A DNA stretch of 64,000 nt, from the sequence record LR756508.1. One strand, written 5' to 3'. Numbering within the stretch: position 1 is the first letter of the stretch; the number at the start of each line of letters is the position of its first letter. The position numbers were made by a program, and so were the translations under genes. The notes under the pieces were generated by a model. The model saw only the letters and a program-made list of their open reading frames with translations. It was not told where the DNA came from and ran no database searches. Below are positions 1 to 64,000 of this stretch, piece after piece.

Positions 1-1
1 G

Positions 2-193
2 CAAACCTCTGATGCCCCTGCACCAGGATCGGTCGAAGCTCCTACTCCAAGCCGAGAACCCGCTCGGGAAGAAAACAATTATCAAACCAGGAGGGTAGAA
101 AAAGATGAGCCGAAAGATACCGATAGAGTTCAAACAGACGGCGGACACTCAAGAAAGAAAGAACAAACCGAGAGAGTAGAGTTTGACAACTAA
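2..193 (+). CDS. 3' end of a hypothetical protein (partial, begins before the window)
   Basis: Open frame from base 2 (QTSDAPAPGSVEAPTPSREP...VEFDN) to TAA at 191-193; not in the ORF track because it has no start in the window. Confidence 0.6.
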   Translation, partial: QTSDAPAPGSVEAPTPSREPAREENNYQTRRVEKDEPKDTDRVQTDGGHSRKKEQTERVEFDN

Positions 194-281
194 ACTCAGT
201 TAGGCTGGTTCTGTTTGTCTTGAGGTGAGGTTTCATCCTCACCTTTTTCTTCTTGACATCAAAATTTTGAAGCGAAAACCT

Positions 282-1613
282 ATGAACACAATATTTCGAG
301 TTTTTCTTGCCCTGTCTGCCATCTCAATAGCTGGATGCGCAGCTTTTTTCTCTGTCTCGGGTATTTCGGAGCTTTTCACGGCAAGTAAAACTTCAGTGAT
401 TGTTATGGCTGGTTCTCTGGAGTTTGGAAAGCTGGTAGCGGCAAGTTTTCTCCACCAATATTGGAGCAGGTCATCTGGCCTACTCAAAACTTACCTTACT
501 ACTGGTGTTATTGTGCTTATGATTATCACGTCTCTCGGGATTTTCGGGTTCTTAACTAATGCCTATGAACAGTCGGCTTCAAAACTTCAACAGGAAGAAA
601 CAAAAATTTCTACTTTGAGTGAGAAAGCTGACATCGTTCGAAGCGAATTGGAAAGTTTTAAAGAGAGAAGATCCAACTTGACGGACATACGAAGCCAGCA
701 AACAGAGAGGCTAAACTCTATTACGTCTAGCGACTCTCTTAATTCAAACGAAATCGGGTATCTTACGAGACAGACTCAAGATAGAATTGAATCTGCAGAT
801 AAACAACTTAATAAAGTAAATTCAAAAATATCAGTTCTCTCTGATTCTTTGTCTTCTCTTAAGTCTCGGTCAAATGAAATAAAATCTAGTTCTACTGCTC
901 GCTCAGAATTGGGTCCACTTCTTTTTGTGGCCAGGGAATTTAACACGAGTCCAGATACTGCTATTACCTGGTTTACGTTGATGATTATTTTTGTGTTTGA
1001 TCCACTGGCTGTGTCTCTCGTCTTGGCTTTTAATACCACCTTTAATATCCAGGATGATTCAGATCGCAGATCAATGAGACATGGTGAAAACGATGAAGGT
1101 GGAGGTGGAGAATACATCGACCCCCTTCAAAACGTACCCAGTCCAAAACATGCCAAAAATAATAATGAAACTTCTAAAGAATCAGAAAAAGAAGGAAAAG
1201 CGGCAAAAAAGACAGTCAGTCTTCCCGACCTAAACAAAAATAAAGGAAGTTCTAAAGAACGAAAATCTCAAAACAAAGAATCTACGGATAAACATTCTGA
1301 CAGTGAAAAAACAACTCTCTCCGTAAATGAATTGTTTAATGAAGGGAGCGGTGAAAACGAAAATAAGAAAAAAGAAGAAGATAGTTCAGATTCAAATAAA
1401 CAAAAATTTAATAAAGGTGAATTTAAGGAAGGGCCTATTTTGAAGACTTCTGACTCTAAAGAAAGCAGTAGCAATTCAGGTGATGACTTAGATGAATTTG
1501 TTGAGTCGCATAGCGGCTCTGAAGAAAACGTAGAAAATAAAAGCAGCGATTCATCCAGTACCAAACGAGTTGATTTTCATGGAGGAAAGAAAACCGAAAG
1601 AAATGACGATTAA
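282..1613 (+). CDS. Membrane-anchored coiled-coil protein with low-complexity acidic/lysine C-terminus
   Basis: Three N-terminal hydrophobic helices, heptad coiled coil, another TM segment (WFTLMIIFVFDPLAVSLVLA), then an E/K/S-rich tail; ATG at 282 preferred over GTG at 225. Confidence 0.7.
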   Translation: MNTIFRVFLALSAISIAGCAAFFSVSGISELFTASKTSVIVMAGSLEFGKLVAASFLHQYWSRSSGLLKTYLTTGVIVLMIITSLGIFGFLTNAYEQSASKLQQEETKISTLSEKADIVRSELESFKERRSNLTDIRSQQTERLNSITSSDSLNSNEIGYLTRQTQDRIESADKQLNKVNSKISVLSDSLSSLKSRSNEIKSSSTARSELGPLLFVAREFNTSPDTAITWFTLMIIFVFDPLAVSLVLAFNTTFNIQDDSDRRSMRHGENDEGGGGEYIDPLQNVPSPKHAKNNNETSKESEKEGKAAKKTVSLPDLNKNKGSSKERKSQNKESTDKHSDSEKTTLSVNELFNEGSGENENKKKEEDSSDSNKQKFNKGEFKEGPILKTSDSKESSSNSGDDLDEFVESHSGSEENVENKSSDSSSTKRVDFHGGKKTERNDD

Positions 1614-1670
1614 AGTTTTGACCTGATCTTCAAAAATAGTTTCATACATATAAGTTGATAAATCTTCAAA

Positions 1671-1735
1671 TTCATTGGCCGCCAGTCTTTTTAAGGCTGT
1701 GAACTGTTCTTTGAAGCAGTGAAGTGGTTAGTGGA
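1671..1735 (+). promoter_or_regulatory. Candidate structured leader RNA (three-way junction)
   Basis: 12-bp closing stem 1671-1682/1724-1735 with G-U pairs, hairpin CAGTC-TTTTTAA-GGCTG, hairpin CTGTT-CTTTGA-AGCAG, two TGAA linkers. Confidence 0.45.
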
Positions 1736-1777
1736 TGCTTTTTAATTTTAATTTTCAGAAAAGTAAACGAGATAACC

Positions 1778-2557
1778 ATGAGCAACAAGTCTATGCCTAA
1801 CGCCCACGTCTCTCTCAACAAAAATAGGTTAAAACACTACGAGAGAGTTAACGTAGGTCACAACTCATTTGAAAACGCAGTATTTCTTTCCGATGGAGAC
1901 GAGTTTGAGATTGAACTTGATAACCCCACTCAAGACACTTATTTAGCGAGGGTAGAGTTAAATGGAAAAAGAATTTCAACCAGTGGGGTTGTCTTGAGGC
2001 CAGGCCAGCACGTTTTTTTGGAGAGGTATCTTGAAGAAAAAAGGCGATTTAGCTTCGATACTTACAACGTGCCGAAAAGTAACTCCGACGCCATAAAAGA
2101 CAATGGAATCATTGAAGTGAAGTTTTTTAAGGAGCAAGAGACTCCAAGTTACGGCAAAACCCTCATTAAAACCGACTGGGATTTTTACGATTCCCCGATA
2201 ACTTACGAGTTCGATAGTGGAACCGAGTGGCACTCGATTAATAGCTCTTCTTCAGATTATGGGGCGACGAGCTTTACTGCTTCCACAAGTTCTAATCTAA
2301 GTACCTCTGGAGGCGAACCAGAGTCTGATGAGATTGAGACTGGAAGAGTAGAAAAAGGAAGTCAGAGTTCTCAAGATTTCGTTCAAGTCCAAGGAAACTT
2401 CAAAACTTTTGAGCGAAGAAGTGATAAAATTAAAATTCTTCCAAAGTCTTCAAAACCCGCTACTAAGCAGGATATAAGAGTTTACTGTCCAAACTGCGGA
2501 AAAAAGCTCAAAGACAGTTGGAATTTCTGCACGAAGTGTGGAACCGAGCGCCCTTAA
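1778..2557 (+). CDS. Hypothetical protein with C-terminal zinc ribbon
   Basis: C-terminal CPNC-x10-CTKC; beta-rich N-terminal domain. Confidence 0.75.
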   Translation: MSNKSMPNAHVSLNKNRLKHYERVNVGHNSFENAVFLSDGDEFEIELDNPTQDTYLARVELNGKRISTSGVVLRPGQHVFLERYLEEKRRFSFDTYNVPKSNSDAIKDNGIIEVKFFKEQETPSYGKTLIKTDWDFYDSPITYEFDSGTEWHSINSSSSDYGATSFTASTSSNLSTSGGEPESDEIETGRVEKGSQSSQDFVQVQGNFKTFERRSDKIKILPKSSKPATKQDIRVYCPNCGKKLKDSWNFCTKCGTERP

Positions 2558-2660
2558 TTGAAACATCAAAGGGTTAAATATCGTTTCTTAAAAGGTGGTA
2601 TGGCTTGCCCATGCCACCTTTTCGATTTTGCATGGTCTTTCTAACAATAATGAAACTTGT

Positions 2661-2909
2661 ATGGAACTTTACACCATTGAAGAGCTTAAAGAACTGTCAC
2701 AAGGGGACGAGATTTACGTAAAATACCTTGAGCTTCCAGCCAGTAAAGAAAATAGTTCTTACGATGGAACGTGCGAAGTCATGGTAAATAACGAGGAGTT
2801 CCTCACCACGAACAAAGAGGGAATTGAGTTCGATTATAATAAGGTTGAGAACTCTGAATTTGCCCTTATTATCGGGAGGAATAATACTCTTCAGATTTAT
2901 AAGGTGTAA
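2661..2909 (+). CDS. Hypothetical protein
   Basis: ORF with phage-like codon usage; ATG at 2661 chosen. Confidence 0.6.
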   Translation: MELYTIEELKELSQGDEIYVKYLELPASKENSSYDGTCEVMVNNEEFLTTNKEGIEFDYNKVENSEFALIIGRNNTLQIYKV

Positions 2910-3051
2910 ACCCCTTGTAACCCCTCTGCTTCATTTAAATCTCTAGTTATCGGGCTGTGAATCATAGTGTAAAGAAACATAACTCTCGCAATTCAGTTTA
3001 CATACTTAGCAACTGATTTTGACCTGGTTATAATCGCTATAACCTTAGAAA

Positions 3052-3711
3052 ATGGATTTTGTTAAGAAGTTCAAATATAAAAGTACAAAGCATGTCCCTT
3101 GGAGTCGAGAGGATTACAGGAAGTCCGACTGCCATTCTGATATAAGTTTTTTTGAAGGAAAAGAAGTTGTAATCACAGAAAAGATGGATGGCGAGGTGAG
3201 CAATATCTACCATGATGGATCTTTTCATGCCCGTTCACTTAACACACCTTATCATCCCTCTAGAGAATGGGCTGGACGTGTAGCTGGAGAGATTGGATTC
3301 AAGCTTCCAGGGGGTTGGAGAATCTGCGCAGAGAATGTTTATGCAAAGCACTCCATAAAGTATGATGACCTTAAAGCCTACATTCAAGCATTCTCGATCT
3401 GGAATAACGAGAACAGATGTTTAGACTGGGATCAGACAGAAGAATGGTGTAACCTCCTTGATATCGAACACGTTCCTGTTATCTGGAGAGGTGAGTATGA
3501 CCGCAAATTTATAGAAAACAAGTTCACACACAATAAACTTTGCGAAATGCGGGGCAGGGAGGTTGAAGGTTATGTGATGAGAACTGTTGATGGTTTTCAT
3601 TATAATGAGTTCGAAAAACATCTTGCCAAGTTTGTTCGCCAAAACCACGTTCAAACGAGCGAGCACTGGAGAAAGAAAAAAGTTGAACCAAATAAACTTA
3701 AATCGGAGTAA
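3052..3711 (+). CDS. ATP-dependent RNA ligase (short nucleotidyltransferase-domain-only type)
   Basis: Motif I EKMDG, motif III ENVY, IIIa AFSIW, IV EGYV, V KFVR. Confidence 0.85.
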   Translation: MDFVKKFKYKSTKHVPWSREDYRKSDCHSDISFFEGKEVVITEKMDGEVSNIYHDGSFHARSLNTPYHPSREWAGRVAGEIGFKLPGGWRICAENVYAKHSIKYDDLKAYIQAFSIWNNENRCLDWDQTEEWCNLLDIEHVPVIWRGEYDRKFIENKFTHNKLCEMRGREVEGYVMRTVDGFHYNEFEKHLAKFVRQNHVQTSEHWRKKKVEPNKLKSE

Positions 3712-3732
3712 TTAAAAATCAAACCTTTGGTT

Positions 3733-4131
3733 ATGGACATTTTCTGCGAAATTGATAAGCTTCATGTGGTAAAACTTCAAGATACTTTTGGATTATCACT
3801 AAACTGCAGACTCACTGTTACTCTTTGTAAGGATAAACAAAGCATGAGTTATGAAGTTTTCAACTATCTAAGAGACAATAACTGCTACGTCGAGCCATTG
3901 GAGAGAAATGATGAAGAAGTTTCGAAAGAAACAAAAAATAACAACTCTCTTCAAGTAGGAAGTAAGACTTCAATCGCTAAAGTTCTGATTACGACCACTC
4001 CATTCATTTCTAATGAAAACTTGGATGATAAAATTGAGAATCTGATTGGAGAAATTGAGTCAACAATTCGGTCGGTATATCTTAATATTAATCTTAATTT
4101 AGACGAAACCTATAATATTTCCAATGCTTAA
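3733..4131 (+). CDS. Hypothetical protein
   Basis: ORF coupled to the neighbouring genes. Confidence 0.55.
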   Translation: MDIFCEIDKLHVVKLQDTFGLSLNCRLTVTLCKDKQSMSYEVFNYLRDNNCYVEPLERNDEEVSKETKNNNSLQVGSKTSIAKVLITTTPFISNENLDDKIENLIGEIESTIRSVYLNINLNLDETYNISNA

Positions 4132-4459
4132 TATTTTTCTTGATGACAGTCGTAATCCAGAAGATGTTTATGGCGAAGGAGACGAGAGGGACTGGATAAT
4201 CTGCAGAAATCCATTTGAATTTAAAGAGGTTTTAAGAAACGAAAACTTGGATAACCGAAATCTTTTTGTGAGTTTTGACCATGACCTCGGAGAAGATGAG
4301 GACGATAAGTTAACTGAAACTGGCATGGACTGTGCGAAGTGGCTCGTTGAACAAAATATTGTTCCAGCCGATTACAACGTACACTCTGCGAATCCAGTAG
4401 GAGCAGAAAACATCCGCGTTTATATTAAAAACTGGATTGAATTTAATCAAGATGCTTAA
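4124..4459 (+). CDS. Cyclic-phosphate-processing receiver-domain protein (cREC-like)
   Basis: IFLDD-R-P, SFDHDLG, TGMDCAKWL, VHSANPVGAENI motif series. Confidence 0.8.
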   Translation: MLNIFLDDSRNPEDVYGEGDERDWIICRNPFEFKEVLRNENLDNRNLFVSFDHDLGEDEDDKLTETGMDCAKWLVEQNIVPADYNVHSANPVGAENIRVYIKNWIEFNQDA

Positions 4460-5090
4460 TCATCCGTTTTTTCGAAGCTTAGTTTCAAGCTTGCCAGTTC
4501 TTGGCTTCTGGTCTGTTGAAATTTTGATATGGGGAACTCTGCTTGTTCTTATTCCAGAGTCGACTCTTAGTTTGCCACTTGCCTTCTTCCTTTTATTCTT
4601 CTATCCAGTCCATCCTTACCTGTATAACTCCTCGAAGTTTTTCTCTAAAACGTTAAACAAAGAATTTAAAAAAAAGTATGGAAGCAAAGGCGTTCTTGCA
4701 AACTACAATGACGTTAAAGATTGGAAAGAAAAAGACGAACTCGAAGCCAAATTTTGGAGAAGCATAAAAAACAGAAAAGGTGAAGAAATTTACTGGAAAG
4801 AAGTTGAAGCTAGTTTTAACGAACCTGAGTATACGAAGTTCTATTTTCGTGGAATCTCTAGTCCAAACTATTTCATTCTTGAAGATATCTCTGGAGACCT
4901 ACATGAGGTTCATCACTGTGAGTTTCTGGACTTAACAAATAAAACCCATAAAGAAAGACTAAACGCCGAAAAACAAAAGGAGTTAAAACGAAAATTAAAA
5001 GAAGGAACTGTCTTCGAGAAAAGTCTACAAGAGCTCGAAGATAATTCAGTTAACGAGGTTTCATTCAAAAAGCTAAAAACAGGGGAGTGA
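4452..5090 (+). CDS. Hypothetical membrane protein
   Basis: Two N-terminal hydrophobic segments followed by a soluble domain. Confidence 0.6.
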   Translation: MLNHPFFRSLVSSLPVLGFWSVEILIWGTLLVLIPESTLSLPLAFFLLFFYPVHPYLYNSSKFFSKTLNKEFKKKYGSKGVLANYNDVKDWKEKDELEAKFWRSIKNRKGEEIYWKEVEASFNEPEYTKFYFRGISSPNYFILEDISGDLHEVHHCEFLDLTNKTHKERLNAEKQKELKRKLKEGTVFEKSLQELEDNSVNEVSFKKLKTGE

Positions 5091-6007
5091 GTACTTTTGA
5101 TGTCACCACAATTTATATGACCCAAGGCGTCCCTGCCTCTGGAAAAACCACATGGGCTCGCCAGAAGTTAAGAGAAGAGAATAGGATTAAACGCATCTGC
5201 AAGGATGATCTGCGTGACATGCTAGACAACGGAGAGTTTAACATGAAAAACGAACGTTATGTCTTGGATATGAGAAATGAAATGGTCGAAAGTGCACTTC
5301 TTCGAGGCAATGACATAATTCTTGATGATACAAACTTTAGCGACGACCATTGGAAAGCCATGCGAGATATTGCTAAACGCGTCGGAAATGTAAAAGTTGT
5401 TGAAATCTATTTTGAGGTAAGCCTCAAAGAAGCCAAGAAAAGAAATGAAAAAAGAAAAGAGACTGAAAGAGTTCCTGAACACATCATAGAAAACATGTTT
5501 GAAAAACACGTCAGGGGTGGAACTTCAGTATCGCAGCGAGAGGAGTTCTTTCCGAAAGCAGATCATCCTCATAGTCAAAGTCAAGCTGAAATTTTGACCG
5601 AGAGTTTTATAGTAGATTTGGATGGAACTTTAGCCTTGAACAATTCAGGTAGAGAATATAATGAGTTTCTTAAGGTTAAAGAAGATGACCCTAACATCCC
5701 TGTAGTAAGAATAGTGAATAAACTTTATGAGAGCTATGAGGATCTGGTTATCGTTACTGGACGTTCAGAGGAATGTAGAAAAGAATGCAGGGAGTGGTTA
5801 AATGTTTTTGAAATCCCTTTCGATCTGCTTTGTATGAGAGGCAAGCACGACTCGCGCCGAGACTCTGACGTAAAAAAGGAGATATACTGGGAAGTCATTC
5901 ACGATAGCCATTTTGTAAACTTTGTTATCGATGACAGGATGAGTGTAGTGAATATGTGGAGGTCACTTGGTATTCCTACTCTTCAAGTGTCTAAAGGCAC
6001 ATTTTAA
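5087..6007 (+). CDS. pseT: Polynucleotide 5'-kinase / 3'-phosphatase (T4 PseT-like)
   Basis: Walker A GVPASGKT, kinase DDTN, HAD DLDGT, VTGR and IDDR motifs; GTG start. Confidence 0.92.
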   Translation: MSTFDVTTIYMTQGVPASGKTTWARQKLREENRIKRICKDDLRDMLDNGEFNMKNERYVLDMRNEMVESALLRGNDIILDDTNFSDDHWKAMRDIAKRVGNVKVVEIYFEVSLKEAKKRNEKRKETERVPEHIIENMFEKHVRGGTSVSQREEFFPKADHPHSQSQAEILTESFIVDLDGTLALNNSGREYNEFLKVKEDDPNIPVVRIVNKLYESYEDLVIVTGRSEECRKECREWLNVFEIPFDLLCMRGKHDSRRDSDVKKEIYWEVIHDSHFVNFVIDDRMSVVNMWRSLGIPTLQVSKGTF

Positions 6008-6224
6008 GCCTCGAACTCAAATCTTCTCATACTCTCCTGTATTTAGAAATGATATACTATTGGTTTTTTGACCTAATTTTTTAAGCTCAGAAAAAGCTTG
6101 CCACAGGTTTTGTCTCTTGTACGTAAATTAAAAGTGCTTCTGTTTAGCATTATAAAACTTTTAACCATCAACTTTTCATATTATCGAAAATTAAAAAAGT
6201 TTCAAAAAGGTAATCAGAAATATT

Positions 6225-6497
6225 ATGACTGAAAACAATCTTAGTAAAAAGAAAATCTTAAAGCTTGCAAAGGGTATAAAAGAGAACGAGAATAATGGAA
6301 ATTTATCAGTCTCAGGAGTATACGTAGGAGGTGAAATTGGTTTTCCTTTAAGATTATTCTCTGAAGAAAGTGAGGTTAATCCTGGAGAACCCAAAAATTA
6401 TTCTAACGCCTACGATAAGGCTTGTTCAGTTCTGGATACTGAGAAGTGTTATTCATATGCTGAACAAGGTTTTGTATGGTTTGGCATCAAAGCTTAA
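6225..6497 (+). CDS. Hypothetical protein
   Basis: 90-aa ORF. Confidence 0.55.
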   Translation: MTENNLSKKKILKLAKGIKENENNGNLSVSGVYVGGEIGFPLRLFSEESEVNPGEPKNYSNAYDKACSVLDTEKCYSYAEQGFVWFGIKA

Positions 6498-6639
6498 TTT
6501 CCTTTAAACTACTTCTGCGAGCTACTATTTTTTCACATCTCTTTTGTACTTTAATTTTATTATTCTTCATACTCTTCTTTTCTTCCTACCTCTCTTTTTC
6601 TTTCCCTGCTTTTTTTCTTTAGTTTTCCATATTAGAGAA

Positions 6640-6675
6640 CTTAAGTACTTAAGAGTTAAAGAGTACTTGAGTACT
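6640..6675. repeat. Palindrome cluster (CTTAAGTACTTAAG plus two more AGTACT)
   Basis: Perfect 14-bp palindrome 6640-6653; AGTACT at 6644, 6662 and 6670. Confidence 0.8.
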
Positions 6676-6683
6676 GAAGTAGT

Positions 6684-7006
6684 AGAGAAAGCCCATAGCA
6701 CGTCCTCCCATCTACAGCTTCTCAGTTTGGCCGACTTATAGCCTTTCGGTTACAGTTTACAACATCTTATAAGCTGAGGTAGGGTTTTCTTACTCGTCCT
6801 TATGGCTGTAACTAACGCAGTACAGTCGCGAGTTACTAAAACTTGTAACCACCCTCCATATTTTTTTAGGTGCTAAAAGCCAACTACTCCGTGTCATTGG
6901 AGCTATGGAAGCTTGATCTCGGAGTTTTGAGTAACCATCCTGCGTCCCGTCTTGATACTTTTTTATCAGTCGGTCTCGTCGCTGGTCAACGCACAGGAGA
7001 CAGGAT
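6684..7006 (+). ncRNA. Unassigned multi-stem structured RNA candidate
   Basis: ORF-free, GC-richer than its flanks; nested stems 6686-6694/6782-6790, 6721-6725/6774-6778, 6735-6740/6768-6773, 6805-6810/6821-6826, 6941-6945/6989-6993; G-U pairs favour the + strand. Confidence 0.5.
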
Positions 7007-7486
7007 TTTAATTGAGAACGATGTTCAAAGTTAGATATAAAAAGTCATTTGCTCAGCCATCCAAATTAAAAATCTTTGCAGAAATTTTGCTATTTAGAAA
7101 TAGTTAACTTTGAATGACTCGAATTTTCTAATCAGCGGTGATACTGTATCCATCTATGAAGATGCGTTCACTGCTATAATATCGAAAATGCAGAAGTAGT
7201 TAAAATAAATGAAGATGACCTTCAAGATTAGGATATAAGCTTGATTTGAGATCGAAAAGACCGAATATCGTAAGACTCTTCATATGTAAAACAACTCATT
7301 TCTTTGCGGGAAACCAGAATTTGAGTAAAAGCACTACCTGGTTAAGATACAGTAACTAAAAAAATACTAATATATGCTTAAACTGTTGAGTTTCAGCAAA
7401 TTCTAATAAACAAGGAAACAAGGTCTATTTCAACCAGTACTTATTTTTGAATCATATATCATAATAGTTTTTAAGGGAAAATAATA

Positions 7487-7831
7487 ATGGATGGTTACTC
7501 AGAAAAAGAACTCGAAGCGGCTTACGAGACGTGGGAACCTACAGGACTACTCGCTGGTTTTGAAAAGAATGAAGCATCTAAACTTGCCGTTCAGCTCAGT
7601 GACTGCTATAATTTTGTAGAAGAAGAAAATCCAGACCTTGACAGAACTAATGGGTATGTTTTTCCTTGTATGTGCAAGGTTTTTGATCAGACTGGCTCTC
7701 TCGATATCGACTACAAGGCAATTCACACTTCCATTCAAAAAGAACTGGATGAAAATAATCCCGATTTAGAAGATATTGAAGAAGAGTCTGAGTTCTTGAA
7801 TGGGATTGTTGATGATCATTTGGAGAGTTGA
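7487..7831 (+). CDS. Small protein resembling the N-terminal region of T4-like major capsid proteins
   Basis: WEPTGLLAGF...LAVQL...FPCMCKVF pattern. Confidence 0.5.
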   Translation: MDGYSEKELEAAYETWEPTGLLAGFEKNEASKLAVQLSDCYNFVEEENPDLDRTNGYVFPCMCKVFDQTGSLDIDYKAIHTSIQKELDENNPDLEDIEEESEFLNGIVDDHLES

Positions 7832-7888
7832 GAAAATTCTGGGTTCAATAGTGATGTGCAGTAAGTTAAATGAAAGCTAAATGTAATC

Positions 7889-8068
7889 ATGTTTGTTGAA
7901 GTTGTAAATTTCGAAGAAGTTGAAAATGGGGGGGCTGATTTAGAGGTCGAATGTGACAGAGAATTTATCGATTTAGCAAAAGATCACACCGAAAAAGAAA
8001 ACGATACGGATGCTGTTCGAGAGTTCATAGTTGAAAGTATTCTTCAAAAAGCTAATACAACTGAATGA
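7889..8068 (+). CDS. Small acidic hypothetical protein (59 aa)
   Basis: MFVEVVNFEEVENGGADLEVECDREF...; stop overlaps the next ATG (ATGA); below the ORF-track cutoff. Confidence 0.65.
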   Translation: MFVEVVNFEEVENGGADLEVECDREFIDLAKDHTEKENDTDAVREFIVESILQKANTTE

Positions 8069-8532
8069 GTTACGTTAGTCTTGAGTCTGAAGAAGTGTTT
8101 CCACATGATTTAGAGAACTCTGAAGTCGAAAAAGTTGAAAACACCGGAAAGACAAAAAATATTCCCGATTCATTTCAAGTTCCAGCGGACAAAGAGCAGC
8201 TTTTAAACATCCTGTTCATTCGGGTAAATCAAATAGTGCGCGATTTATTTGGATTGAAAGAAAGAATTGAGTCGCTTGAATCGAAGTCAGATGAAAACGG
8301 AAATTCAATATTTCAGCTCCGACAAGAGCTTGAAAGCGCTCAAAATATAGTTTTGGATGCGAAAACAAAAGAAGAGATCGAGGATAAAGTTCAAGATTTA
8401 GAAGCAAAGTCTTTTGAAGTCCGAAATGAACTTAAAAATGCAGAGGACAAGGTAAAAAACATAAAGCCCGATATAGAAAAAACAAAAGAGGCAATGTATA
8501 AGTTCTTTAAAGCGATAGGAAAAGGTCACTGA
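8065..8532 (+). CDS. Coiled-coil hypothetical protein
   Basis: Heptad-rich E/K/L sequence. Confidence 0.65.
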   Translation: MSYVSLESEEVFPHDLENSEVEKVENTGKTKNIPDSFQVPADKEQLLNILFIRVNQIVRDLFGLKERIESLESKSDENGNSIFQLRQELESAQNIVLDAKTKEEIEDKVQDLEAKSFEVRNELKNAEDKVKNIKPDIEKTKEAMYKFFKAIGKGH

Positions 8533-8566
8533 GGGTGATTCTAATATTGCCTAAATTGAGAAATAG

Positions 8567-8968
8567 ATGACAAGCAAAAAAGAACTTTCTGCTGAAAACG
8601 CGAAAGACCTAAAAAATAAGACTGATACGTTTACGCAGCAGGACAAAATTTCTTTGGATTTTTTATACCAAAGAATACGAGCTGCAGCGAGCCGAGGAGA
8701 CGCAATGATTACTATTAGCTCCAAAAACAAGACTGACGACAGCCAGAGCCACCGAAACACCACCGATAAAATTTTAGGAAGTGGAAACAGGATCGATAGA
8801 GATGTTTTCGAAAAACTGGAGGAACTTGACTTTCGAGTAAAGGAGTATGAACAGCCGCTTTCTAAAGGCCATTGGAAAACGCAAATTTCCTGGAGGGACA
8901 GCGACCTAGCGAAGTTTTCTTCTTTTGCTTTTGGGCTTCGGCACGGTGGCGGCTTTCCGATTGTTTAG
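8567..8968 (+). CDS. Hypothetical protein
   Basis: 133-aa ORF. Confidence 0.6.
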   Translation: MTSKKELSAENAKDLKNKTDTFTQQDKISLDFLYQRIRAAASRGDAMITISSKNKTDDSQSHRNTTDKILGSGNRIDRDVFEKLEELDFRVKEYEQPLSKGHWKTQISWRDSDLAKFSSFAFGLRHGGGFPIV

Positions 8969-9031
8969 ATGCTGGAAAGAAAATATCTTTGGAAACAAGT
9001 CTCGACTCAAGGTATTTAACAGAATTGGAAT

Positions 9032-9119
9032 AGAGAGAGATGCGAGATGGCTCTCGCTACTGACTTGAAATCAGTGGGAACCTGAAATATGGTTTGGGGA
9101 TCGAAACCTCCTCTCTCTG
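9032..9119 (+). tRNA. tRNA-Ser(TGA), non-canonical 8/4 cloverleaf with Sec-like D arm
   Basis: Acceptor AGAGAGAG/CTCTCTCT (8 bp), 6-bp D stem with TGGC loop, anticodon loop CT-TGA-AA, long V arm, 4-bp T stem with ATCGAAA loop, G73, no CCA. Confidence 0.85.
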
Positions 9120-9127
9120 CAACACAA

Positions 9128-9202
9128 GCGGGTGTAGATCAAGCGGCAGATCACTGGACTTCCATTCCAGAGGTTTTGTAGTTTCGACTACTACCACCCG
9201 CT
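9128..9202 (+). tRNA. tRNA-Gly(TCC)
   Basis: GCGGGTG/CACCCGC acceptor, loop CT-TCC-AT, TTCGACT T loop, U73, no CCA. Confidence 0.9.
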
Positions 9203-9208
9203 CTTTTA

Positions 9209-9264
9209 AGGCTGCTAACAGCAATTCTCCTTATCCTTTTTTTGGATAAAAGGAACGCAGCCTG
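9209..9264 (+). ncRNA. Armless tRNA-like element
   Basis: 7-bp stem AGGCTGC/GCAGCCT plus G, then TAACAGCAA, then a 6-bp stem TTATCC/GGATAA closing a 7-nt T7 loop; no D or T arm. Confidence 0.55.
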
Positions 9265-9287
9265 TTTTTAGTTTGATTAATAGTCTT

Positions 9288-9378
9288 GGAGGAGTGGCAG
9301 AGCTCGGTTTAATGCGTCTCACTGCTACTGAGATTGGCTTGAATCATAGTCACGCAGGTTCAAATCCTGCCTCCTCCG
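9288..9378 (+). tRNA. tRNA-Ser(GCT), canonical 7/5
   Basis: GGAGGAG/CTCCTCC acceptor, loop CT-GCT-AC, long V arm, GCAGG-TTCAAAT-CCTGC T arm, G73, no CCA. Confidence 0.92.
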
Positions 9379-9410
9379 CTTTTTCTGTCTAGAAAATAGT
9401 TACAATTTTT

Positions 9411-9713
9411 ATGAATGCGATAAGAAAAAAATTCTTGGACTTACGTAAGACCTGGATAAAAGAAACAGGTCACGTGGCTTCCCCCAAAGAGCGAGCAAAT
9501 CATCCTGCGTACCAGCAGATAATTGGAATGGGTCCGAAGGTGGTTCCCTTTTTGATTCGGGACCAAATTGAAAATAACACGCACTGGTTCTGGGCACTTC
9601 AATCCATCACAGGCGAGAACCCCATAGAGGAAAAACATGAAGGGTACGTTCAAAAAATGGCACAAGACTGGAATGAGTGGTGGGATGAGCAGTTGGCGCT
9701 GAGTGATTCTTAA
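9411..9713 (+). CDS. Conserved small helical hypothetical protein
   Basis: HPAYQQIIGMGPKVVPFL...HWFWALQSITGENP; GC-richer than the genome average. Confidence 0.7.
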   Translation: MNAIRKKFLDLRKTWIKETGHVASPKERANHPAYQQIIGMGPKVVPFLIRDQIENNTHWFWALQSITGENPIEEKHEGYVQKMAQDWNEWWDEQLALSDS

Positions 9714-9748
9714 GAAAGATAAAGTTTGAGGGTCTGCTCAACTATTAA

Positions 9749-10531
9749 GTGTATCTTTTAAAATGGTTTGAGAAAATAAATAAGATCTCGAATCTGATAA
9801 CCGAAGATGAGTATAAAACAAAGGATGGAAGAATTTTAAGTTTTAAGTTTGAAGAAAACGTAGAAAACACAGAAAGAAAAGGTTTTGTTATCCATAAACT
9901 TGACGCTTTTTTTGAGCCTCAATCAGAGGCTTTTTCTTCTGGTAAGCATGTTGGATATATTAAAGTAATTTACATACCCACTGAAAACGTTGACCAATAT
10001 TACCCAACAACGCTTCATTTTATCGATCTAGCAAAAGGATGGCAACTTTTAGACTATAAAAGTTTTTCCGAACCTGGAGAGTATCCAGGTCACGAAGAGT
10101 TTGCCAAAAAAGCTCATAATAGGGCAAGAAGTAACCCTTATAAGCGAGTTAAAGACTTTCCTGAATATAGTGAATATGAGAGTATAACTGATAAGAGATG
10201 GGAAGAACTTGCTAAATATTACAGAGATGAGATAAGAAAAACTTTCAAAGAAGACTTTGAAAGGTATTTAAACTATTACGTTGATAAACCTGTTGTTGAA
10301 TATATTAAAGTAAAAAAACAGTTCAGGAGGAACCGAGTGGGTTTTAATCTATATAAGAAAATGGCGAAAATTCTTGGAAATAAAGGAATGGTTCTTTATG
10401 CCAGTGGAACTCAAAGCGAGTATGCTGAGAAAGCCTGGAAAAAGCTTAGAGACGTTCTTCCAGTGAAAACCAAAAAGATTAAATTACCTTCGGGGGGCTC
10501 AGAAACGAGATATTTCATAGATTACCGATAA
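9749..10531 (+). CDS. Hypothetical protein with possible C-terminal GNAT-like fold
   Basis: VEYIKVKKQFRRNRVGFNLYKKM...ASGTQSEYAEKAW resembles GNAT motif A/B. Confidence 0.45.
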   Translation: MYLLKWFEKINKISNLITEDEYKTKDGRILSFKFEENVENTERKGFVIHKLDAFFEPQSEAFSSGKHVGYIKVIYIPTENVDQYYPTTLHFIDLAKGWQLLDYKSFSEPGEYPGHEEFAKKAHNRARSNPYKRVKDFPEYSEYESITDKRWEELAKYYRDEIRKTFKEDFERYLNYYVDKPVVEYIKVKKQFRRNRVGFNLYKKMAKILGNKGMVLYASGTQSEYAEKAWKKLRDVLPVKTKKIKLPSGGSETRYFIDYR

Positions 10532-10606
10532 ATATACTCTTTAACTTCAAATAAAAAAAAAACTGCATAATACTATGAAAATGAATTTTCATCTTGTGAG
10601 CAGTAG

Positions 10607-11038
10607 ATGAGAAACATCGCTGTAATTCTAATCTTTTCAATTCAATTATTAGGATTTACAGCGTTAGAGGGGGACAAAGAAGAAGCGTTTCCGAGATATT
10701 TTTATAAGGTAAATCCAAATCCAAAGATAACTGAAAACATAAATCACGAGGGCAAGGGGCATTTTTACGATCTTGTAAACATGAGCGGGGATACCTTAAA
10801 CGTATACGTCCAAGGAGTCGTCAAGGGCAGCGTCGAGCCTGACTATAAAAGAGCTTCTAAAGCCGATCTTGTAATATGGTGTTTTCCTCAAGAATATTCG
10901 CATCCAAGTCACGTCTTTCCTGAAGCACAAGGAAGAATCTTGATTCAGGAGAAAAATGGGGAAGTGGTAGTTGCAAGTGAATCATTTTTGAAGAGTAATG
11001 ACCTCTGGAACGGTCATAGCTATAAGATGTTAAATTAA
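10607..11038 (+). CDS. Hypothetical secreted protein
   Basis: N-terminal signal-peptide-like MRNIAVILIFSIQLLGFTA. Confidence 0.6.
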   Translation: MRNIAVILIFSIQLLGFTALEGDKEEAFPRYFYKVNPNPKITENINHEGKGHFYDLVNMSGDTLNVYVQGVVKGSVEPDYKRASKADLVIWCFPQEYSHPSHVFPEAQGRILIQEKNGEVVVASESFLKSNDLWNGHSYKMLN

Positions 11039-11072
11039 ATGCTAATCTCTTTGAACTGAAAGCATCTGCCCC

Positions 11073-12281
11073 ATGTCAACTTTTGAGGTCCCAATTAAGA
11101 AGGTTCAAATTAAAAATCATCCAAATGCTGATCGGCTTTCTATTGCAGAAATCCAAGGAACAGAATATCAATCTTTAGTTGGAATTGGAGAATACGAGTC
11201 GGGAGATCTTGTGGCTTATATTCCTGAAGATTCTATCGTTCCAGAGTGGATTCAAGAAAAGCTTGGAGTGAAAGGAAAGCTTGCAGGATCTGACAAAAAC
11301 CGAATTCGTAGTGTTCGTCTTAGGGGGGTATATTCGCAGGGGCTCTGCTTTCCTGTTGAGAATATAACCAACCATCCGGAGTTTGATGATGGATACTATA
11401 TTTTTCGTGAGAGTAGAGCGCTGGATGGAAGGCTCAGTGAGATCGATAAGAACTATAGCGTTGATCCGCTTTACAAAAAAGTGGAAGTTGGAGATGACGT
11501 TCAAGACTTTCTTGGAATTGAAAAGTATGAACCTCCTGTGCCCGTTCACATGAGCGGAGAAGTGTTTAACGCTCGGGGCAACACCTTGAAGTACGATATT
11601 GAGAACTTCCGAAAGTATCCTGATGTCCTTGAGGAAGGTGAGGAAGTTGTGGTAATGGAGAAGCTCCATGGCACCTTTTGCTGCATTGGTGTGGTTCCCC
11701 AAGACGAAGCTTCCAGTTCTTCGGGACGCCACATTGTTACATCTAAAGGTCTTTCAGCCAAAGGGCTGGCCTTGAAGCTAAATGAAAAGAATGAAGACAA
11801 TGTTTACATTCGTGCAGCCAGAAAATACAAGCTCTTAGAGAAGCTTTCGCAAAAAGAGGAAGGTTATTATTATATCCTCGGAGAAGTTTTTGGTCGAAAG
11901 ATTCAAGACCTTGAGTATGGAGCAGAAAGAGATGAGCTATTTTTCCGAGTCTTCGATATTTATAAAGGATCTCCAAAACGCGGGAGTGAAGGAAGATATC
12001 TCAACGACGATGAACTTGATGAAGAAATTAATAGGTTCGGTCTAAAAAGAGTTCCCGTTTTTTATCGGGGACCTTATTCAAAGGAAAACGTTTCAAGGTT
12101 TGTAAGCGGCCAGGAAACAGTTTCTGGGGAAGAAAATCACATGCGAGAGGGAGTTGTTGTTCGCCCTACAGAAGAGCGACATGTCGAAGAAAACCTTCCG
12201 ATGGGTGGTCGCGTTCAATTGAAGTGGAAGAGTGAAGAATACAAGCTCAGAAATGAAAAGACAGCTACAGAAAGACGTTAA
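11073..12281 (+). CDS. RNA ligase, DRB0094/Rnl2-related family with N-terminal tRNA-binding-like domain
   Basis: N-terminal HPNADRL...GDLVAYIPEDS; motifs EKLHG, GEVFG, FDIY, EGVV, LKWKS. Confidence 0.9.
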   Translation: MSTFEVPIKKVQIKNHPNADRLSIAEIQGTEYQSLVGIGEYESGDLVAYIPEDSIVPEWIQEKLGVKGKLAGSDKNRIRSVRLRGVYSQGLCFPVENITNHPEFDDGYYIFRESRALDGRLSEIDKNYSVDPLYKKVEVGDDVQDFLGIEKYEPPVPVHMSGEVFNARGNTLKYDIENFRKYPDVLEEGEEVVVMEKLHGTFCCIGVVPQDEASSSSGRHIVTSKGLSAKGLALKLNEKNEDNVYIRAARKYKLLEKLSQKEEGYYYILGEVFGRKIQDLEYGAERDELFFRVFDIYKGSPKRGSEGRYLNDDELDEEINRFGLKRVPVFYRGPYSKENVSRFVSGQETVSGEENHMREGVVVRPTEERHVEENLPMGGRVQLKWKSEEYKLRNEKTATERR

Positions 12282-12282
12282 T

Positions 12283-13685
12283 GAATGTTCAATTCATCCG
12301 GATGAATTGAACCACTACTATTTACAAGAAAGTATTATTATTCGAATTTTCTTTTAAATCACATGAAACTGACGAAAACGTTGAAGTTCAAACTTGAAGA
12401 CTTTTCAAGTCACGGAAGGTACGTCTTAAGCCAGACGCAGAGTCAGTTCCGAAAGTCCGTCAACTTTTATCTCCACCAAGTTGGACGCAAAGGCTCTACA
12501 AACGTAACCGACTACAAGAATGAGTATAAAAGAGCGAGAAACATATTTCAATTGAACTCAGCTTTGATTCAACAGTCGAAAAGGTTTGCGATAAACCAGT
12601 ACAAGTCTTACAAGAACAACGAAAGCAACGACAGTTTTCCACATTTCGAGTCGTTCGTTGACGTCCGTTACGATAACAGAACGATAACCTTCATCGATGA
12701 AAACGAAAAAACTCATGAGCTAAAAGTCACATTAGCCACAACCCAGAGCCGAGTCGAAGCCACGCTTCAAGGAGGAGAATATTGTTTCGAGGAGTTTCAA
12801 GCTGGCGAGTTTCAAGATGCCAGGCTCTATCGTCAAGATGGCGACTGGTATTTAAACGTTCATGTTCAAAGAGAGGCCGAAATTTCCAAAGCCAGAGATT
12901 CTGAGTTCTATATTGGTGTTGATCTTGGAGTCAACAACCTGGCAACAGTTGCAGTTCAAAACCGAAGGGGAGAAGTAATCGAGACAAAGTTTTTCGACGG
13001 GTCTTACGTGAGCGAAAAAAAGCGAAGGTTCAACGCCAAACGTCACGAATACATGCGGAAAGGTTTGTGGTCAAAGCTCAAAGAGACTCGCGGGAAGGAA
13101 AAGCGTTTCATCAAAGACGTCAACCACAAAATCTCAAAACACGTCAAAGATTTATGTGAGAAATACGAAAACTCAACTGTCGTATTAGAGAATCTTGACG
13201 GCATCCGTAACATCATAAATTACAACAGAAAACAGAATCGAAGATTGCACAACTGGAGCTTCAGTCAGCTCCAAGAGTTTATCATCTACAAAGCTCACGA
13301 AGCTGGAAGTTCTTATAGACGAGTTCCACCCTTCAACACTTCTCAAGTTTGTGGGAGTTGCTTCAACTCAATTTCCCGAAGCTCGGAGAACAGGGTTGTC
13401 GGAACTTGTGAAACCTGCAAGAAAGAGGTATTGAACGTGGATCTCAACGCAGCAGTTAATATTGTTCAACGTTTTTGGTATTACGTAATTCAGGACAACC
13501 TCGAAGACACTGTACCAGAAACTGAGCTACGTGAATTTAGCTCGGAGGGTTCGAAGCCTGAACTCCATCAAGGAAGCTTTGACGGCAAAGTCGACACCGC
13601 TGCGGTTGATTCAGAGAATCAACTCGTGTCGTCATTGAGCTTGAGCTTGCCTTGAAGCCCCCATCCTTGGACGGGAGTCATTCAC
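12283..13685 (+). mobile_element. tnpB-only IS200/IS605-family element 1
   Basis: TTAAT target 12278-12282, palindromic left end 12287-12312, right end GAAGCCCCCATCCTTGGACGGGAGTCATTCAC ending at 13685; no tnpA. Confidence 0.8.
12363..13655 (+). CDS. tnpB: RNA-guided endonuclease TnpB (Cas12f-like)
   Basis: RuvC I GVDLG, RuvC II VLENL, Zn finger CGSC/CETC, RuvC III NVDLNAA. Confidence 0.92.
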   Translation: MKLTKTLKFKLEDFSSHGRYVLSQTQSQFRKSVNFYLHQVGRKGSTNVTDYKNEYKRARNIFQLNSALIQQSKRFAINQYKSYKNNESNDSFPHFESFVDVRYDNRTITFIDENEKTHELKVTLATTQSRVEATLQGGEYCFEEFQAGEFQDARLYRQDGDWYLNVHVQREAEISKARDSEFYIGVDLGVNNLATVAVQNRRGEVIETKFFDGSYVSEKKRRFNAKRHEYMRKGLWSKLKETRGKEKRFIKDVNHKISKHVKDLCEKYENSTVVLENLDGIRNIINYNRKQNRRLHNWSFSQLQEFIIYKAHEAGSSYRRVPPFNTSQVCGSCFNSISRSSENRVVGTCETCKKEVLNVDLNAAVNIVQRFWYYVIQDNLEDTVPETELREFSSEGSKPELHQGSFDGKVDTAAVDSENQLVSSLSLSLP

Positions 13686-13734
13686 TTTATAAGCTTTTGG
13701 ATAAAGAAAAAAGTGATTTTTTTTAATCATCCTC

Positions 13735-13742
13735 TATTTATA
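13735..13742 (+). promoter_or_regulatory. Candidate phage promoter core TATTTATA
   Basis: TAYTTA motif recurring in intergenic gaps upstream of starts; this copy precedes the ORF-rnpB-tRNA unit. Confidence 0.4.
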
Positions 13743-13795
13743 GAACTTCTCATTGATTTTTACGAGATGGATAAGTTATACCATCAAAAAGTGAA

Positions 13796-14014
13796 ATGAA
13801 TAAAAACTTTTTCGAGGATCGAGACATGTCGGTTGTTGGTGAGAATGAGTTTAGGCGTATTAACGTTTTCCAACAGGAAGTAAAAGGTGTGGTCGTATTC
13901 GAAAGAAAGTTTTGGAAGATTTGGAAGGTCGATCAAACACTAACTTGGGGCCAGTTTGATGTGAGCAGTTATTTTTTGAACCTTATCGGACAATTTTACT
14001 TCAAACTCAAATAA
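13796..14014 (+). CDS. Hypothetical protein
   Basis: 72-aa ORF whose stop overlaps the start of the RNase P RNA. Confidence 0.55.
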   Translation: MNKNFFEDRDMSVVGENEFRRINVFQQEVKGVVVFERKFWKIWKVDQTLTWGQFDVSSYFLNLIGQFYFKLK

Positions 14015-14228
14015 GGTCTATTCCGTCGCTCTACGGCTCAAAAAGAAGGTTGTAGAGAGGAAGCTCTAGATACCACCGCTCGCTGCGGGAGAGTCTGTTG
14101 ACTCGCTCCTAACCGCTTCACTGGTACAATCCCAAACAGTCCAGAGGTGTGAGCGGCCAGAGTTCTGGACGGGTAGGGTGCGCCGAGATAAATGATGGAT
14201 TGACACAGAATCTAGGCTATTAGACCTT
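14013..14228 (+). ncRNA. rnpB: Minimal RNase P RNA (~216 nt)
   Basis: P1 AAGGTCTA/TAGACCTT, P2 TCCGTC/GATGGA, P3 CTCTAC/GTAGAG, P4 AGC(T)CTAGA/TCTAGGCT with bulged U, CR-I GAGGAAG, CR-IV AGATAAATGA, CR-V ACAGAA. Confidence 0.88.
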
Positions 14229-14236
14229 TTAAAGAA

Positions 14237-14324
14237 AGAGGGTAAACTAGTGTTTGGCCTGCTAGGACAGACTCGAAATCTGTGCGTACCAAACTGGTAT
14301 GTGGTTCAAATCCACTGCCCTCTG
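14237..14324 (+). tRNA. tRNA-Ser(CGA), 8/4 cloverleaf
   Basis: Acceptor AGAGGGTA/TGCCCTCT (8 bp), T stem GTGG/CCAC (4 bp) with TTCAAAT loop, loop CT-CGA-AA, long V arm, G73, no CCA. Confidence 0.88.
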
Positions 14325-14419
14325 CTAAAAAAGTTGGTTCTAAAACCAAAAAAATAACAGTTTCTGTTATTTAAAGAATGGTAAACTGGTAGAATCGATA
14401 TGCATTTTTCAATATAAAA

Positions 14420-15245
14420 TTGAGTAGCTATAATTGTTAAATGTAAGTGTGGGAAAACGTTTAAGAATAAAGCAGGGTTGGGCAGCCATCAAAATTGGTG
14501 TGATGGAACAGGGTTGAGTTCAAATAAAAGTAAAAACAAAAAAGAGAAGAAGAAAGAGAAAATTGAAACTGAAAAATTATGTAACTATGGTTGCGGAGAA
14601 AAAGCCAAATGGAGTATGAAGAATGGAAATTTGTCCTGTTCCAAATATTCAGCTCAGTGTGAAGCTTTAAAAGAAAAGAACAGTAAAGGTTTAAAAGCTG
14701 CTTGGAAAGAAAATCCTTGAAGCAGTGGAGGTGATACTGGAGGCGGGTGGAATAAAGGAAAAACTTATGAGGAAGTCTACGGGGAAGATAGAGCCGAAAA
14801 AGTTAAAGACAAAATTTCTAATACACTTAAAAATAATGAAGAAAACTCATGGGATAAATTAAGTCCAAAGGAGAGGAAAAAAGCAGAAAAGAAACTGAGT
14901 GAGAATACAGGTGGTTATAGAAAAAAAGGTGGTAGAGGAAATGGATACTGGTACGAATCTGAAGTAAATGGGGAGATATGGCTTGATAGTAGTTATGAAT
15001 TAGCTTATGCTAAGTGGTTAGATAAAAACTTTGATAACTGGAAGAGAAACACATCCAAATTTGAATACTCTTTTAAAAATAAAAAGAAAAATTATATTCC
15101 CGATTTTTATATACCGAATAAAGAGGTTTATATTGAAATAAAAGGATATAAAACGGAACAAGATGAAGCTAAATGGAGGGATTTTCCGAAACAGTTAGAG
15201 GTTCTATACAAAGAGGACTTAATTGAAATCGGATGTGATTTATAG
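14420..15245 (+). pseudogene. Disrupted PD-(D/E)XK homing-type endonuclease (zinc finger + NUMOD3-like + nuclease)
   Basis: One frame runs 14424-15245 (KCKCGKTF..GLGSHQNWC; WNKGKTYEEVYG; DSSYE...YIPDFY...IEIKG) with an in-frame TGA at 14718-14720 and no canonical in-frame start before the zinc finger. Confidence 0.75.
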
Positions 15246-15332
15246 AGGGTAAAGCGGACAGGCGTGCCGCCGCTGCTTGGAAAGCAGTTGGCACCTGGAA
15301 CATGGTGTGGAATTCGAGTTTCCTGCCCTCTG
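15244..15332 (+). tRNA. tRNA-Ser(GGA), 8/4 cloverleaf
   Basis: Acceptor AGAGGGTA/TGCCCTCT (8 bp), T stem GGAA/TTCC (4 bp) with TTCGAGT loop, loop TT-GGA-AA, long V arm, G73, no CCA. Confidence 0.88.
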
Positions 15333-15455
15333 CTATCTAATAGCAGGTATATTTGATGTCATCTTAATCTTTTTGTCTTCACATTAAAGATAAGTTTAGT
15401 CCACAAGGTTTTAAGAAAAGATATAGTGAAAATAGATCCATAAAAATGAAAAAAA

Positions 15456-15659
15456 TTGAAGCAGAAAATAATAAAGTCATTTCAAAATCCCGAGGTTGAC
15501 AAATATTTTAATGCTTTTGAAACCAATTCTGTTGTCCTAAAGAACGACGGAATTTACCGTGTTGAAGACATAGAGTACAAAAAAAAAAGACCGACTCGGT
15601 TATACTTATACTTGAAAAAGACCCATTCTATATTTCTATGTAAAATTCTAAGTCACTAA
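15456..15659 (+). CDS. Hypothetical protein
   Basis: 67-aa ORF, TTG start. Confidence 0.45.
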   Translation: MKQKIIKSFQNPEVDKYFNAFETNSVVLKNDGIYRVEDIEYKKKRPTRLYLYLKKTHSIFLCKILSH

Positions 15660-15679
15660 TATTTTAAAGAAGAGATATA

Positions 15680-17926
15680 ATGAGCCGAACATATATTCCA
15701 GAGGAAGATCAGCGTGTAGCCGACAAGTCTGCTCTTAAAGATCTTTATCCAACGGCAGAAAGAACAGTATACCTTGATTCAGAAGATAACACTTACTTCT
15801 GGGATACAAGCGGCGATGCCTCTAACGCCAACGGAGACACGATTCTAAGTTCAAATGAGCCTGGGTTTCAAGACGGAGATGCTAACGAAGGTGTTTGGAG
15901 ACTTTCTCCTACCGATTTTTCTAGAAAAACCACTGATGATTTAGCTGAAGGTTCAAATCAGTATTACACTGACACCCGAGCAAGAAACGCCCTCTCGGCG
16001 ACTGGTGACATTTCCTACGATTCAAACACCGGTGAATTCAGCGTAACTTCTTACAGTTCAAGTGACTTTGATTCAGATTTCTCAAATCGAACTACCGACG
16101 ATCTTGTTGAGGGTTCTTCTCAATTATACTTCACTGAAGAACGTGTTGACGACCGTGTAGATAATTTACTTACTCCTGGTCTTCACGTAGCATCTACCTA
16201 TAACGACGCTTCTGATTCAATTATCTTGGACGTCGATGATAACTTAAGTAGTTACTCGAACGACGTCGGGTTTATTTCAGATTTAAGTGGATTTACAACC
16301 GATGACTTGGCAGAAGGAGCCAACAACCTGTATTACACAGACGATAAAGTAAAAAATGAGTTTGAAGCTTATGGTGACCTTACTTATGATATAGATCCTG
16401 TTACTGGCGGCTTTGACATGTCGAAAGCCAGCTATTCAAACACAAGTTTTGGCGTAGGATCTGAAGATTCAATTCCACGTGGAATTGCACTCAACAGCGA
16501 CGGAACGAAAATGTTCATTATTGGGGAAAATGGAGATAATGTTCATGAATATAGTATGAGCATTGGATTTGATCTATCTACAGCGACCTACTCTGGAACA
16601 AGTTTTAATATAAGTCAAGATGTCGAGCCAACGGGAATAGCGTTTAATGGTGGTGGAACGAAAATGTTCATTTCTGGATCGGCTAATGATAACATTTATG
16701 AGTATGGGTTGAATACTGGTTTTGATTTATCTACGGCAAGCTTTACTACAAGCTTCGACGTAAGCAATGAGCTTTTTGATCCGAGGGATATCGAGTTTAA
16801 TAATGATGGAACGAAAATGTTTGTTCCTGATGATGGAGTTTCCGACAGCATTCACGAGTATGATTTGAGTACGGCCTTTGATGTATCAACTGCGAGCTGG
16901 AATAGAAGCTTAGATACGAGTTCCGAAGACTTTGAAAGAAAAGACGTCGCGTTCAATAGTGATGGAACAAAGATGTTCGTCGTTGGAAGCTCTAACCAGA
17001 ATATTTATGAGTATAACTTGAGTACTGGTTTCGACCTATCAACAGCCAGCTATTCAGGAACAAATTTTGATATAGGGTCTGAAGACAGCGTGATGACGGG
17101 AATCGCGTTCAATAGCGATGGTACTACAATGCTTCTCGTTGGTGGGAATAACGCTGATGTCCATCAATACGAAGTTGGCGATACCAGCGACAAAGGTCGC
17201 TTCTCTATTGATGTTTCTGAGATTAGCGATCTTCTTTCAAGCTCTACTACCGACGATCTGGCGGAAGGGGGTTCAAATCTTTACTTTACAGATGAAAGAG
17301 TTGATGACCGAGTTAACAGTCTGCTTACCGGGGGAAATGGAGTTACCCTTTCCTACGACGACGCAAATAATACATTGTCAATAGCGGCAAGTGACCTCAC
17401 CACCGAAGAAGTTCAAGATGATGCCTGGGCCGTTCTTAGTGGAACGCAGAGCTTAATTAACGTTACATATGACGATGCAAATGATGAAGTTGATTTTGTA
17501 GTAGAGCCTAGTTTGAGTAACTACACAAATGACGCTGGATTTCTTACCGATATAAATGGGTTTACTTCCGACGACCTCACTGAGGGGTCTTATAACCTTT
17601 ACTACACTGATAGCAGGGTAGACAGTCGAGTTGATAATGTTCTTCCAACTGGTCAAGATTCATTTAGTGGAGATGGGAATCAAGAGCAGTTTCAGATTTC
17701 GCATGGACTTGGAGCAAAACCGAATACATGGCTTATAAGCTCTGCCTCTGACGACGCCAGTGGAATTTCGCATACCACTGCCGACGACACCACTCTTTAC
17801 GTAAATTACGACTCGGCACCTCCTTCTGGCACTGGGAACGTTGTGATTAATTGGATGGCAGTTGGACTTGGAACGAATGTCGCACCTCTTTGGGAAGACC
17901 AGGGAGATGTGGAGTATGAGAAGTAG
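15680..17926 (+). CDS. Virion fibre/adhesin-like protein with beta-propeller insert
   Basis: Five T(T/S)DDLxEGxxxLY(Y/F)T-type repeats flanking five GIAFNxDGTKMF...YxLSTxFDxSTA blades; very acidic; small beta-sandwich C-terminus. Confidence 0.75.
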   Translation: MSRTYIPEEDQRVADKSALKDLYPTAERTVYLDSEDNTYFWDTSGDASNANGDTILSSNEPGFQDGDANEGVWRLSPTDFSRKTTDDLAEGSNQYYTDTRARNALSATGDISYDSNTGEFSVTSYSSSDFDSDFSNRTTDDLVEGSSQLYFTEERVDDRVDNLLTPGLHVASTYNDASDSIILDVDDNLSSYSNDVGFISDLSGFTTDDLAEGANNLYYTDDKVKNEFEAYGDLTYDIDPVTGGFDMSKASYSNTSFGVGSEDSIPRGIALNSDGTKMFIIGENGDNVHEYSMSIGFDLSTATYSGTSFNISQDVEPTGIAFNGGGTKMFISGSANDNIYEYGLNTGFDLSTASFTTSFDVSNELFDPRDIEFNNDGTKMFVPDDGVSDSIHEYDLSTAFDVSTASWNRSLDTSSEDFERKDVAFNSDGTKMFVVGSSNQNIYEYNLSTGFDLSTASYSGTNFDIGSEDSVMTGIAFNSDGTTMLLVGGNNADVHQYEVGDTSDKGRFSIDVSEISDLLSSSTTDDLAEGGSNLYFTDERVDDRVNSLLTGGNGVTLSYDDANNTLSIAASDLTTEEVQDDAWAVLSGTQSLINVTYDDANDEVDFVVEPSLSNYTNDAGFLTDINGFTSDDLTEGSYNLYYTDSRVDSRVDNVLPTGQDSFSGDGNQEQFQISHGLGAKPNTWLISSASDDASGISHTTADDTTLYVNYDSAPPSGTGNVVINWMAVGLGTNVAPLWEDQGDVEYEK

Positions 17927-17937
17927 AATAATCAAGT

Positions 17938-18234
17938 ATGGAAAATGAAACCACTCTAAAAGATCAAGTTAACGCTTTAAAAAGGTTTGAAGAGTGGTTG
18001 CATTCTGCCTATCAAGAAGAAACCGTTAAAAGAATATACAGAGAACTTTCTACAATAGGAAGTAGAAAGGTAGATATCTATCAAGTTAATATTCTCTTGT
18101 ATCCTCTTGATTCCACTGAATTCATTTCTAAGATAGAAAACAAGTCTTTTGAAAGAGAGAAAGTTGAGTATACTATACATTTAGTTCCGATTAATGAGTG
18201 TTCAAGAAAACCTGCGGCTTTAGCCGCAAGATGA
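17938..18234 (+). CDS. Hypothetical protein, 3' end replaced by the IS left end
   Basis: The last 12 codons (ECSRKPAALAAR) are read from the element-2 left-end hairpin. Confidence 0.6.
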   Translation: MENETTLKDQVNALKRFEEWLHSAYQEETVKRIYRELSTIGSRKVDIYQVNILLYPLDSTEFISKIENKSFEREKVEYTIHLVPINECSRKPAALAAR

Positions 18235-19628
18235 ATTGAATCAGTTGATATTTAGAAACACATGAGAGTCAGAACCTTAGGTTCCAAATGCAAGTAACCA
18301 GAACTTTGAAATTCAAAATTCAAGATCCAAACGAGAGCAAAAAGTCGAGCTTAAACGAGACGGTTCGGCAGTATCGGAAATGCGTCAATTTCTACTTGCA
18401 TGAGATCGGACGAAAGCAGTCGACAACCAAGTCCGACTATCAGGATCAATACCAGAAAGCCAAAAGCCAGTACAACTTGCCAACGGCTTTAATCCAGCAA
18501 GCTAGAGATTTTGCTTTTGAGCAGCATAAGAGCTACAAAAACAACGATAAAAACAAAACATTCCCACATTTTAACAGTTTCACGCCAATCGACTACGACC
18601 AGAGAACTTTGAGCTTGAAGCCGAAAGACGGACATTTTTGGCTTTGGGCGAGTTTATCGACCACGAGAGGAAGAGCGAGAGTTCCAATTGAAGGTGGCGA
18701 AAAGCACTACGAGATGCTAAAACAAAAAGACTTTGATGTAAAAAGCGCAAAGCTAAGATACAAGCCTGAGACCGACGAGTATTATTTGGACGTTCACGTC
18801 AAAAAGAACGTTGAAATCCAAGACGCCGAAAGTTCAAAATATTATATCGGAGTTGACGTTGGGATCAACAATCTTGCTACAATTGTTGTCCAAAACCGAG
18901 GAGGAGAAGTACTTGAAACTAAGTTTTTCGATGGAAGCTACGTAAGCGAGAAACGCCGACACTACCGAAAGAAACGAAAAGAGTATATGTTGAAGGGCTT
19001 ATGGTCGAAGCTACGCAAGTCGAAAGGCAAGGAAAGGCGTTTCATGAAAGACGTCAACCACAAGATTTCAAAATACATCAAAGACTTATGCGAGAAGTAC
19101 GAGAGTTCAACGGTCGTGATGGAGAAGCTTGACGAAATTCGAGATCATATGAACTTCAATAAAAAGCAGAACAGAAGACTACACAACTGGAATTTCGCAC
19201 AACTACAACAGTTCATCGAGTACAAAGCCCATATCATGGGGACGAGTATTCGAAGAGTTCCGCCTTTTAAGACATCCCAAGTTTGCAGGAACTGTTTTAA
19301 CTTTCTAAGTCGAAGTTCGAAAAATGCAGTTAATGCAGTTTGCAAAACCTGCAAGAAGGGTGTCGTCAATGCGGACTTGAACGCAGCAGTCAATATTGTA
19401 AGACGTTTGTGGTATTACATAAGCGAGAATTCTGACATCGATATCACCGTACCGCAAATCGAGTCGCGTGAATTCGGCTCGGAGGACTCTAGATTAGAGT
19501 CCCATCAAGGAGGCGTCAAAAGCGAAGGCGACACCGCTGCAGTTGAAACTCCACATGAGCTTCAACTTGTGCCGCAATTGAGCTAAAGCCTGCCTTGAAG
19601 CCTCCGTCCTTGGACGGGGGTCATTCAC
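18196..19628 (+). mobile_element. tnpB-only IS200/IS605-family element 2
   Basis: TTAAT at 18191-18195, left end GTTCAAGAAAA-CCTGCGGC-TTTA-GCCGCAAG-ATGAATTGAA, right end GAAGCCTCCGTCCTTGGACGGGGGTCATTCAC. Confidence 0.85.
18288..19586 (+). CDS. tnpB: RNA-guided endonuclease TnpB, paralogue of 12363-13655
   Basis: GVDVG, VMEKL, CRNC/CKTC, NADLNAA. Confidence 0.92.
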   Translation: MQVTRTLKFKIQDPNESKKSSLNETVRQYRKCVNFYLHEIGRKQSTTKSDYQDQYQKAKSQYNLPTALIQQARDFAFEQHKSYKNNDKNKTFPHFNSFTPIDYDQRTLSLKPKDGHFWLWASLSTTRGRARVPIEGGEKHYEMLKQKDFDVKSAKLRYKPETDEYYLDVHVKKNVEIQDAESSKYYIGVDVGINNLATIVVQNRGGEVLETKFFDGSYVSEKRRHYRKKRKEYMLKGLWSKLRKSKGKERRFMKDVNHKISKYIKDLCEKYESSTVVMEKLDEIRDHMNFNKKQNRRLHNWNFAQLQQFIEYKAHIMGTSIRRVPPFKTSQVCRNCFNFLSRSSKNAVNAVCKTCKKGVVNADLNAAVNIVRRLWYYISENSDIDITVPQIESREFGSEDSRLESHQGGVKSEGDTAAVETPHELQLVPQLS

Positions 19629-19703
19629 TGTAAGCCTAAAGCTTGCCATGGAGATATCATAAAAACACTTCTTAAAAAAGCTAAATCTAAGTTAAACATA
19701 TAA
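19629..19703 (+). pseudogene. Orphan C-terminal fragment of a DUF4326-like gene
   Basis: Immediately after the right end, reads CKPKACHGDIIKTLLKKAKSKLNI-stop, matching the C-x-C-x-P-x-x-C-H-G-D signature tail. Confidence 0.65.
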
Positions 19704-19774
19704 AATTTAATTATATCTAAAAACTCTTTAGAACATCCTACAAATCCAATAAGAATTATTTTTTTTTTTAAACA

Positions 19775-20155
19775 TTGATCAAGAAAAGGGTTATGAGTGG
19801 TAACGTCAGTTTAGAAGACTATTTTTTAGATAGACTGTCTGTCGTAAACAAGTTTGTAGACGTATCAGATCTAAATGAAGGAGCGGCAAAAGCATCTCTA
19901 GAGATCCTTCAAGAACTCAGTTTAGAAAATACACAAATTTTTCCTGATCCAGATGGAAAAGTAACACTTTGTTCAACTCAAAACGGAAAACAACTTTATC
20001 TTGAAGTCGAAAACGAAGACGAAATATATTTTCGTCTTAACCGAGTCTCAGACAGAGGTCTAATTAAGGAGAGTTTTCAGTTAAACTTAGATAGGTGTAA
20101 AAACTTGATTCAAAAGAACTTCACGTCAAAACGGAACTCAGTGGCGAGTGCATAG
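19775..20155 (+). CDS. Hypothetical protein
   Basis: 126-aa ORF. Confidence 0.55.
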   Translation: MIKKRVMSGNVSLEDYFLDRLSVVNKFVDVSDLNEGAAKASLEILQELSLENTQIFPDPDGKVTLCSTQNGKQLYLEVENEDEIYFRLNRVSDRGLIKESFQLNLDRCKNLIQKNFTSKRNSVASA

Positions 20156-20205
20156 TAAAATGAGGTGCTTTAAGGAAGCATATTCTACTACCAGCACTTG
20201 AAGTC

Positions 20206-20652
20206 ATGTCTTACGTTCGGACTAATGAAAGAGAGATGGATGAATTCCTAGAACCGAAAGGGTTTCGTCCCTTGAACGTTGAAGGAACCAAAGAAAAGGT
20301 GTATGGCAAGCGCGTCGACCGCAGAGGTACCGCTTTGAGCTTGAGAGTGTATAGTTCCATCTGGAATGGAACTGCAAGAGATAAAGGAAGTGATGCTATT
20401 CGCGTTGAGCTTTTCAAGTGGGATTCCGATAGAGATGAACCTGTCCATGTAGGTCACGGAAAGCGCGTGCACCGCATTGAAACGTGGCGCAAAAATCTCG
20501 CTAAGCGAATTAACGACGTTGAGAGTATGCTTGGACCGGCCTGTCCGAGTTGTGGAGATATGATGGTTCTCAGAAATGGTTCCAACGGAGAGTTCTGGGG
20601 ATGCTCGAACTACAAAAAAGGTTGCAAAGGAACCCGAAGCTGTAAAGAGTGA
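20206..20652 (+). CDS. Protein with C-terminal topoisomerase-type C4 zinc ribbon
   Basis: CPSCGDMMVLRNGSNGEFWGCSNYKKGC. Confidence 0.8.
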   Translation: MSYVRTNEREMDEFLEPKGFRPLNVEGTKEKVYGKRVDRRGTALSLRVYSSIWNGTARDKGSDAIRVELFKWDSDRDEPVHVGHGKRVHRIETWRKNLAKRINDVESMLGPACPSCGDMMVLRNGSNGEFWGCSNYKKGCKGTRSCKE

Positions 20653-21425
20653 TGAATTTTCTAATTCAGTCAAGAGTTTTTGATACCTCCGAAAAGACAG
20701 TAAGGTATCTTGAAAATAAAGATCACGACATAACCGAATTCTCTTCTCAATTCTCCATTGAAGAACCTCACTTCTTTAGAGGATCGGTTGAAAAGGCTAA
20801 AGAGCATTATGACAATGATAATGTTCTCATGTATTATGATCCCAACTCCTATGACTTTTCATCTTTTGCTTCAAACTTTCCATATGGCTTTTTAAATGAG
20901 GACTACGAAATTTACTCCTTTAAGAAATTCCAGTCTTCAAAAAAAGAAATATTCCAAAAGTTCGGTAAAGAAGACTTTATAACAGGAAGCGATGAGCAGA
21001 TTATTTTTGTTCGTCCTGATTCTGGTCTCAAAAGTTTCAGTGGGCAAGTAATAGATGAAACATTTTGGAACGCTTATGTAAACATGTTTCGTAAAAGAAA
21101 TGTTGAAGATATAGTAGTGAGCACTCCAAAGAAGGTAGGAAATGAGTTTCGTTTTGTTGTTTTCTATAATGATTTAGTGAAAGCAGGATCAAGTTATATT
21201 AAAAATGGTGATGTTTGGTACGAAGAAATTAATTCACTACATCCTGCTTATAGGTCAGCAAAAAGAGTAGCTGAAGATTGTTCTGTTAAAACTGAAAACG
21301 GGTGTTATATCCTGGATCTGGTAGAAACTCCAACTGAGTATAAGGTTGTTGAAGTAAACGCTTTTTCAACTTCTGACTTGTACGATTGTGATCGCCGCCG
21401 AATCTTTAAAAGTTTAAGTTTTTAG
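20649..21425 (+). CDS. ATP-grasp protein, R2K/DUF4343-like
   Basis: FVRPDSGLKSFSGQV, EFRFVV, YILDL...VVEVNAFSTSDLY. Confidence 0.75.
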   Translation: MMNFLIQSRVFDTSEKTVRYLENKDHDITEFSSQFSIEEPHFFRGSVEKAKEHYDNDNVLMYYDPNSYDFSSFASNFPYGFLNEDYEIYSFKKFQSSKKEIFQKFGKEDFITGSDEQIIFVRPDSGLKSFSGQVIDETFWNAYVNMFRKRNVEDIVVSTPKKVGNEFRFVVFYNDLVKAGSSYIKNGDVWYEEINSLHPAYRSAKRVAEDCSVKTENGCYILDLVETPTEYKVVEVNAFSTSDLYDCDRRRIFKSLSF

Positions 21426-21429
21426 TCTA

Positions 21430-21780
21430 ATGCAGGAAGACTATAAACAGGTAATTATTATTCGAAAAGATTTGGAAATGAGAAAAGGAAAGTATGTGGC
21501 GCAAGGTTCTCACGCTGCCCGAGGTGCATCTATCAACGCGAGTTATGAAGTCGTAAGTCGCTGGGAGCGGCAGGGGGAGACTAAAATTGTAGTGGGGATA
21601 AAAGGCAAAGAAAATCTCCTTTCGCTTTATAATGAAGCACGCAGTGATGGACTTCCTTGTAAACTTGTTAGAGACGCAGCAAGAACTGAATTTGATGAAG
21701 AAAAACTAACTGCAGTAGCTATAGGTCCCGCAGAAGAAAGTAAAGTTGATAAGCACACTGGAAATCTAAAACTTCTTTAG
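21430..21780 (+). CDS. pth2: Peptidyl-tRNA hydrolase, Pth2 type
   Basis: KQVIIIRKDLEMRKGKYVAQGSHA, KIVV, VRDAARTE, TAVAIGP. Confidence 0.92.
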   Translation: MQEDYKQVIIIRKDLEMRKGKYVAQGSHAARGASINASYEVVSRWERQGETKIVVGIKGKENLLSLYNEARSDGLPCKLVRDAARTEFDEEKLTAVAIGPAEESKVDKHTGNLKLL

Positions 21781-21783
21781 TCT

Positions 21784-22239
21784 ATGAGATCTTTTAAATC
21801 ATTTCCATTTAAATTTAGAGTCTTTGATAAAAAAAGTGAGGAAATGGTTATTGAGCCTGAACAGTTCGTAGTTCGAGGCGATGGTATTCTTCTCAAAGCA
21901 GAAAAAGATAATGCCTCTATAACTTTAAAAAAAGTTGAAGATCGATATGAACTTATGTGGCATATCGGAAAAAAAGATAAAAAAGAAAAACCGATTTTTG
22001 AAGGAGACATTGTAGAGAGGGAAGCCAAAAGATTTGATGGAGAAGTAGCTCTGCCAAAATATGAAGGTGCTATCGGTGTTGTGGGTTTTGAATCCCACGA
22101 ATTTTACATTAAAAAAATAAAAGGAGAAAAGTGGGCATTCTATGGACCTGGAGGTTTAAATCTCTCCTGGAGTATGGACATTATAGTAATTGGAAATATT
22201 TTTGAGGATGATGATATTTTGGAAACATTAGAAAATTAG
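21784..22239 (+). CDS. YopX-family protein
   Basis: KFRVFDKK...KDKKEKPIFEGDIV...IVIGNIFE. Confidence 0.8.
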   Translation: MRSFKSFPFKFRVFDKKSEEMVIEPEQFVVRGDGILLKAEKDNASITLKKVEDRYELMWHIGKKDKKEKPIFEGDIVEREAKRFDGEVALPKYEGAIGVVGFESHEFYIKKIKGEKWAFYGPGGLNLSWSMDIIVIGNIFEDDDILETLEN

Positions 22240-22249
22240 CCAGTAAGGT

Positions 22250-22606
22250 ATGAAACAAGATGGCATAATTGACCCAACAAAGTTGAATGTTGGAGATCTG
22301 GTTCAATACGAAGAAAAAAGTTATGGAGGTTACGTAGTTGAGATAATTAATGACTTTTCTGATGATAACTTTCTTCAATATCAAGCTCAAATAATTGAAC
22401 CAATTTATGGTTTTCATAAAAAAGGTTCCACTTTCACATTTGGCCATTCTTTGAAGAAAGAGGATCAATCTATGGTGAGTGTCCATTGTAATTGGAAGGT
22501 AAAAAAGGTTGGAAGTTTAACTTGTCACACACCACTTTCTGAAGACTTTAGTGTAAATGAGTTTCAAAATTTTGTTAAGTCACTCACCGAAAAGTATGTT
22601 GATTAA
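22250..22606 (+). CDS. Hypothetical protein
   Basis: 118-aa ORF coupled to the next gene. Confidence 0.55.
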   Translation: MKQDGIIDPTKLNVGDLVQYEEKSYGGYVVEIINDFSDDNFLQYQAQIIEPIYGFHKKGSTFTFGHSLKKEDQSMVSVHCNWKVKKVGSLTCHTPLSEDFSVNEFQNFVKSLTEKYVD

Positions 22607-23120
22607 GAAGGCGATGCATTTTGCGGGAGATGCTCACGATGGACAGGTGAGAAAATTTCAAAATGTCCCTTATATCCTGCATCCCATTTCCGTAGCGAAA
22701 CTTGTTGAAGTTTATAAAAAACCTAATTCTACTAATTTACTTCGAGTTCTCGCTCTTCTTCATGATACCGTTGAAGACACTGAAGTTTCTCTTTCTGAAA
22801 TTTCAGCAGAGTTCAATTTTAAAGTGGCTACTGTTGTGGAAGAACTTACAAATGATGAAGAAAAGATTGAAAAGGTTGGAAAAACCAATTATCTGCAAGA
22901 AACTCTGGTTGGAATGAGCAATAGTGCCTTGTATGTAAAGCTCTGCGATAGACTCGATAATGTTCTTGATCTTAAGTTGACTCCTAAACACTTTCGGGAG
23001 CGGTATGCTCAGGACACTGAAGACATAATCAAACATCTTATTTCAGAGAGAACTTTGATTAATTCTCAAAATCAGGTTGTAAGTAAGATCGAGGAAACTT
23101 TGAATAAGACGAAGTATTAA
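22596..23120 (+). CDS. HD-domain hydrolase, RelA/SpoT (Mesh1-like small alarmone hydrolase)
   Basis: AHDGQVRK..VPYILHP, ALLHDTVEDT, VEELT, VKLCDRLDN. Confidence 0.88.
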   Translation: MLIKKAMHFAGDAHDGQVRKFQNVPYILHPISVAKLVEVYKKPNSTNLLRVLALLHDTVEDTEVSLSEISAEFNFKVATVVEELTNDEEKIEKVGKTNYLQETLVGMSNSALYVKLCDRLDNVLDLKLTPKHFRERYAQDTEDIIKHLISERTLINSQNQVVSKIEETLNKTKY

Positions 23121-23207
23121 TCTGAACTTCAACAGTTTTAGGGAAACAAATAAACAAAAATACGTACCTATTTAGTAGAATAATTTCTCAAAATAAGTTC
23201 CACTTTC

Positions 23208-23678
23208 ATGTCCACTCACGACACGGCGATGAAAGAAAAAGATGCTCGCACTGAAAATAGCATGCCTACTTACTCTAGTTCTGGTTCAGAACTGGTAGAT
23301 ATGTTTTTTTCTATGGGTGCCTCTAGAGGTCGAAGCGAAGAATACATAAGAGGTATGTTTGAAAAAGCTTACAATCAAATGCCTCTTGAAACTCTCAAGG
23401 CTGCCTTTTACTGCCGAGACGTTCGTGGGGGGCAAGGCGAGCGCCGAACATTTCGTATCTTCTTTAGATACCTAGCTGAAAACGATCCGAACGTAGCACG
23501 CAGAAATCTTGAGCTTATTCCCGAGTATGGAAGATGGGATGACGTTTTACATTCCACAGTCGGTACTCCTGTTGAAGAGGATGCTCTTGAATTTATTGAA
23601 GAGCAACTCGGTGAAGACTGTGAAAAGTTGTTTGGAGAAGAGTTTTCGTTCAACAGTGTAAATGAATTTATTTCCTAA
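23208..23678 (+). CDS. DUF2828/TROVE-like protein, N-terminal part
   Basis: TEN...SSS.SELVDMFF, RDVRGGQGERRTFR, PEYGRWDD. Confidence 0.8.
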   Translation: MSTHDTAMKEKDARTENSMPTYSSSGSELVDMFFSMGASRGRSEEYIRGMFEKAYNQMPLETLKAAFYCRDVRGGQGERRTFRIFFRYLAENDPNVARRNLELIPEYGRWDDVLHSTVGTPVEEDALEFIEEQLGEDCEKLFGEEFSFNSVNEFIS

Positions 23679-24759
23679 CTGGTTATATAAAAAGATGGTC
23701 CAAACCGAAGAAAATAACGTATCTCTTCTTGCAAAGTGGCTTCCTTCCGAGGGGAAGGCTGATCACGATCACTACGTTCTTTTGAGAAACCATCTTGACG
23801 TTTCACCCCGTCAATATCGCAAGATGATTACAAGGCTGCGGAGTGAAATCGATGTGGTTGAGCAGAAAATGTGCGAAAACAACTGGACTGACATTGAATA
23901 TAGCGAGGTCCCTTCGCAGGCGATTAACATCTATCGCCGAGCCTTTGAGCGCCACGATCCCCAAGGCTTTAAAGGTTGGGTCGATGACGTTTACGACGAA
24001 GAACAAGAAGATGAGGAAGTAAAAGCAAATGCAATCTATCCTCATCAGATTACAGATCGATTTATCGGGGACATGTGGGGAGGATTTGCTAATATGTCCG
24101 ACGATGAGCGGCGCATGCTTCAAGCCCAGTGGGATAGTCTCCCTGACTACATTCCAGATGGCAGAAATATTTTGCCCGTCTGTGATACTTCCGGCTCTAT
24201 GACCCGAGATCATGCTATTAATGTTTCTCTTGGACTTGGGCTTTACATTAGCGAGAGAAATGATGGGCCATTTGAAGATTATGTTGCTACCTTTAGCCAG
24301 AGTCCAGACTTTGTTAAAATTGAAAGTGATGGGCTTAATGACCGAGTCCAAGAACTAGAGGGGATCAACTGGGGAAGCAATACTGATTTTGAATCTTTAA
24401 TTCGTGGCCTTTTGAAGCTTGCGATAAGGCACAACGTGAATGAAGAATTTATGCCCGAAACTGTCTTGGTATTAAGTGACATGCAATTTGACAGGTGCGT
24501 TCGCGAGCCAGATGATTCGGCTTATGAGATGTTTGAAAGAGAGTATGAAGAAGCAGGATACAAACTTCCAAACATTGTGTTTTGGAATCTTCGAGATTCG
24601 AGTGGAAATCCGGTGAAGTTTTCTTCTCAGGGAACTGCTTTGGTTTCAGGGTTTTCACCTTCAATTTTGGAAAATGTATTGGAAGGTGGAAATCTTACCC
24701 CAATTTCTATTGTGATGGAGACTATCAATGACGAGAGGTACGATCCAATAACACTTTAA
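23662..24759 (+). CDS. DUF2828/TROVE-like protein, C-terminal part with vWA domain
   Basis: LLAKWLPSEG, MIDAS-like CDTSGSM, WGSNTDF, LSDMQFD, IVFWNL, VSGFSP; +1 frame, overlapping the N part by 17 nt. Confidence 0.82.
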   Translation: MNLFPNWLYKKMVQTEENNVSLLAKWLPSEGKADHDHYVLLRNHLDVSPRQYRKMITRLRSEIDVVEQKMCENNWTDIEYSEVPSQAINIYRRAFERHDPQGFKGWVDDVYDEEQEDEEVKANAIYPHQITDRFIGDMWGGFANMSDDERRMLQAQWDSLPDYIPDGRNILPVCDTSGSMTRDHAINVSLGLGLYISERNDGPFEDYVATFSQSPDFVKIESDGLNDRVQELEGINWGSNTDFESLIRGLLKLAIRHNVNEEFMPETVLVLSDMQFDRCVREPDDSAYEMFEREYEEAGYKLPNIVFWNLRDSSGNPVKFSSQGTALVSGFSPSILENVLEGGNLTPISIVMETINDERYDPITL

Positions 24760-24786
24760 TTATCATAAATAAATATTTAACAAGTT

Positions 24787-25140
24787 ATGTCTAGTGAAAA
24801 TGGAGAAATGACCGAAAATGATGATCTTGGATACAGAGTTCCAAACAGGGAAGAGTTAGAGTTGGAAAGAAAAACTTTCTCTGTGGTTCAAACTGATGGT
24901 CAAGAAACTTCTGTTAAAGGAACGAGAATGGTTCGTCCTTCTGACAGAGATGGTCTTTTGATCGTAGACGACACCGTAGCCCAAGAAAGCGGAATGGATC
25001 TCTCTTCTGAAGACGCTGGAGATAGTTTTGTGGTTCTTGCCATTCCAAACGCTACCCTGAAACTTGCCTATATTAAAGAGCACGAAGAAGAAAGTGACGT
25101 TGAGGATGAGTGGAGTGTTGATGAAGAGATGGAAATTTAA
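24787..25140 (+). CDS. Acidic hypothetical protein
   Basis: 117-aa ORF. Confidence 0.6.
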   Translation: MSSENGEMTENDDLGYRVPNREELELERKTFSVVQTDGQETSVKGTRMVRPSDRDGLLIVDDTVAQESGMDLSSEDAGDSFVVLAIPNATLKLAYIKEHEEESDVEDEWSVDEEMEI

Positions 25141-25172
25141 ATGAATCCAATCTATAGGTCAGGCAAAAAATA

Positions 25173-26288
25173 GTGGATTTTGATACCGTCCTTAGTGAAT
25201 TCAGCTTTCTGTCTGATATTCATCTCGCTGGTGGATGCGTCCGTGACTATATTATCGGTAGGAACTCAGACGATATTGATATTGCCACGTCTGATCTGCC
25301 GAAAACTGTCATCCACAAGGCAAAAAATAAAGATTTAAAGGTAATTGGAACAGGAATTGATTTTGGAACCGTTACGGTTTTTAAAGATGGAAAAAGTTTT
25401 GAAATTACCACGTTTCGGAGAGATCTAAATGCCGATGGCAGGCATGCTGATGTAAAGTTTACTGATAACATCGAAGTTGATCTTGAAAGAAGAGACTTTA
25501 CTATAAATGCCCTGGCGCTCGATAGAAACCTAAATCTTGTAGATCCATTTAGAGGCACTGTTGATATAAGACGTGAGCTAATCAAAGCCGTGGGTAATCC
25601 TATCGAGAGGTTTAAAGAAGATTATCTTCGGATAATTCGTGGATGTAGGTTTGCTTCAAGATATAATTACGATATTGAAGCTAATACGTTCATGGCTATG
25701 AAAGACCTCTCAAATGAAGTCTATAGTTCAGTTTCCATTGAGCGATTCTACATGGAACTAAAAAAGGCTTTCAAAGATAAAAAGCCATCTCGCTTCGTTC
25801 GTTTGATGAAGGTTTTTGGACTGAACCAGTCCGATAATATTCCATTAGAGACCCTGGATGAAGTGTATCCAAGACTGCGTCCAATAGTCTACTTTTTAAA
25901 CGTTTCCGATGTAGGTGAAAAATCTGAAGAACTCAAACTTCCTAATATTGTATCAAATGAAACGTCTCGCATTCAAGATCTTTTAGAGTTTGTTAAGAAA
26001 AGAAATCTTAGCGAGTATAACAGACGATTGTTTCAGTTTAAAACCCAAGGACTTTTGAATGAAACGAAAGAGATAGCTCAAAGTCTTAATACTATCTCTG
26101 ATCACAGAGTTAAATTCTTTTTTAAGCCTACAGATTTTCCTATTAACCCACTCGTCAATGGTACAGACTTTCTTGAATGTGGAGTTGAAGAAGGACCACA
26201 AATTGGAAAACTCATAGATAAAGCTCATAAAATTCAACTCAAAGAAGGAATCACTTCGAGCAGTGAACTGTTAGATAGAGTGGTTTAA
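25173..26288 (+). CDS. cca: CCA-adding tRNA nucleotidyltransferase (class II)
   Basis: AGGCVRD, DIDIAT, DLERRDFTINA, EDYLRIIRGCRF; GIDFGTV turn rather than a poly(A) polymerase signature. Confidence 0.88.
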   Translation: MDFDTVLSEFSFLSDIHLAGGCVRDYIIGRNSDDIDIATSDLPKTVIHKAKNKDLKVIGTGIDFGTVTVFKDGKSFEITTFRRDLNADGRHADVKFTDNIEVDLERRDFTINALALDRNLNLVDPFRGTVDIRRELIKAVGNPIERFKEDYLRIIRGCRFASRYNYDIEANTFMAMKDLSNEVYSSVSIERFYMELKKAFKDKKPSRFVRLMKVFGLNQSDNIPLETLDEVYPRLRPIVYFLNVSDVGEKSEELKLPNIVSNETSRIQDLLEFVKKRNLSEYNRRLFQFKTQGLLNETKEIAQSLNTISDHRVKFFFKPTDFPINPLVNGTDFLECGVEEGPQIGKLIDKAHKIQLKEGITSSSELLDRVV

Positions 26289-26315
26289 GGTTTTTTTCAC
26301 GTTATATTTGATAGT

Positions 26316-27320
26316 ATGGGAGGAAATGCTTTAAAAAATATTGAGACTTATCGGGCTGGACCTCAAAAATACATGAATGTATATAATCAGGTGATCTGCA
26401 GGCTTTCAAATGAGTATCCTGATTTAGTTCATTATCTGCCTAGACAGAACAGGAGTAAATCAGATCACGGCGATATCGATATTTTTCTCCGTTCTGATAC
26501 TGTTCCGAACCTTGGACCAGAAAAAATCAAGTCGCTTTTTAACCCAAACGAAATTTACTCAAATGGAGGTGTCTACAGTTTCGATCTATGGCAGTTTCAG
26601 GTTGATCTTGTAAAACAAAACCATGAAAATTGGCAATGCGCTAAAGTATTCTACGACCAAAGTGGTCTAGGAAATCTGAGTGGAAAAGTTGCTCGTAGAA
26701 TGAGGTTCAAGTGGGGGTTTCAAGGTCTTCGGTACATGGCTTTTTATGAAGATAATCGTTCGGTAAAGCTTGGTGAATTTGTTGTAAGTAAGAATCCAAG
26801 ACAAGTGTTCAAATTTCTTGGGTTTGATTTTGACAGGTTTTTGGAGGGATTTGAGACCCAGGAAGAAATGTTTGACTATGTAATTCAAAGTGAAAACTTT
26901 TCAATTGATGCTTTTCTACCAGAAAATTTAACTGCTGACCAGAGGCATCGAGATACAAAAAGACAGTCTTACCACGACTTTATGAATTATCTAGAGGAAA
27001 ACGCTCCAAACAAAAGAATGGAGCGTCCTTCTCATGAAGAAGCTGTAGAAATGGCCGAAGAGTTTTTTTCCGAATGTAAGCTTCGCGATAAAATAAGTGT
27101 TGCAAAAGAAAAATATGAAAAGAAGCAGCGTGCTAATGACATCTTTAATGGAAATGTATTGATTGATGAATTTGGCATAACTGGTAAAAGTCTTGGCGGG
27201 GCTATTGACAGGTTGAAAGATAAGTATGATAGTGAAGAAGCTTACCATAGTCACATCCTTGATGTAGGAAGAGAGGTCATGCTTGATGAATTTGCTGATG
27301 CCAATGATTTAGAGAGATAA
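26316..27320 (+). CDS. Putative nucleotidyltransferase (Pol-beta-like GDxD)
   Basis: N-terminal MGGNALK, KSDHGDIDIFL, FQVDLV. Confidence 0.55.
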   Translation: MGGNALKNIETYRAGPQKYMNVYNQVICRLSNEYPDLVHYLPRQNRSKSDHGDIDIFLRSDTVPNLGPEKIKSLFNPNEIYSNGGVYSFDLWQFQVDLVKQNHENWQCAKVFYDQSGLGNLSGKVARRMRFKWGFQGLRYMAFYEDNRSVKLGEFVVSKNPRQVFKFLGFDFDRFLEGFETQEEMFDYVIQSENFSIDAFLPENLTADQRHRDTKRQSYHDFMNYLEENAPNKRMERPSHEEAVEMAEEFFSECKLRDKISVAKEKYEKKQRANDIFNGNVLIDEFGITGKSLGGAIDRLKDKYDSEEAYHSHILDVGREVMLDEFADANDLER

Positions 27321-27345
27321 CTCCTTCCTTAAACAATAAAAAAGT

Positions 27346-28194
27346 TTGACTCTCGAAGTAGACATGGATACCTCCAGCCTTGGCGACCGAATAAAACAAT
27401 ATGAGAGCGTCAGTGAGCAGGTGCTTCCTAATAATATTCCTGTAATAATCAGGCTGGATGGCAGTAATTTTTCTAAACTAACTGACCAATATTTTGATAA
27501 ACCTTTTGATGAAGAGTTTGAGTCTGCGATGAATCAAGCAGCACTGAGTGTTCTACGGTACTGTTCTGGTGCTCAAATAGCCCTTGTTCAATCTGATGAG
27601 ATTAATATTCTACTTAGAAATGATCAAAGCTCCGACTTTGATCCCTTTCTTTCTAACAGGACACAAAAACTTGCATCTCTTACTGCATCCAAAGCTTCCG
27701 TAGCTTTCAGCTCAAAACTTCGCGAATTTGATATAAAAAGAAATGAAGTTTTCGATTCCAGGGCTTTTGTAGTTCCAAAAAGTGAAGTTGTAAATGTTTT
27801 TATATGGAGGCAAGAAGATGCGTTTAAAAACTGCGTAAGTTCTATAGCTTACTTTGGCTTGAAAGAAAAGTATGGGACGGAAAAGGCGAATGATACTCTT
27901 TACGAAAAAGATTTAGATGAACGGCAAGAGATCATTTTCCAAGAACTAGGAAAAAATGTAAACAATGTAGTTACGAGCAGGAAGAGGGGGAGGTTAATTT
28001 ACAAAGTAAATGAAGAAGAAAAATACGAAAGTTATTTTTCAGATCAGAAGTATGAAAAGCTATTGTCAAACGGCTATATTGAAAAAGGAGGACACGTGGT
28101 TAGAAGCAGTTGGAAAATTGATAATAATCCACCCCGCCTTACTTCCGATGATGCTTTAATCAAAAACTTAGTATATGAAGATGGACAAAAGTAA
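27346..28194 (+). CDS. thg1: tRNA-His guanylyltransferase Thg1-like protein
   Basis: IIRLDGSNFSKLT, QSDEINILL, FDSRAF, WRQEDAFKN. Confidence 0.9.
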   Translation: MTLEVDMDTSSLGDRIKQYESVSEQVLPNNIPVIIRLDGSNFSKLTDQYFDKPFDEEFESAMNQAALSVLRYCSGAQIALVQSDEINILLRNDQSSDFDPFLSNRTQKLASLTASKASVAFSSKLREFDIKRNEVFDSRAFVVPKSEVVNVFIWRQEDAFKNCVSSIAYFGLKEKYGTEKANDTLYEKDLDERQEIIFQELGKNVNNVVTSRKRGRLIYKVNEEEKYESYFSDQKYEKLLSNGYIEKGGHVVRSSWKIDNNPPRLTSDDALIKNLVYEDGQK

Positions 28195-29182
28195 AATTAA
28201 AGAGTATAGAGAATTTTTACTAAACAAAGAAAACGTAACGGGTGTGTCCAGAGGTTTTAGAGTTGATGAAGACGGTAATGTTGTAAGTGATGAAGAAGTC
28301 TGGGTTGTTACTGTCAAAGAGAAAAAAGACGAGTTTGAGCTTGCTTCTAGCGACGTTGTTCCAAAGAGTATTGATGGCGTTGATACTATTGTTCGCGATT
28401 TTGGAGATATTAAAGCTCAAAGCGAGTCGGAAGTTTACAAAGAGAAAACACGTCCGTTGAAGGGAGGGGTTAGCTTTGGCCTGCAGAATGGCCCTTCTGG
28501 AACACTTGGAGTTTCTTTGGAGAGTGAAAATAAATTTTATCTGCTTTCGAACAATCACGTTATTGCTGATACAAATGATGCCCAAATTGGTAGTGATTTA
28601 ATTCAGCCCGCATCTGCTGATAGTGAAAGAAGGAACTACTGCGGAGAATTAGAGAGATATGTAAAAATAGATTTCAAAGAAAACCGACTCTCAAAACCTG
28701 GACTTTTTTCAAAACTTTGTCAGTTTTTTAAAAGTTTGTTTGGCGGTGGCAGTTCAAATTCGAAGATTAAAGAAAGTGAATTGAAGTATAATCAAGTCGA
28801 CTGCGCATTGGGAGAGCTTCGTAGCTGTTCTACAAAGATAAATGAGGTATTAAAGGTTGGAAAAATAAAAGGAATTCGGAAACCTGAGCTTGGGATGCCA
28901 GTAAGAAAAGTAGGTCGGACAAGTGGAGTTACCGAAGGCCAAATTGTTCAGATGGACGCTACAATTGAAGTCGGGTTTTCTTTTGGAAGAAAAGCCATGT
29001 TCGAAGACCAAATTATAACAACTCCACTTTCAAGTCCGGGGGATAGTGGATCTGTAGTTCTAGATGAAGATAACTATCTGGTAGGTCTCTTATTTTCGGG
29101 GAGTGAGAAGGTCACAATCTTAAATCCCATTGGTCTCGTATTTGATAATCTTAATATTGATCCAAACTTTAAAAACGCATAA
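28175..29182 (+). CDS. Trypsin-like (S1) serine protease
   Basis: Catalytic triad: SNNHVIA (His), VDCAL (Asp), PGDSGS (Ser); KVGRTSGVT. Confidence 0.85.
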   Translation: MKMDKSKIKEYREFLLNKENVTGVSRGFRVDEDGNVVSDEEVWVVTVKEKKDEFELASSDVVPKSIDGVDTIVRDFGDIKAQSESEVYKEKTRPLKGGVSFGLQNGPSGTLGVSLESENKFYLLSNNHVIADTNDAQIGSDLIQPASADSERRNYCGELERYVKIDFKENRLSKPGLFSKLCQFFKSLFGGGSSNSKIKESELKYNQVDCALGELRSCSTKINEVLKVGKIKGIRKPELGMPVRKVGRTSGVTEGQIVQMDATIEVGFSFGRKAMFEDQIITTPLSSPGDSGSVVLDEDNYLVGLLFSGSEKVTILNPIGLVFDNLNIDPNFKNA

Positions 29183-29194
29183 CAACTCAAATCA

Positions 29195-29503
29195 ATGACT
29201 GAATTTCAAAAACAAGTCGTAAAAATATTAAAGGAAAATGGAGGAAGAATGACGACGAAAACGGTTGCAAAAAAAGTAGGTAGAGCAGAAAAATCGGTAA
29301 AAAAAGCTCTTTCTTATCTACATGGTGCTGAAATTGTTATGGACCATCAAAAAGCTCCAGCAAGAGAAGTTCCTTGTTCAGAGCAAGAGATGACAAAGTG
29401 GAGAGAGGAGGTTCAAAAATGGAAAAATAGTGATGACCCAGAGCGAGAAGACAGGTGGGAGCTGATTCCAGAAGACGAACGAAAAAAGACTTTGGAACTA
29501 TGA
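29195..29503 (+). CDS. Winged-helix-like small protein
   Basis: VVKILKENGGRMTTKTVAKKVGR...VKKALSYL. Confidence 0.55.
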   Translation: MTEFQKQVVKILKENGGRMTTKTVAKKVGRAEKSVKKALSYLHGAEIVMDHQKAPAREVPCSEQEMTKWREEVQKWKNSDDPEREDRWELIPEDERKKTLEL

Positions 29504-29715
29504 AATATTTGGAGTTTTTTGAAGTTCAATTAGATACGGAAGTGTTTCTTTTTAAAGAAAAAAATGAAGTCTATGACTTCTGGAGTGATGAAGACACGCA
29601 AAATTTTGCGCTTTACAATGGAGAAACTGCCGTATATGAAAAGAGCGAAGTAAAAGAAAAAACAAAAGAATTTCACCTCTCTGAAGATGCAGAAGATCTC
29701 ATTAGCTCGCTATAA
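29500..29715 (+). CDS. Hypothetical protein
   Basis: ATG overlapping the upstream TGA. Confidence 0.55.
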   Translation: MKYLEFFEVQLDTEVFLFKEKNEVYDFWSDEDTQNFALYNGETAVYEKSEVKEKTKEFHLSEDAEDLISSL

Positions 29716-29739
29716 TAATTTTGTAATTAACAAATACCT

Positions 29740-30258
29740 TTGTTGATGAACAATGAAATTGAGAGAAAGTATTTAGTTTTTAATCTTCCTGATCTCTCGA
29801 ACTTAGAAAAGAAAACATATAAACAAGGCTATATTTTTGACTTTCATCATGATCAGGTTAGGTTAAGAAAAACCATTAACTCTAAAGAACTCACGCAGTT
29901 TACTATTAAGAAAGGAGAGGGCGAAAAACGGAGTGAATTTGAGATTTCACTCACCGAGATACAATTTAAAAAACTCTGGCCAGCTACCGAAGAGAAAAGA
30001 GTTAAAAAAACAAGGTACTTTTATCCTTTATGGTCTTATCAAGCTGAAGTTGATGTTTACTGCGACCACCTCGATGGGCTCGTGACCGCTGAGGTCGAGT
30101 TTAATACTCAACTTGAAGCTGAAGATTTTGATCCTCCCGAGTGGTTTGGTCCGAATGTAATAGAAGAGCCGGAGTTCAAAAACAAACAACTTGCATTGAA
30201 TGGAATTCCAAAGGCATTTGAAGACTATAAAAAGTTGTATGATAAACCGCTTTCTTAG
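29740..30258 (+). CDS. CYTH-domain (triphosphate tunnel) protein
   Basis: EIERKYL, QGY, VRLR, RSEFE, KTRY, EVDVY, AEVEF. Confidence 0.9.
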   Translation: MLMNNEIERKYLVFNLPDLSNLEKKTYKQGYIFDFHHDQVRLRKTINSKELTQFTIKKGEGEKRSEFEISLTEIQFKKLWPATEEKRVKKTRYFYPLWSYQAEVDVYCDHLDGLVTAEVEFNTQLEAEDFDPPEWFGPNVIEEPEFKNKQLALNGIPKAFEDYKKLYDKPLS

Positions 30259-30433
30259 GTATATCCCTGAAGTTCAGAATTTAAGTGGCTGATTCTGAAA
30301 CATATTTGTATTAAACTTGTTGAAAAAGTAAGATAGAGCCGAAAAATAAAAAGGATATTCGGTACATATTCTCAGTGGATAAGGTTCAAACCTCACCAGA
30401 GTTAGGGTCAAACTCTTTGTTCTTTTACGTTTC

Positions 30434-30877
30434 GGGACTGATACGGCTTCGACATCTTGTATGGAGTTGGAGCCACTACCTGGCGCAACATATGAGCGCC
30501 GTAAAGAAATTGAATATGAATCTATAACTGGCGTAAACAACGCTGATTACGAGTCTGCTGGATTTACGGCAGAGGACTTCGCACAGATGGACGGCGAAAG
30601 CCTCTATCATGGTAGCGAGCGTAAGCCTGCTGCTGTGTAAGTGAAGTTTTGGACTTGATTTAAAAGTCCACTCCATCGTTCCCCAACGCAGATAAGGATC
30701 GAACGGTGTCATATTTATCTGCTTGAGTAGACTGGCTGGCATCTGCCATTCTGCCGACATTTGAAGATGCCTGCTCCGTTTTGTGAATTTTGGGAGCTAA
30801 AACTAAATTCACTATGGTAGTGAACAATGGCAATAGCAAAGACAAGATGGACTCGGGTTCGACTCCCGACAGTTCCA
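30434..30877 (+). ncRNA. ssrA: tmRNA
   Basis: GGGACTG/CAGTTCC acceptor with G3-U70, A discriminator, 5' GATACGGCTTCGAC, P2 ATCTTGT/ACAAGAT, T arm TCGGG-TTCGACT-CCCGA; tag frame 30530-30640. Confidence 0.93.
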
Positions 30878-30886
30878 GATTCCAGG

Positions 30887-30950
30887 TAAGAGTGACCGTC
30901 GCGTGGTTGGAATCGTAAGTAGCCTTTTCGGTGAAACTAATAACTCTTAA
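30887..30950 (+). ncRNA. Small structured RNA candidate downstream of tmRNA
   Basis: 7-bp closing stem TAAGAGT/ACTCTTA enclosing two short hairpins, located before the terminator. Confidence 0.3.
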
Positions 30951-30967
30951 ACATTTTTTGATAAAAC

Positions 30968-30995
30968 AGGGGAGTCCTTTAGGGACTCCTTTTTG
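30968..30995 (+). terminator. Intrinsic terminator
   Basis: GGAGTCC-TTTAG-GGACTCC followed by TTTTT. Confidence 0.75.
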
Positions 30996-31031
30996 CATGC
31001 AGATTTACTTTTCAAAGGCCAGAAATAAAAA

Positions 31032-31226
31032 ATGGAATACATTGAGCTTCCCGATGAATGGTTAGATGATCTTTCAAATGAAGAGTTAAGTGGTTCTGGA
31101 TACGATTTCGTTGTTTTAACTTTAAATGATGGAACTCGCCATTCTGCGACACTTTTAAACGAAAAAAGAATTAAGGTTAATAATGAAATGAGTTTAGATG
31201 ACGTTGAAGACATTGAAGTTCGATGA
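31032..31226 (+). CDS. Small acidic hypothetical protein
   Basis: 64-aa ORF. Confidence 0.6.
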   Translation: MEYIELPDEWLDDLSNEELSGSGYDFVVLTLNDGTRHSATLLNEKRIKVNNEMSLDDVEDIEVR

Positions 31227-31876
31227 TTGTCTTTGAAGGAAGTGAATTGAAGTTGGGGGAAATCAAGAAGAATGGTGAGACCACTACGAAAGGCGAATCT
31301 CTGCAAATCTCTCTTTTAGAACATTATAATGATAGAGTTTTGATAAGAGAGGGAACATCCCTGCAAAATTTAGTATGGGGGTTTCTCAACGATGAAAACT
31401 CTGAAGAGCTTTCGACTTCGTTAAACCATCTTACTAAGGGTAATAGTTTTTTCGGTCACCTCAGAGATGAATTAGAAAAAGGAACGAGAGGAACGTTTAA
31501 AAGCGCAGATTGGATTGAGATTATTTCAAAACCAATTTTACTTGATAGTTCTAAAGATGCTTATTTAAAAGAAAAATATGAAGAAAACTGGGGCTTTTTA
31601 GCGTGGAAAAATGATGAAAACGAAAAGGCAGACTTAAAGAATATCTCTTCAGTTTCAATCAATTCTCTGCTTTCACTTCCCCTCCGCCAAAATTTTAATG
31701 TATTAGTTTATGACGAGGATTGGAACAAAGTCGGGCAGTTTAAAGAACTTCCAACAGTAGCTGACATTTTAGAAGCATTGTGTTTTGAGTTTTATGTGGT
31801 TAGAAACTCGGAGAATCCAGACTTAGGTCACTATAGCGACAATAATAGCTTTAAATCTTTCACGGAATTAATTTGA
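31223..31876 (+). CDS. Hypothetical protein
   Basis: 217-aa ORF, ATGA coupling. Confidence 0.6.
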   Translation: MIVFEGSELKLGEIKKNGETTTKGESLQISLLEHYNDRVLIREGTSLQNLVWGFLNDENSEELSTSLNHLTKGNSFFGHLRDELEKGTRGTFKSADWIEIISKPILLDSSKDAYLKEKYEENWGFLAWKNDENEKADLKNISSVSINSLLSLPLRQNFNVLVYDEDWNKVGQFKELPTVADILEALCFEFYVVRNSENPDLGHYSDNNSFKSFTELI

Positions 31877-31885
31877 AAATTCTCC

Positions 31886-32125
31886 GTGAGTATACAAGAC
31901 TTTGAAAATATTGAGTACTTCATGAACACAAATGAGGCGATAGTAGCTGTCGAAAATGAGTCAGACGAAAGGGTTAAAGGGTTTGTGTTTTGTGCTAAAG
32001 AAGGATATAATCTTGATAAAAAAGTTCGGTTAAATAAAGATTCTGTTGTCGAAGCACTTCATGAAGATAAACTTGGAATAATTGAAGAAATTCCTGAGTG
32101 GTGGAGTTCAATACTTCCAGAGTAG
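31886..32125 (+). CDS. Hypothetical protein
   Basis: 79-aa ORF, GTG start. Confidence 0.55.
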   Translation: MSIQDFENIEYFMNTNEAIVAVENESDERVKGFVFCAKEGYNLDKKVRLNKDSVVEALHEDKLGIIEEIPEWWSSILPE

Positions 32126-32188
32126 AAACATGTTTGTTAATCCCTCGTTATTAATCATACGCTACAACTCGAATAATTTCCTGGTTTC

Positions 32189-32905
32189 ATGTCCTCTAAA
32201 AAGCCACGGTCGACAATCCCAGAACTTCTTGGTTCTTGCGCTTTTGTTTTTTCCCTTTCAATGCTTTTTATGATTAACGGCCTCTCGGATTCATATTCGG
32301 AGAGAAAAAAACTTAGGGCAACTATTGACTCTTTTCAAACAGAACATGAATCCTTAGAGCGACGTTTTGCTGATATCAAGAAAAAGGCAAGGTCCACCGA
32401 TCCACGTGTAATCTGGCTTGCTCGGGCAATTTACAGCGAAACAAGGAGGAAAAGAGAAATGGAGCTTGTAGGATGGGTAATTAGAAATCGAGTTGAAAAA
32501 GAGTTTAGAAATGATAAAACTTACCGTGATGTAATTCTTTCATCTTATCAGTTTAGTGCATTTAATCCAAGATCTAAACTTCGGTTCTATTACGCTACTC
32601 TTCCATACTCCCACAAAGAAAGGAAAGAAAATTGGAACATGGCACTTCGAGTAGCAAAAGATGTTGTATTTGCCGAGCATCATGAAATGCCAAAGTATTT
32701 GACCGAAGACACTTTCTGGTTCTATTCAGAGGTATCTATGCCACCCGATAAACCACATCCGCAGTGGAGATATGAATATGAGAGAGTAGAAGTTCCGTTC
32801 GTGAACGAAGAGAGGTTTAGATTTTTTAGAGATCCTAACAGGGCGAGAATTGCTGCTGAACCTATTAAAAGAAATAAAAACACTCACACCTCCACATTGA
32901 GATGA
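32189..32905 (+). CDS. Cell wall hydrolase, SleB/Hydrolase_2-like, with N-terminal TM helix
   Basis: LARAIYSET, VGWVIRNRV, YQFSAFN. Confidence 0.8.
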   Translation: MSSKKPRSTIPELLGSCAFVFSLSMLFMINGLSDSYSERKKLRATIDSFQTEHESLERRFADIKKKARSTDPRVIWLARAIYSETRRKREMELVGWVIRNRVEKEFRNDKTYRDVILSSYQFSAFNPRSKLRFYYATLPYSHKERKENWNMALRVAKDVVFAEHHEMPKYLTEDTFWFYSEVSMPPDKPHPQWRYEYERVEVPFVNEERFRFFRDPNRARIAAEPIKRNKNTHTSTLR

Positions 32906-33507
32906 TAAATCCACATGATATAACAAACTTCGAAAGATCCGAAAAAGAGCTTGAAGAGTTTTTGCTATTTGCAGTGTCTGTAGCTGGAAAAACTGCAGAG
33001 GTTCAAGCAGATAAACTTGATCAATTCTTAAACCTTGTTCCGCTACCCGAATATTATTCACCTTTTGAGAAAGTAAGATATCTTGTATTAAAAAGTTATT
33101 GTTCACTGAACAACTATCTTAAAACCGTAAAACTTGGAAAATACTCACTTCTTGAAGACTCGTTCCGTTCTCTTTCTTTTAGTAACATAGATTTGAGGTC
33201 TATATCCTGTAAAGATTTACAGTCGTTTCCAGGAATAGGACCTAAGACTTCTCGTTTTTTTATCTTGCATTCTCGGTTAAATGCTGGGGTCGCTTGCCTG
33301 GATACTCATATTTTGAAATGGCTCTCTGAGTATTTGAATGAAGTAGATGTGCCTAATTCTACTCCAAGACGAAGTGAGTATAATACTCTAGAGAGTAGGT
33401 TTATAGAAATCTGCAATTCAAATAATGTCCATCCAGCCAAATTGGATCTGAAAATTTGGAAAATGTACAATAAAAACAATGAAGAAGAGATAGCTTCAGT
33501 TCTCTGA
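32902..33507 (+). CDS. HhH-GPD family DNA glycosylase-like protein
   Basis: LQSFPGIGPKTSRFF (HhH with Lys), LDTHIL. Confidence 0.8.
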   Translation: MINPHDITNFERSEKELEEFLLFAVSVAGKTAEVQADKLDQFLNLVPLPEYYSPFEKVRYLVLKSYCSLNNYLKTVKLGKYSLLEDSFRSLSFSNIDLRSISCKDLQSFPGIGPKTSRFFILHSRLNAGVACLDTHILKWLSEYLNEVDVPNSTPRRSEYNTLESRFIEICNSNNVHPAKLDLKIWKMYNKNNEEEIASVL

Positions 33508-33552
33508 TCACATATTTTAAACCTAAAAGCTCAGAAATAATTAAACGAGGTT

Positions 33553-34221
33553 ATGAGTGAATCTGTTGAAGAAGATAATATAATTCCGCTTGTTAAAAAC
33601 AATAAAGTTAAACTACGTCAATCCTCGGAGCCAGTTACTGAAGAAGACGACTGGGAAGGACTGAAAGATCTTTTATATTGTAATCTCGCTCACTATGGGG
33701 GAATTGGACTTTCGGCTATCCAGTTGGATATTCCTAAGTCTGCTTGCGTTGTCAACGTAAAAGAGCCAATTTTTCTTGTGAATCCCGAAATTGTGGAGGC
33801 GCAAGGAAACACGAAGTACGTAGAGGGCTGCCTTTCTTTTCCAAATGACGTGGTAGCTACAGAGCGTTATACGGAAATTCTTGTCGAGGCCGATAATTTT
33901 GACCAAAAACTCCATTTCGCTCCCGACGATGAGGATCTAATTCCAGCTTCATACGAAGACAATATGGAGATGGAGGATGACGAGGGTCTGCTTGAGTGTA
34001 TTGCTACTCAACACGAAACGGATCACACCAATGGTTTATTGTTTTTTGATCGCCGCGCCGAACGTGGCGAGACTTACGAGAAAGAAAAAACTCAAGACAT
34101 CGGGCGAAATGATAGAGTGAGGGTTCGCAATAAGGATGGCGTCGTTAGCACAGTAAAATATAAATACGTGAGCGACCAGATTGAAAACGGAAACGTCGAA
34201 CTTTTGGAAGTCGTGAATTAA
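33553..34221 (+). CDS. def: Peptide deformylase
   Basis: GIGLSAIQL, EGCLS, QHETDH. Confidence 0.93.
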   Translation: MSESVEEDNIIPLVKNNKVKLRQSSEPVTEEDDWEGLKDLLYCNLAHYGGIGLSAIQLDIPKSACVVNVKEPIFLVNPEIVEAQGNTKYVEGCLSFPNDVVATERYTEILVEADNFDQKLHFAPDDEDLIPASYEDNMEMEDDEGLLECIATQHETDHTNGLLFFDRRAERGETYEKEKTQDIGRNDRVRVRNKDGVVSTVKYKYVSDQIENGNVELLEVVN

Positions 34222-34234
34222 AACATGAAATTTT

Positions 34235-34591
34235 TTGGCTAAATTTACCTTAAAAGAAGAAAAAGAAAGAAAATTAAAAAAATATATAGGCTCTGAGTAC
34301 GTAAGAAGAGTTACTTTTTCTTTGACTGAGTCTGCAATAAGTGTTGTGTTTAAAAATGGTAAAAAAGTAAATCTTAAGTTCGGTAAAAACTACCGTTTCG
34401 AAAAGTTGTTTTTAACAAATTCCGAAATTGGAAATTTAAGTTTGAATGGAGTATATCTTGAAGACGGCGATAAGGTAGATAAGGCTATGCTCTCGTTCAT
34501 TTATAATGTTATCAATCGAACAGCAGACTCATTTATTTTCTACTCCGAACAATTAATTAAAGAACTAAATAAAAATCAAATGGATACATAA
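34235..34591 (+). CDS. Hypothetical protein
   Basis: 118-aa ORF, TTG start. Confidence 0.5.
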   Translation: MAKFTLKEEKERKLKKYIGSEYVRRVTFSLTESAISVVFKNGKKVNLKFGKNYRFEKLFLTNSEIGNLSLNGVYLEDGDKVDKAMLSFIYNVINRTADSFIFYSEQLIKELNKNQMDT

Positions 34592-34598
34592 AGATATT

Positions 34599-35744
34599 AT
34601 GGAGAACGAAGTAGAGAATTTAAGCTCCACAGTAAATTACTATAATGAAAACGGTGAGAGTCCAGAGAAACAAAATGAATACTTGACCTACAACGATGTT
34701 CAAATAAGGCCAAAGTACAGTGAGATAGCTTCTCGCTCTAACTGCGATCTGTCAAGTCAGTTCACAAAAAATTATAGTATGGAGGCTCCCTTCATCGCTT
34801 CTCCAATGGACACTGTTTGTGAAGAAGACATGGCTTTTGAAATGTGGAGGCTTGGAGGAGTTGGAATTATTCATCGCTTCGATGAAATTGAAACTCAAGC
34901 TAATCGGGTTAAGGAAGTAATAGATCGATCTGAAAAATACCTGCAAGAAAATAATATTCCCCCTGAAAGCAAACCGAGAAATTTTTCTGCAGCTATTGGA
35001 GCTACAGGTGATTATATGGATCGGGCTCAGGCACTTATTGAAGCTGGTGCAAACGTGCTTCTTTTAGATGTGGCACACGGGCATCATTCTTATCTAAAAA
35101 CTGCCCTGAGTAATTTGAATAATGAGTGGCCTGGTGTGGATTATATCGCAGGTTCTATCGCTACCAAATCTGCCGCTAAAGACCTTATTGACTGGGGAGC
35201 AGATTCTATAAGAGGAGGTCAGGGCAATGGCTCAATGTGCGAAACTCGAATCAGGACGGGAATTGGAGTTCCTCAAGTTTCTGCATTGAGGGAAATATCG
35301 AATGCGGTAAAAGATAAAGATCAAAATATCCCAATTATTGCAGATGGTGGAATCAAAAATCCTGGTGATCTAGCGAAAGCCGTCGCCTCTGGCGCATCTT
35401 CTGGAATGCTTGGATCTGTTTTTAGCGGAACGAAGGAAACGCCAGGTTCTATTCAAAGAAAAGGGATGTGGCCTGACGAGGAACTTTTTAAGCAGTATAG
35501 AGGATCTGCTTCGTTTTCAAGCAAAAAAGATAGGGAGGAAGAGACTAAAAATATCGAGGGAAACGCAAAAACTGTAAAATATAAAGGAAAAACAAAGAGA
35601 ATTTTTAGAGGCTTGAAAGAGGGCCTCCAGTCTTCTATGAGTTATGTCGGAGTAGATAATATTTCAGACTTTCAAAAAGAGGCTGAACTTTTGAGGGTAA
35701 CGAACGCAGGTCACGCAGAAGGAACACCACATGGTAAGGACTAA
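34599..35744 (+). CDS. IMP dehydrogenase / GMP reductase family enzyme (no CBS domains)
   Basis: LTYNDV, ASPMDTV, LDVAHG, GNGSMCETR (catalytic Cys), IADGG, YRGSAS, VKYKG. Confidence 0.9.
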   Translation: MENEVENLSSTVNYYNENGESPEKQNEYLTYNDVQIRPKYSEIASRSNCDLSSQFTKNYSMEAPFIASPMDTVCEEDMAFEMWRLGGVGIIHRFDEIETQANRVKEVIDRSEKYLQENNIPPESKPRNFSAAIGATGDYMDRAQALIEAGANVLLLDVAHGHHSYLKTALSNLNNEWPGVDYIAGSIATKSAAKDLIDWGADSIRGGQGNGSMCETRIRTGIGVPQVSALREISNAVKDKDQNIPIIADGGIKNPGDLAKAVASGASSGMLGSVFSGTKETPGSIQRKGMWPDEELFKQYRGSASFSSKKDREEETKNIEGNAKTVKYKGKTKRIFRGLKEGLQSSMSYVGVDNISDFQKEAELLRVTNAGHAEGTPHGKD

Positions 35745-35839
35745 TGATTTTTGTCTCGATAAAGAAATATTAAGTAACCGTATACCTTAAACTAAGAGTT
35801 TAATTTTTAAGTTGAAAATGTTAGCTAAAGAGAAATATA

Positions 35840-36019
35840 ATGAGTGGAGAAGATGAAAATAACGGCGAAGAAAGCATAGCTGATAAGCTCGGTGAAAAAC
35901 TTGACAACGCTTATAATTCAGGAAACAAATCTTACGAGATGAAAGTAAGAGATGGTGCTTATTGGAAGAAGGTTCAAAGATATAGTAAGTTAAAAGATAT
36001 CATAGAAGGAAATATCTAA
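35840..36019 (+). CDS. Small hypothetical protein (59 aa)
   Basis: MSGEDENNGEESIADKLGEKL...IIEGNI; fills the gap exactly up to the helicase start. Confidence 0.6.
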   Translation: MSGEDENNGEESIADKLGEKLDNAYNSGNKSYEMKVRDGAYWKKVQRYSKLKDIIEGNI

Positions 36020-36022
36020 AAA

Positions 36023-37315
36023 GTGAGATCAAAAAAGTTTAAATCTATAGAACTTACTGATGATCAAAAGCAAGCTATAGAAGAAATAAAGAAGAATCTT
36101 TTTGGGGGAGACGGAATCGCAACTCTTAAAGGATTCGCAGGAGCGGGGAAAACAACCTGCATACAGAAAATTATAGATGAGATTGAAAGTAATTTAAATG
36201 AAATTTATCTTTTAGCTCCCACGCATAAAGCCGCCGAGGTGCTTGGCAGAAGAACGAAAAAGTCAGTAAATACCGTACACTCTGCTTTTGGCTTAAGGCC
36301 AGAGTGGGACGGTGAAGGCGGATATAAATTTGTAAAGACCGGTGACGAGCCTACTAACTTCATATACAAAAGTCTTCTGGCTATCGATGAGGCTTCAATG
36401 ATCGATGACCGCCTTTACAACTACATAATTAATGCGAAAAACCAGTATAATTTAAAGATTTTGTTCTGTGGAGATCCTGCTCAACTTCCTCCAGTAAACC
36501 ATGAAATGTCGCCAGCATTAAAACATGATGGTTTCACTTTAGACGAAATTGTCCGCCAAGAAAAAGGTAATCCTATTCTTTCAACCTCTCAGGAGGTAAG
36601 AAAAAATGGATTAAGCCATAGTTTTAAAGAAAAAGTTACCTCCGATGGAGATGGAGTTTATGTTTTGGACGACGTAGGTGAGTTTTTTGAAAGTGCGTTA
36701 GCTGACTTCGATACACCGAGATACAAAGATACTGGCGACTTTAATAGAGTTCTTGTTTATAGAAATGACACGGTTGATGAGTATAATCAGACTTTCCGCT
36801 CTGCTCTTTATAACGACGCTAATATCGAGTATTTAGAAAGCGAGTGGCTCGTGTGTAGGGAACCCTGGACTCCCATTAGCTCTGGCAAAGAATATGAGCC
36901 TATCATCCAGAATTCGGAAGAGATCGTAATTAAAGACAGAGATATAATCATCCAGGATGGATGGATCGCCTGGGAATTAATTGTTGGATCTTATCCAGGT
37001 TCCAAAGACGAAAGAAGAATTAAAGTTCTTCACAAGTCTGAGCAGAATCGATACGATAGAAAACTCGAAAAACTGAAGCAAAAAGCCCTGGAAGATGAAT
37101 ACAGGTGGCCTGAATACTACGACCTCAAAGAAAAGTTTGCTAACGTAGATTACAATTACGCGCAGACAACTCATACCGCCCAGGGCTCTACTTTTAATAG
37201 AGTTTATGTTGACACACGTGACCTTAAAGCTTGTTACCGAAAAGAAGAAAGAAATTCATTAGCATACGTGGCGTGTTCTCGACCTTCTCACAGGCTAAAC
37301 ATACTCACACGTTAA
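36023..37315 (+). CDS. dda: SF1B DNA helicase, Dda/RecD-like
   Basis: GFAGAGKT, APTHKAA, IDEAS, GDPAQLPPV, RQ, YAQTTHTAQGSTF, YVACSR. Confidence 0.9.
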   Translation: MRSKKFKSIELTDDQKQAIEEIKKNLFGGDGIATLKGFAGAGKTTCIQKIIDEIESNLNEIYLLAPTHKAAEVLGRRTKKSVNTVHSAFGLRPEWDGEGGYKFVKTGDEPTNFIYKSLLAIDEASMIDDRLYNYIINAKNQYNLKILFCGDPAQLPPVNHEMSPALKHDGFTLDEIVRQEKGNPILSTSQEVRKNGLSHSFKEKVTSDGDGVYVLDDVGEFFESALADFDTPRYKDTGDFNRVLVYRNDTVDEYNQTFRSALYNDANIEYLESEWLVCREPWTPISSGKEYEPIIQNSEEIVIKDRDIIIQDGWIAWELIVGSYPGSKDERRIKVLHKSEQNRYDRKLEKLKQKALEDEYRWPEYYDLKEKFANVDYNYAQTTHTAQGSTFNRVYVDTRDLKACYRKEERNSLAYVACSRPSHRLNILTR

Positions 37316-37330
37316 CAAAAAAATTAAAGT

Positions 37331-37987
37331 ATGAAATTGAGCACTGATTCAGAGTTCTACAACTTTATTGACCAAAATATGGAAAAATCTGGAGACCTAA
37401 AAAAAGTAATAAAAGACCTCTCCAATGTTAGTATTGATGAAGAAAATCTGGTTAGTTATTACGAAGATAATCTTGGAAAGGTGTATTCTAACCCAACTGG
37501 ATTTATTTCCTATTCCAAAGACCTGGTAAATACTGTAAATCACTATTTTGAAGAATACAACTTTGAGTTTGAAGCTTCAGAGTGTGTTCGAGTGCTTATT
37601 TTTGAAGCTCTAACTGCGTTTGTAGAAGAAAAGATTGAAAGCGGTGAGTTGAATGACAACAACCTTGTCTTGTATTACCTGCAGCAGTCTGGTGTAGAGC
37701 TTTCCTATAATGAATTTCAATACCTGTCTCCTACTGGACTAATCGATGATCTCCAGTTTACAAAGTTTACTTATGGGTTGAAATCTACTCTCTCCGTGAT
37801 TTCAGAGCGCGAAAGTAGCGGTTATGAAGAAGTGAATGAAGTCAAGGAACAAAAAGAAGAAGACGCGGTAGAAGAATTTGGAAAAGATGAAATGTATGAT
37901 GGCGAGAGCGAAACTGACGAAGAACCTGTTGAAAACGATAAAGAAAAAGAGGCGGCTGCATCTTTTGATGAACTGTTCAACGAGTAG
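37331..37987 (+). CDS. Acidic hypothetical protein
   Basis: 218-aa ORF with acidic tail ending SFDELFNE. Confidence 0.65.
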   Translation: MKLSTDSEFYNFIDQNMEKSGDLKKVIKDLSNVSIDEENLVSYYEDNLGKVYSNPTGFISYSKDLVNTVNHYFEEYNFEFEASECVRVLIFEALTAFVEEKIESGELNDNNLVLYYLQQSGVELSYNEFQYLSPTGLIDDLQFTKFTYGLKSTLSVISERESSGYEEVNEVKEQKEEDAVEEFGKDEMYDGESETDEEPVENDKEKEAAASFDELFNE

Positions 37988-37993
37988 AATATT

Positions 37994-38317
37994 ATGGGTA
38001 TTTATACAATCGTAATTGGAGCACTAAGCATTTTTCTTTTACTTTCTCTTTACGTAAATTACCAGTTATACAAGAAAGTATTGTTTTTTGAAAACTGGTA
38101 TGAGAATTTTGCGAACGTAGTAGAGACAATCTATGAAAACATGCAGATTATGGACAAGAGGGGAGTAATGGAAAGCGACGATGAATTTGCTGCCTTTTTC
38201 GAGGCAATGAAAGATATGATGATTGAACTTTTTTCTATGGGGTTTTATAGTCCAGAAGAAATTGAAAATCTTGAATCTGAATCGTCTGAACCGAACGAAA
38301 ACCAGCCTCAAAGTTAG
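37994..38317 (+). CDS. Membrane-anchored hypothetical protein
   Basis: N-terminal TM helix. Confidence 0.65.
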   Translation: MGIYTIVIGALSIFLLLSLYVNYQLYKKVLFFENWYENFANVVETIYENMQIMDKRGVMESDDEFAAFFEAMKDMMIELFSMGFYSPEEIENLESESSEPNENQPQS

Positions 38318-38320
38318 TTA

Positions 38321-39031
38321 ATGAGTAAAGATAATTACTATTTTGATCAAGATACCGAAGATGCGATTGTTGAGTATAACAATACTGACAATCCGAGGGA
38401 GCGCTCGATTCTTTATAAAAAAGAAATCCATCCTGCATTCAAAAAGATTGCAGAAAATATAATTAACACCTTTAATTATTCTTATTTTGATGTTTCTCAA
38501 AATGACGTTGAAAACCGGATCGTATCTCATCTTGTAGAAAAGATGCACATGTATGACCCTGAAAAAGCGAAAGCTTTTTCATACTTTTCTAAAATAGCTA
38601 AAAATTATTGTATTCGACATAACAAGAAAAACTATAAGAGGTATAAAAAAGAAGTTCGGATTGATAAAGAAGATCTTGACTTTGATATCGAGGACGATTT
38701 TGATATTAGGGAGGAGATTCAAGAGCAAGAGTTCTTTGACCAGCTAATTAATCACTGGGAAGATAATATTACAAACATGTTCTCAAAAGAGAGGGACATT
38801 CGAATTGCCGACGCTGTTTTGGAACTTTTCAAAAAACGAAAAAACATTGAGACGTTCAATAAAAAGGCACTTTACATTATGATTCGAGAAATGGCCGGAG
38901 TTGAGAGAACTCAGCACATAACAAAGGTTGTGAAGAAGTTTAAAGATCAGTTTTTTGAACTGTCAAAAAGGTATCATAGTGGCGTCGGTATTGAGGATAA
39001 AAATGAGTTTTCTCAGAAGTTTTTCGGCTAG
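38321..39031 (+). CDS. Phage sigma factor for late transcription (gp55-like)
   Basis: YYFDQDTEDAIVEYN, YDPEKAKAFSYFSKIAKNY region-2-like motif. Confidence 0.72.
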   Translation: MSKDNYYFDQDTEDAIVEYNNTDNPRERSILYKKEIHPAFKKIAENIINTFNYSYFDVSQNDVENRIVSHLVEKMHMYDPEKAKAFSYFSKIAKNYCIRHNKKNYKRYKKEVRIDKEDLDFDIEDDFDIREEIQEQEFFDQLINHWEDNITNMFSKERDIRIADAVLELFKKRKNIETFNKKALYIMIREMAGVERTQHITKVVKKFKDQFFELSKRYHSGVGIEDKNEFSQKFFG

Positions 39032-39062
39032 TTGTAATTTCCAAAATAAAAATCTTGATTTG

Positions 39063-39089
39063 GGGAGTTCCGAGAGGAACTCCCTTTTT
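39063..39089 (+). terminator. Intrinsic terminator
   Basis: GGGAGTTCC-GAGA-GGAACTCCC-TTTTT. Confidence 0.85.
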
Positions 39090-39152
39090 CTTCTGCTTGG
39101 TACTTAATATCTGAGTGCAGAGGTTTATTTTTTAAGTAAAAGAGAAAGGGTC

Positions 39153-39575
39153 ATTGACACTTCTAGCATAAAAATTTTCAAAAATAAAAACTTAGATGAT
39201 CTGTTAGAAGATGTTTATGATAACTCCGTTCAAACAAGTGAACGTATTGATAAACTGATAGATCAGTTAGCTGATTTAATTGAAAAGCCAGAACATGCAA
39301 ATATTATTGTTCCTTTGATTAAAGAGTATTTGGAAGTTGATATAAGTAACGATAAACAACTCATTGAGATAGCCAAAATCGTCCAGCGGTTAGAGTCTGC
39401 TTATGTCCGTTCTCCCGATGAGGGCGGTGGTTCTGGGCCACAGCTTAGTGATAATGAAAAAAATCAGATTAGGCAAAAAATTGATGCGTTTAAGGAGGAA
39501 AAGGAAGAAGATTTAAAAGAGTTGAAAAAGAAAAAAGAAGAGGTTGTCGATGACGTCGAGGAAGACAAAAATTAA
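39153..39575 (+). CDS. Conserved hypothetical protein (probable ATT start)
   Basis: Frame is open from 39108; coding-like sequence DTSSIKIFKNKNLDDLLEDVYDNS precedes the track start at 39315. Confidence 0.65.
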   Translation: MDTSSIKIFKNKNLDDLLEDVYDNSVQTSERIDKLIDQLADLIEKPEHANIIVPLIKEYLEVDISNDKQLIEIAKIVQRLESAYVRSPDEGGGSGPQLSDNEKNQIRQKIDAFKEEKEEDLKELKKKKEEVVDDVEEDKN

Positions 39576-39583
39576 GTTTGTCA

Positions 39584-41035
39584 ATGGCTTACTTTCAAAA
39601 TGATTCAAGGCAGGTAAGAAAAAGCAGGCAAAAGAGCCTCGGCACTAGCTCTTCAAAAGCGCAAAGAAGCACCCAGCACAAATTTTATGAGTTGGAGCCT
39701 GCCGAGGTTATTGACGTAATTCGAACACCCGACCATCCTGCCCATGACAGTTACGAAGACGTCGGCAAAGCTAAAGTTAGGATGGTTCATTCTGACTTTA
39801 ACCAGACAAAAGATTCTCTCGTCTGGGCAAAGCCTATTGAGCCTAATAGGAGAGGATATCCAATGAAGCATGAGGTAGTGGTTATAGCAAAATACCTCGC
39901 AAACTATTTTTATACACACCGAATCAATTTTCTTTCCAATATTAATCATAACGAAGATACCTGGATATCGATAAACTACCAGAAACACAAAAAGAAAAAT
40001 AAATCTAGAAATTATGAAAAGAGGGCAGCAGGGAGTACTCGAAATCAAAATATAGAGCCAGATCCGCCACTCGGAGATATTTTTGTAAGAGATGATGAAA
40101 ATAAACCTTTAATTCATGAAGAGGGAGACATAATTTTGGAAGGAAGGTTCGGAAATTCAATTCGGTTTGGAAGTAACCAGAACACACACAATCCTCTTAT
40201 AAAAATAAGATGTGGACAGTATCCTGAAGCTGACAACAAAGATTACTTGGAGCCGATCTTTGAAGATCTAAACAAAGATGCCTCTTCAATTTATCTTACT
40301 GAGGACGAACCCCTTGATCTGAAGCCTGCAACGAGGGATATGTCTTCGCATTATTTTTCTGTAAAGTATTCCGACGATAAACCACCCCCTGATCCTGCTA
40401 AGAAAGACAACAAATGGGAAGGTAAGCAGATTATTGAGAATTCCGACAGGATCGTGTTAAACACGAAAGTAAATCAGCTTGTTACGTTCTCGAAGGATTC
40501 AACCCATATGCTTTCTAATGAAGATTTTACGAAAGACATAGAACGAGATTATATATCTAAGGTCGTTAGGGATCGGTATCATGAAACTGACAGGGACTTC
40601 ACAAGACTTACGAAAGGTAATCATAAGGGTCTTACAAGGGGACATAGAAGAATTTATGTGAATGCAGAAGAGTATCATGCGGCAGGCGACTCGTTTATTG
40701 TCGAGGTGCCGCAGTCATTTCTTTTTACTGGCGGTGGCACTTTTGCGAATTCTTCGGGGAGTGAGGACCGAAATAGTGGAAAAGAACCGCCCACCGTTCC
40801 CTCTTCTCCAGGGTTTGATACTGAAGAACCACATGCTCTAGGTTGGAGTCTAGCCGATTTTCTTCGGAGGATGATTTCTTGGATTGATCAGCATACACAC
40901 CCCTCTCCTGTTGGGCCAACTGGACCCCCTCCTCCTACAAGTCCGGGAGGACCTTTAAAGGGTTATATGCCCGGAGCGACAAATCAGGATATTGATCGTC
41001 AGATTAATAGCGACAATCACTGGTTACAAAGATAG
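39584..41035 (+). CDS. Baseplate central spike / gp5-like protein
   Basis: N-terminal OB-fold-like region, EGDIILEGRFGNSIRFGS, beta-helix-like repeats, C-terminal HTHPSPVGPTGPP tip motif. Confidence 0.7.
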   Translation: MAYFQNDSRQVRKSRQKSLGTSSSKAQRSTQHKFYELEPAEVIDVIRTPDHPAHDSYEDVGKAKVRMVHSDFNQTKDSLVWAKPIEPNRRGYPMKHEVVVIAKYLANYFYTHRINFLSNINHNEDTWISINYQKHKKKNKSRNYEKRAAGSTRNQNIEPDPPLGDIFVRDDENKPLIHEEGDIILEGRFGNSIRFGSNQNTHNPLIKIRCGQYPEADNKDYLEPIFEDLNKDASSIYLTEDEPLDLKPATRDMSSHYFSVKYSDDKPPPDPAKKDNKWEGKQIIENSDRIVLNTKVNQLVTFSKDSTHMLSNEDFTKDIERDYISKVVRDRYHETDRDFTRLTKGNHKGLTRGHRRIYVNAEEYHAAGDSFIVEVPQSFLFTGGGTFANSSGSEDRNSGKEPPTVPSSPGFDTEEPHALGWSLADFLRRMISWIDQHTHPSPVGPTGPPPPTSPGGPLKGYMPGATNQDIDRQINSDNHWLQR

Positions 41036-41038
41036 AAA

Positions 41039-41566
41039 ATGGCAGTAAGTCCAACCCCTTTAATCAATACATTTAAGAATAACAGGGATGCGCCTCGAAC
41101 TCAACCAGTTGATATCGCTAAGCAGATTACCGACTGGTATCACAAAGAGGTTTTTGCAAAAAACACTGAGAACCAGTATAACAATCCACCTCTAAGTGTG
41201 AATAAAGGCGCGTTTTATTCTGCTTTAGCTCCCGCATACGTCGACGTGGAGAGCAGTATGAAATCTGCTAATCCCTCGCAGCTTATCACTATAGCTGGAG
41301 CACATGAAGCAGCTTCGCTGGCTTATTGGAGTGGAGCACTGATGCAGAAAACAAATCCACCACCACCAGCAGTGGCTATACAAGAGCATCCAGTCGTAAA
41401 CCCAGGGTCTTTTTCGGTTGGCCTACCAGAGATTAATAGTATCGAGGGATACTGTGGACTTTTAGCTGATGCTCATACAAAACACTTACTTACTGTTCAA
41501 GGAAAAGCTGTTTCTCAAATGCCTGATGGATCAATTCAAGATTTTCCCTGGACTGGAATCGGCTAA
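41039..41566 (+). CDS. Putative virion structural protein
   Basis: Position in the baseplate cluster; ends PWTGIG. Confidence 0.55.
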   Translation: MAVSPTPLINTFKNNRDAPRTQPVDIAKQITDWYHKEVFAKNTENQYNNPPLSVNKGAFYSALAPAYVDVESSMKSANPSQLITIAGAHEAASLAYWSGALMQKTNPPPPAVAIQEHPVVNPGSFSVGLPEINSIEGYCGLLADAHTKHLLTVQGKAVSQMPDGSIQDFPWTGIG

Positions 41567-41648
41567 AAAATTTTAGACATGTACTTAAAGTCAGGTGATC
41601 AAAAAAATTCTAAATAGAAGTTATCTAATCAAATATTTTTGATAAACT

Positions 41649-42320
41649 ATGGGTCAGAAAAAAAAGCTGGCAAAATTTATAAAGAAGATTGTTAAAGAAG
41701 AAGTTAAAAAACAACTGGAAAAGCAGAAGACTGATATTATATCTGAGGTCCTGAGCTACGTAGAAAAAAAATCTTTTTCTGGGAGAGAAGATGATGGTTA
41801 TGAAACCGATGATCCTGTTTTACAGCGGGTAATGGAAAAAAACAAAAAGAAAAAAGAAAACGATCCAGTCGAGAAGGCACTTGAAGAAGATCACTCTAGA
41901 GATCCAGAAACAATTAGAGAGAAGATTCTTCAGGTTCAGCAAAATGCACAGGAGCAAGGTGGACAGCAGATGAATCCCATGCAACAGCCTGGAGCGCAGC
42001 AACCTGCGAGTTCACAGGCAGGTGGAATGGGAGATCCTCGATCTAATCCATCGCAGCAAGCTGGAATGGGGCAGCAGCAACAAAGACCTCAAGGGCAGAC
42101 GCCTAATCCAGCCAACCCTGCTCAGGGAGGTCAGCAAGGTCCTGGTGGAGAACCAGAGATTCCTTCTCAAGATGAGTTCACTCCATCCAATCCTCAGCAG
42201 GCACGTGAACAGCATGGTCAACAGCAGGCCGTTGATCCTAATCGCAGTGACGTGCCTGATTATCTGCAAAATGCGGCGAACAGAGATTATTCAGAACTTG
42301 TAAATAGGTTTGGAGATTAA
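41649..42320 (+). CDS. Hypothetical protein with Q/P/G-rich disordered region
   Basis: N-terminal IKKIVKEEVKKQL, central QQPG/QQG repeats, C-terminal NRDYSELV. Confidence 0.7.
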   Translation: MGQKKKLAKFIKKIVKEEVKKQLEKQKTDIISEVLSYVEKKSFSGREDDGYETDDPVLQRVMEKNKKKKENDPVEKALEEDHSRDPETIREKILQVQQNAQEQGGQQMNPMQQPGAQQPASSQAGGMGDPRSNPSQQAGMGQQQQRPQGQTPNPANPAQGGQQGPGGEPEIPSQDEFTPSNPQQAREQHGQQQAVDPNRSDVPDYLQNAANRDYSELVNRFGD

Positions 42321-42322
42321 TT

Positions 42323-42724
42323 ATGCCAGAAAACAATGACGTTTCTATTGGAATGAACTATCCCATTCAAAGATCTGAGGACGGGTATTTTAATAAGACA
42401 TACACCTCCCTACAGGAAGTTAAGGTTAATATTCTTAATGTCCTTGCTACTCGGAGAGGAGAGAGGGTAATGAAACCGAATTTTGGAAGTGACCTTCACC
42501 TGATTGTTTTTGAGCAGTCTACAAGAGACTTAGAAGAAGCAGTTGAAGAAGAGATTACGAACGTAATTGATCGATGGGTCCCACAGGCTTCTATAAACAC
42601 AATTAACGTAGAAAGAAAACCTAAACAAAATTCAGTTCTTACGGAAATTACTTTTACTACCCCATTCCTTCCTGATAATAAAGAAGAAAATCTAGAACTT
42701 TGGATTTCCCAAGATCAAGAATAG
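42323..42724 (+). CDS. Baseplate wedge subunit, gp25-like
   Basis: NILNVLATRRGERVMKPNFGSDL...IDRWVP. Confidence 0.9.
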   Translation: MPENNDVSIGMNYPIQRSEDGYFNKTYTSLQEVKVNILNVLATRRGERVMKPNFGSDLHLIVFEQSTRDLEEAVEEEITNVIDRWVPQASINTINVERKPKQNSVLTEITFTTPFLPDNKEENLELWISQDQE

Positions 42725-42733
42725 TGACTGTTG

Positions 42734-44641
42734 ATGGCAAATAATAATGAAAAGGAAGTTCGCTATCTTAATAAGGATTTTGACTCTTTAAAAGATAAAC
42801 TTGAGAACTTCCTCCGAGTATACTATCCCGATACATACAATGATTTCTCTGAGTCCTCGTTAGGATCAATTTACGTTGATCTTGCTGCTTACGTAGGCGA
42901 CGTTCTTTCTTACTATACAGACTCGCAATTTAAAGAGTCGTTGATTCAACATGCAGAAGAAAGGGAGAACATCCATGACCTGGCGAACTCCCTGGGTTAT
43001 CGCCCTCAGAATTCGAAACCAGCAGTTACCACACTCGATGTATTTATAGTGCTCCCCGCCAAACAACTAAATGCTTCAGATGATAAAATTATTTTTGGAG
43101 AATCATATCAGGTTGGAGATATTGTTCCAGATTTGAAGTTCGCTCCTATAATTGAGGAAGGAATGGTGATTTCGTCTGATACCAATAGCTCCGTAAAATT
43201 CCGAACTACTAAAGAAATAGATTTCGGAGAAGATAATTTCGATAATCCAGTTGAAGTTAGAATATTTGAGGAGGACAATCAGGGAAACCCTACCTCTTTT
43301 CTTTTAAGAAAAAAAGTGCAGGCAGTAGCAGGATCTATTACGACAGAAAGGTTTGATTTTACTGATCCCATTCAGTTTAATCAAATTGAACTTTCAAGAG
43401 ATAATGTCTTGGAGATTTTAGATGTAAGAGATTCGGATGATAACAAGTGGCACGAAGTTTCTTATTTAGCACAAGACACAATATTTGAGGAGTTTAGAAA
43501 TACAAAACAAGTTGATCCTGATCTCGCCGAAGACGAAGATATTCGTTTTGTATTGGATGCCATCAGGACGCCACGTAGGTTTACGAAGAGGACGAGGTCT
43601 GATGGAACTACCTTACTTCAATTTGGAAGTGGAGTTTCCAAAAACCCCAACCAGAGAATAATTCCAGACGCTAAAAATATAGGAGATCCTACGGCGGATC
43701 CAATAGACAGATTGGACCAGCCAATAGATCCATCTAATTTTCTCCTTAGCGATTCCTATGGTCAAGTTCCGTTTGATACTACGTTAGAGGTTACTTACAC
43801 TTATGGTGGCGGAATCCAATCAAATGTTCCGAACAACGACTTGATAAATGTCGATAGTGCGAGTTTTGACATTGATAATGTCGCGGGCTTAGATCCACAG
43901 ACCATCCAATCAGTTCAAAATTCTCTGGGGGTAGTAAATAAAGAGCCAGCTACTGGTGGAGCTTCAGGAGATACCGTTGAAGAGATTAGGCAGAATGCGA
44001 TGGCATTCTTTTCTGCTCAGGACCGAGCAGTTACGAGAGAAGACTATCGCGTAAGGGCACTGAGCATGCCTGCAAGGTATGGCTCTGTTGCCAAAGTATT
44101 TGTTTCTCCTGATCACCTGCGCAAGGAAGAAAACTTTAGAAAAAACCCCCTCGGAATAGATTTACACGTTTTAGGTTATGATAATAACCAGAACTTAATT
44201 GAGGTTTCCGACACAGTAAAACACAACTTAAAAACTTACCTCTCCCAGTTCCGAATGTTAACCGATGGGGTGAATATAAAGGACGGATATATAATCAACG
44301 TTCAAATTGAATTCGATCTTGTGGTTTTTAATTCTTTTAACCGAAGAGATGTGCTTACAAGATCTATTGATGAGGTAAGAAATATGTTCTCCGTTGAAAA
44401 AAGAAGTTTTAATCAGCCGATAATTCGAGGTGAAATTATAAATCAAATTAACGATGTTGAAGGCGTGCAGAACGTAGCCGATCTGAGAATAAACAACGTG
44501 TTTAATAAGGACGAAGGTTACTCTGGAAATATTTATGATATTGAGTCTGCTACGAAAGACGGTATTATATACCCGTCATTAGATCCATCTGTTTTCGAGG
44601 TTCGGTATCCTAATCGGGATGTAAAAGCGAGAGCCATATAA
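42734..44641 (+). CDS. Baseplate wedge subunit, gp6-like
   Basis: YLNKDFDSLK, YYPDTYNDFSE, AYVGDVLSYY, ATGGASGDTVEEIR, QDRAVTREDY. Confidence 0.88.
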   Translation: MANNNEKEVRYLNKDFDSLKDKLENFLRVYYPDTYNDFSESSLGSIYVDLAAYVGDVLSYYTDSQFKESLIQHAEERENIHDLANSLGYRPQNSKPAVTTLDVFIVLPAKQLNASDDKIIFGESYQVGDIVPDLKFAPIIEEGMVISSDTNSSVKFRTTKEIDFGEDNFDNPVEVRIFEEDNQGNPTSFLLRKKVQAVAGSITTERFDFTDPIQFNQIELSRDNVLEILDVRDSDDNKWHEVSYLAQDTIFEEFRNTKQVDPDLAEDEDIRFVLDAIRTPRRFTKRTRSDGTTLLQFGSGVSKNPNQRIIPDAKNIGDPTADPIDRLDQPIDPSNFLLSDSYGQVPFDTTLEVTYTYGGGIQSNVPNNDLINVDSASFDIDNVAGLDPQTIQSVQNSLGVVNKEPATGGASGDTVEEIRQNAMAFFSAQDRAVTREDYRVRALSMPARYGSVAKVFVSPDHLRKEENFRKNPLGIDLHVLGYDNNQNLIEVSDTVKHNLKTYLSQFRMLTDGVNIKDGYIINVQIEFDLVVFNSFNRRDVLTRSIDEVRNMFSVEKRSFNQPIIRGEIINQINDVEGVQNVADLRINNVFNKDEGYSGNIYDIESATKDGIIYPSLDPSVFEVRYPNRDVKARAI

Positions 44642-45903
44642 TGTTTAAGATTAAAAGACCAAAAAGAGATACCACAATACTTTCTGGTGATCCTTGTGAA
44701 AACCGAGGTCTTGATGAAGTTCTTCAATTAAAGGTGGAGGGGGGAGAACTTCCAGTTTCTCCTGTTTGCGACAGTAATTTTGTTGATACAAGTTCTGTTG
44801 AATTTGAAAATAATTATTCTCCTACCGAACTGTTAGATGACCAGAGCGCTAACGCTGAGGACTTAGTAAATGAACTTTATCCTCCTGTTGAAGATTCTGG
44901 ATTTAGAGCTTTAAAGTCAAGAATACTTTTAAAATGGAGTGTTGATGATTGGATTCAACTAATATCTGGCGGGTCTGGAGTAAAACCAAAGGACCACGAC
45001 GTATTTCTAAAAATGTATCACACGCAGTCCCAGAAACTTCCAATATCATATGGTTTAGAGTTTTATCCACTTGGAGCTAAAAATACGTCATTTGGCGCTG
45101 GATTCAAACAGGGAGATGGAAGAGAAGGCCAGAACAGGTCGAAAGGCGCGACGTGGATCTTTAAAAATGCAGTTCAAGACAAAAGGTGGGTTAAACCTGG
45201 TGGAGATTTCTTAGAGAAAGATTCGGAAGGAAATCAGATACACGTTAAAAAACAATATGATTTTGAAGATCCAGATATAAATGTAAATATTAAAGATGTA
45301 TTCAATTACTGGAAAGAGCACGAAAATAATGGTCTTTTAATAAAGTTTTCTAAGGAAGTTGAAGATCTAAAATCTGACAGCTTTGGATCCGATAATTTCA
45401 CAGATCCAACCGAGTTATTTTTCTTTGGTTCTTTAAGTCATACGATCTATAAACCAGAACTGCTACTAGGGTTTGACGATCACGAGTGGAATACTAGCGG
45501 CGCAGATATGCTTCTTTACAACGATAGATTAAAACTCACTATAAGTAATTTAGAGGATGAATTCTTCGAGGGCGAAAAAATAAGACTCAGAGTAAATGTA
45601 ACAGAGCGATACCAAAATAAAAAGTATTTGGATAGAGACAATTACCATAAAAATAAAAGAACACCTAAATTTTTACCAGAAGGATCGTTAAAGTATTCTA
45701 TCGAAGACAATATAGCTGGAAAAACGATTATACCATTTTCAAAATACAGTCAGCTTAGCTTCGATCCAAATGGCTATTATTTCGATCTCGACTTGACGAA
45801 CTTTTATCCCGAAAGAACATACGAAATTAAATTTAAATTTGATGATCCTGTAGGTGGTTTCGAAGAGATTTATGACAATAAACACAAATTCAAGGTGAAA
45901 TAA
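44641..45903 (+). CDS. Virion structural protein (baseplate/tail region)
   Basis: Coupled to the gp6-like gene; KRDTTI...N.GLDEVL, NNGLLIK, HTIYKPEL pattern. Confidence 0.6.
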   Translation: MFKIKRPKRDTTILSGDPCENRGLDEVLQLKVEGGELPVSPVCDSNFVDTSSVEFENNYSPTELLDDQSANAEDLVNELYPPVEDSGFRALKSRILLKWSVDDWIQLISGGSGVKPKDHDVFLKMYHTQSQKLPISYGLEFYPLGAKNTSFGAGFKQGDGREGQNRSKGATWIFKNAVQDKRWVKPGGDFLEKDSEGNQIHVKKQYDFEDPDINVNIKDVFNYWKEHENNGLLIKFSKEVEDLKSDSFGSDNFTDPTELFFFGSLSHTIYKPELLLGFDDHEWNTSGADMLLYNDRLKLTISNLEDEFFEGEKIRLRVNVTERYQNKKYLDRDNYHKNKRTPKFLPEGSLKYSIEDNIAGKTIIPFSKYSQLSFDPNGYYFDLDLTNFYPERTYEIKFKFDDPVGGFEEIYDNKHKFKVK

Positions 45904-45904
45904 T

Positions 45905-46129
45905 ATGCCATTTGACATAAATGATCCAAGAGTCGAAAATGTCTTAGGTGAAATTGATGAAATTAGCCAGGACGACGTAGAAGAAGTGACGCGAGAGAGA
46001 AGAAATTATATGGTTTTTCTAGAGGGCCAGTCCTCCGAACAATTTCTGGGAATCTCGCTCCGAGAAAGATCTTTTGATTCAGGAGAGTTTAAGAAAGTAG
46101 TAAATACAGAAATTAAAGAGTTAACTTAA
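45905..46129 (+). CDS. Small structural-region protein
   Basis: 74-aa ORF ending FKKVVNTEIKELT, coupled to the next gene. Confidence 0.6.
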   Translation: MPFDINDPRVENVLGEIDEISQDDVEEVTRERRNYMVFLEGQSSEQFLGISLRERSFDSGEFKKVVNTEIKELT

Positions 46130-49100
46130 TGTCATTGGACTTAATTGACAACATATCAGAATTAGAACGAGGGGTTTTTTCTCCGTTTCGTGGAAGATAC
46201 CTTGAAAGTAACAGGTATGATAAGGCTTCAAGGAGTAAAAATCCTTCAAGCTTTGGAAATTCTGATTCTGATTTTGTAGAAGTTTCTATCTTTGATGGGG
46301 ACAGGCTTCTTTTAAACCAGAGTGTTGATAAGTCGTTTATAAAAGTCGAAGAAGGCAAAGCTCTTTTTAATGTAGGAAGACATATTCAGAACTCTAATCT
46401 TTCCGATGGTTCTAATTATATCCTACTTTACAAATTCCTTCGTGGAAGGTTAGGTTCTAAAGATGGTTTTAAGCTTTTTGTAGAAGAAGTTTCTCCTAGT
46501 GGAGATGAGATAAGAGTTTCGCCAGTTTTAGTTGGCAATCAAAACGTTGATACAACTGCCAGCGAGAGATTTAATAGTTTCTTTTCAAAAAGCTTCGAGT
46601 CTTACACATCTAATAGAAAGACAACGGCACTTAAGTTCATCACGAACTTCGGCAACAACATTTATTATCATATAATTAACTGGCAGGTAAATTTTGACAA
46701 CTCGGATGGTGTCGATTCAGTAATTTTAAAACTTTTAAACCCCGTCGGGGATCAAATTACAGTTGGAGACGAATTCTGGATTGACGAAGAACTAGCTAAC
46801 CCTTATCTTGATAGATTTACTTACGAGACAGTTGATCAAGAAAGAGAGGGTCAGGTTTTAAGGGGTCCTAATTTTTCTATTGATACGTTTCGAAATGAGG
46901 AGCAAGACACAGGTTTTCAAACCTGGGATTCGCTCATAGAGTCTCAAGGCGATTCTTCCTCAACTACTCAAAGCCTGGTTAACAAGTTTTTAAATCAAGA
47001 CACAGAAAAAGTAGACTTAAATGTCAACTACAACGACTTTGATAACTTTGTTAAATTTTCCTCTGCGGAAGAACGAATTAAAAATTTTCGGTACAAACTA
47101 AGGGTTATTCAGGAGTATCAAAAAGAAATTGAAAAAATTCAAAAAGACAGTCCGTCTTATGATAACTTGAAAGACGACTCATTCACATCCAATATATTAA
47201 AAGAAAACAAAGAAAAGGTAGCAGATACTATTAATACCTTTGATAATTATGAAGAGTGGCTTTTTAATGCCGATTCTGATAAGTATCAAAATACATATCC
47301 GAAAGAAGGTGGGAAACTCAAAGACATAAATTCTAGCGAGGCGCAGGAGTGGTTTGATCGAGTCATTAAAGAGGCGAGTAGATACGACGAGAAAAACAAT
47401 GACAGGCTCGTCAACAATATTCCTGCATTTATTAAGGAAGATCCAGAAAACGAAGGGTTTACTTTGTTCTTGGAGATGATCGGGCATTTTTTTGATCTTA
47501 TGTGGATCTACATCGATCACATGAAGTATACTTCTGACAGAACTGAAGACATAAATAAGCTTGAATCACTCTCTAAAGATCTATCTCAGTACGTCGCTAA
47601 AAGTTTTGGGTATGAAACTTATAATGGGTTTGACAGTCAGGACTTAGTTGACTTTGGGTTTAAACAGGGGGAGGAAGAAGAGATTGAGTATATATTTAGC
47701 CCTTTACATGGATCGGGTTCTGACTTAGATAATTATGGCGAGTCTACTCAAAAAGTATTTCCTGAGCAAAAGCCAACTGGAATCGATAAATTTAGAGAGT
47801 CGGGAGAAGATATACAGAGGCAGATTTGGAGGAGGGTGTTAAACACGATTCCACACTTATCCAAAACAAAAGGAACAGAACGGTCGATCTCAGCTATTCT
47901 TTCAGCCTATGGAATCCCAAAAAGTGCACTAACCGTAAGAGAGTATGGTGGAACTCAATTAAATCATATTGATACGCTATATGAGTTTACCGATGAAACG
48001 CATGGTTTAGGTTTCGTAAGTGGGGAGTGGGTTGAAATCCCATTTGGGCAGCCGAACACACAGTTTGTTGGATCTGCTTCAAACTGGAGTAAGGCCATGG
48101 ACTTTCACAGGAATCGGCCTAACAGTATAGAGGTTAGGTTTAAAAGTGAATACGTCGGACCCGAAAAACTAGCTCTTATGGAGATTCAACAGACAGTTTT
48201 AGTAACTGCAGAGTCGCATTCAGCTTTTGATAAACCCTGGGGTCAAATAAGAGTATCAATATTTGACGAAGATGGTCTTAAAGACTCTTTCAAGCTTGGT
48301 GGAATGCCGAGCAAAGATCATCCAAACGGACCTATTCCTATTTTTGACGGGAACTGGAACAATTTAGTTTTAAATATTAATCCTGACGAGTATGGAGTAA
48401 GTGCCTGCATTCAAAAAAGGTCGAGGTTTGGGAATTTAATGTTTTTCCGAAAAAACGGAACAGGAACTGGATCTTTTGATAACACAGACTTTCCTATTTT
48501 CGAGCAAGAGGTAACAGGTACAGACGTTTCAAACACCGACTTTCCGATCTTTGATAAAACTACTAGTAGTTTAGCACAGAGGTTTATCAAAGCTGATAAC
48601 ATATATCTTGGGGGCCGCCCACTTAATCTATTTGAATCAGATCCAGATAACAATTTATCAGATACTCAAATTCCGCAAGGTAGTCTTAGAAAGTTTTACT
48701 CGGAGTTTAATGGAGACATTGACAATGTCAAACTATGGAAAGATCCGCTGCCAAGAGAACAGTTTGATGAGCACACGCTGGGGCCAGCCAAATACGATTG
48801 GGATAATGAAATCTTTATTCGAGAAGATGAAAAACAGAAGCTTTACAGCAAAAACTATACGATAAACCGCAAACTTATTGGACATTTAGACTTTACACAT
48901 GCCCATGATTTAGCGGATGAAGATATCATTTACAATGAGTCTCCAAATAAAGAGTTTTTGGATAATGAAATAAAGAAAGCGGTAGCTGTGGGATATTCGA
49001 CTATAAACGAATACCCTTACCAGTATGACAGGTACACGAGGACAAATTTTATTTATTCTGTTAAAGTTGGGGCTACTGCTCTTCACAGCGAAAAAATCCG

Positions 49101-50331
49101 AATCGAGGATAATCAGTTAATAGGAAACCTTTCCTCTGATAAGAAAAAAGAGATTGGATCTCTCGATGAAATTATAAAAGATTCACCGAAACTCGGAATA
49201 TTCTTCTCGCCACAGAAAGAGATTAACGAAGATATTCTTCTTTCGATAGGTGTTGATAATTTAAATGACTTACTTGGAGATCCAAGAGATAATGCGAGGA
49301 AAAATTATCAAGATCTTAAAGCCTTTAACAGAAAGTACTGGATTAAGTATCCAAGACCTTACGACTTTGAAGAGTATATTGATTATGTAGCTCAGTTCAA
49401 CAAAGCCTTTTTCAAACAGGTTCGAGATCTCGTTCCAGCAAGAGTTGATTTGAGAGACGGTCTTCTTATAAAGCCACACCTCTTGCAAAGAGACAAGGTA
49501 GATGAAACGAAAGTTAATCTTGACCAGGAGAAAAAAGGAGATAATATAGACTTAGATGTTCGCGATTTACCAAGCGAGTCTCAAGTTGATGAGGCAGAAA
49601 GAGGAGTAAAAGACGTTTTTGAAGAGGTTGATCCCGATGCTCGCGATTCAAGTTTTACAAATGTAAAGACGTTCACGGCGTTTCCAGATTACAGGTATGC
49701 AGGAAACTTTGATCCAGATACTAATTTCCAGACGAAAATTGAATATACACTAGAAGAACGGTTCGAGGACTTTGATAGAAGCGATTATGAAAATGCCCAA
49801 GACAAAGAGGCTTACTTAGAGAGCAGGACATTCAACTGTAGTCTTCGAAGAGTTTATCGCAGGCTTCCATTTAAAGAATTCGTGGGGAGAAGAATTCAGC
49901 CGATTAATAATCCAGAAGAATACTTTCACAATAATTATGCGTACTTCTACGGAAACACCTTCGTCTATGGAGATCCAGCGGCACAAAGCCTTCCGCCTTA
50001 TAACGGGCAGCCTCAGTATGCTGGCATTTATGGAATTTGTAGCTTTTATAGTGGAGGCGTTGATCCAATTGATGAAAACTTGTTTGTGCCTGACAATTTT
50101 GGGGGCACAATAAGAAAACCGAGGTATCCTTACGCCAGAAACAGGCATTACATTTACCACAGAGAGTTTCGCACTTCAGTGAAGAGAATGAAATTTAGAG
50201 GTGTGGTTAGTGATTCTTCCACATCAATAACAGACGAAGGTCCAGTTGACGTAACCTTCAGTTCTCCAGATAGGCTTGTTGTTGACCCGGCTGATCAGGA
50301 TGAAAGTGGAACGATTTTGGAAGTTGAATAA
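46129..50331 (+). CDS. Large baseplate/tail structural protein (1400 aa) with LamG-like segment
   Basis: FSSAEERIKNF, FLEMIGHFFD, KTKGTERSI, LTVREYGG; LamG-like IEVRF...WNNLV...FNGDIDNVKLW. Confidence 0.7.
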   Translation: MSLDLIDNISELERGVFSPFRGRYLESNRYDKASRSKNPSSFGNSDSDFVEVSIFDGDRLLLNQSVDKSFIKVEEGKALFNVGRHIQNSNLSDGSNYILLYKFLRGRLGSKDGFKLFVEEVSPSGDEIRVSPVLVGNQNVDTTASERFNSFFSKSFESYTSNRKTTALKFITNFGNNIYYHIINWQVNFDNSDGVDSVILKLLNPVGDQITVGDEFWIDEELANPYLDRFTYETVDQEREGQVLRGPNFSIDTFRNEEQDTGFQTWDSLIESQGDSSSTTQSLVNKFLNQDTEKVDLNVNYNDFDNFVKFSSAEERIKNFRYKLRVIQEYQKEIEKIQKDSPSYDNLKDDSFTSNILKENKEKVADTINTFDNYEEWLFNADSDKYQNTYPKEGGKLKDINSSEAQEWFDRVIKEASRYDEKNNDRLVNNIPAFIKEDPENEGFTLFLEMIGHFFDLMWIYIDHMKYTSDRTEDINKLESLSKDLSQYVAKSFGYETYNGFDSQDLVDFGFKQGEEEEIEYIFSPLHGSGSDLDNYGESTQKVFPEQKPTGIDKFRESGEDIQRQIWRRVLNTIPHLSKTKGTERSISAILSAYGIPKSALTVREYGGTQLNHIDTLYEFTDETHGLGFVSGEWVEIPFGQPNTQFVGSASNWSKAMDFHRNRPNSIEVRFKSEYVGPEKLALMEIQQTVLVTAESHSAFDKPWGQIRVSIFDEDGLKDSFKLGGMPSKDHPNGPIPIFDGNWNNLVLNINPDEYGVSACIQKRSRFGNLMFFRKNGTGTGSFDNTDFPIFEQEVTGTDVSNTDFPIFDKTTSSLAQRFIKADNIYLGGRPLNLFESDPDNNLSDTQIPQGSLRKFYSEFNGDIDNVKLWKDPLPREQFDEHTLGPAKYDWDNEIFIREDEKQKLYSKNYTINRKLIGHLDFTHAHDLADEDIIYNESPNKEFLDNEIKKAVAVGYSTINEYPYQYDRYTRTNFIYSVKVGATALHSEKIRIEDNQLIGNLSSDKKKEIGSLDEIIKDSPKLGIFFSPQKEINEDILLSIGVDNLNDLLGDPRDNARKNYQDLKAFNRKYWIKYPRPYDFEEYIDYVAQFNKAFFKQVRDLVPARVDLRDGLLIKPHLLQRDKVDETKVNLDQEKKGDNIDLDVRDLPSESQVDEAERGVKDVFEEVDPDARDSSFTNVKTFTAFPDYRYAGNFDPDTNFQTKIEYTLEERFEDFDRSDYENAQDKEAYLESRTFNCSLRRVYRRLPFKEFVGRRIQPINNPEEYFHNNYAYFYGNTFVYGDPAAQSLPPYNGQPQYAGIYGICSFYSGGVDPIDENLFVPDNFGGTIRKPRYPYARNRHYIYHREFRTSVKRMKFRGVVSDSSTSITDEGPVDVTFSSPDRLVVDPADQDESGTILEVE

Positions 50332-50370
50332 TAATTTAAATGATTGGGAAGAAAATTTGAAACCACACTC

Positions 50371-50378
50371 TACTTATA
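50371..50378 (+). promoter_or_regulatory. Candidate phage promoter core TACTTATA
   Basis: TAYTTA motif 42 nt before the endonuclease ATG. Confidence 0.4.
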
Positions 50379-50412
50379 GATGGTTATTATTTATTAACGG
50401 TTACTAAAAGTT

Positions 50413-51417
50413 ATGCTTGAAATCAATACCAGAGATGAAATCCTGCGGCTGTATTCTGAAGAAAAGTGGATTATGGGTAAACTCGGAAGAGAAAGCGAGT
50501 TTTCTTTCCAGAAAGTAAGGAACCTTGTAATTGAGAGTGAAGAGGTAGAAAAAAGGTCACATAAAGAGGCTTGTAACACCCAAAACTTTAAAGAGGCTCT
50601 TCATGAGGCTAATCAAGGAAGTGAACTTTCTGATGAGCACAAAGAAGCTATTAGTGATGCGATAAATAGCTCCGAGAAATTCGAGGAGGCGATGAAAAAT
50701 CAAGGAAAAGTGAAAGACATATCTAACGAGAAGCTGAAGAAATTGTACTTTGAAAACGATGAAAACGCTCGGAAAGTGTCTGAGTTCGTTGATTTAACCC
50801 ATAGGCATGTTTTGAACAGGCTTAAAGAGGTTGGCGTTGATACGAGTCAAGATGAAGCTTGGAATAAAGGTAGAGCGTGGAGCGAAGAGTACAAGGAAAA
50901 AATGAGTAAAATCCGAAAAGGAAAAACCTGGGAAGAGATATATGGTGAAGAGCGTGAGCAGAGACTGCGGGAAAACAACGGCGAGAAAATAAGTAAAGCA
51001 AAAATGGGACATGAGGTCTCAAAAGAAACTAGAAGAAAACTTAGGAAAGCAAGAATTGAGCAGTTAAAAGAGATAAAGGGAGAAGGCCAATTATCTCCCT
51101 GTTACAATCTAGACTCTATTGAGATTATCGAACAATTAGGCGATAAGTTAAACTGCTCATTTCAACATGCCGAAAATGAAGGTGAGTTTTTCATTGAAGA
51201 ACTCGGGTATTGGGTAGATGGTTACGATGAAAACAAGAACATTGTTCTAGAGTATGATGAAGATTTCCACTTTAAAAACGGAAAACTTCAAGAGTCGGAT
51301 CAGAAACGAATGAACGAGATCATTAACTATTTGAACTGTGGATTCATTCGTGTAAAAGAGGAAAGTGGCAAGATCTATATGACTAAGAACCTTGAAAACA
51401 AAATTATTAAAGAATAA
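50413..51417 (+). CDS. Free-standing homing-type endonuclease (NUMOD3 repeats + C-terminal nuclease)
   Basis: AWNKGR..SEE.KEKMS, KGKTWEEIYG, GHEVSKETRRKL; C-terminal QHAENEGEF...YWVDGYD...VLEYDEDFH. Confidence 0.78.
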   Translation: MLEINTRDEILRLYSEEKWIMGKLGRESEFSFQKVRNLVIESEEVEKRSHKEACNTQNFKEALHEANQGSELSDEHKEAISDAINSSEKFEEAMKNQGKVKDISNEKLKKLYFENDENARKVSEFVDLTHRHVLNRLKEVGVDTSQDEAWNKGRAWSEEYKEKMSKIRKGKTWEEIYGEEREQRLRENNGEKISKAKMGHEVSKETRRKLRKARIEQLKEIKGEGQLSPCYNLDSIEIIEQLGDKLNCSFQHAENEGEFFIEELGYWVDGYDENKNIVLEYDEDFHFKNGKLQESDQKRMNEIINYLNCGFIRVKEESGKIYMTKNLENKIIKE

Positions 51418-51466
51418 AGTTATAAAATACTTAAAAACTAGCCTTAAAACCAAATAGAGAAAAAAA

Positions 51467-52105
51467 ATTGGATATTTACAATCTGAGGAGATATCAATCG
51501 AAGCAATACTAACGACAGCGGGAAAAGAAAAAATTGCAAACGGGGAGTCTCTAGGCATCACTCGTTTCGCCCTGGCTGACGATGAAGTGGATTATTCACT
51601 CTACCAGGCAGAGCACCCTAGCGGAAGCGAGTTTGCAGGGGACGTAATCTTGAACATGCCCCTCTTTGAAGCTTTTGTGGACGAGACGCAGGTAATGCGC
51701 TACAAGCTCGTATCGCTCCCTAAAAATACAGCAAGGGTTCCGATTATTACCGTATCGAACCAGAACTTCACGTTTGAGGGTGCAGAAATTCAGGGAAGTA
51801 TTAATCCTTCCACGAAAAACGGCTCGAATGGAACGCTAGGTTATACTGCTATTGTTCACGACTCAGACGTTGTTGATATCGGAGTGGCACAGGGAGGTTC
51901 TGTCGATACGACGACTGGCACGATCCCTACCTTCCTTTCTGATACCGATGAACGCACGACCGAGACTGTAGTGGGAAGAAGGTTTGTATTGACTTCCAGA
52001 GCAGTTGCCCAGACGTCAAACACAAAAGTTACGATTATTGGAAATGAAACAGGTGGAACTGTTCTTATCGATGTTACAGTAAGACCTGACGATTCAGTTA
52101 CTTAA
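51467..52105 (+). CDS. Virion structural protein (probable ATT start)
   Basis: In-frame GYLQSEEISIEAILTTAGKEKI...ITRFALADDEVDYSLY lies upstream of the track start 51587; in-frame TAG at 51455. Confidence 0.7.
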   Translation: MGYLQSEEISIEAILTTAGKEKIANGESLGITRFALADDEVDYSLYQAEHPSGSEFAGDVILNMPLFEAFVDETQVMRYKLVSLPKNTARVPIITVSNQNFTFEGAEIQGSINPSTKNGSNGTLGYTAIVHDSDVVDIGVAQGGSVDTTTGTIPTFLSDTDERTTETVVGRRFVLTSRAVAQTSNTKVTIIGNETGGTVLIDVTVRPDDSVT

Positions 52106-52149
52106 TTTTTAAGTTTTTTGAAAGTTGACTTTAAATTTGAAGAGATACT

Positions 52150-53598
52150 ATGCCGATACCACCTGACGTGTTATCTCAGCTTCAACAGACGCTTCAAGCT
52201 GAGGATGCAGAAAACCTTTCTCCAGAGCAGATAATTCAAATTGTGAACTCTGGATTAGATGACGAGGACAGGTTTGTTGAAACTGATCAAGATGCCCTGG
52301 CTCAAAACATTCCAGACAGCGTCTTTAAGAGATTTGATAGGGACGATATAGTAAGAAATAGAAGACAAATTGTGACCCAGGGGGTTTGGTCAGGAGGAAC
52401 ATCCAAACTCACTCAAGACGAAATGCACCTTTCTAGCTGCCAGCAGTCTGAGGTTTCAGGCAGATATTTTCATGAAGTGTGGGATTCTAATCCAGACACA
52501 GGACAAGACGTTGAAGCTGCGAGAATTCAATTTTACGTTTCTTATGGCCACAGGTCGGGAAGTGGCTCCTTGAACATTTCCAGTTCAAATCCGGATGCAT
52601 TGGAAGTAACGAAGGCTACTTACGCACAATATAGAAACGTTCTGCTTCCACAAAACCAGTCTCAATTTGAGTTTGGAGATGCCGCTGAAGCACCCGACGA
52701 TTTCTATGCGATAAACATAGCAAGGGCAAGATATAAAGAAGTTTTTGATCCAGGCAACTGGGAGCTGACTTTAAAGTTTGAAGATCCCCACGACTCTGGT
52801 GGAAATAATTACAGCACTGCTACGCTAGTTGATGAAAGTGCTGAAACCGACTTCCAAAACGAACTTTCAACAACTGGAAAGGTTGGAAGAGAGTTGGACG
52901 TGGTTTCCGGTTCTTTAAATTTGGATACGAATAACCCACCCGACGCCATTCAACCTGACGAGGACCTTTTGGATGGAACGAAAACGTATGGAAAGTTTTA
53001 CCCGGATGTTGGAATTATTCTTTTGAATCCTAAAGCTCTCGTTGAGCACGCCGAGAAAATCTACCAAAATGGGCCGAAGCGTGAGTATAAGACTATCAAT
53101 GATAGCGACCAGTGGGTTTACGAGCACCCTACTGTCGCCAACCCGACGCCTGACGAGGCGCTTGAAAATTACATTGATAAACTGATTGCAAATAACACGT
53201 TTAGCGACCGCTCTTCGTATGAGGTTGAAGGAATGGCTCGCGCAGAATCTATTAAACCTGACCTTGGAACCGACTCGTATAAGTTCAATCATGCGAAGCT
53301 TTTTGAAGTTATTAATGCTGGTGGGAGCTTTATTGGTAGGTCTCTGGAGGAGGTAAACTCGACTCACTTCTTCGTTCGAGTTCGAAATCGAGATTATAAT
53401 TTTTCAAATAATCCAACCTATTCAACCAATTCCGGAGAATTTGCTCAATCTTCATTCTTTAAAGATCCGAAAGTTTATCCTACAACTGTTGGATTGTATG
53501 ATGATGATAATACGCTGGTAGCGGTTGGTAAGCTTTCAAAACCAGTGCAGAAAGATTTCGGCAGAGAGCTACTTTTAGAAATTAAGTTAGATTTTTAA
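52150..53598 (+). CDS. Virion structural protein (tail/baseplate)
   Basis: NFSNNPTY, C-terminal TTVGLYDDDNTLVAVGKLSKPVQK...IKLDF. Confidence 0.65.
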   Translation: MPIPPDVLSQLQQTLQAEDAENLSPEQIIQIVNSGLDDEDRFVETDQDALAQNIPDSVFKRFDRDDIVRNRRQIVTQGVWSGGTSKLTQDEMHLSSCQQSEVSGRYFHEVWDSNPDTGQDVEAARIQFYVSYGHRSGSGSLNISSSNPDALEVTKATYAQYRNVLLPQNQSQFEFGDAAEAPDDFYAINIARARYKEVFDPGNWELTLKFEDPHDSGGNNYSTATLVDESAETDFQNELSTTGKVGRELDVVSGSLNLDTNNPPDAIQPDEDLLDGTKTYGKFYPDVGIILLNPKALVEHAEKIYQNGPKREYKTINDSDQWVYEHPTVANPTPDEALENYIDKLIANNTFSDRSSYEVEGMARAESIKPDLGTDSYKFNHAKLFEVINAGGSFIGRSLEEVNSTHFFVRVRNRDYNFSNNPTYSTNSGEFAQSSFFKDPKVYPTTVGLYDDDNTLVAVGKLSKPVQKDFGRELLLEIKLDF

Positions 53599-53763
53599 AT
53601 ATTTTGTGCATTTGAGCAAAAAAATACTCAAAATTAACTCAAATTTCTGATAAAAGAGCGTATAAATTATTGATTAACTGGCGTGCTTAATTTTGAGGTA
53701 GAATAAAATAAAAAAGTGTTTTTAGTTAAAAACAAAAGAGATTGTAACAGTCTATAAAATAAG

Positions 53764-55119
53764 ATGAATGGGATAAGTGAGAGCAGAGTTACAAAAAGTG
53801 AGATATGCAGCTTAGTTGAAAACAACTTCTCATTAAATCTTGATCACACTAACAAAAGGTTTTACGTTTATGGGCTTTTCTACGAAGAAGAAAATCAAAA
53901 AGTATGTTTTTATATTGGAAAAGGAACGGATGATCGCTATAAAGCTCACTTCACTAATTTTTTCTTAGAAGAGCACTGTTACAATTCGCATAAAAATAGT
54001 AAAATAAAAAAATTAAAAAAGGAAGATAAAGACCCTTACTCCCAAATTTTATATGAGGGTTTGAGTGAAAGCAGGGCGCTTGACATCGAAGAGTTTCTGC
54101 TTAAAAGAGATCATGTTTTTAAAAACTTAACCAATATCTTAAGAGAAAATTTCCCTCTTTCTGGAGAAGACCATCCAATGTATGATGTGGGACACTCTCA
54201 AGAGACGAGGGAGAAAATGTCAACTATTGAACGCGAAGTAGTAGAGAAGATTAACTGGCTCGCTAAAAATTCAATATTAACAAACAAAGAAATTGCTAAA
54301 AAGCTCAATGTTTCAGTTTATGCAGTCGGGGACATAAAGTATGATCGAATGCGCTCATACATTCAGAATACTAGAAAACCTGAATGGTATGACGAAGATT
54401 ATGAAAAGAAAATTAAGCAGCAGAGAAGAGAAAAACGCACTGATATTTCAAAGCAGGAAGTTAGAGAAATCCGCTGGCTGAGAGAGGAAACAGAAGCAAC
54501 CCATAAGAAAATTGCTGAAAATTATGATTATGTTAGTGGCATAATTTGCGCTATTGCCAACAAAACTAAGCTAGGCCATATTGAGGGAATAAAACGGCCT
54601 TCTTGGGTCGATAATCAGTTTATCAAAAACGCCAGACAGTCTCGTGAAAACTATATGTCAGGAGAGAGAAACCCAAGTAATGTTCTCCTAGACGAAAAAG
54701 TAAAAGAGATAAAATGGTTACTTAACAATACTGAGTTGACTCACAAACAGATTGCTAGTCCGTATGGTGTTTCCTTCACACTGATCTCTGCAATAAATTT
54801 GAGAAGGGCAAGATCTTATATTAAAGATACAGAAAAACCTGAGTGGTATTCTGAAGAGAAAGAAAAAGAAGTAATTCAAGAGAAACGTCGAAAGTTTAAA
54901 AGAAACAGTGATACTGTTAAACTTACGGACAAAGACGTAAGAGAAATTAAATGGCTTCTTGAAAATACTGACTTCTACCAGAGAGTTATCGCAGAAAGGT
55001 ATGATGTCTGGTCTACCCAGGTGAGCCATATTAAAAACGGAAGGTCTAGATCAGATATTAAAGGAACCAAAAAACCAGACTGGTTCGAGTCAGAAGAAAG
55101 CTGCACAGAGCTAACCTAA
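53764..55119 (+). CDS. GIY-YIG homing-type endonuclease with four tandem HTH modules
   Basis: FYVYGL...FYIGKGTDDRYKAH, E..L, LTN; four V(R/K/E)(E/K)IxWL...IA...KPxW repeats. Confidence 0.8.
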   Translation: MNGISESRVTKSEICSLVENNFSLNLDHTNKRFYVYGLFYEEENQKVCFYIGKGTDDRYKAHFTNFFLEEHCYNSHKNSKIKKLKKEDKDPYSQILYEGLSESRALDIEEFLLKRDHVFKNLTNILRENFPLSGEDHPMYDVGHSQETREKMSTIEREVVEKINWLAKNSILTNKEIAKKLNVSVYAVGDIKYDRMRSYIQNTRKPEWYDEDYEKKIKQQRREKRTDISKQEVREIRWLREETEATHKKIAENYDYVSGIICAIANKTKLGHIEGIKRPSWVDNQFIKNARQSRENYMSGERNPSNVLLDEKVKEIKWLLNNTELTHKQIASPYGVSFTLISAINLRRARSYIKDTEKPEWYSEEKEKEVIQEKRRKFKRNSDTVKLTDKDVREIKWLLENTDFYQRVIAERYDVWSTQVSHIKNGRSRSDIKGTKKPDWFESEESCTELT

Positions 55120-55264
55120 TCAAAAAAAAAATAATTTCTGTTCAATCCAACGCACTCCCAGCCAAAACTCAAGTATACAGAAGAGGGGTAAAAAAGCAAA
55201 ATAACAAAGTCTACACAAAAAAGAGAAAAGTAGTCGCCATGTAAACCTGCAACTGAGAGTAGCA

Positions 55265-55462
55265 ATTGACGTTTTCCGTCACTTTAGAAACCACAAGTTT
55301 TTTTGGCTGTTTTCTTATTGTGGTTTTTGCACGAAATCATATTTCGTAATAGGTTTTCACGACTGGTCGGATTGGAAAGAGGTTGACAGAGAAACGAAGG
55401 ACTGGACTCACATTAAAAGATGCAAAAAATGCGGACTGTTAAAATTTGATGAAAAAAGTTGA
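55265..55462 (+). CDS. Small Cys/His-rich hypothetical protein (possible ATT start)
   Basis: IDVFRHF...CGFC...IGFHDWSDW...RCKKCG; no ATG/GTG/TTG in frame after the TAA at 55202. Confidence 0.5.
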   Translation: MDVFRHFRNHKFFWLFSYCGFCTKSYFVIGFHDWSDWKEVDRETKDWTHIKRCKKCGLLKFDEKS

Positions 55463-55466
55463 TAAT

Positions 55467-55748
55467 ATGATAAAACTTTCCTCGAAAAATTACGTTTTCG
55501 GCGGAGTGTGCGGTGGACTTGCTGAACACTTTGATATTGATGTTTTTCTCTGTAGGGGTATGGCCGTATTTTTGTTTTTCGTTGAGCCTCTTGCTGTCTT
55601 ACTTAGTTACTTTATACTTTACCTGGTTCTGCCTAAGCAGAACCTTCCGAATAAAACTACGAAAGAGGCGATAAACAGTATGAATAACGGCAGATACAAC
55701 GAGTATTCCTCTGTTGATGAAATGAAGAAAGAAATAATAGGCAAGTGA
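55467..55748 (+). CDS. PspC-domain membrane protein
   Basis: VFGGVCGGLAEHFDID...YFILYLVLP. Confidence 0.85.
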   Translation: MIKLSSKNYVFGGVCGGLAEHFDIDVFLCRGMAVFLFFVEPLAVLLSYFILYLVLPKQNLPNKTTKEAINSMNNGRYNEYSSVDEMKKEIIGK

Positions 55749-55840
55749 AGGAGAGTAGAAAAACTCCAAAAGAGAATTTTCCTCGCGCCGACAAGAGTAA
55801 AGTATCTTAAAGCTTCCAGAGATGAATTGAATAGAAGAGT

Positions 55841-56755
55841 ATGTTTAAACGGGTAAGTAACCAAGATTATACTGTTACGCCTTATGAAGCCAATAAAAAA
55901 TTTATAATCGAGGAAGGGCACGAATACGTTACTACACATTACGGAGTAAACTATCCTGACCACTATTACTGGGATGAGGACACCGAATACGAGAACTCAG
56001 GCGAAAGTACGAGCGTTAGAAACGTCTATAATTTAGTAAACCACTTCTATTATAGGAGCGACGAACCTTACCAGCGCTTTGCAATAGAAAAGCAGGAAGA
56101 GATTGATCTATCTTTTTTTCCTACCGATCCACTCGAATCCATATCTGTTTTGAACATATCTCGCCAGCTTTTCGGAAAAAAAGTTCGTCCAGGTTCCTTT
56201 GAAATTTACTTCGAGTTTGAAGCAGATCCATCTGTCAATTTTATCGTCACTGGAGACGGCAATGGAAACTTGTTTATAGGCGATAAGCAGGTTGGAAATA
56301 TTTTTTATGCAAATGGACTTGCCGTGTTTTTTTGGAAAGAGATTTACGACAAACCCAGCTCAAGTGCTTTTGAAGACAAAGATCTTAACTTTCAAAACAC
56401 AAATTTCCTTGGGCACGTTTCGAACTTCGAATATCTATTCACGTTTTTCGATTGGAAGTTAACGTTTGATAGTACGGTAAGAAGATACGAGCATGAAGTT
56501 GCCTGTACGGTAGATCCTGGCGAATTCAATGGAGTTACGAATCCAACAGTAATCAATGAAAATGGCGAAGCCATTGATTATTATAAAGGAGAAGTAGAAG
56601 ACAAGGATGGAGATCAGATCGATTTTTCACCTTTTATTACGACCGTTGGACTTTACGACGAATTTTTGAATTTGATAGCAGTTGGCAAACTTTCCAGGCC
56701 AATTCGAAAACCGGATGACATTCCAATTACATTCATCGTTGAATTTGACACTTGA
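55841..56755 (+). CDS. Virion structural protein, paralogue of the 52150-53598 C-terminus
   Basis: FNGVTNPT, TTVGLYDEFLNLIAVGKLSRPIRK...VEFDT. Confidence 0.65.
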   Translation: MFKRVSNQDYTVTPYEANKKFIIEEGHEYVTTHYGVNYPDHYYWDEDTEYENSGESTSVRNVYNLVNHFYYRSDEPYQRFAIEKQEEIDLSFFPTDPLESISVLNISRQLFGKKVRPGSFEIYFEFEADPSVNFIVTGDGNGNLFIGDKQVGNIFYANGLAVFFWKEIYDKPSSSAFEDKDLNFQNTNFLGHVSNFEYLFTFFDWKLTFDSTVRRYEHEVACTVDPGEFNGVTNPTVINENGEAIDYYKGEVEDKDGDQIDFSPFITTVGLYDEFLNLIAVGKLSRPIRKPDDIPITFIVEFDT

Positions 56756-56811
56756 TTTTGGAAGAGAATTTAAACTTGAGCATCTTAGCTTAACTGCTCA
56801 AAGATATTTAT

Positions 56812-58166
56812 AGACACGTTCAAGAAATCCCATGGCTTTAACCGAGGGATGAATTGAACCACTTTAAGTTTTTAATTGTATGCATAAAGTAAGAAAACTA
56901 AAAATTAAAGATTCTGAAGATCTTGAAGAGCAGCTTGACGAGCTTGCGTCGGCTTCCGCAGACCTGTGGAACACGATCTGCACCTGGTACTGGCGCACGG
57001 TCGACCGGCAAAAGCACAGGCTCAGCCAGGGAGCGATGATGAGGTGGCACTGCAAAGACCATCCAGATTTTCACAGCCAAACTGCACAAGCCGTGGTTGA
57101 TCAGTTTTACAGTTCGATCAAGAGCTGGCAAGCTAAAGGTCCACAGAGCAAGCCACCGCTTGACCGAGAGAAAGACTGGAACAAGATCTGCTGGAAGTCC
57201 CAGGCCATCAAACTTCGAAGCGACGGACAACTGCGCCTATCGAACGGACGTGACAACGATCCAGTTTTGATCGATTGGCCCGTCGATGAGAAGCCAGTCT
57301 ACGTCGAGATCGGATGGAATCAAGGCTTTGAGGTCAGAGCCACATACAAAACTGAAGCTGAAGACAGGACGACAGGCAACAAAATAGCTGGCGTCGACCT
57401 GGGCGAAAAGCACCTGGCTGCAGTTGCCACTGAGGAAGACAGTTTTCTTTTGAATGGAGGAAAATTGCGAGCGATAAGAAAGTATCAAAACCAGACGAAA
57501 GCAAAATTACAAGAAAAAATCAGCCGAAAAGAAAGAGGATCGAATCGCTGGAGGAAGCTGGTCAAGTCCAAAAACAAACAGCTTGATCACCTGGACAGCA
57601 AGATCACGGATCTTCTGCACAAGCTTTCCCGAAAGCTGATCGACATGCTCCTTGAGCGAGGTGTGTCGACAGTGGTTATCGGTGAGTTGAAGGGAATCCG
57701 AGATCATATTGACTACGGTCAATATATGAACCAAAGGCTCCACCAGTGGGCACACGGCAAGTTTAAAGACTACATCGAGTACAAAGCGAAGCAAAACGGC
57801 ATTGACGTTGAATACATCGATGAGAGTTACACATCTCAAACGTGTCCTCGATGTGAAACTGCAAAAGAGTCTCACAAGAATGGAAGGCAGTTCGAGTGCT
57901 CAAACTGCAGCTATGAAGCCCAGAGAGATTCAGTTGGAGCCTGGAACATTCGAAAAAAGTATGTCAGCGAGGATACGGATCAGAGCGTGTCTAGCTGTCT
58001 ACCTGGAGCGATGGCGTCTCCCTCGGGAGTGCGATACCACTCGCACATCCCGTGTAGCTCGCGAAGCAAGGACCTCTGCATGCCAAGTCCGAGCTAAGAA
58101 CGCGAGAAAGATGTTTTGGAAGTAAGTAAAGCAGAATCCCCTCGCTTTAGCGAGGAGAGATGTCAA
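56812..58166 (+). mobile_element. tnpB-only IS200/IS605-family element 3
   Basis: TTTAT target 56807-56811, left-end hairpin ATCCC..GGGAT plus GAATTGAAC, right-end hairpin CTCGC-TTTA-GCGAG and terminal TCAA; higher GC than the flanks. Confidence 0.85.
56880..58097 (+). CDS. tnpB: RNA-guided endonuclease TnpB (IS605-type, distinct clade)
   Basis: GVDLGEKH, VIGEL, YTSQTCPRC, CSNC, QRDSVGAWNI. Confidence 0.92.
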   Translation: MHKVRKLKIKDSEDLEEQLDELASASADLWNTICTWYWRTVDRQKHRLSQGAMMRWHCKDHPDFHSQTAQAVVDQFYSSIKSWQAKGPQSKPPLDREKDWNKICWKSQAIKLRSDGQLRLSNGRDNDPVLIDWPVDEKPVYVEIGWNQGFEVRATYKTEAEDRTTGNKIAGVDLGEKHLAAVATEEDSFLLNGGKLRAIRKYQNQTKAKLQEKISRKERGSNRWRKLVKSKNKQLDHLDSKITDLLHKLSRKLIDMLLERGVSTVVIGELKGIRDHIDYGQYMNQRLHQWAHGKFKDYIEYKAKQNGIDVEYIDESYTSQTCPRCETAKESHKNGRQFECSNCSYEAQRDSVGAWNIRKKYVSEDTDQSVSSCLPGAMASPSGVRYHSHIPCSSRSKDLCMPSPS

Positions 58167-58214
58167 AGATTTGATTCTATCACTCAAAAATAATCAACAG
58201 TTTTAAAACAAATT

Positions 58215-58514
58215 ATGACTGAACTAAAACCCGAAAAAGACTTTGTTCTAGTAGAAGAAGACGACACGAATAACAGAACTGAGGCAGGGCTTTTCATTCC
58301 TCAAGGATCGCAAGAAGCAGATATTCGGTATGGAACAGTCCTGGACTATGGTCCAGGCCGATACGAGCACGGCGAATTTGTCGAAGTTGACCGAGAAGAA
58401 GGTGAAAAAGTAGCGTGGAAAGGGTTTAACCACGTGGAAGTTCGGTTTGGGGGAGAAGAGTATATTCTTGTTCCCGATGACAGCATTATCGCTACAGTAA
58501 GTGAGGAAGAATAA
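58215..58514 (+). CDS. groES: Co-chaperonin GroES (gp31-like)
   Basis: LKPEKDFVLV, TEAGLFIP, GTVLDYGPG. Confidence 0.9.
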   Translation: MTELKPEKDFVLVEEDDTNNRTEAGLFIPQGSQEADIRYGTVLDYGPGRYEHGEFVEVDREEGEKVAWKGFNHVEVRFGGEEYILVPDDSIIATVSEEE

Positions 58515-58613
58515 CCTCTCTTTTCTGGCATTTATTAAGCTGGTCTTGTTTACCAGTTGAACTCAAATCGATTTTCACGTCTCCGTGTGAAAGCGGAGAT
58601 GCTCTAATATAAA

Positions 58614-59180
58614 TTGAAAGAACGCTTTGTGAAAGTATGTGGTCTTGATCTAAGTACTTCTGTTGTAGGTTACTCAATCTTCGAGGATAAAAAACTAGTT
58701 TCTTATAACTGGTATAAATTTAATAAACCTAGTGACTACGAGCTGATTGACCTCGTTGAACAATTCGATGAAGAGGTCTGGCCAGAAATTAACGAGTGTG
58801 ATACCGTTGTCTTAGAAGACAGCCTGAAAAAGTATCAAGGTGGTTTTTCAAGCAGAAAAACAATTACTGTTCTGCTTCAGTTTAATGCTATTATTGAGTA
58901 CGAACTGAGAAAAAGGTTAGGAAAAGAATGTCTTACAAAACTTCACCCTGCAACGGCCAAAAAAGAGTCTTTTCTTGGAAGGGGGAGAGTTCCTTCAAGC
59001 TATGAAAGCCCTTGGAGCACTTACGATGACGGTAAAGCCTGGGTTATCGAAAATGCAGAAAAACATTTTGAAAATTTTGAAATTAATTATACGCATTCTG
59101 ACAACCCAAAACCTGGTACAGATGACTGCTCAGATTCTATAGTCTTGGCTAACGCTTTTTTGAATGAAGAGGTTGAATAA
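58614..59180 (+). CDS. RuvC-like Holliday junction resolvase
   Basis: GLDLSTSVVGY, VVLED, DDCSDSI. Confidence 0.8.
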   Translation: MKERFVKVCGLDLSTSVVGYSIFEDKKLVSYNWYKFNKPSDYELIDLVEQFDEEVWPEINECDTVVLEDSLKKYQGGFSSRKTITVLLQFNAIIEYELRKRLGKECLTKLHPATAKKESFLGRGRVPSSYESPWSTYDDGKAWVIENAEKHFENFEINYTHSDNPKPGTDDCSDSIVLANAFLNEEVE

Positions 59181-59183
59181 CAG

Positions 59184-59579
59184 ATGGAGTTCAGTGATAT
59201 TGTTAACTATTTGATAGAGCAGAAAGAGGAGTCCGAAGACTTTAATGTTCCTGGATACCCTGACCTGCCTATCGAAGATTCTCCACCTGAAATTAAAAAA
59301 CTTCTTCGAAGAATTGTAAATGAAAAGTCGGAGGAAGAAATCAAAAGTCAAATCCTCCTCTATCAAGTCTTAGGTTCAGGTACTCCCCAGTATAAAATGA
59401 GTAAGGAGGACTCAGAATACACCGACCAGTCTTCAGGAAAACAAAAGTGTATAAACTGCGAGTTTTTGTACCAGAAAGTTCCGAGTGGAGAATATATCTG
59501 TTCGCAGATTAGAGGGAAAGTCAAGCCTGAAGGATGGTGTAATCAATGGAAGAAGGCAGATGCTCTTAAAACCGGTTAA
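59184..59579 (+). CDS. Protein with C-terminal HiPIP-like Fe-S domain
   Basis: Y..Q...QKCINCEF...CSQIRGKVKPEGWCNQW. Confidence 0.65.
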   Translation: MEFSDIVNYLIEQKEESEDFNVPGYPDLPIEDSPPEIKKLLRRIVNEKSEEEIKSQILLYQVLGSGTPQYKMSKEDSEYTDQSSGKQKCINCEFLYQKVPSGEYICSQIRGKVKPEGWCNQWKKADALKTG

Positions 59580-59588
59580 CTCATAAGA

Positions 59589-60536
59589 ATGAACGAACGA
59601 CTTCTTGATCTTTTGAGATCGGTTCTTGGAGAATATAAAAAACTTAACGGCGGCGAGTTTTCATTCAAATCTCCCTTTAAAAGACACAGGAAGAAAAAAC
59701 TTCAAATCCAACTTGATCCTAAGTCGGGGCGGTTTGGGTATTGGAACGATTGGATTACTGAAAACAGTGGGAAGAGCCTATTTTCACTTTTTAAGAAGCT
59801 GGATGTAAGTCAAAAAAAGTTCGACAGACTTTCAGATCTAGTAGATCGCCCAGATTATAACTTTTCTAATGGGAGTGGTGATGACAAAGAAGAAAATAAA
59901 AATGTTACCCTGCCACCTGAATTTACTCCACTATGGAAAAAACAAAACACCCCAGAGTACAAACATGCTCTCAAACACATTCATAGCAGGGGTTTAAGGG
60001 AGTATGAGATTATAAAGTATCAAATTGGTTATTGTGAAACCGGAGAGTATAAAAATAGAATAGTTATTCCTTCTTTTGATTTGGACGGAAGGTTAAACTA
60101 TTTTGTAGCCAGAACTTTTTTTGACGATTTTCTAAAGTATAAAAATCCTTCACACCCAAAAGACGGTCTCGTCGGGTTTGAAAACCTCTTGTCTTGGAAT
60201 TACCCAGTCGTTATTACTGAAGGAGCATTTGATGCTATAGCAGTTCGGAGAAACGCAGTTCCCCTTTTTGGAAGTCAATTAAGCGACGGTCTTTTACGTA
60301 AAATTGTCGAAGAAAAGCCACCTGAGATAATTATCGCCTTGGATAGCGATGCCAAAAACAAGGCTCTAAAAATAGCCCAAAAGCTCTTGGATTTTGAAGT
60401 TGACGTTTCTATTGTTCGTTTTCCTGAGGAAACTGATCCATCCGACCTTGGATTCGGAAAAGTCTGGGAGTTTATCGAAAAAAGAGATCCAGTCAACTTT
60501 GAGAATATGGTTCGCTTCAAACTAATTGATTCTTGA
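59589..60536 (+). CDS. DNA primase (DnaG/Toprim)
   Basis: RIVIPSFD, YFVAR, KYKNP, ITEGAFDA, IALDSDA. Confidence 0.88.
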   Translation: MNERLLDLLRSVLGEYKKLNGGEFSFKSPFKRHRKKKLQIQLDPKSGRFGYWNDWITENSGKSLFSLFKKLDVSQKKFDRLSDLVDRPDYNFSNGSGDDKEENKNVTLPPEFTPLWKKQNTPEYKHALKHIHSRGLREYEIIKYQIGYCETGEYKNRIVIPSFDLDGRLNYFVARTFFDDFLKYKNPSHPKDGLVGFENLLSWNYPVVITEGAFDAIAVRRNAVPLFGSQLSDGLLRKIVEEKPPEIIIALDSDAKNKALKIAQKLLDFEVDVSIVRFPEETDPSDLGFGKVWEFIEKRDPVNFENMVRFKLIDS

Positions 60537-60537
60537 G

Positions 60538-61257
60538 ATGAGTAAAATTAAAGACCTAAATCTTGGTTTTGATAAAATTGAAAGAATTCATCATTTAGCT
60601 GACATTCATTTCAGAAACTTTAGTAGGCACAAAGAATATGAAACTGTTCTAAACAGACTATATAAAAAAATCAATAAAAACGCAAATGAAAATAGCTTAA
60701 TTACAATTCTGGGAGACGTCGCCCACTCAAAAACTGATATGTCTCCTGAACTGATCAAATACACGTCCGAGTTCTTGACTAAATTAGAGTCTATTCGTCC
60801 AGTCCTTCTTATTCCAGGAAATCATGACGCTATAATCCAAAATGCAGGGAGACTGGATGCTTTAACGCCCATCGTAGAAAATTTAAGTCTTAATGACCTA
60901 AGATATATTAAAGAGCCTGGACTTTTTAAAGTTGGCGATACGGTATTTTCGCATTTCTCAATTTACGGTGAAAACTCAGATTACGTTCCTGCCTCTGAGA
61001 TTCCTGATAAATATCGGAAAGTAGTTTTATATCATGGAACTGTAGATCGTTCAGTTACCGATCAAGGTTATGTCTTAAAAAACAAAGACATGACAGAAAT
61101 GAAGTTTGTAGGCTTTAATATAGCTTTACTCGGAGATATCCACAAACGGCAAAAGGTTTCAGAATATGAAGTAGAAGAAATGGTTGTAGAAGAAGACGAG
61201 TTAGAAAAGTATCTCAATTCGGGTTGGAAGTTAGATGAGAATTTAGATGATTACTAA
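60538..61257 (+). CDS. SbcD/Mre11-like nuclease, N-terminal part of a split gene
   Basis: ADIH, LGDVAH, GNHD, YHG, GDIH motifs. Confidence 0.85.
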   Translation: MSKIKDLNLGFDKIERIHHLADIHFRNFSRHKEYETVLNRLYKKINKNANENSLITILGDVAHSKTDMSPELIKYTSEFLTKLESIRPVLLIPGNHDAIIQNAGRLDALTPIVENLSLNDLRYIKEPGLFKVGDTVFSHFSIYGENSDYVPASEIPDKYRKVVLYHGTVDRSVTDQGYVLKNKDMTEMKFVGFNIALLGDIHKRQKVSEYEVEEMVVEEDELEKYLNSGWKLDENLDDY

Positions 61258-62164
61258 AAAATGTAAGAACTGCGAAGAACCATTTAAGACTTATAAAAGT
61301 AAAGATAATAAGTTTTGTTGTCAAGATTGCTATTCGGAGTGGTGCGATAAGAAAAAAGAAGAAGTTTGTGATGAATGCGGCAGTAAATTTAAGAGAATCA
61401 GAGAATCACAAAAATATTGCTCAAAAGAATGTAGCGGCAAAGCGCAGCGAACGGTAGAGAGAATTCAGAAAGAGTGTCCAACCTGTGAAACTAACTTTGA
61501 GACTGTTGATGCATACTATGGAAAAGATTATTGCTCCGTTGAATGTGCAAATGAATCCTTTTCTGAGAGATTCAAAGGAAAAAATTTACATAGTGAGGAA
61601 CATAAAGAATATATGAGTGAGTTGATGACTGGAAGAGAGATAACCTGGAAAGATGAAATAAAGAAAAACCACTGGTCTAAAACAGATAAGGCTGAAGAAG
61701 TCATTGAGAAGAGAAGAAAAACAATGAACAAAAAGTCCGAAAAAGAGTTAAGAGAAATCTATGACAAAATTTCAAAGTCAAATATAAGACATATAGAAAA
61801 AAATGGACATGGCACAATTTGGAAGCATTGTGAGACTGGATATTATAAATCAAAGAAAACAGAAGTAGAAGAGTATTATCACTCTTCGTATGAGAAAACT
61901 CGAATGGAGGAGCTAGATGAAAACTCGAATGTTGACTTTTGGACAAAAGATCATAATATTGTCTTAAAGTATAAGTTGGATGGGAGAGTAAGAAGGTATA
62001 TCCCTGATTTTTTCATCGAGTATCAGAGTCAAAATGTTTTAGAAGAAGTAAAGGGGTGGGTTAGAGATGAGGAGATGTTTGACTCTAAGAAAAAAACTGC
62101 TTTAGAGTTTTGTAGGAATAGAGATATGTGTTTTGTGGTTAATTTTATGGACCATTTAGACTAG
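61247..62164 (+). CDS. Free-standing endonuclease (Zn-finger repeats + NUMOD3-like + TnsA-like PD-(D/E)XK)
   Basis: CxxC...(F/Y)CSxEC repeats; HSSYE, YIPDFFIEY, LEEVKG. Confidence 0.8.
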   Translation: MITKKCKNCEEPFKTYKSKDNKFCCQDCYSEWCDKKKEEVCDECGSKFKRIRESQKYCSKECSGKAQRTVERIQKECPTCETNFETVDAYYGKDYCSVECANESFSERFKGKNLHSEEHKEYMSELMTGREITWKDEIKKNHWSKTDKAEEVIEKRRKTMNKKSEKELREIYDKISKSNIRHIEKNGHGTIWKHCETGYYKSKKTEVEEYYHSSYEKTRMEELDENSNVDFWTKDHNIVLKYKLDGRVRRYIPDFFIEYQSQNVLEEVKGWVRDEEMFDSKKKTALEFCRNRDMCFVVNFMDHLD

Positions 62165-62171
62165 ATTGTTT

Positions 62172-64000
62172 ATGAGTGATGATAAATATAGGGTGAAGAG
62201 GGTATGGCCTGAGGCTGTATTTTCAGGTTCATTGATCCAGCAAAACCATGGAGAATCTTTAGACCATGGTTATTACGAATGGGACTTGACGAAGAATCAT
62301 CCTGAATGCGAGTTTGAAAAATTAAACAACGAGTATGGTTTTTATACGCTTCACATAAACGATGGGGTAATTCCAGTAAGAGAAAATGTTCCTGAAAAAC
62401 CTCGGCTACGGTTAAAGGTTAAAAATACAAATCCAGCAGAACTCAAGAGAGTAAAAACTGACCTTAAACGTGTTTATGACGTTCAAGAAATAACTGTCAA
62501 TCGAGTAGCCTCTGGCACAAAAGAGTCGAACGATAGAAATTTCGAATTAGGAGATGTTACATCTACGAATTACCAGACAGACTTAATTGCCGATTATGTA
62601 AAGAGAAATTTTGCCGTTGATGACAGGCTTCTTTCTAAAATTCAAACAATAAACCAAAAATTAAACCAAGATCTTAATGAAAAAGACCTGGCAAAAAGTC
62701 TACGCTGGGAGCCGCTTGAATTTAAGTTTTCGAACATGTTTTCTTATGGAGAAGATAATGTTATTGACTTTTCTAAAATGGGCGGTATTATGGGGATTTT
62801 CGCAGAGAACGCGACGGGTAAGTCTTCCCTTTTTGGAGCACTTTGTTACTGTTTATTTGCCAAATCACCGAGGACATACAAGGCACAGAACGTATTAAAC
62901 ACTGCTAAAGAATCTTTTCGTTGTGCCCTAAAATTTAAAGTAGGAGACCAGAAATATATTATTGATCGAAATGCAGAAAAAAAGACAACGGGAAGAGTAG
63001 CGGAGTCTGTCGATTTCTATGAGATTCAAGATAATGGTGGAAAAAAGTCGTTAAATGCCAAGTCAAAGAGAAAGACTGATCAGAAAATTCGGAGGTATGT
63101 AGGCGAATATGATGAATTTATCCTCACAACCCTTTCTGTTCAGGATAATAATACGGTCTTTATTGATAAGTCTCAAAGCGAAAGGAAAGACGTATTAGCT
63201 CAGTTTATTGGGATCGATGTTTTTGATGAGCTTTATAAGCTTGCTAAAGATAAAAGCAGAGACTTGAAGGGGATTATAAAAGAATTTGAAAATGAAGATC
63301 TCTCATCCAAAGCTGCAGAAGCTGAAAAGTCTTATAAAGAATATAAAAACAGGTATCAAGAACTCAAAGAAGAAAAGAATACTTTAAATGAGGAAAAGTC
63401 TGAAAAGATGGACGAGATCCTTCAGCTAAACAAAAAACTTAAAGACGTTCCCGAAAAAGACCTTGACTTAGAACATCTAAAAGAAAAGAAAGAAGAAGTT
63501 ACTCAGAAAGTTGATAAGAAACGGGAAGATTTTGAGCACAAGAAAATTAAAAGAAAAGAAAAGCAGCAAGCGAAAGTAGGCTTAGAAAGTCTGGTTAAAA
63601 AGGTTGATGAAACTGAGCTGAAAGAAAAGTATGAAACCTACAAAGAAAAAGAAAATATTCTTGAAAACGTAGAGGGTGAGATTAGTCTTGTTGAAAATGA
63701 CCTTGACAAAAATAAGTCCTCGTATGATCATCTAAAAAACCATTCGGAGTTTGATCCTGAATGCGAATACTGTGTGGAAAGAAACAAAAGAGATGCTGAA
63801 AAATTGGAAGACCTAGAAGAAAAAATTAAAAACGACGAAGAAGAATTGGAGTCTCTAAAAGAAAAGAAGGATGAGTTGGAAGCCTTTTTTGAAAACAATG
63901 ATACGGAAAAAAAGTGGAGTAAATACCAGGACATCAAAGAGAGACTTGAGGAGCACGAGTCATATATTTCTCAAAAAGAGTATGAGATATCAAAAATTGA
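62172..64000 (+). CDS. SbcD C-terminal part fused to SbcC/Rad50 ATPase (partial, runs off the window)
   Basis: Open from ATG 62172 to the window end: FSGSLIQQNHGE, then FSNMFSYG, Walker A AENATGKSS, Q-loop LSVQD, long coiled coil, Zn hook CEYC. Confidence 0.88.
   Translation, partial: MSDDKYRVKRVWPEAVFSGSLIQQNHGESLDHGYYEWDLTKNHPECEFEKLNNEYGFYTLHINDGVIPVRENVPEKPRLRLKVKNTNPAELKRVKTDLKRVYDVQEITVNRVASGTKESNDRNFELGDVTSTNYQTDLIADYVKRNFAVDDRLLSKIQTINQKLNQDLNEKDLAKSLRWEPLEFKFSNMFSYGEDNVIDFSKMGGIMGIFAENATGKSSLFGALCYCLFAKSPRTYKAQNVLNTAKESFRCALKFKVGDQKYIIDRNAEKKTTGRVAESVDFYEIQDNGGKKSLNAKSKRKTDQKIRRYVGEYDEFILTTLSVQDNNTVFIDKSQSERKDVLAQFIGIDVFDELYKLAKDKSRDLKGIIKEFENEDLSSKAAEAEKSYKEYKNRYQELKEEKNTLNEEKSEKMDEILQLNKKLKDVPEKDLDLEHLKEKKEEVTQKVDKKREDFEHKKIKRKEKQQAKVGLESLVKKVDETELKEKYETYKEKENILENVEGEISLVENDLDKNKSSYDHLKNHSEFDPECEYCVERNKRDAEKLEDLEEKIKNDEEELESLKEKKDELEAFFENNDTEKKWSKYQDIKERLEEHESYISQKEYEISKI

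Follow-up and report, generated by a model that had tools for sequence, protein, structure and literature searches.

We found that a 484-kb uncultured phage (LR756508.1) carries a conserved block of genes for finishing, repairing and rescuing tRNAs. It includes a half-size RNase P ribozyme gene belonging to an apparently undescribed family that sits inside phage tRNA gene arrays. The analysed window is a 64,000-nucleotide stretch of this record. The original prediction proposed that positions 3052-34221 encode a self-contained pathway of tRNA maturation, repair and ribosome rescue. The observation behind it was confirmed, as every listed component is present and all lie on the + strand. The interpretation was only partly supported, since independence from the host is overstated. 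The relevant features are the following.

3052..3711 (+), small ATP-dependent RNA ligase-like nucleotidyltransferase (219 aa), first gene of a tight Rnl-x-cREC-x-Pnkp block
3727..4131 (+), conserved ORF of unknown function inside the repair block
4124..4459 (+), cREC, the cyclic-phosphate-processing receiver domain protein
4437..5090 (+), lineage-restricted ORF (212-217 aa) between cREC and Pnkp, function unknown
5087..6007 (+), Pnkp, a 5'-kinase and 3'-phosphatase of the T4 PseT type
9032..9119 (+), tRNA-Ser(UGA) with 8-bp acceptor stem, 4-bp T stem and 6-bp D stem
9128..9202 (+), tRNA-Gly(UCC), canonical
9288..9378 (+), tRNA-Ser(GCU), canonical 7/5
11073..12281 (+), Rnl5-type (DraRnl/NgrRnl) RNA ligase with an N-terminal OB domain and a nucleotidyltransferase domain
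14010..14231 (+), mini RNase P RNA made of the catalytic domain only
14237..14324 (+), tRNA-Ser(CGA), 8/4 type, starting about 6 nt after the RNase P RNA
15244..15332 (+), fifth tRNA, Ser(GGA), 8/4 type
20649..21425 (+), R2K-clade ATP-grasp protein, a conserved neighbour of Pth2
21430..21780 (+), Pth2 peptidyl-tRNA hydrolase
22557..23120 (+), SpoT-type HD hydrolase, resembling a small alarmone hydrolase
23208..23678 (+), N-terminal piece of a split Ro60-like (TROVE) protein
23662..24759 (+), C-terminal piece of the split Ro60-like protein, with the rest of the TROVE domain and a vWA domain
25173..26288 (+), class II CCA-adding enzyme
26316..27320 (+), Pol-beta/lambda-fold nucleotidyltransferase, conserved between the cca and thg1-like genes
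27346..28194 (+), Thg1-like 3'-5' polymerase (TLP)
30434..30880 (+), tmRNA
33553..34221 (+), peptide deformylase

To identify the proteins, we searched the translations against Pfam and NCBIfam and read the catalytic motifs in alignments or in the translations. In the repair block, the small ligase matched PF09414 (102 bits) and retains KMDG, EGYVMR and AKFV motifs, with no PDB sequence hit and no NCBIfam hit. cREC matched PF20274 (79.9 bits), a family defined in Iyer et al. 2021 (PMC7824862). Pnkp matched HAD_PNKP (130.6 bits) and AAA_33, aligns end to end with Pnkp1 (4xrp) and T4 Pnk (1ltq), and contains the P-loop GVPASGKT, DDLR and DLDGT. The ORF at 3727-4131 matched no family at threshold. 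The ORF at 4437-5090 had no Pfam, PHROG or NCBIfam hit and only 3 homologue clusters among 1.8 billion proteins. The second ligase matched PF21189 (the PHA02142 OB domain) and PF09414, passed TIGR02306 (RNA_lig_DRB0094) at 225 bits against a cut-off of 151, and aligns to NgrRnl (5cot) with the KLHG lysine motif. The ligases had been predicted to belong to different families. However, both match the same Pfam family and are distant paralogues, 27% identical over 86 aa, and neither is Rnl1 or RtcB.

Further downstream, the R2K-clade protein matched PF14243 and PF18299, and Pth2 matched PF01981 (120 bits) and aligns over its full length to 2zv3. The HD hydrolase matched PF13328 (52.5 bits) and the N-terminal region of TIGR00691. 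The Ro-like gene is not a single gene but two overlapping ORFs: the first covers DUF2828 positions 1-89 with conserved motifs present, and the second covers DUF2828 positions 284-395 plus DUF7788 (168 bits), with the MIDAS motif DTSGS. The split is conserved in relatives. The structural model of an unsplit homologue matches Ro60 at TM 0.57-0.66. The CCA-adding enzyme has a PolyA_pol head (99 bits), its best NCBIfam match is the CCA model NF009814 (206 bits, below the cut-off of 290), and it aligns to 6ibp/1miv with GGxVRD..DID, RRD and EDxxR. The adjacent transferase, which had not been listed, has invariant hGDxD plus a third acidic column in 45 homologues; its AF2 model (pLDDT 95) matched Pol lambda and Pol beta in Foldseek at probability 1.0. 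The Thg1-like protein matched PF04446 (100 bits) and Thg1C and keeps the RLDG and SDE carboxylates. Its best PDB hit is the B. thuringiensis TLP 4kgk, and no tRNA-His gene is in the window. Therefore, templated 5'-end repair is more likely than the predicted G-1 addition. Deformylase matched PF01327 (79 bits) with GIGLSAIQ, EGCLS and HETDH motifs. Overall, catalytic motifs look intact in the CCA-adding enzyme, Thg1-like protein, Pnkp, both ligases, Pth2 and deformylase.

ARAGORN called four of the five tRNAs. Gly(UCC) and Ser(GCU) also matched RF00005 (55.7 and 56.5 bits), and Ser(UGA) and Ser(CGA) were supported by folding (z=-3.5 for Ser(UGA)). The fifth, Ser(GGA), was missed by ARAGORN and Rfam, but its 3' part is repeated with the other 8/4 tRNAs and its MFE fold is a cloverleaf with 8-bp acceptor and 4-bp T stems (z=-2.6). 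The tmRNA was found by ARAGORN and by RF00023 (72 bits, cut-off 47); its tag reading frame is ambiguous. As predicted, none of the five tRNAs nor the tmRNA is followed by an encoded CCA.

Next, we examined the mini RNase P RNA, which is real. It was invisible at Rfam's gathering score and in a 37-kb E-value scan, whereas a 2-kb scan detected RF00010 at 14010-14235 with 49 bits (E=1.4e-13), below Rfam's threshold but spanning the full model with P7-P14 and P18 deleted. The RNA retains P1-P5, an inner stem, P15-P17 with the L15 GGU motif, J18/2, and P4 with a bulged U. Its 3' tail is the 5' leader of the next tRNA. A motif scan recovered 72 relatives, all with full P4 complementarity. Of these, 56 lie within 1 kb of tRNA genes, and 244 of 245 of those tRNAs are on the same strand. 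Many have a tRNA starting 16-24 nt after the P4 3' strand. On 39 distinct members, 90.4% of cells were paired, against 65% in shuffles and 29-41% with slid partners, and 32 of 40 pairs carry compensatory changes. P4 and P1 of this alignment were selected for, and the CGGGTA, ACAGAA and GAGGAAG motifs are invariant only because the search pattern required them. Our own model, R1, found 14 held-out members at 95-160 bits and the copy described here at 123 bits, the only one in the window. No paper describing this RNA was found.

A patchy and independent distribution among relatives had been named beforehand as an outcome that would count against the pathway, and we compared gene order in related phage contigs (numbered L094-L100). 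The protein genes keep their order at about 80% and down to about 40-55% amino-acid identity, which answers this criterion for the protein genes. The order ZnR-R2K-PTH2-YopX-(HD)-Ro-orf117-CCA-PolX-like-Thg1-protease is conserved in L094-L096 and L100 (61-83% aa) and in L097 (36-60% aa). Individually, synteny was recorded for the R2K protein in L094, L097 and L100, for the HD hydrolase in L097 and L100, for the Pol-beta-fold transferase in L094, L096, L097 and L100, and for the same 156-aa N-terminal Ro ORF in L094-L096 and L100. The tmRNA is 94% identical in L100. The five-gene Rnl-x-cREC-x-Pnkp block occurs in L098/L099, with a 129-aa ORF at the position of 3727-4131, and is followed by the same tRNA-Ser and tRNA-Gly. 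This comparison included no close relative contig covering the RNase P position. However, Rnl5-type ligase homologues lie within about 3 kb of mini RNase P RNAs in four other contigs (L005, L038, L066 and L074) and about 6 kb away in a fifth (L032), and a Thg1-like gene recurs next to the RNA in one contig.

We consider it most likely, with a probability of roughly 0.6, that this is a conserved, single-strand accessory island that services the phage's own small RNAs (four tRNA-Ser, three of them of the 8/4 allo-tRNA type, one tRNA-Gly and a tmRNA) and repairs tRNAs damaged during infection. In this view, the tRNAs are transcribed as precursors, one of which also contains the roughly 220-nt RNase P RNA. 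This RNA, probably together with host RnpA protein, would cut the 5' leaders of phage (and host) pre-tRNAs, and cutting tRNA-Ser(CGA) would also define its own 3' end. Host nucleases would remove the 3' trailers, and the phage CCA-adding enzyme would build the missing CCA, with which the L15 GGU motif can pair. For broken or nibbled tRNAs, cREC and Pnkp would convert 2',3'-cyclic-phosphate/5'-OH ends into 3'-OH/5'-phosphate ends, the two ATP-dependent ligases would seal them, and the Thg1-like enzyme would refill 5' ends on the 3' strand as template. The CCA enzyme, and possibly the Pol-beta-fold transferase, would rebuild 3' ends, while the two-piece Ro60-like ring would handle misfolded RNA. 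Finally, Pth2, tmRNA and deformylase would clear stalled ribosomes and process nascent chains. Our data demonstrate the presence of the components, their intact motifs, the conserved synteny of the protein blocks, and the RNA family with its covariation and tRNA linkage, while every activity, the substrates, the order of steps and the dependence on host RnpA are inferences. That a bacterial C-domain alone is catalytically competent, and that Pyrobaculum uses a natural form lacking the specificity domain (review PMC4919922), supports this reading.

The claim that the phage needs little host input was not supported. Pfam searches of the 64 kb found no RnpA, 3'-trailer nuclease (RNase Z or exonucleases), SmpB, seryl- or glycyl-tRNA synthetase or modification enzyme, and the pathway leans on the host. 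In addition, the Rnl-Pnkp and CCA-Thg1 blocks are about 20 kb apart, separated by TnpB insertions, a repeat-rich 748-aa protein and unrelated genes. Promoter and terminator scans were at chance level, and there are no expression data. Co-expression, also named in advance as a criterion, could not be assessed. The claim of going beyond the T4 repair pair is not new for the proteins, as the toolkit is already described for jumbo phages (PMC7824862), and CCA-adding enzyme, deformylase and tmRNA are listed in huge phages (Al-Shayeb et al. 2020, PMC7162821).

An alternative, which we regard as unlikely, is that the island is purely a counter-defence repair kit against host anticodon nucleases and other tRNA-targeting toxins, with the mini RNase P RNA acting not as a ribozyme but as a decoy or regulator that titrates host RnpA, or as a structured spacer that organises processing of the tRNA precursor by the host enzyme. 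The protein set matches a repertoire described as a response to host attack on tRNAs, a SpoT-type HD hydrolase sits in the same block, the RNA lacks the specificity domain with no phage RnpA found, and many family members are wedged between two tRNAs like a spacer. However, the parts conserved across the family are exactly the catalytic ones (P4 with bulged U, CR-I and CR-V, J18/2, and L15 GGU), and a spacer or protein sponge would not need all of them.

It is also unlikely, and slightly more so, that the clustering is only a by-product of a plastic accessory region in which auxiliary genes, tRNAs and mobile elements accumulate and each gene acts independently. In line with this, there are three TnpB copies in the window, two of which interrupt the island, a homing-endonuclease-like remnant between the tRNAs that also interrupts it, GIY-YIG or intein insertions in relatives, and interspersed unrelated genes (a cell-wall hydrolase, YopX and the 748-aa repeat protein). 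Moreover, in the more distant Bacillus phage G and Acinetobacter ME3, the Thg1 or PolX-like homologues are not clustered with repair genes. Against it, gene order of the two blocks is kept at 40-55% protein identity, genes in the Rnl-to-Pnkp block abut or overlap, and the Rnl5 ligase recurs beside the mini RNase P RNA in unrelated contigs. That the RNA is a decaying fragment of a captured host rnpB gene is very improbable. Although it scores only 49 bits and has lost about 40% of the RF00010 model, there are 61 distinct relatives with the same deletions, compensatory changes occur in eight helices, and placement in tRNA arrays on the tRNA strand is consistent. The family is absent from bacterial chromosomes in the GTDB scan, apart from two small MAG contigs. 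The covariation data already contradict this reading, and the members are not recent copies of one sequence, as mean column identity is 51%.

Among the closest known systems is the jumbo-phage RNA-repair and ribosome-rescue repertoire (Iyer, Anantharaman, Krishnan, Burroughs & Aravind 2021, PMC7824862; Burroughs & Aravind 2016), which has the same parts list of phage tRNAs, ATP-dependent RNA ligases (Rnl/RtcB), Pnk, cRec, ROT/TROVE protein, CCA-adding enzyme, Thg1 and PTH2, all read as answers to host attack on the translation apparatus. That survey does not mention RNase P RNA and calls Thg1 and TROVE sporadic, whereas here nearly all parts sit in one syntenic island together with a ribozyme gene, 8/4 tRNAs, tmRNA and a conserved PolX-like transferase. 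T4 Pnkp (PseT) plus Rnl1, which repair PrrC-cut tRNA-Lys, share a Pnkp with both active sites and ATP-dependent ligases next to it. Here, however, there is no Rnl1 (gp63-type) ligase but an Rnl5/DRB0094 type and a minimal PF09414 enzyme, the Pnkp is closest to bacterial Pnkp1 (4xrp), and cREC and unknown ORFs are added to the block. Ro60/Rsr with Y RNA (Deinococcus Rsr 2nvo; Thermus phage phiLo Ro60 9l5y) shares the TROVE ring and vWA/MIDAS fold; here no Y-RNA partner was identified, and the gene is split into two translationally overlapping ORFs in this lineage. The (8/4) allo-tRNA-Ser of bacteria and phages (Mukai et al. 2017, PMC5389517) share the 8-bp acceptor stem, 4-bp T stem, long variable arm and Ser anticodons, which three of the five tRNAs here fit. 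Here they lie next to an RNase P RNA and in the same island as a CCA enzyme and a TLP, links that are not discussed in that paper.

Bacterial type A RNase P RNA (RF00010) shares CR-I and CR-V, P4 with bulged U, P1-P5, P15-P17 with L15 GGU, and J18/2, with an alignment spanning model positions 1-367. The phage RNA lacks the whole specificity domain (P7-P14, CR-II and CR-III) and P18, is about 185-235 nt instead of 340-420 nt, is phage-borne inside tRNA arrays and scores below the gathering threshold (47-49 bits against 100). The Pyrobaculum minimal (type P/T) RNase P RNA (Lai et al. 2010; RF02357) is likewise a natural RNA reduced to the catalytic domain. However, it is archaeal, works with archaeal proteins and lacks the bacterial L15 GGU module, and RF02357 gave no hit here even at E<=10; the phage RNA derives from the bacterial type A design.

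To verify the components listed in the original prediction, we first scanned with Pfam every + strand ORF of 80 aa or more between 3052 and 34591 and searched the same DNA for structured RNAs. Bases 15680-19586 are 100% identical to the genome record LR756508.1, the only record hit, which is an unannotated 484,177-bp 'uncultured phage' entry; huge-phage genomes of this kind are described by Al-Shayeb et al. 2020 (PMC7162821), whose main text does not name this accession. All genes discussed are on the + strand. The proteins and RNAs that had been listed, together with the elements that we add below, are as follows.

3052-3711, + strand, RNA ligase (PF09414), 219 aa
4124-4459, + strand, cREC receiver (cREC_REC)
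5087-6007, + strand, Pnkp (AAA_33 kinase plus HAD_PNKP)
9032-9119, + strand, tRNA-Ser(UGA)
11073-12281, + strand, second RNA ligase with a PHA02142 OB domain, 402 aa
14010-14235, + strand, mini RNase P RNA (extent of the RF00010 hit)
14237-14324, + strand, tRNA-Ser(CGA)
15244-15332, + strand, fifth tRNA, with anticodon GGA
20649-21425, + strand, R2K ATP-grasp protein (added here)
21430-21780, + strand, PTH2
22557-23120, + strand, HD hydrolase of the SpoT type (added here)
23208-24759, + strand, DUF2828 and DUF7788, the split Ro-like gene
25173-26288, + strand, PolyA_pol head domain, the CCA enzyme
26316-27320, + strand, predicted Pol-beta/lambda-fold (PolX-like) nucleotidyltransferase (added here)
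27346-28194, + strand, Thg1 plus Thg1C
30434-30880, + strand, tmRNA
33553-34221, + strand, Pep_deformylase

Thus, the original prediction was correct as to what the sequence contains. ARAGORN called four tRNAs but not the fifth, whose 3′ part repeats that of the other serine tRNAs. Minimum free energy folding of 9032-9119, 14237-14324 and 15244-15332 resulted in cloverleaves with an 8-bp acceptor stem, a 4-bp T stem and a long variable arm, as in the (8/4) allo-tRNAs. Such 8/4 serine tRNAs are already known from phages (Mukai et al., PMC5389517). Four of the five tRNAs within 9032-15332 are serine tRNAs (UGA, GCU, CGA and GGA) and together read all six serine codons; the reason for this bias is unknown. 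Between the two 8/4 tRNA-Ser genes, at 14478-15245, lies a broken reading frame that appears to be frameshifted, and whose C-terminal part reads like a PD-(D/E)XK-type homing endonuclease (YIPDFYIP, YIEIKGY), comparable to SegB in the T4 tRNA cluster. The tmRNA, with its tRNA-like domain, pseudoknots and a tag reading frame, scores 72 bits on RF00023 against a cut-off of 47. A roughly 95-nt insertion lies in the tag region (30530-30640). The tag is uncertain: ARAGORN gives GRRKPLSW, while a 36-codon frame from 30530 is also open and ends in ERKPAAV, which looks more tag-like. As had been predicted, none of the five tRNAs or the tmRNA is followed by CCA.

Next, we asked whether the enzymes are catalytically intact, since several dead components had been named in advance as an outcome that would count against a joint pathway. 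The CCA enzyme aligns with solved class II CCA-adding enzymes and keeps head-domain motifs A (GGxVRD..DxD), B (RRD) and D (EDxxR), plus the flexible loop; the alignment to 6ibp shows LAGGCVRD..DIDIA, ERRDFTINA and KEDYLRIIR. The best NCBIfam match is a CCA model, but at 206 bits it stays below its cut-off of 290, and although the motifs are compatible with CCA addition, its specificity for C, C and A over A only, CC only or poly(A) was not assayed. In the Thg1-like protein, RLDG and QSDE align with RIDG and QSDE of the Bacillus thuringiensis Thg1-like protein (TLP) 4kgk, so the palm-domain carboxylates are kept. The proposed G-1 addition to tRNA-His is left undecided by our data, as there is no tRNA-His gene in the window, the closest structure is a bacterial TLP and the eukaryotic Thg1 matches are much weaker; templated 5′-end repair is the more likely activity. 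A single-protein scan of IMG/VR with the Thg1-like protein found nothing. Pnkp aligns end to end with Pnkp1 and T4 Pnk and keeps the kinase P-loop and catalytic Asp (GVPASGKT, KDDLR) and the phosphatase DxDxT motif (VDLDGTL). Pth2 carries a full-length PTH2 domain at 120 bits, aligned over residues 6-116 to 2zv3, and the deformylase keeps GIGLSAIQ, EGCLSFP and QHETDH.

The two ligases had been described as belonging to different families. The 402-aa ligase is of the Rnl5 (DraRnl/NgrRnl) type: it has an N-terminal OB domain plus a nucleotidyltransferase domain (PF21189 plus PF09414), passes the DRB0094 equivalog model TIGR02306 at 225 bits against 151, and aligns with Naegleria Rnl5, with its lysine motif KLHG matched to KLDG of 5cot. 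The 219-aa ligase shows KMDG, EGYVMR and AKFV but has no solved relative. However, the two are distant paralogues within one Pfam family, and 'different families' is therefore true only in the Rnl1-5 nomenclature. No Rnl1 (T4 gp63) or RtcB family was hit by any ORF of 80 aa or more in 3052-34591.

We add three proteins to the list. ORF 26316-27320, between cca and thg1, has an invariant hGDxD signature in 45 homologues, and its AlphaFold model (pLDDT 95) matches DNA polymerases lambda and beta; it is a third nucleotidyltransferase. In addition, the SpoT-type HD hydrolase and the R2K ATP-grasp protein flank Pth2. Hydrolases of the former type can reverse alarmone synthesis and the pyrophosphorylation of tRNA CCA ends by toxic RelA-SpoT homologues, which would fit the tRNA-repair theme. 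A further ORF, orf217 (4437-5090), has too few homologues for a model.

The Ro-like gene is split into ORFs of 156 and 365 aa that overlap by 17 nt, and DTSGS, the MIDAS motif of the vWA domain, is present. The closest homologues, at 95%, 73% and 60% identity, are also about 350 aa, whereas more distant ones are single proteins of 470-490 aa. The same two ORFs occur in the relative contigs L094-L096 and L100, which indicates that the split is a conserved feature and not an assembly error. A model of the unsplit homologue P0005, 55% identical, matches Ro60 (1yvr/2i91) at TM 0.57-0.66, Deinococcus Rsr (2nvo) at TM 0.50 and a recently solved phage Ro60, consistent with a TROVE alpha-solenoid ring plus a vWA domain. 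Unlike a single-polypeptide Ro60 with a Y-RNA partner, the gene is in two pieces, and no Y-RNA family was hit. A candidate new ncRNA, and a possible partner of the Ro-like protein, is a roughly 410-nt non-coding stretch at 6640-7050, between the Pnkp block and the tRNA cluster. It is about 96% identical to the relative contigs L098/L099, while its flanks are about 50-60% identical and the neighbouring proteins about 86%. One of its hairpins shows a compensatory change (CUGUA..UACAG versus CUGCA..UGCAG), all six frames are closed by stops, and no Rfam family hits at E<=10.

We then turned to the mini RNase P RNA. Motif searches for the canonical CR-I and CR-V strings with mismatches were at chance level; the phage RNA has GAGGAAGCUC, one A shorter than the consensus. 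Rfam at gathering score and at E<=1 over 37 kb also missed it, and only short-stretch scans with laxer filters found it. A scan of 13650-15700 gave RF00010 at 14010-14235 with 49 bits and E=1.4e-13, covering model positions 1-367, against a gathering score of 100 bits. Two other members reach 46.9 bits (RF00010) and 48.8 bits (RF00373), the rest being lost to filters, which explains why the family is unannotated. The RNA ends a few bases before tRNA-Ser(CGA). We first suspected that 13655-14236 was a TnpB guide RNA. The first two of the three TnpB (IS605 OrfB) genes of the window (12363-13689, 18288-19632 and 56880-58097) share a 76-nt 3′ end at 83% identity that runs about 35 nt past the stop codon and is probably the guide-RNA scaffold, but they share sequence only up to about 13689 and 19632, so the RNase P RNA lies outside the element.

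To find relatives, we searched for GAGGAAG, a gap, CGGGTA, a gap, then ACAGAANNNNGGCT. This pattern returned 9 loci from IMG/VR, 9 from one-genome-per-species bacteria and archaea, and 74 from metagenomes. Complementarity at the P4 positions that the pattern leaves free is complete in 72 of the 92 loci, where we estimate that a few percent would be complete by chance. Of those 72, 56 have tRNA genes within 1 kb, and 244 of 245 of those tRNAs are on the same strand, whereas only one of the 20 other loci has any tRNA. Many members are wedged between two tRNAs, with the downstream tRNA starting 16-24 nt after P4. A blastn search of the RNA against 50,697 phage records found only the genome itself, and a 468-kb relative genome seen in the protein database was not in the phage collection, so that whether the closest relative keeps the RNA was not examined. 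Only two small MAG contigs represent the family in the genome collection, and the family therefore looks phage-borne.

An alignment of 39 distinct members trimmed at P1 has a mean identity of 51%. RNAalifold independently recovered P4, P5, an inner stem, P15 and P16. For a structure with P1-P5, the inner stem, P15 and P16, 90.4% of cells are paired, compared with 65% in shuffles and 29-41% with slid partners, and 32 of 40 pairs show changes on both sides. P1 and P4 were selected for, whereas the other six helices were not. In P4, formed by CR-I (GAGGAA.G.UC) and CR-V (ACAGAA...GGCU), the window pairs, numbering 14010 as 1, are A53-U209, G54-C208, C55-G207, C57-G206, U58-A205, A59-U204, G60-C203 and A61-U202, with U56 bulged; 100% of cells are paired in the 39 members and 4 pairs carry compensatory changes. 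An initial register with a bulged C was rejected, as the alignment shows the universal bulged U. The remaining catalytic-domain helices are 80-97% paired, with changes on both sides in 28 of their 32 pairs, and the RF00010 alignment covers P1, P2, P3, P5 and P15-P17, with the L15 GGU loop and J18/2; as the CGGGTA motif was part of the search pattern, its invariance is not independent evidence. In contrast, the specificity domain (P7-P14, CR-II and CR-III) and P18 are absent: about 110 plus 24 model positions are replaced by about 48 and 2 nt, and the same holds in all 39 aligned members. A covariance model built from this alignment, R1, found 14 held-out members at 95-160 bits and exactly one copy in the window. 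A subgroup with a different 5′/3′ end arrangement (contigs L057, L091 and L092) was kept out of the alignment, yet it scores 110-119 bits with R1.

A survey of gene neighbourhoods in related phages had been proposed beforehand, with patchy and independent distribution of the components as the adverse outcome. Relatives at about 61-83% protein identity (L094-L096, L100) and at 36-60% (L097) keep the order Zn-ribbon, R2K, PTH2, YopX, (HD), Ro-like, orf117, CCA, PolX-like, Thg1-like, trypsin-like protease. L100 also keeps the tmRNA, 94% identical, and the deformylase, which there carries an intein with a LAGLIDADG endonuclease (L100 17229-18986; 585 aa against 222 aa here), and in L094/L096 a GIY-YIG endonuclease gene sits between cca and the PolX-like gene. 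L098 and L099 keep Rnl, x, cREC, x, Pnkp, and L098 ends in the same tRNA-Ser(UGA) and tRNA-Gly(UCC). In Bacillus phage G and Acinetobacter phage ME3, however, the Thg1 or PolX-like homologues are not clustered with repair genes. The second TnpB copy (18288-19586) has no counterpart at the corresponding place in L100 and is probably an insertion, while the place matching the first copy (12363-13655) is not covered by any fetched relative. Between these two copies sits a 748-aa protein (15680-17926) with five 153-156-nt tandem repeats (16472-17141), weak beta-propeller/Kelch hits and a match to a phage structural-protein PHROG, which seems unrelated to the RNA theme. Rnl5-type ligase genes lie within about 3 kb of mini RNase P RNAs in four unrelated contigs and about 6 kb away in a fifth, and one of these contigs also has a Thg1-like gene. 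Near the mini RNase P RNAs of contigs L005, L032, L050 and L092, ORFs with a GGQ motif, resembling class I release factors or ArfB, recur on the same strand within 5 kb, as do HNH endonuclease genes.

Pfam scans of the rest of the window showed an IMPDH-type enzyme, helicase, primase, the third TnpB and many unknowns, but no RnpA, SmpB, RNase Z-type nuclease, synthetase or modification enzyme. The phage therefore still needs the host for 3′ trimming, the RNase P protein, SmpB, charging and modification. Promoter and terminator scans were at chance level, and expression was not assessed. The proposed interpretation, a self-contained pathway, is thus only partly supported: the island is a real, conserved unit with intact enzymes, but it does not stand alone. 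For phage biology, it shows that end-processing, end-repair and ribosome-rescue genes can travel together as a conserved unit, and it offers a concrete system for testing phage escape from tRNA-targeting defences.

A reading that goes beyond the observed sequence, structure and placement of the RNA family, and to which we give a probability of about 0.55, is that phages carry their own RNase P ribozyme. It would be a previously undescribed class of bacterial-type RNase P RNA stripped to the catalytic domain (about 185-235 nt), transcribed inside phage tRNA arrays and released by the same cleavage that it catalyses. Removal of pre-tRNA 5′ leaders by this RNA was not measured here. In this view, it lets the phage process its tRNAs, including non-canonical ones such as 8/4 tRNAs, independently of the host rnpB RNA, and in this genome it is one step of an island that also adds CCA and rebuilds both tRNA ends. 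RNase P RNA is regarded as a universal cellular housekeeping ribozyme. A natural, widespread, bacterial-type RNA without the specificity domain would give a minimal model for RNase P catalysis and substrate choice, would explain how large phage tRNA arrays are matured during host shut-off, and would show that standard annotation misses a whole ribozyme class.

In comparison with known systems, the protein content of the island is a known jumbo-phage repertoire, and the new element is the RNase P RNA. The jumbo-phage survey (Iyer et al. 2021, PMC7824862) never mentions RNase P, and our literature searches found no report of a phage-encoded RNase P RNA or of a virus encoding one. The archaeal minimal RNase P model (RF02357, type T/P) gave no hit at E<=10 in 13650-15700. 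A review states that the bacterial C-domain alone is catalytic and that Pyrobaculum uses a C-domain-only RNA (PMC4919922). The phage RNA differs from the bacterial type A ribozyme in its structure, lacking the specificity domain and P18, and in its new kind of carrier, and it has many relatives. Two-thirds of the tRNAs next to other family members encode CCA (184 of 274), whereas here none do and a CCA enzyme is supplied, which fits a ribozyme that keeps the CCA-binding L15 loop.

What the first reader, a model, noticed from the sequence alone, without database searches (positions are those of the whole stretch)
6684..7006. Unassigned ~320-nt highly structured non-coding RNA
Seen: at least three multi-helix domains, including nested AGAAAGCCC/GGGTTTTCT, CTCAG/CTGAG, CTTATA/TATAAG; GCTGTA/TACAGT; GTTAC/GTAAC; CCATA/TATGG enclosing CTCC/GGAG; TGCGT/ACGCA enclosing TGATA/TATCA. 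It is GC-richer than its flanks, has no credible ORF, and is preceded by TACTTA at 6646. I could not match it to a group I/II intron core, tmRNA, SRP or a riboswitch. Inference: a possibly new phage ncRNA class.
Basis: partly seen in the sequence, partly recalled or inferred. Interest (0 to 1): 0.65.

Follow-up and report, generated by a model that had tools for sequence, protein, structure and literature searches.

The report
New structured RNA in huge phage
A roughly 340-base stretch with no gene for a protein, lying in the RNA-repair region of a 484-kb phage from desert salt rock, is kept almost unchanged in related phages and keeps its base-paired stems through matching double mutations, so it is very probably a new folded RNA whose job is still unknown.

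Summary
The window is part of LR756508.1, a 484-kb uncultured phage from a halite metagenome. Window 6678-7020 (+ strand) holds no reading frame under any stop-codon reading and matches no Rfam family in three lineages. Folding energy alone is unremarkable (z = -0.11), so "highly structured" cannot be claimed from one sequence.

Comparison settles it. Eight distinct homologues in three lineages sit at the same place, just after a conserved 90-aa gene. In the closest lineage the element is 88-98% identical, against 77-90% for neighbouring genes and 50-70% for flanking non-coding DNA.

Several stems keep pairing through changes on both sides: P2, P4, Py, P6 and P9. G-U pairs fix the strand as +. 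Two invariant 5-mers 235 nt apart are complementary, a candidate pseudoknot.

One (the outer stem) is doubtful and two are not supported.

The element is single-copy. It survived intact while three downstream genes were deleted. It lies among RNA ligase, cREC, PNKP and tRNA genes.

Best reading: a new stable, compactly folded phage ncRNA, possibly tied to RNA repair. No RNA data exist, and function is inferred only.

The parts
6225..6497 (+). Conserved 90-aa gene of unknown function, always just upstream of the element in lineages A, B, C and L025. Possible protein partner (inferred only).
   Evidence: 45% identical to the 97-aa gene before the lineage-C element. Family alignments A5 and A7. 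Only 10 hits in 1.8 billion representatives. No Pfam or PHROG hit. No fold match: best Z 4.1.
6498..6635 (+). Pyrimidine-rich, G-poor spacer (80% C+T, 5% G). Its composition is conserved but its sequence is not. It may be a Rho-loading (rut-like) tract or an unstructured leader (inferred).
   Evidence: Composition is the same in lineages A and B (78-80% pyrimidine, 3-7% G) against a genome background of 44% and 22%. Sequence identity is only 49-75%.
6636..6679 (.). Palindrome and repeat block: a 14-nt perfect palindrome at 6640-6653 and a tandem GAGTACT at 6662-6676. Candidate promoter or operator of the RNA gene (inferred).
   Evidence: Unique in the 64-kb window. Kept in lineage A; lineages B, L025 and C carry TTAAG/AAGTA-like words at the same place.
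6678..7020 (+). The conserved RNA element, about 340 nt here and 418 nt in lineage C.
   Evidence: Alignments A1, A4 and A6. Identity profile. Single copy in the 484-kb genome.
6688..6699 (+). 5' motif AAAGCCCATAGC, the most conserved word. It is present even in the 20-nt fragment at the end of contig L025.
6710..6720 (+). P2, 5' strand. Pairs with 6771-6780.
   Evidence: Base (A-U, U-G, C-G) invariant. The upper pairs differ among lineages A, B and C yet stay paired. Three to five positions carry double changes.
6771..6780 (+). P2, 3' strand.
6731..6736 (+). Candidate pseudoknot, 5' strand (CCGAC + 1), inside the loop closed by P2. Pairs with 6968-6973.
   Evidence: Five invariant pairs in all 8 sequences. 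The sixth pair is U-A in lineages A and B and G-C in lineage C. The same changed base can instead pair within the base of hairpin P3 (6733-6736 with 6754-6757), so the two pairings are not resolved.
6968..6973 (+). Candidate pseudoknot, 3' strand (1 + GTCGG).
6739..6752 (+). P3 hairpin. Its sequence and length differ in each lineage, but a hairpin always follows the CCGAC word.
6792..6797 (+). Py, 5' strand. Pairs with 6828-6833 and carries hairpin P4.
   Evidence: Outer pair is A-U (4 sequences), G-U (1) and G-C (2). The pair at local 120-151 is U-G in lineages A and B and G-C in lineage C.
6805..6826 (+). P4 hairpin: 6-bp stem with a 10-nt loop that keeps the word TAAC.
   Evidence: 97.6-97.9% of cells paired. 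One pair is G-C, A-U or C-G in the three lineages, and the next is U-A or C-G (and 82 corrected for numbering).
6828..6833 (+). Py, 3' strand.
6834..6936 (+). Variable central domain: P5, P6 (6855-6860 with 6904-6909) enclosing two small hairpins, and P7. Lineage C has a different arrangement here.
   Evidence: P6 has one A-U to G-C double change in L010 and L026, and P6b has one. The lineage-C sequence does not align here.
6937..7006 (+). 3' domain. It is closed by P9 (6937-6941 with 7002-7006) stacked on Px (6942-6945 with 6989-6992). It carries a conserved 9-nt bulge holding GGAGAC (6993-7001), hairpin P8 (6953-6968) and the invariant word TCGCTGGTCAACGCA (6979-6993).
   Evidence: Px is invariant and pairable in all lineages. 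The innermost P9 pair is U-A in lineage A and C-G in lineages B and C. Lineage C carries a ~65-nt extra stem-loop between P8 and the pseudoknot strand.
7005..7037 (+). T-run directly after the closing stem, then a short conserved tail with a small hairpin. Probable 3' end or terminator region (inferred).
   Evidence: ATTTTA is kept in lineages A, B and C, and the word GAACGA is kept after it. The simple terminator scan does not call it.
7100..7486 (+). Not part of the RNA. This is the scar of a ~2.6-kb deletion that removed three genes present in relatives.

Best explanation
Window 6678-7020 (+) is the gene of a previously undescribed, stable, compactly folded non-coding RNA of about 340 nt. 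It is specific to a small clade of huge phages of hypersaline habitats.

Shown:
- It is non-coding and single-copy.
- It is under stronger purifying selection than the adjacent protein genes.
- It has a conserved secondary structure on the + strand: a 5' domain (P2, P3), a Py-P4 arm with a conserved TAAC loop, a lineage-variable central domain, and a 3' domain closed by P9/Px with a conserved GGAGAC bulge.

Inferred:
- The invariant CCGAC in the 5' domain pairs with the invariant GTCGG in the 3' domain. This pseudoknot would lock the two halves into one globular fold.
- The RNA is made from its own promoter in the palindrome block and ends at the T-run after the closing stem.
- It acts in trans as an RNA or RNA-protein particle, perhaps with the 90-aa protein encoded just upstream.
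- Its task belongs to the surrounding RNA-repair and tRNA module (RNA ligase, cREC, PNKP, tRNAs, second RNA ligase). It could be a scaffold or a decoy in the contest with host nucleases that cut tRNAs.
For: Non-coding.

No known family.

Conservation: 88-98% identity inside the element, against 77-90% in PNKP, 85-95% in the 90-aa gene and 49-75% in flanking non-coding DNA. Blocks are still recognisable where the 90-aa protein is only 45% identical. A covariance model built from lineages A and B finds lineage C at E = 0.006.

Structure: 92.7% of cells are paired. Six pairs carry changes on both sides, against 2.1 +/- 1.1 in shuffles (0 of 500 reach this) and 0-3 when partners are slid. The picture is the same with lineage C added.

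Strand: conserved G-U pairs occur in P2, Py, P4 and other stems.

Independence from downstream genes: three genes were deleted in this phage while the element stayed intact, and the arrangement is confirmed by an independent contig. The downstream genes also differ in lineages B and C.

Single copy.

Context: RNA ligase, cREC, PNKP, tRNAs and a second RNA ligase. Such modules in jumbo phages, and an RNA partner in Ro/TROVE repair particles, are described in PMC7824862.
Against: No transcript evidence at all: no RNA run holds this phage.

The sample is small: eight distinct sequences, six of them close, so few evolutionary events stand behind the covariation.

Folding energy is not better than shuffles.

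The outer stem P1 and hairpin P5 are not supported, and P8 is lost in lineage B.

The pseudoknot rests on invariant bases plus one flanking double change, and that change is equally explained by the base of P3.

A fourth lineage (L028) has the small protein gene but no element after it, so the protein-RNA link is not obligatory.

The 90-aa protein shows no RNA-binding fold.

The phage has no Ro/TROVE protein.

The promoter and terminator are not called by the consensus scans.

The link to RNA repair is by neighbourhood only.
Confidence: 0.6

Rival explanations
1. A cis-acting RNA element rather than a free RNA. It could be a structured 3' UTR, a processing or stability element, or a complex terminator of the 90-aa gene's mRNA. 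Alternatively it could be a leader (riboswitch-like sensor) for whatever gene lies downstream.
For: Fixed position directly after the 90-aa gene in lineages A, B, C and L025. All genes lie on the same strand, so co-transcription is likely. No promoter is called before the element. A closing stem followed by a T-run could end the upstream transcript. Highly conserved junction bases would also fit a ligand pocket.
Against: The downstream genes differ between lineages, and here they were deleted without decay of the element, which argues against a leader. A 120-150 nt G-poor pyrimidine spacer, kept in composition, separates it from the upstream gene. 340-420 nt with a lineage-specific expansion segment is large for a UTR element. 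Lineage D keeps the small gene without the element.
Confidence: 0.22
2. A DNA-level element: a replication origin, packaging site, or dense cluster of protein-binding sites. The apparent stems would then be incidental.
For: A palindrome and tandem repeats sit at 6640-6676, next to a polypyrimidine/polypurine tract. No transcript has been seen. Folding energy is ordinary.
Against: Compensatory double changes keep the stems, and conserved G-U pairs work on one strand only. There are no iterons or internal repeats within 6678-7020. Cumulative GC skew shows no turn here.
Confidence: 0.07
3. A non-functional relic or a recently exchanged mobile sequence (for example a decayed intron or small mobile element). 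Its high identity would then reflect recent transfer rather than selection.
For: Identity in lineage A is very high, while collections outside this clade hold no copy.
Against: The syntenic position is the same in every lineage, and divergence is graded in step with the neighbouring protein: 96%, 72% and 45% protein identity against ~93%, 77% and block-wise nucleotide identity. There are no terminal repeats, no target duplication and no split host gene. It is single-copy. No intron family is matched.
Confidence: 0.05
4. It encodes one or more very small proteins.
For: Stop-free stretches of 26-49 codons exist on the + strand.
Against: None is kept in position or frame across lineages A, B and C. 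Substitutions show no third-position excess. The ATG at 7021 opens 29 codons here, but only 5 in relatives.
Confidence: 0.02

Closest known systems
GOLLD and ROOL RNAs (large ornate bacterial and phage RNAs, Rfam RF01998 / RF03087)
   Same: A large, multi-domain non-coding RNA with pseudoknot(s). It is carried by phages, lies in the neighbourhood of tRNA genes, and has unknown function (PMC5737381; cryo-EM in 10.1101/2024.12.08.627333).
   Different: No sequence or structure match at E <= 10. It is shorter (340-418 nt against ~580 and ~800). It is known from one narrow phage clade only. Nothing is known about self-assembly.
Bacterial Y RNAs (YrlA/YrlB) with Ro60/Rsr in RNA-repair loci
   Same: A non-coding RNA encoded beside RNA-repair enzymes. 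Some jumbo phages carry the Ro/TROVE platform with a tRNA-like RNA partner (PMC7824862).
   Different: No TROVE protein is found anywhere in the 484-kb genome. There is no tRNA-like module by ARAGORN and no Y-RNA family hit. The 5' and 3' ends do not form the long Ro-binding stem. It is about three times longer.
Bacterial RNase P RNA
   Same: Similar size (330-400 nt). It has a conserved purine-rich word near the 5' end, a long-range pairing of invariant words that would tie the two halves together, and tRNA genes nearby.
   Different: No match to any RNase P model, even at E <= 10, in three lineages. The resemblance of the 5' word is from memory only and is not kept in lineage C.
phi29-type packaging RNA and T4 stable RNAs C and D
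   Same: Phage-encoded stable RNAs that are not translated. The T4 species lie in the tRNA region (own knowledge).
   Different: No Rfam hit to the pRNA family. Sizes differ (117-174 nt). There is no packaging-gene context.

Membership tests
Any Rfam 15 family (4227 models, including RNase P, tmRNA, SRP, 6S, group I/II introns, GOLLD, ROOL, HEARO, OLE, raiA, Y RNA, pRNA, riboswitches, small ribozymes) | Covariance-model score at or above the family's gathering score | tested here: not met
   Nothing reaches gathering in the region. At E <= 10, only chance hits of 12-17 bits appear against gathering scores of 40-80, and none recurs in lineages B or C.
Group I / group II self-splicing intron | Interrupts a host gene whose two halves rejoin into one frame or RNA; conserved catalytic core | tested here: not met
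   The upstream gene ends with its own stop 180 nt before the element, and is complete in lineage D without the element. The downstream genes differ between lineages. No intron model matches.
Ro60/Y RNA repair particle | TROVE-domain protein encoded in the same genome; Y RNA with a terminal Ro-binding stem, and for YrlA a tRNA-like domain | tested here: not met
   No PF05731 match in the whole record, while control genomes rang. No tRNA-like call.
Guide or partner RNAs of mobile-element or defence proteins (TnpB/IscB omega RNA, retron msr-msd, bridge RNA, tracrRNA) | Lies directly beside or overlapping the gene of its protein (TnpB/IscB, reverse transcriptase, IS110 recombinase, Cas) | tested here: not met
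   The neighbours are a 90-aa unknown protein and PNKP upstream, and unknown small genes downstream. The only TnpB-like gene is 5.3 kb away at 12363-13655.
Conserved structured non-coding RNA (general criteria) | Non-coding; conserved beyond neutral flanks; base pairs kept by compensatory change; strand-specific G-U pairs | tested here: met
   (non-coding). (conservation). (covariation and G-U pairs).
Conserved structured non-coding RNA (general criteria) | A discrete transcript with defined ends | not testable with these tools
   Only DNA runs hold the phage.
Large ornate RNA class in the sense of GOLLD/ROOL | Multistem junctions plus pseudoknots supported by covariation; self-assembly into RNA-only complexes | tested here: inconclusive
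   Multi-domain architecture is supported. The pseudoknot rests on invariant bases and one ambiguous double change. Assembly cannot be tested here.

The most novel reading that the evidence does not exclude
The element is the founding member of a new class of large phage RNAs with a biochemical activity of its own. It could be a ribozyme, an RNA-only assembly, or the RNA core of a particle that works with the phage's RNA ligase/PNKP/cREC repair set or blocks a host tRNA-cutting defence. On this reading, its invariant junction words (the 5' AAAGCCCATA word, TTCTCAG...CCGAC, CATCTTAT, the TAAC loop, TCGCTGGTCAACGCA and the GGAGAC bulge) form an active or binding site held together by the CCGAC/GTCGG pseudoknot.
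Probability: 0.2. Interest if true: 0.85.

Novelty: new variant of a known kind. Interest (0 to 1): 0.6.

Why it matters
Large, highly conserved, complex-folded RNAs are rare in bacteria and phages, and most of the known ones turned out to be ribozymes, particle cores or, lately, RNA-only cages.

This one sits inside a phage RNA-repair and tRNA island. It was kept intact while neighbouring genes were lost. About a third of its bases are invariant across lineages whose adjacent proteins have fallen to 45% identity.

That pattern points to a sequence-specific biochemical role rather than a simple regulatory hairpin. If it works with, or against, the tRNA-cleavage arms race, it would add an RNA player to a contest so far described in terms of proteins.

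It is small enough (340 nt) for probing, cryo-EM and in-vitro assays with the adjacent ligase, PNKP and 90-aa protein. The limits are a narrow distribution (halite and other metagenomes, no cultured host) and the absence of expression data.

Tried and rejected
Folding energy as evidence of structure: not significant. The z of about -3 for 6560-6719 comes from a pyrimidine tract facing a purine-rich block and was not trusted.

Alternative genetic codes: no frame opens.

Paralogues in the genome: none by BLAST or by covariance model.

Close relatives:
- IMG/VR: none by two protein scans, a profile scan and three DNA patterns.
- Phage GenBank collection: only the record itself.
- GTDB genomes: none.
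- JGI metagenome pattern scan: two hits, both chance matches inside G+C-rich protein genes.

Relatives at 62% PNKP identity (L017-L019, L022) and lineage D (L028): no element by BLAST or model.

Neighbouring proteins (the 90, 114, 249, 337, 340, 130 and 154 aa products): no Pfam or PHROG family.

The 90-aa protein model (pLDDT 79): no fold match by Foldseek or VIA-align.

The outer stem P1 and the P3-base versus pseudoknot choice could not be settled. P9 was first mis-numbered, so helix 12 there is meaningless; it was re-counted. The P4 row for lineage C is off by one; the correct pairs are.

RNAalifold on the MAFFT alignments gave unstable structures, because lineage C misaligns in the middle.

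Reads: only contigs of DNA runs, so there is no expression information.

Literature: no paper names the record or such an RNA.

Complex prediction was not used, because it does not take RNA.

Full report
SOURCE AND SETTING. The window is identical to bases 62001-126000 of LR756508.1, an unannotated 484,177-bp "uncultured phage" genome. The only public run that holds it is a halite (salt-rock) metagenome. An independent Logan contig of 19 kb from that run covers 5000-9500 without a single difference.

All long frames in the window lie on the + strand under the standard code. The window also carries four tRNA genes and a tmRNA.

Around the finding lies an RNA-repair island:
- RNA ligase, 3052-3711.
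- cREC (cyclic-phosphate-processing receiver domain), 4124-4459.
- Polynucleotide kinase-phosphatase (PNKP), 5087-6007.
- A 90-aa gene of unknown function, 6225-6497.
- A 989-nt stretch without genes, 6498-7486.
- Small unknown genes.
- tRNA-Ser, tRNA-Gly and tRNA-Ser, 9032-9379.
- A second RNA ligase, 11073-12281.

Such ligase/PNKP/cRec/tRNA sets are described for jumbo phages as a counter to host nucleases that cut tRNAs (PMC7824862).

THE OBSERVATION. The stretch is G+C-richer than its flanks. All six frames are closed by many TAA, TAG and TGA codons, so no reassignment gives a gene.

By energy, however, the stretch folds no better than shuffled versions: z = -0.11 on the + strand and -1.0 on the minus strand. 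Sliding windows inside it are also unremarkable. Rfam 15 gives nothing at gathering score, and only chance hits at E <= 10. On a single sequence, then, the claim "highly structured" cannot stand.

HOMOLOGUES. IMG/VR and the phage GenBank collection hold no relative. The 5.8-billion-protein index, however, holds close relatives of PNKP and of the 114-aa gene. Their contigs were fetched. Four lineages emerged.

- Lineage A: the window plus five further distinct sequences (L010, L012, L014, L023, L026). One of these comes from a 468-kb phage assembly.
- Lineage B: L024. Its upstream small protein is about 71% identical to the window's.
- Lineage C: L016. Its small protein is 45% identical.
- L025: only the first 20 nt of the element, at a contig end.

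In all of these the element lies just after the homologue of the 90-aa gene.

A further lineage D (L028) has the small gene directly followed by another gene, with no element. More distant PNKP relatives (L017-L019, L022) also lack it.

Pattern scans of IMG/VR, JGI metagenomes and GTDB genomes, using words conserved in all three lineages, found no further copy. The two metagenome hits are chance matches within G+C-rich coding sequence.

CONSERVATION. Along the syntenic stretch, identity between the window and the other lineage-A phages is as follows:
- PNKP: 77-90%.
- The 90-aa gene: 85-95%.
- The non-coding DNA on either side: 49-75%.
- 6647-7006: 88-98%.

Against lineage B the element is 77% identical with no codon periodicity. 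Against lineage C long words remain identical.

A covariance model of the 5' half, built from lineages A and B only, finds lineage C at E = 0.006 and the L025 fragment at E = 0.09. It finds nothing else in 147 kb of related loci, and nothing else in the whole 484-kb genome.

In this phage the three genes that follow the element in its relatives (249, 337 and 340 aa) have been deleted. Only two remnants of 71-73% identity remain, at 7180-7273 and 7332-7422. Yet the element is intact. Downstream genes also differ in lineages B and C. The element is therefore selected for itself, not as a leader of particular downstream genes.

STRUCTURE. Local numbering is the window coordinate minus 6677. On the alignment of lineages A and B, the hand-built structure has 92.7% of cells paired. 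Six pairs change on both sides, against 2.1 +/- 1.1 in shuffles (0 of 500 reach this) and 0-3 when partners are slid by 1-3 columns. With lineage C added by the model, the 5' half gives the same picture.

Helix by helix:

- P2 (33-36/100-103 and 38-43/94-99). It has an invariant base (A-U, U-G, C-G) and an upper part that is different in sequence but paired in lineages A, B and C.
- P4 (128-133/144-149). One pair is G-C, A-U or C-G in the three lineages. The next is U-A or C-G. The closing pair is G-U or A-U. The loop keeps the word TAAC.
- Py (115-120/151-156). It carries P4. Its outer pair is A-U, G-U or G-C. One pair is U-G in lineages A and B and G-C in lineage C.
- P6 (178-183/227-232). 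It has an A-U to G-C double change in two sequences.
- P9 (260-264/325-329) stacked on the invariant Px (265-268/312-315). Together they close the 3' domain. The innermost P9 pair is U-A in lineage A and C-G in lineages B and C. Between the two 3' strands lies a conserved 9-nt bulge holding GGAGAC.

P3 is a hairpin of different sequence in each lineage. Lineage C has two extra stem-loops that look like expansion segments. The central domain (about local 157-259) is lineage-specific.

Conserved G-U pairs in P2, Py, P4 and elsewhere would be C-A mismatches on the other strand, so the RNA is read from the + strand.

Not supported:
The pair at local 10-112 is unpaired in 5 of 7 sequences.
- CTCAG/CTGAG.
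- The CTTATAAG palindrome.

GTTAC/GTAAC never covaries, and is broken in two sequences by a change that instead fits the outer pair of Py.

A CANDIDATE PSEUDOKNOT. The invariant CCGAC (6731-6735) lies in the loop closed by P2. It is complementary to the invariant GTCGG (6969-6973) in the 3' domain. The next pair outward is U-A in lineages A and B and G-C in lineage C. This would tie the two halves together.

The evidence is thin. The five core pairs never vary, and the same changed base can also pair with the base of P3, which shows the same U-A to G-C switch. I report it as a candidate, or as a possible alternative pairing.

ENDS. Conservation begins sharply near 6676-6688. The 5' word AAAGCCCATA is the best-kept part.

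Upstream lie a 14-nt perfect palindrome and a tandem GAGTACT, both unique in the window. Lineages B, C and L025 have TTAAG/AAGTA-like words at that place.

Before that comes a spacer of 118-155 nt. It is 78-80% pyrimidine and only 3-7% G in lineages A and B, though its sequence is not conserved. This composition would suit Rho loading, or simply an unstructured RNA.

At the 3' end, the closing stem is followed at once by ATTTTA, kept in all lineages, and then by a short conserved tail to about 7037. The consensus scans call neither a promoter nor a terminator. These boundaries are inference.

WHAT IT IS NOT.
- Not any Rfam family.
- Not an intron: no split gene, and the upstream gene is complete without the element in lineage D.
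- Not a Y RNA: there is no TROVE protein in the genome and no tRNA-like module.
- Not the partner RNA of a TnpB, reverse transcriptase or Cas gene: none is adjacent, and the nearest TnpB-like gene is 5.3 kb away.
- Not a small-protein gene.

The 90-aa protein belongs to a small family: 10 hits among 1.8 billion representatives. It has no family annotation. Its model (pLDDT 79) finds no solved fold: best Z is 4.1.

HOW IT MOST LIKELY WORKS. Three things are shown:
- A single-copy, non-coding element is under strong purifying selection.
- Several of its stems are kept by compensatory change on the + strand.
- About a third of its bases are invariant at junctions and loops.

This pattern is typical of RNAs whose three-dimensional fold matters (particle cores, ribozymes, ligand or protein binders), rather than of a simple hairpin regulator.

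I therefore commit to a stable, compactly folded, trans-acting RNA made from this locus (about 0.6). The main rival is a cis-acting UTR or terminator element of the 90-aa transcript (about 0.2).

A role in the RNA-repair and tRNA contest is suggested only by the neighbourhood (about 0.2 within the main reading). The RNA could be a scaffold for the ligase/PNKP set or a decoy for a host nuclease. The precedent is the Ro-Y RNA repair particle (PMC7824862).

COMPARISON AND NOVELTY. In kind, the closest known RNAs are GOLLD and ROOL. These are large, ornate, phage-borne RNAs near tRNA genes, of unknown function, and recently shown to assemble into RNA-only complexes (PMC5737381; 10.1101/2024.12.08.627333). 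This element shares neither sequence nor structure with them. It is shorter, and it is known from one narrow clade only.

I file it as a new family within the known kind "large structured phage RNAs of unknown function". It is not a member of any described family.

Interest is moderate to high. It is a real, testable, previously undescribed RNA with signs of a sophisticated fold. Against that stand few sequences, no host, no expression data and no demonstrated function.

Noticed in passing
window 7100-7486: Scar of a ~2.6-kb deletion. Relatives carry three unknown genes (249, 337 and 340 aa) here. The window keeps only two remnants of 71-73% identity (7180-7273 and 7332-7422). An independent contig confirms the arrangement.
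   Followed up: yes
window 6498-6635: Spacer with 80% pyrimidine and 5% G on the + strand. The same composition, but not the same sequence, is kept in lineages A and B. Possibly a Rho-loading tract or a polypurine/polypyrimidine DNA feature.
   Followed up: partly
window 6640-6676: A perfect 14-nt palindrome (6640-6653) and a tandem GAGTACT (6662-6676), both unique in the 64-kb window. They look like an operator or promoter block in front of the RNA.
   Followed up: partly
window 6225-6497: The 90-aa gene belongs to a very small family of 81-107 aa proteins: 10 hits in 1.8 billion representatives. It has conserved G-F/Y-P-x-R, G-E, A-Y-D and V-W-F words, no Pfam or PHROG family, and no solved fold match.
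   Followed up: partly
window 3052-6007 and 9032-12281: RNA-repair island: ATP-dependent RNA ligase, cREC receiver-like domain, kinase-phosphatase PNKP, three tRNA genes, and a second RNA ligase with a PHA02142 OB domain.
   Followed up: partly
window 12363-13655: TnpB-like gene (OrfB_IS605, RuvC and Cas12f-like TNB domains) inside the phage genome, followed by tRNA-Ser(CGA) at 14237-14325. Its guide (omega) RNA was not looked for.
   Followed up: no
window 30434-30880: Phage-encoded tmRNA (72 bits) with the unusual predicted tag GRRKPLSW.
   Followed up: no
window 7068-7090: A short word (AAAAATCTTTGCAGAAATTT) conserved in lineage A, and partly in lineages B and C, about 50 nt after the element. 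It may be a promoter or ribosome-site region of the next gene in relatives.
   Followed up: no
L016 7947-8011 (lineage C): The lineage-C RNA carries a ~65-nt extra stem-loop, whose hairpin loop repeats the TAAC word, plus an extra hairpin in the 5' domain. These behave like expansion segments.
   Followed up: partly

What the first reader, a model, noticed from the sequence alone, without database searches (positions are those of the whole stretch)
9032..15332. Three 8/4-cloverleaf serine tRNAs (UGA, CGA, GGA) plus a canonical Ser(GCU): a full serine set
Seen: 9032-9119, 14237-14324 and 15244-15332 each fold with an 8-bp acceptor and 4-bp T stem (7/5 forces a mismatch), an extended D stem, long V arm and G73. 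Ser(UGA) has a Sec-like 6-bp D stem with a 4-nt loop and an ATCGAAA T loop. With Ser(GCT), all six Ser codons are covered, and 4 of the 5 tRNAs in the window are Ser. Known: 8/4 Ser tRNAs are a rare class reported in some bacteria and phages (Mukai and colleagues); some toxins such as MenT3 prefer tRNA-Ser. Inference: reshaped tRNAs that resist a host anti-tRNA-Ser defence.
Basis: partly seen in the sequence, partly recalled or inferred. Interest (0 to 1): 0.8.

Follow-up and report, generated by a model that had tools for sequence, protein, structure and literature searches.

The report
Odd-shaped serine tRNAs in huge phage
A 484-kb phage from Atacama salt carries three real serine tRNAs of the rare but already published "8/4" shape plus one normal one, enough to read all six serine codons. 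The more surprising item is a miniature RNase P RNA directly upstream of one of them.

Summary
Windows 9032-9119 (UGA), 14237-14324 (CGA) and 15244-15332 (GGA) are tRNAs with an 8-bp acceptor stem, a 4-bp T stem, a long variable arm and G73. A covariance model built only from other phages' 8/4 serine tRNAs ranks them as the top three hits in the whole phage genome (60-64 bits; next best 29.5). With the canonical Ser(GCU), all six serine codons are covered.

They are homologues of the (8/4) tRNA-Ser / allo-tRNA class of Mukai et al. 2017, already reported in phages. This makes them a new member of a known kind.

The apparent serine bias comes from where the window was cut. The phage (LR756508.1, 484 kb) has at least 34 tRNAs.

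The defence-evasion inference is untested and gets little support:
- The shape is an inherited family trait.
- The anticodon loops are canonical.
- The long variable arm that MenT3 recognises is kept.
- A T4-type Pnkp and an RNA ligase do sit in the same island.

Found in passing: a ~226-nt RNase P RNA lacking the specificity domain ends one base before tRNA-Ser(CGA). At least 26 more occur in phage tRNA clusters, and I found no description of them in the literature I could search.

The parts
9032..9119 (+). tRNA-Ser(UGA), 8/4 cloverleaf. Acceptor AGAGAGAG/CUCUCUCU, 6-bp D stem with UGGC tetraloop, 6-bp anticodon stem, 20-nt variable arm, T arm GGGG-AUCGAAA-CCUC, G73, no encoded CCA.
   Evidence: ARAGORN draws it as 8/4. 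MFE fold. Model R1 gives 59.9 bits.
9128..9203 (+). tRNA-Gly(UCC), canonical 7/5, 8 nt downstream of Ser(UGA).
   Evidence: ARAGORN. Rfam tRNA 55.7 bits.
9288..9379 (+). tRNA-Ser(GCU), canonical 7/5 class II tRNA with U8 and G73. Reads AGC and AGU.
   Evidence: ARAGORN. Rfam tRNA 56.5 bits. Not hit by the 8/4 model at E<=1.
14237..14324 (+). tRNA-Ser(CGA), 8/4. Acceptor AGAGGGUA/UGCCCUCU, T arm GUGG-UUCAAAU-CCAC, 17-nt variable arm, G73.
   Evidence: ARAGORN. MFE fold. Model R1 gives 59.9 bits.
15244..15332 (+). tRNA-Ser(GGA), 8/4. Same acceptor stem as Ser(CGA), T arm GGAA-UUCGAGU-UUCC, D stem of 6 bp with one bulge and a 4-nt loop, G73. Missed by ARAGORN and by Rfam.
   Evidence: MFE fold. 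Best hit of model R1 in the whole phage genome, 64.3 bits, E 3.8e-10.
14010..14235 (+). Miniature RNase P RNA (catalytic domain only). P1, P2, P3, the P4 pseudoknot with the conserved bulged U, J18/2 (AGAUAAAUG) and ACAGAA are kept. The specificity domain is replaced by a ~45-nt stub. It ends 1 nt before tRNA-Ser(CGA).
   Evidence: Rfam RNaseP_bact_a 49 bits (gathering score 100), E 5.6e-14. P4 pairs 7 of 7, read. Family evidence.
5087..6007 (+). Polynucleotide kinase-phosphatase (T4 Pnkp type: P-loop kinase plus HAD phosphatase).
   Evidence: Pfam HAD_PNKP 5.9e-38 and AAA_33 2e-22. phrog_505 polynucleotide kinase 9.8e-77.
11073..12281 (+). RNA ligase.
   Evidence: Pfam RNA_ligase 7.2e-25 and PHA02142 OB fold 6.3e-11. 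Closest annotated relatives are RNA ligases of Caulobacter and Brevundimonas jumbo phages, about 35% identity.
12363..13655 (+). TnpB / Cas12f-like (IS605 OrfB) gene, a mobile-element insertion within the tRNA island.
   Evidence: Pfam Cas12f1-like_TNB 3e-14, OrfB_IS605 2.2e-08, RuvC_1 1.2e-4.
14478..15243 (+). Endonuclease-like ORF between Ser(CGA) and Ser(GGA), interrupted by an in-frame TGA at 14718-14720. Probably a homing-type endonuclease, possibly decayed.
   Evidence: Translation. The downstream piece matches phrog_15137 endonuclease, 6.8e-12.

Best explanation
The three genes encode working serine isoacceptors of the published (8/4) tRNA-Ser / allo-tRNA family.

Shown here:
- They have the family's fold and sequence: an 8-bp acceptor, a 4-bp T stem, a long variable arm and G73.
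- Two of the three have a Sec-like D arm.
- Their anticodons are UGA, CGA and GGA. With the canonical tRNA-Ser(GCU) these cover UCN and AGY, all six of which the phage uses.
- They sit on the coding strand inside the tRNA-rich part of a 484-kb phage genome that holds at least 34 tRNAs.
- No SerRS is encoded.

Inferred:
- The host SerRS charges them through the variable arm and G73, which do not depend on the 7/5 versus 8/4 split.
- The 12-bp acceptor/T helix is kept, so EF-Tu and the ribosome accept them, as Mukai et al. showed for family members in E. coli.
- They therefore let the phage keep decoding serine independently of the host tRNA pool, as part of a near-complete phage tRNA set.
- The 8/4 geometry is inherited from a mobile tRNA lineage that travels in phage tRNA arrays. 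It was not newly evolved in this phage.
- Ser(CGA) is probably co-transcribed with the miniature RNase P RNA that ends one base upstream, so cleavage at the tRNA 5' end would also release that RNA's 3' end.
- The neighbouring Pnkp and RNA ligase would mend tRNAs cut by host nucleases.
For: Fold and non-randomness:
- MFE folds and the ARAGORN 8/4 drawing.
- An external-only covariance model puts the three loci at 60-64 bits, against 29.5 or less for every other tRNA in the genome.
- Covariation: 98.5% of cells paired versus 45-57% for slid registers.
- RNAalifold predicts 8/4 unprompted.

Family membership:
- The same acceptor stem and split occur in phage contigs and in bacterial or mobile tRNA arrays and Acidobacteria.
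- The family definition and its activity in E. coli are in PMC5389517.

Codon need:
- Serine is 7.75% of codons and all six are used, 10.5-27% each.

Genome context:
- 31 tRNAs by ARAGORN, plus the uncalled Ser(GGA) and 2 more by Rfam, all on the + strand.
- No SerRS homologue by tblastn (best E 0.11).
- Pnkp, RNA ligase and the mini RNase P RNA are adjacent.
Against: - No expression, aminoacylation or structure-probing data exist. The phage is uncultured and its host is unknown.
- The Ser(UGA) T loop (A54, A60) and the lack of U8 are unusual, and their effect on elbow formation and EF-Tu binding is untested.
- Mukai et al. found that some allo-tRNAs were inactive in translation.
- 'Inherited trait' does not explain why the 8/4 lineage persists in phages.
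Confidence: 0.75

Rival explanations
1. The 8/4 shape was selected because it makes phage serine tRNAs poor substrates for a host enzyme that targets tRNA-Ser, such as a nucleotidyltransferase toxin or a nuclease. Translation would then continue when host tRNA-Ser is inactivated.
For: - Phage tRNAs that bypass tRNA-targeting defences are documented (PMC10264068, PMC11555353, PMC11464382).
- A Pnkp and RNA ligase repair pair lies in the same island, which points to tRNA damage as a real pressure.
- All three UCN isoacceptors have the odd shape.
Against: - The geometry is shared with bacterial allo-tRNAs and tRNA arrays and is not specific to this phage.
- The anticodon loops are canonical.
- The long variable arm, which is MenT3's determinant (PMC11162799), is retained.
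- Ser(GCU) is canonical 7/5.
- No tRNA-Ser-specific defence is known for the unknown host.
Confidence: 0.15
2. The 8/4 tRNAs and the specificity-domain-less RNase P RNA form a matched phage maturation system. An enzyme that does not read the T-loop/D-loop elbow would tolerate, or prefer, tRNAs with non-canonical T arms and D arms.
For: - The mini RNase P RNA abuts Ser(CGA).
- 8/4 Ser tRNAs also occur in mini-RNase-P loci L168, L192 and L223.
- Ser(UGA) has a non-canonical T loop and a tetraloop D arm.
Against: - In other phages the tRNA directly downstream of the mini RNase P RNA is Thr, Lys, Met, Ile or Leu, so there is no specificity for 8/4 tRNAs.
- 8/4 keeps the 12-bp helix that ordinary RNase P measures.
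- Of the 130 viral loci fetched by the tRNA acceptor-stem scans, which include the external 8/4 Ser loci, only one (L131) had a mini RNase P RNA in its flanks.
- No baseline is available to test for enrichment.
Confidence: 0.1
3. They are not used in translation. They would be tRNA-like relics, regulatory RNAs or decoys, as proposed for some allo-tRNAs found next to toxin-antitoxin genes.
For: - Mukai et al. found inactive allo-tRNA variants and links to toxin-antitoxin loci.
- Standard tRNA finders miss them.
Against: - All stems are intact and differ between copies by compensatory changes.
- The anticodons are exactly the three needed to complete serine decoding.
- The anticodon loops are canonical, with U33 and A37.
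Confidence: 0.05

Closest known systems
(8/4) tRNA-Ser / (8/4) allo-tRNA (Mukai et al., Nucleic Acids Res 2017, PMC5389517)
   Same: - 12-bp acceptor branch split 8/4, long variable arm and G73.
- Sec-like D arm in two of the three.
- Serine anticodons.
- Located in phage tRNA clusters.
- Missed by the general tRNA model but weakly seen by the tRNA-Sec model.
- Near-identical acceptor stem sequence to Acidobacteria allo-tRNAs.
   Different: - Three 8/4 isoacceptors (UGA, CGA, GGA) plus a canonical GCU sit together in one complete 484-kb halite phage.
- Ser(CGA) has a near-canonical D arm.
- Ser(UGA) carries an AUCGAAA T loop.
- A mini RNase P RNA and tRNA repair genes are adjacent.
Bacterial tRNA-Sec (selC)
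   Same: 8-bp acceptor stem, 6-bp D stem with tetraloop, 6-bp anticodon stem (in Ser(UGA)), long variable arm, G73, charged first by SerRS.
   Different: - The anticodon is not UCA.
- The T stem has 4 bp rather than 5, giving a 12-bp helix rather than 13 bp, so they should be EF-Tu compatible.
- Rfam tRNA-Sec scores only 16 bits against a gathering score of 47.
Phage T4 tRNA cluster with Pnkp and Rnl1 repair, and the Seg homing endonuclease inside the cluster (from established knowledge)
   Same: Phage tRNA genes lie with a polynucleotide kinase-phosphatase and an RNA ligase nearby, and an endonuclease gene is inserted between tRNA genes.
   Different: - The tRNAs here are non-canonical in shape.
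- The ligase is closest to those of Caulobacter and Brevundimonas jumbo phages.
- No anticodon nuclease target is known for this host.
Type T RNase P RNA of Pyrobaculum, and engineered catalytic-domain-only bacterial P RNAs (for the adjacent RNA)
   Same: About 200 nt, catalytic domain retained, specificity domain lost.
   Different: - Bacterial type A core sequence.
- Encoded by phages inside tRNA clusters, often directly upstream of a tRNA.
- No cognate protein gene was found in this phage.

Membership tests
(8/4) tRNA-Ser / allo-tRNA (Mukai 2017) | 12-bp acceptor branch made of an 8-bp acceptor stem and a 4-bp T stem | tested here: met
   MFE folds. ARAGORN 8/4 drawing for UGA. A 7/5 register gives U.C, U.U and U.U at 49:65. 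Covariation across 51 members.
(8/4) tRNA-Ser / allo-tRNA (Mukai 2017) | Long variable arm and a G73 (or U73) discriminator | tested here: met
   Variable arms of 17-20 nt with 4-5-bp stems, and G73 in all three.
(8/4) tRNA-Ser / allo-tRNA (Mukai 2017) | Sec-like D arm (long stem, tetraloop) | tested here: inconclusive
   Clear for UGA (6 bp plus UGGC). GGA has 6 bp with one bulge and a 4-nt loop. CGA has 4 Watson-Crick pairs plus 2 possible G.U pairs and a 7-11-nt loop.
(8/4) tRNA-Ser / allo-tRNA (Mukai 2017) | Sequence and structure homology to other members | tested here: met
   A model built from 13 external phage members scores 59.9-64.3 bits. All other tRNAs of the genome score 29.5 or less.
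(8/4) tRNA-Ser / allo-tRNA (Mukai 2017) | Serine anticodon (this defines the tRNA-Ser subgroup) | tested here: met
   UGA, CGA and GGA in 7-nt loops with U33 and A37.
(8/4) tRNA-Ser / allo-tRNA (Mukai 2017) | Serylation by SerRS and activity in translation | not testable with these tools
   Needs aminoacylation and suppression assays. No phage SerRS was found, so the host enzyme would be required.
Canonical bacterial class II tRNA-Ser (7/5) | 7-bp acceptor stem, U8, 5-bp T stem, and a match to the general tRNA model | tested here: not met
   Position 8 is G, A, A. There is a mismatch at 49:65. Rfam RF00005 gives no hit even at E<=10. The window's Ser(GCU) does meet these criteria.
tRNA-Sec (selC) | UCA anticodon, 13-bp acceptor/T helix (8/5), Rfam RF01852 score | tested here: not met
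   The anticodons are serine anticodons, the helix is 12 bp, and RF01852 scores 16.2 bits against a gathering score of 47.
Bacterial RNase P RNA, type A (adjacent RNA at 14010-14235) | Conserved catalytic core: CR-I GAGGAA, the P4 pseudoknot with bulged U, J18/2 AGAURAAUG, CR-V ACAGAA, and P1-P3 | tested here: met
   Rfam alignment spans the model end to end. P4 pairs 7 of 7 with the bulged U, although the model does not score P4. 26 further non-redundant phage loci show P4 covariation.
Bacterial RNase P RNA, type A (adjacent RNA at 14010-14235) | Specificity domain (P7-P14) and the Rfam gathering score | tested here: not met
   About 110 model positions are replaced by about 25-45 nt. Score is 49 bits against a gathering score of 100. 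It works like a catalytic-domain-only P RNA and is not a standard type A member.
T4-type tRNA repair pair (Pnkp plus RNA ligase) | Bifunctional kinase-phosphatase and an RNA ligase nucleotidyltransferase domain | tested here: met
   Pfam HAD_PNKP and AAA_33, and RNA_ligase. phrog_505 at 9.8e-77. Activity on cleaved tRNA was not tested.

The most novel reading that the evidence does not exclude
This phage, and many others, run their own tRNA supply line. It would combine non-canonical 8/4 serine tRNAs, a phage-encoded catalytic-domain-only RNase P ribozyme transcribed in one piece with them, and Pnkp/ligase repair.

In this reading the 8/4 tRNAs and the specificity-domain-less ribozyme are co-adapted. 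Phage tRNAs would mature, and stay usable, when host tRNA processing or host tRNA-Ser is shut down or attacked.

The mini RNase P RNA family by itself appears undescribed in the literature I could search.
Probability: 0.15. Interest if true: 0.85.

Novelty: new member of a known kind. Interest (0 to 1): 0.5.

Why it matters
The tRNAs give a clean, complete-genome example of a phage that decodes a six-codon family with three non-canonical tRNAs and one canonical tRNA. They also show that standard annotation under-counts phage tRNAs: ARAGORN missed one of three here and all four in two bacterial arrays, and Rfam missed all three.

The acceptor stem they share with Acidobacteria allo-tRNAs ties phage serine tRNAs and bacterial 'missense' allo-tRNAs into one mobile lineage.

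The larger point is the neighbouring RNA. If the ~200-nt RNase P RNAs in phage tRNA clusters are active, phages carry their own minimal ribozyme for tRNA 5' maturation. That would be a natural bacterial-type counterpart of the Pyrobaculum type T enzyme and a compact system for studying RNase P without a specificity domain.

Tried and rejected
- The search for related loci with the RNA ligase in viral contigs found no relative.
- blastn of the 7.5-kb island and of the RNase P plus tRNA stretch against GenBank phages hit only the source record. Comparison by synteny was therefore not possible.
- The first two-anchor pattern scan gave 10 hits. Eight were chance matches with no tRNA fold, seven of them copies of one repeated non-tRNA sequence.
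- nhmmer with the mini RNase P RNA against all fetched loci found only itself. The family was reached by a motif pattern plus a P4-pairing filter instead.
- The promoter scan was at chance level (15 found against 14.1 expected).
- Genome-wide stop-codon recoding was rejected. All three stops are used, and code 11 gives 85-95% ORF coverage in most 50-kb pieces (65-76% in the three pieces with the lowest coverage). This is despite an amber-suppressor tRNA.
- A phage SerRS or RnpA was looked for by tblastn with E. coli queries and not found. This is weak evidence for RnpA, which is short and divergent.
- Serine enrichment was rejected once the whole genome was scanned.
- A tRNA-Sec identity was rejected on anticodon, helix length and RF01852 score.


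Full report
**Source.** The window is bases 62001-126000 of LR756508.1, an unannotated 'uncultured phage' record of 484,177 bp. The supplement of Al-Shayeb et al. 2020 lists it as QS-7_PHAGE_COMPLETE_CIR-CU-CL_40_25. It is a circular, manually curated genome from Atacama salt crust. Its host is not assigned: 3.8% of genes look like Bacteroidetes and 3.0% like Proteobacteria. There are no N runs, and G+C is 38.5%.

**Checking the observation.**
- ARAGORN finds Ser(tga) 9032-9120, Gly(tcc) 9128-9203, Ser(gct) 9288-9379, Ser(cga) 14237-14325 and a tmRNA. It does not find the claimed Ser(GGA).
- The Rfam tRNA model hits only Gly and Ser(GCU), even at E<=10.
- Unconstrained folding still gives an 8-bp acceptor stem and a 4-bp T stem for all three candidates.
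- ARAGORN's own drawing of Ser(UGA) is 8/4.
- Read by hand, a 7/5 register leaves U.C, U.U and U.U at 49:65. Position 8 is G, A, A, whereas by my count about 27 of the 29 ARAGORN-called tRNAs outside this class have U8.
- All three have G73, variable arms of 17-20 nt, canonical 7-nt anticodon loops and no encoded CCA.

**Independent test.**
- Pattern scans of IMG/VR for the acceptor-stem sequence returned many phage tRNAs. With the geometry fixed, they split into two groups. Canonical ones have U8 unpaired and 49:65 paired (68 of 87). 8/4 ones have position 8 paired and 49:65 mismatched (8 clear, 11 ambiguous).
- I aligned 13 external 8/4 members. RNAalifold predicted the 8/4 fold unprompted.
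- A covariance model built from them ranked Ser(GGA) 64.3, Ser(CGA) 59.9 and Ser(UGA) 59.9 bits as the top three hits in the whole 489 kb searched. The next hit was 29.5 bits. The gene that ARAGORN missed is therefore the best match.
- On 51 members, the 8/4 structure pairs 98.5% of cells against 45-57% for slid registers. All four T-stem pairs covary, and the eighth acceptor pair is GC:41 and AU:5.
- One caveat: the scan patterns fixed pairs 1-6 and, in the genome scan, R8/Y. The T stem and the 49:65 mismatch were not preselected.

**What they are.**
- Mukai et al. 2017 defined allo-tRNAs and (8/4) tRNA-Ser by exactly these features. They reported (8/4) tRNA-Ser in bacteriophages, proteobacteria and rumen Clostridia, and showed that family members are serylated and translate in E. 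coli.
- A scan of 185,579 species' genomes for AGAGGGTR...YRCCCTCTG found 52 loci.
- Most are Acidobacteria allo-tRNAs with non-serine anticodons (GCG, GCC, GUC). Others lie in dense tRNA arrays.
- Two Gammaproteobacteria MAG contigs (L265, L289) each carry four tandem 8/4 tRNAs. In L265 the anticodons are UGA, CGA, GGA and GCU. ARAGORN called none of the eight.
- Three of these eight share the GGGG-AUCRNGA-CCUC T arm of the window's Ser(UGA).
- The window's genes are thus homologous members of a known, mobile tRNA lineage.

**Context.**
- The serine bias comes from where the window was cut. The whole genome has 31 ARAGORN tRNAs, the uncalled Ser(GGA) and at least two more by Rfam. All are on the + strand, in record positions 1-77 kb and 434-482 kb.
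- Serine is 7.75% of codons and all six codons are used. No genome-wide stop recoding is seen.
- No SerRS homologue is encoded, so the host enzyme must charge these tRNAs.
- The island also holds a T4-type polynucleotide kinase-phosphatase (5087-6007), an RNA ligase (11073-12281), a TnpB gene (12363-13655), and an endonuclease-like ORF with an in-frame TGA between Ser(CGA) and Ser(GGA).

**Mechanism.** The best-supported reading is ordinary decoding.
- SerRS recognises the variable arm and G73.
- The preserved 12-bp acceptor/T helix suits EF-Tu.
- The four tRNAs make serine decoding independent of the host pool, as part of a near-complete phage tRNA set.

**The defence-evasion idea stays possible but gets little support.**
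- The shape is inherited rather than new.
- The anticodon loops carry no escape-type changes (compare PMC10264068).
- The variable arm that MenT3 uses to select tRNA-Ser is retained (PMC11162799).
- One serine tRNA is canonical.
- The repair genes are the only positive hint.

**Side finding: a miniature RNase P RNA.**
- At 14010-14235 the permissive Rfam scan finds RNaseP_bact_a end to end at 49 bits (gathering score 100; E 5.6e-14). The specificity domain is deleted.
- The P4 pseudoknot, which the model does not score, forms 7 of 7 pairs around the conserved bulged U. Five of those pairs are changed compensatorily relative to the consensus.
- The RNA ends one base before tRNA-Ser(CGA).
- A motif scan of IMG/VR plus a P4 test gave a bimodal result. 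27 loci (26 after removing one duplicate sequence) had 7 of 7 pairs and the bulged U, with many different P4 sequences. The rest had 0-5 pairs.
- Five of ten of these loci tested match RNaseP_bact_a at 44-63 bits over 197-214 nt, and a sixth matches the archaeal RNase P model at 36.7 bits.
- Most sit in tRNA clusters on the same strand. In 9 of the 27, a tRNA starts 16-24 nt after the core, as it does here.
- In the alignment, 22 of 25 predicted pairs show compensatory change.
- Clear 8/4 Ser tRNAs co-occur in three of these loci (L168, L192, L223), but the downstream tRNA type varies.
- I found no paper in the held library that describes phage-encoded RNase P RNA. Subscription journals are not covered.

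**Verdict.**
- The tRNAs are a new member of a known kind.
- The defence inference is unsupported.
- The adjacent mini RNase P RNA family is the item most worth following up.

Noticed in passing
window 14010-14235 (+); also L144, L159, L161, L162, L165, L167, L168, L174, L181, L185, L191, L192, L196, L197, L207, L208, L211, L217, L218, L220, L222, L223, L233, L237, L243, L245, L247: A ~200-226-nt RNase P RNA with the bacterial type A catalytic core but no specificity domain, embedded in phage tRNA clusters and often directly upstream of a tRNA. P4 with the bulged U covaries across 27 loci, including the window. Scores are below the Rfam gathering threshold, so routine annotation does not see it. 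No description was found in the searchable literature.
   Followed up: yes
window 5087-6007 and 11073-12281: A T4-type polynucleotide kinase-phosphatase and an RNA ligase flank the serine tRNA genes. This is a candidate tRNA repair pair.
   Followed up: partly
window 12363-13655; L002 12878-13102 (record 12878-13102): A TnpB (IS605 OrfB / Cas12f-like) gene lies inside the tRNA island. A HEARO RNA (144 bits, the RNA partner of IscB-type nucleases) lies elsewhere in the phage. The genome therefore carries two kinds of RNA-guided transposon nuclease elements.
   Followed up: no
window 14478-15243: An endonuclease-like ORF between two tRNA genes that share an identical acceptor stem. An in-frame TGA at 14718-14720 splits it into pieces of 80 and 174 codons, and only the second piece matches phage endonuclease families.
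   Followed up: partly
window 30434-30880; L010 18804-18915 (record 414804-414915): A phage tmRNA (Rfam 72 bits). ARAGORN's tag peptide for it, GRRKPLSW, is unusually short and may be miscalled. There is also a second, 112-nt match to the tmRNA model (58 bits).
   Followed up: no
L010 38334-38405 (record 434334-434405): An amber-suppressor tRNA (anticodon CUA). ARAGORN draws it as 8/4, but it has U8 and scores 43.5 bits with the canonical tRNA model. The genome shows no general TAG recoding.
   Followed up: partly
L265 6811-7185; L289 136-405: Gammaproteobacteria MAG contigs (Thiodiazotropha, Chromatiaceae) hold dense tRNA arrays. Each contains four tandem 8/4 tRNAs (anticodons UGA, CGA, GGA and GCU in L265), and ARAGORN missed all of them. 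Three of the eight share the AUCRNGA T loop of the window's Ser(UGA).
   Followed up: partly
L025 1698-1780 (-); L223 10074-10145 (-): Other 8/4 tRNAs in phage contigs. One has a UCA anticodon and G73, so it is a possible opal suppressor or Sec-like tRNA. The other is a 72-nt tRNA with a GUC anticodon and G73.
   Followed up: no
window 9100-9106: The Ser(UGA) T loop is AUCGAAA (A54, A60). From my own knowledge, not tested here, this is the pattern typical of eukaryotic initiator tRNAs. Its meaning in a bacterial system is unknown.
   Followed up: no
L002 12382-12461; L002 3822-3896 and 25067-25146: A tRNA-Glu(UUC) that ARAGORN draws as 8/4, although 7/5 with a G.U pair is also possible. Two further tRNAs were found only by Rfam. 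The phage's tRNA count depends on the tool used.
   Followed up: no
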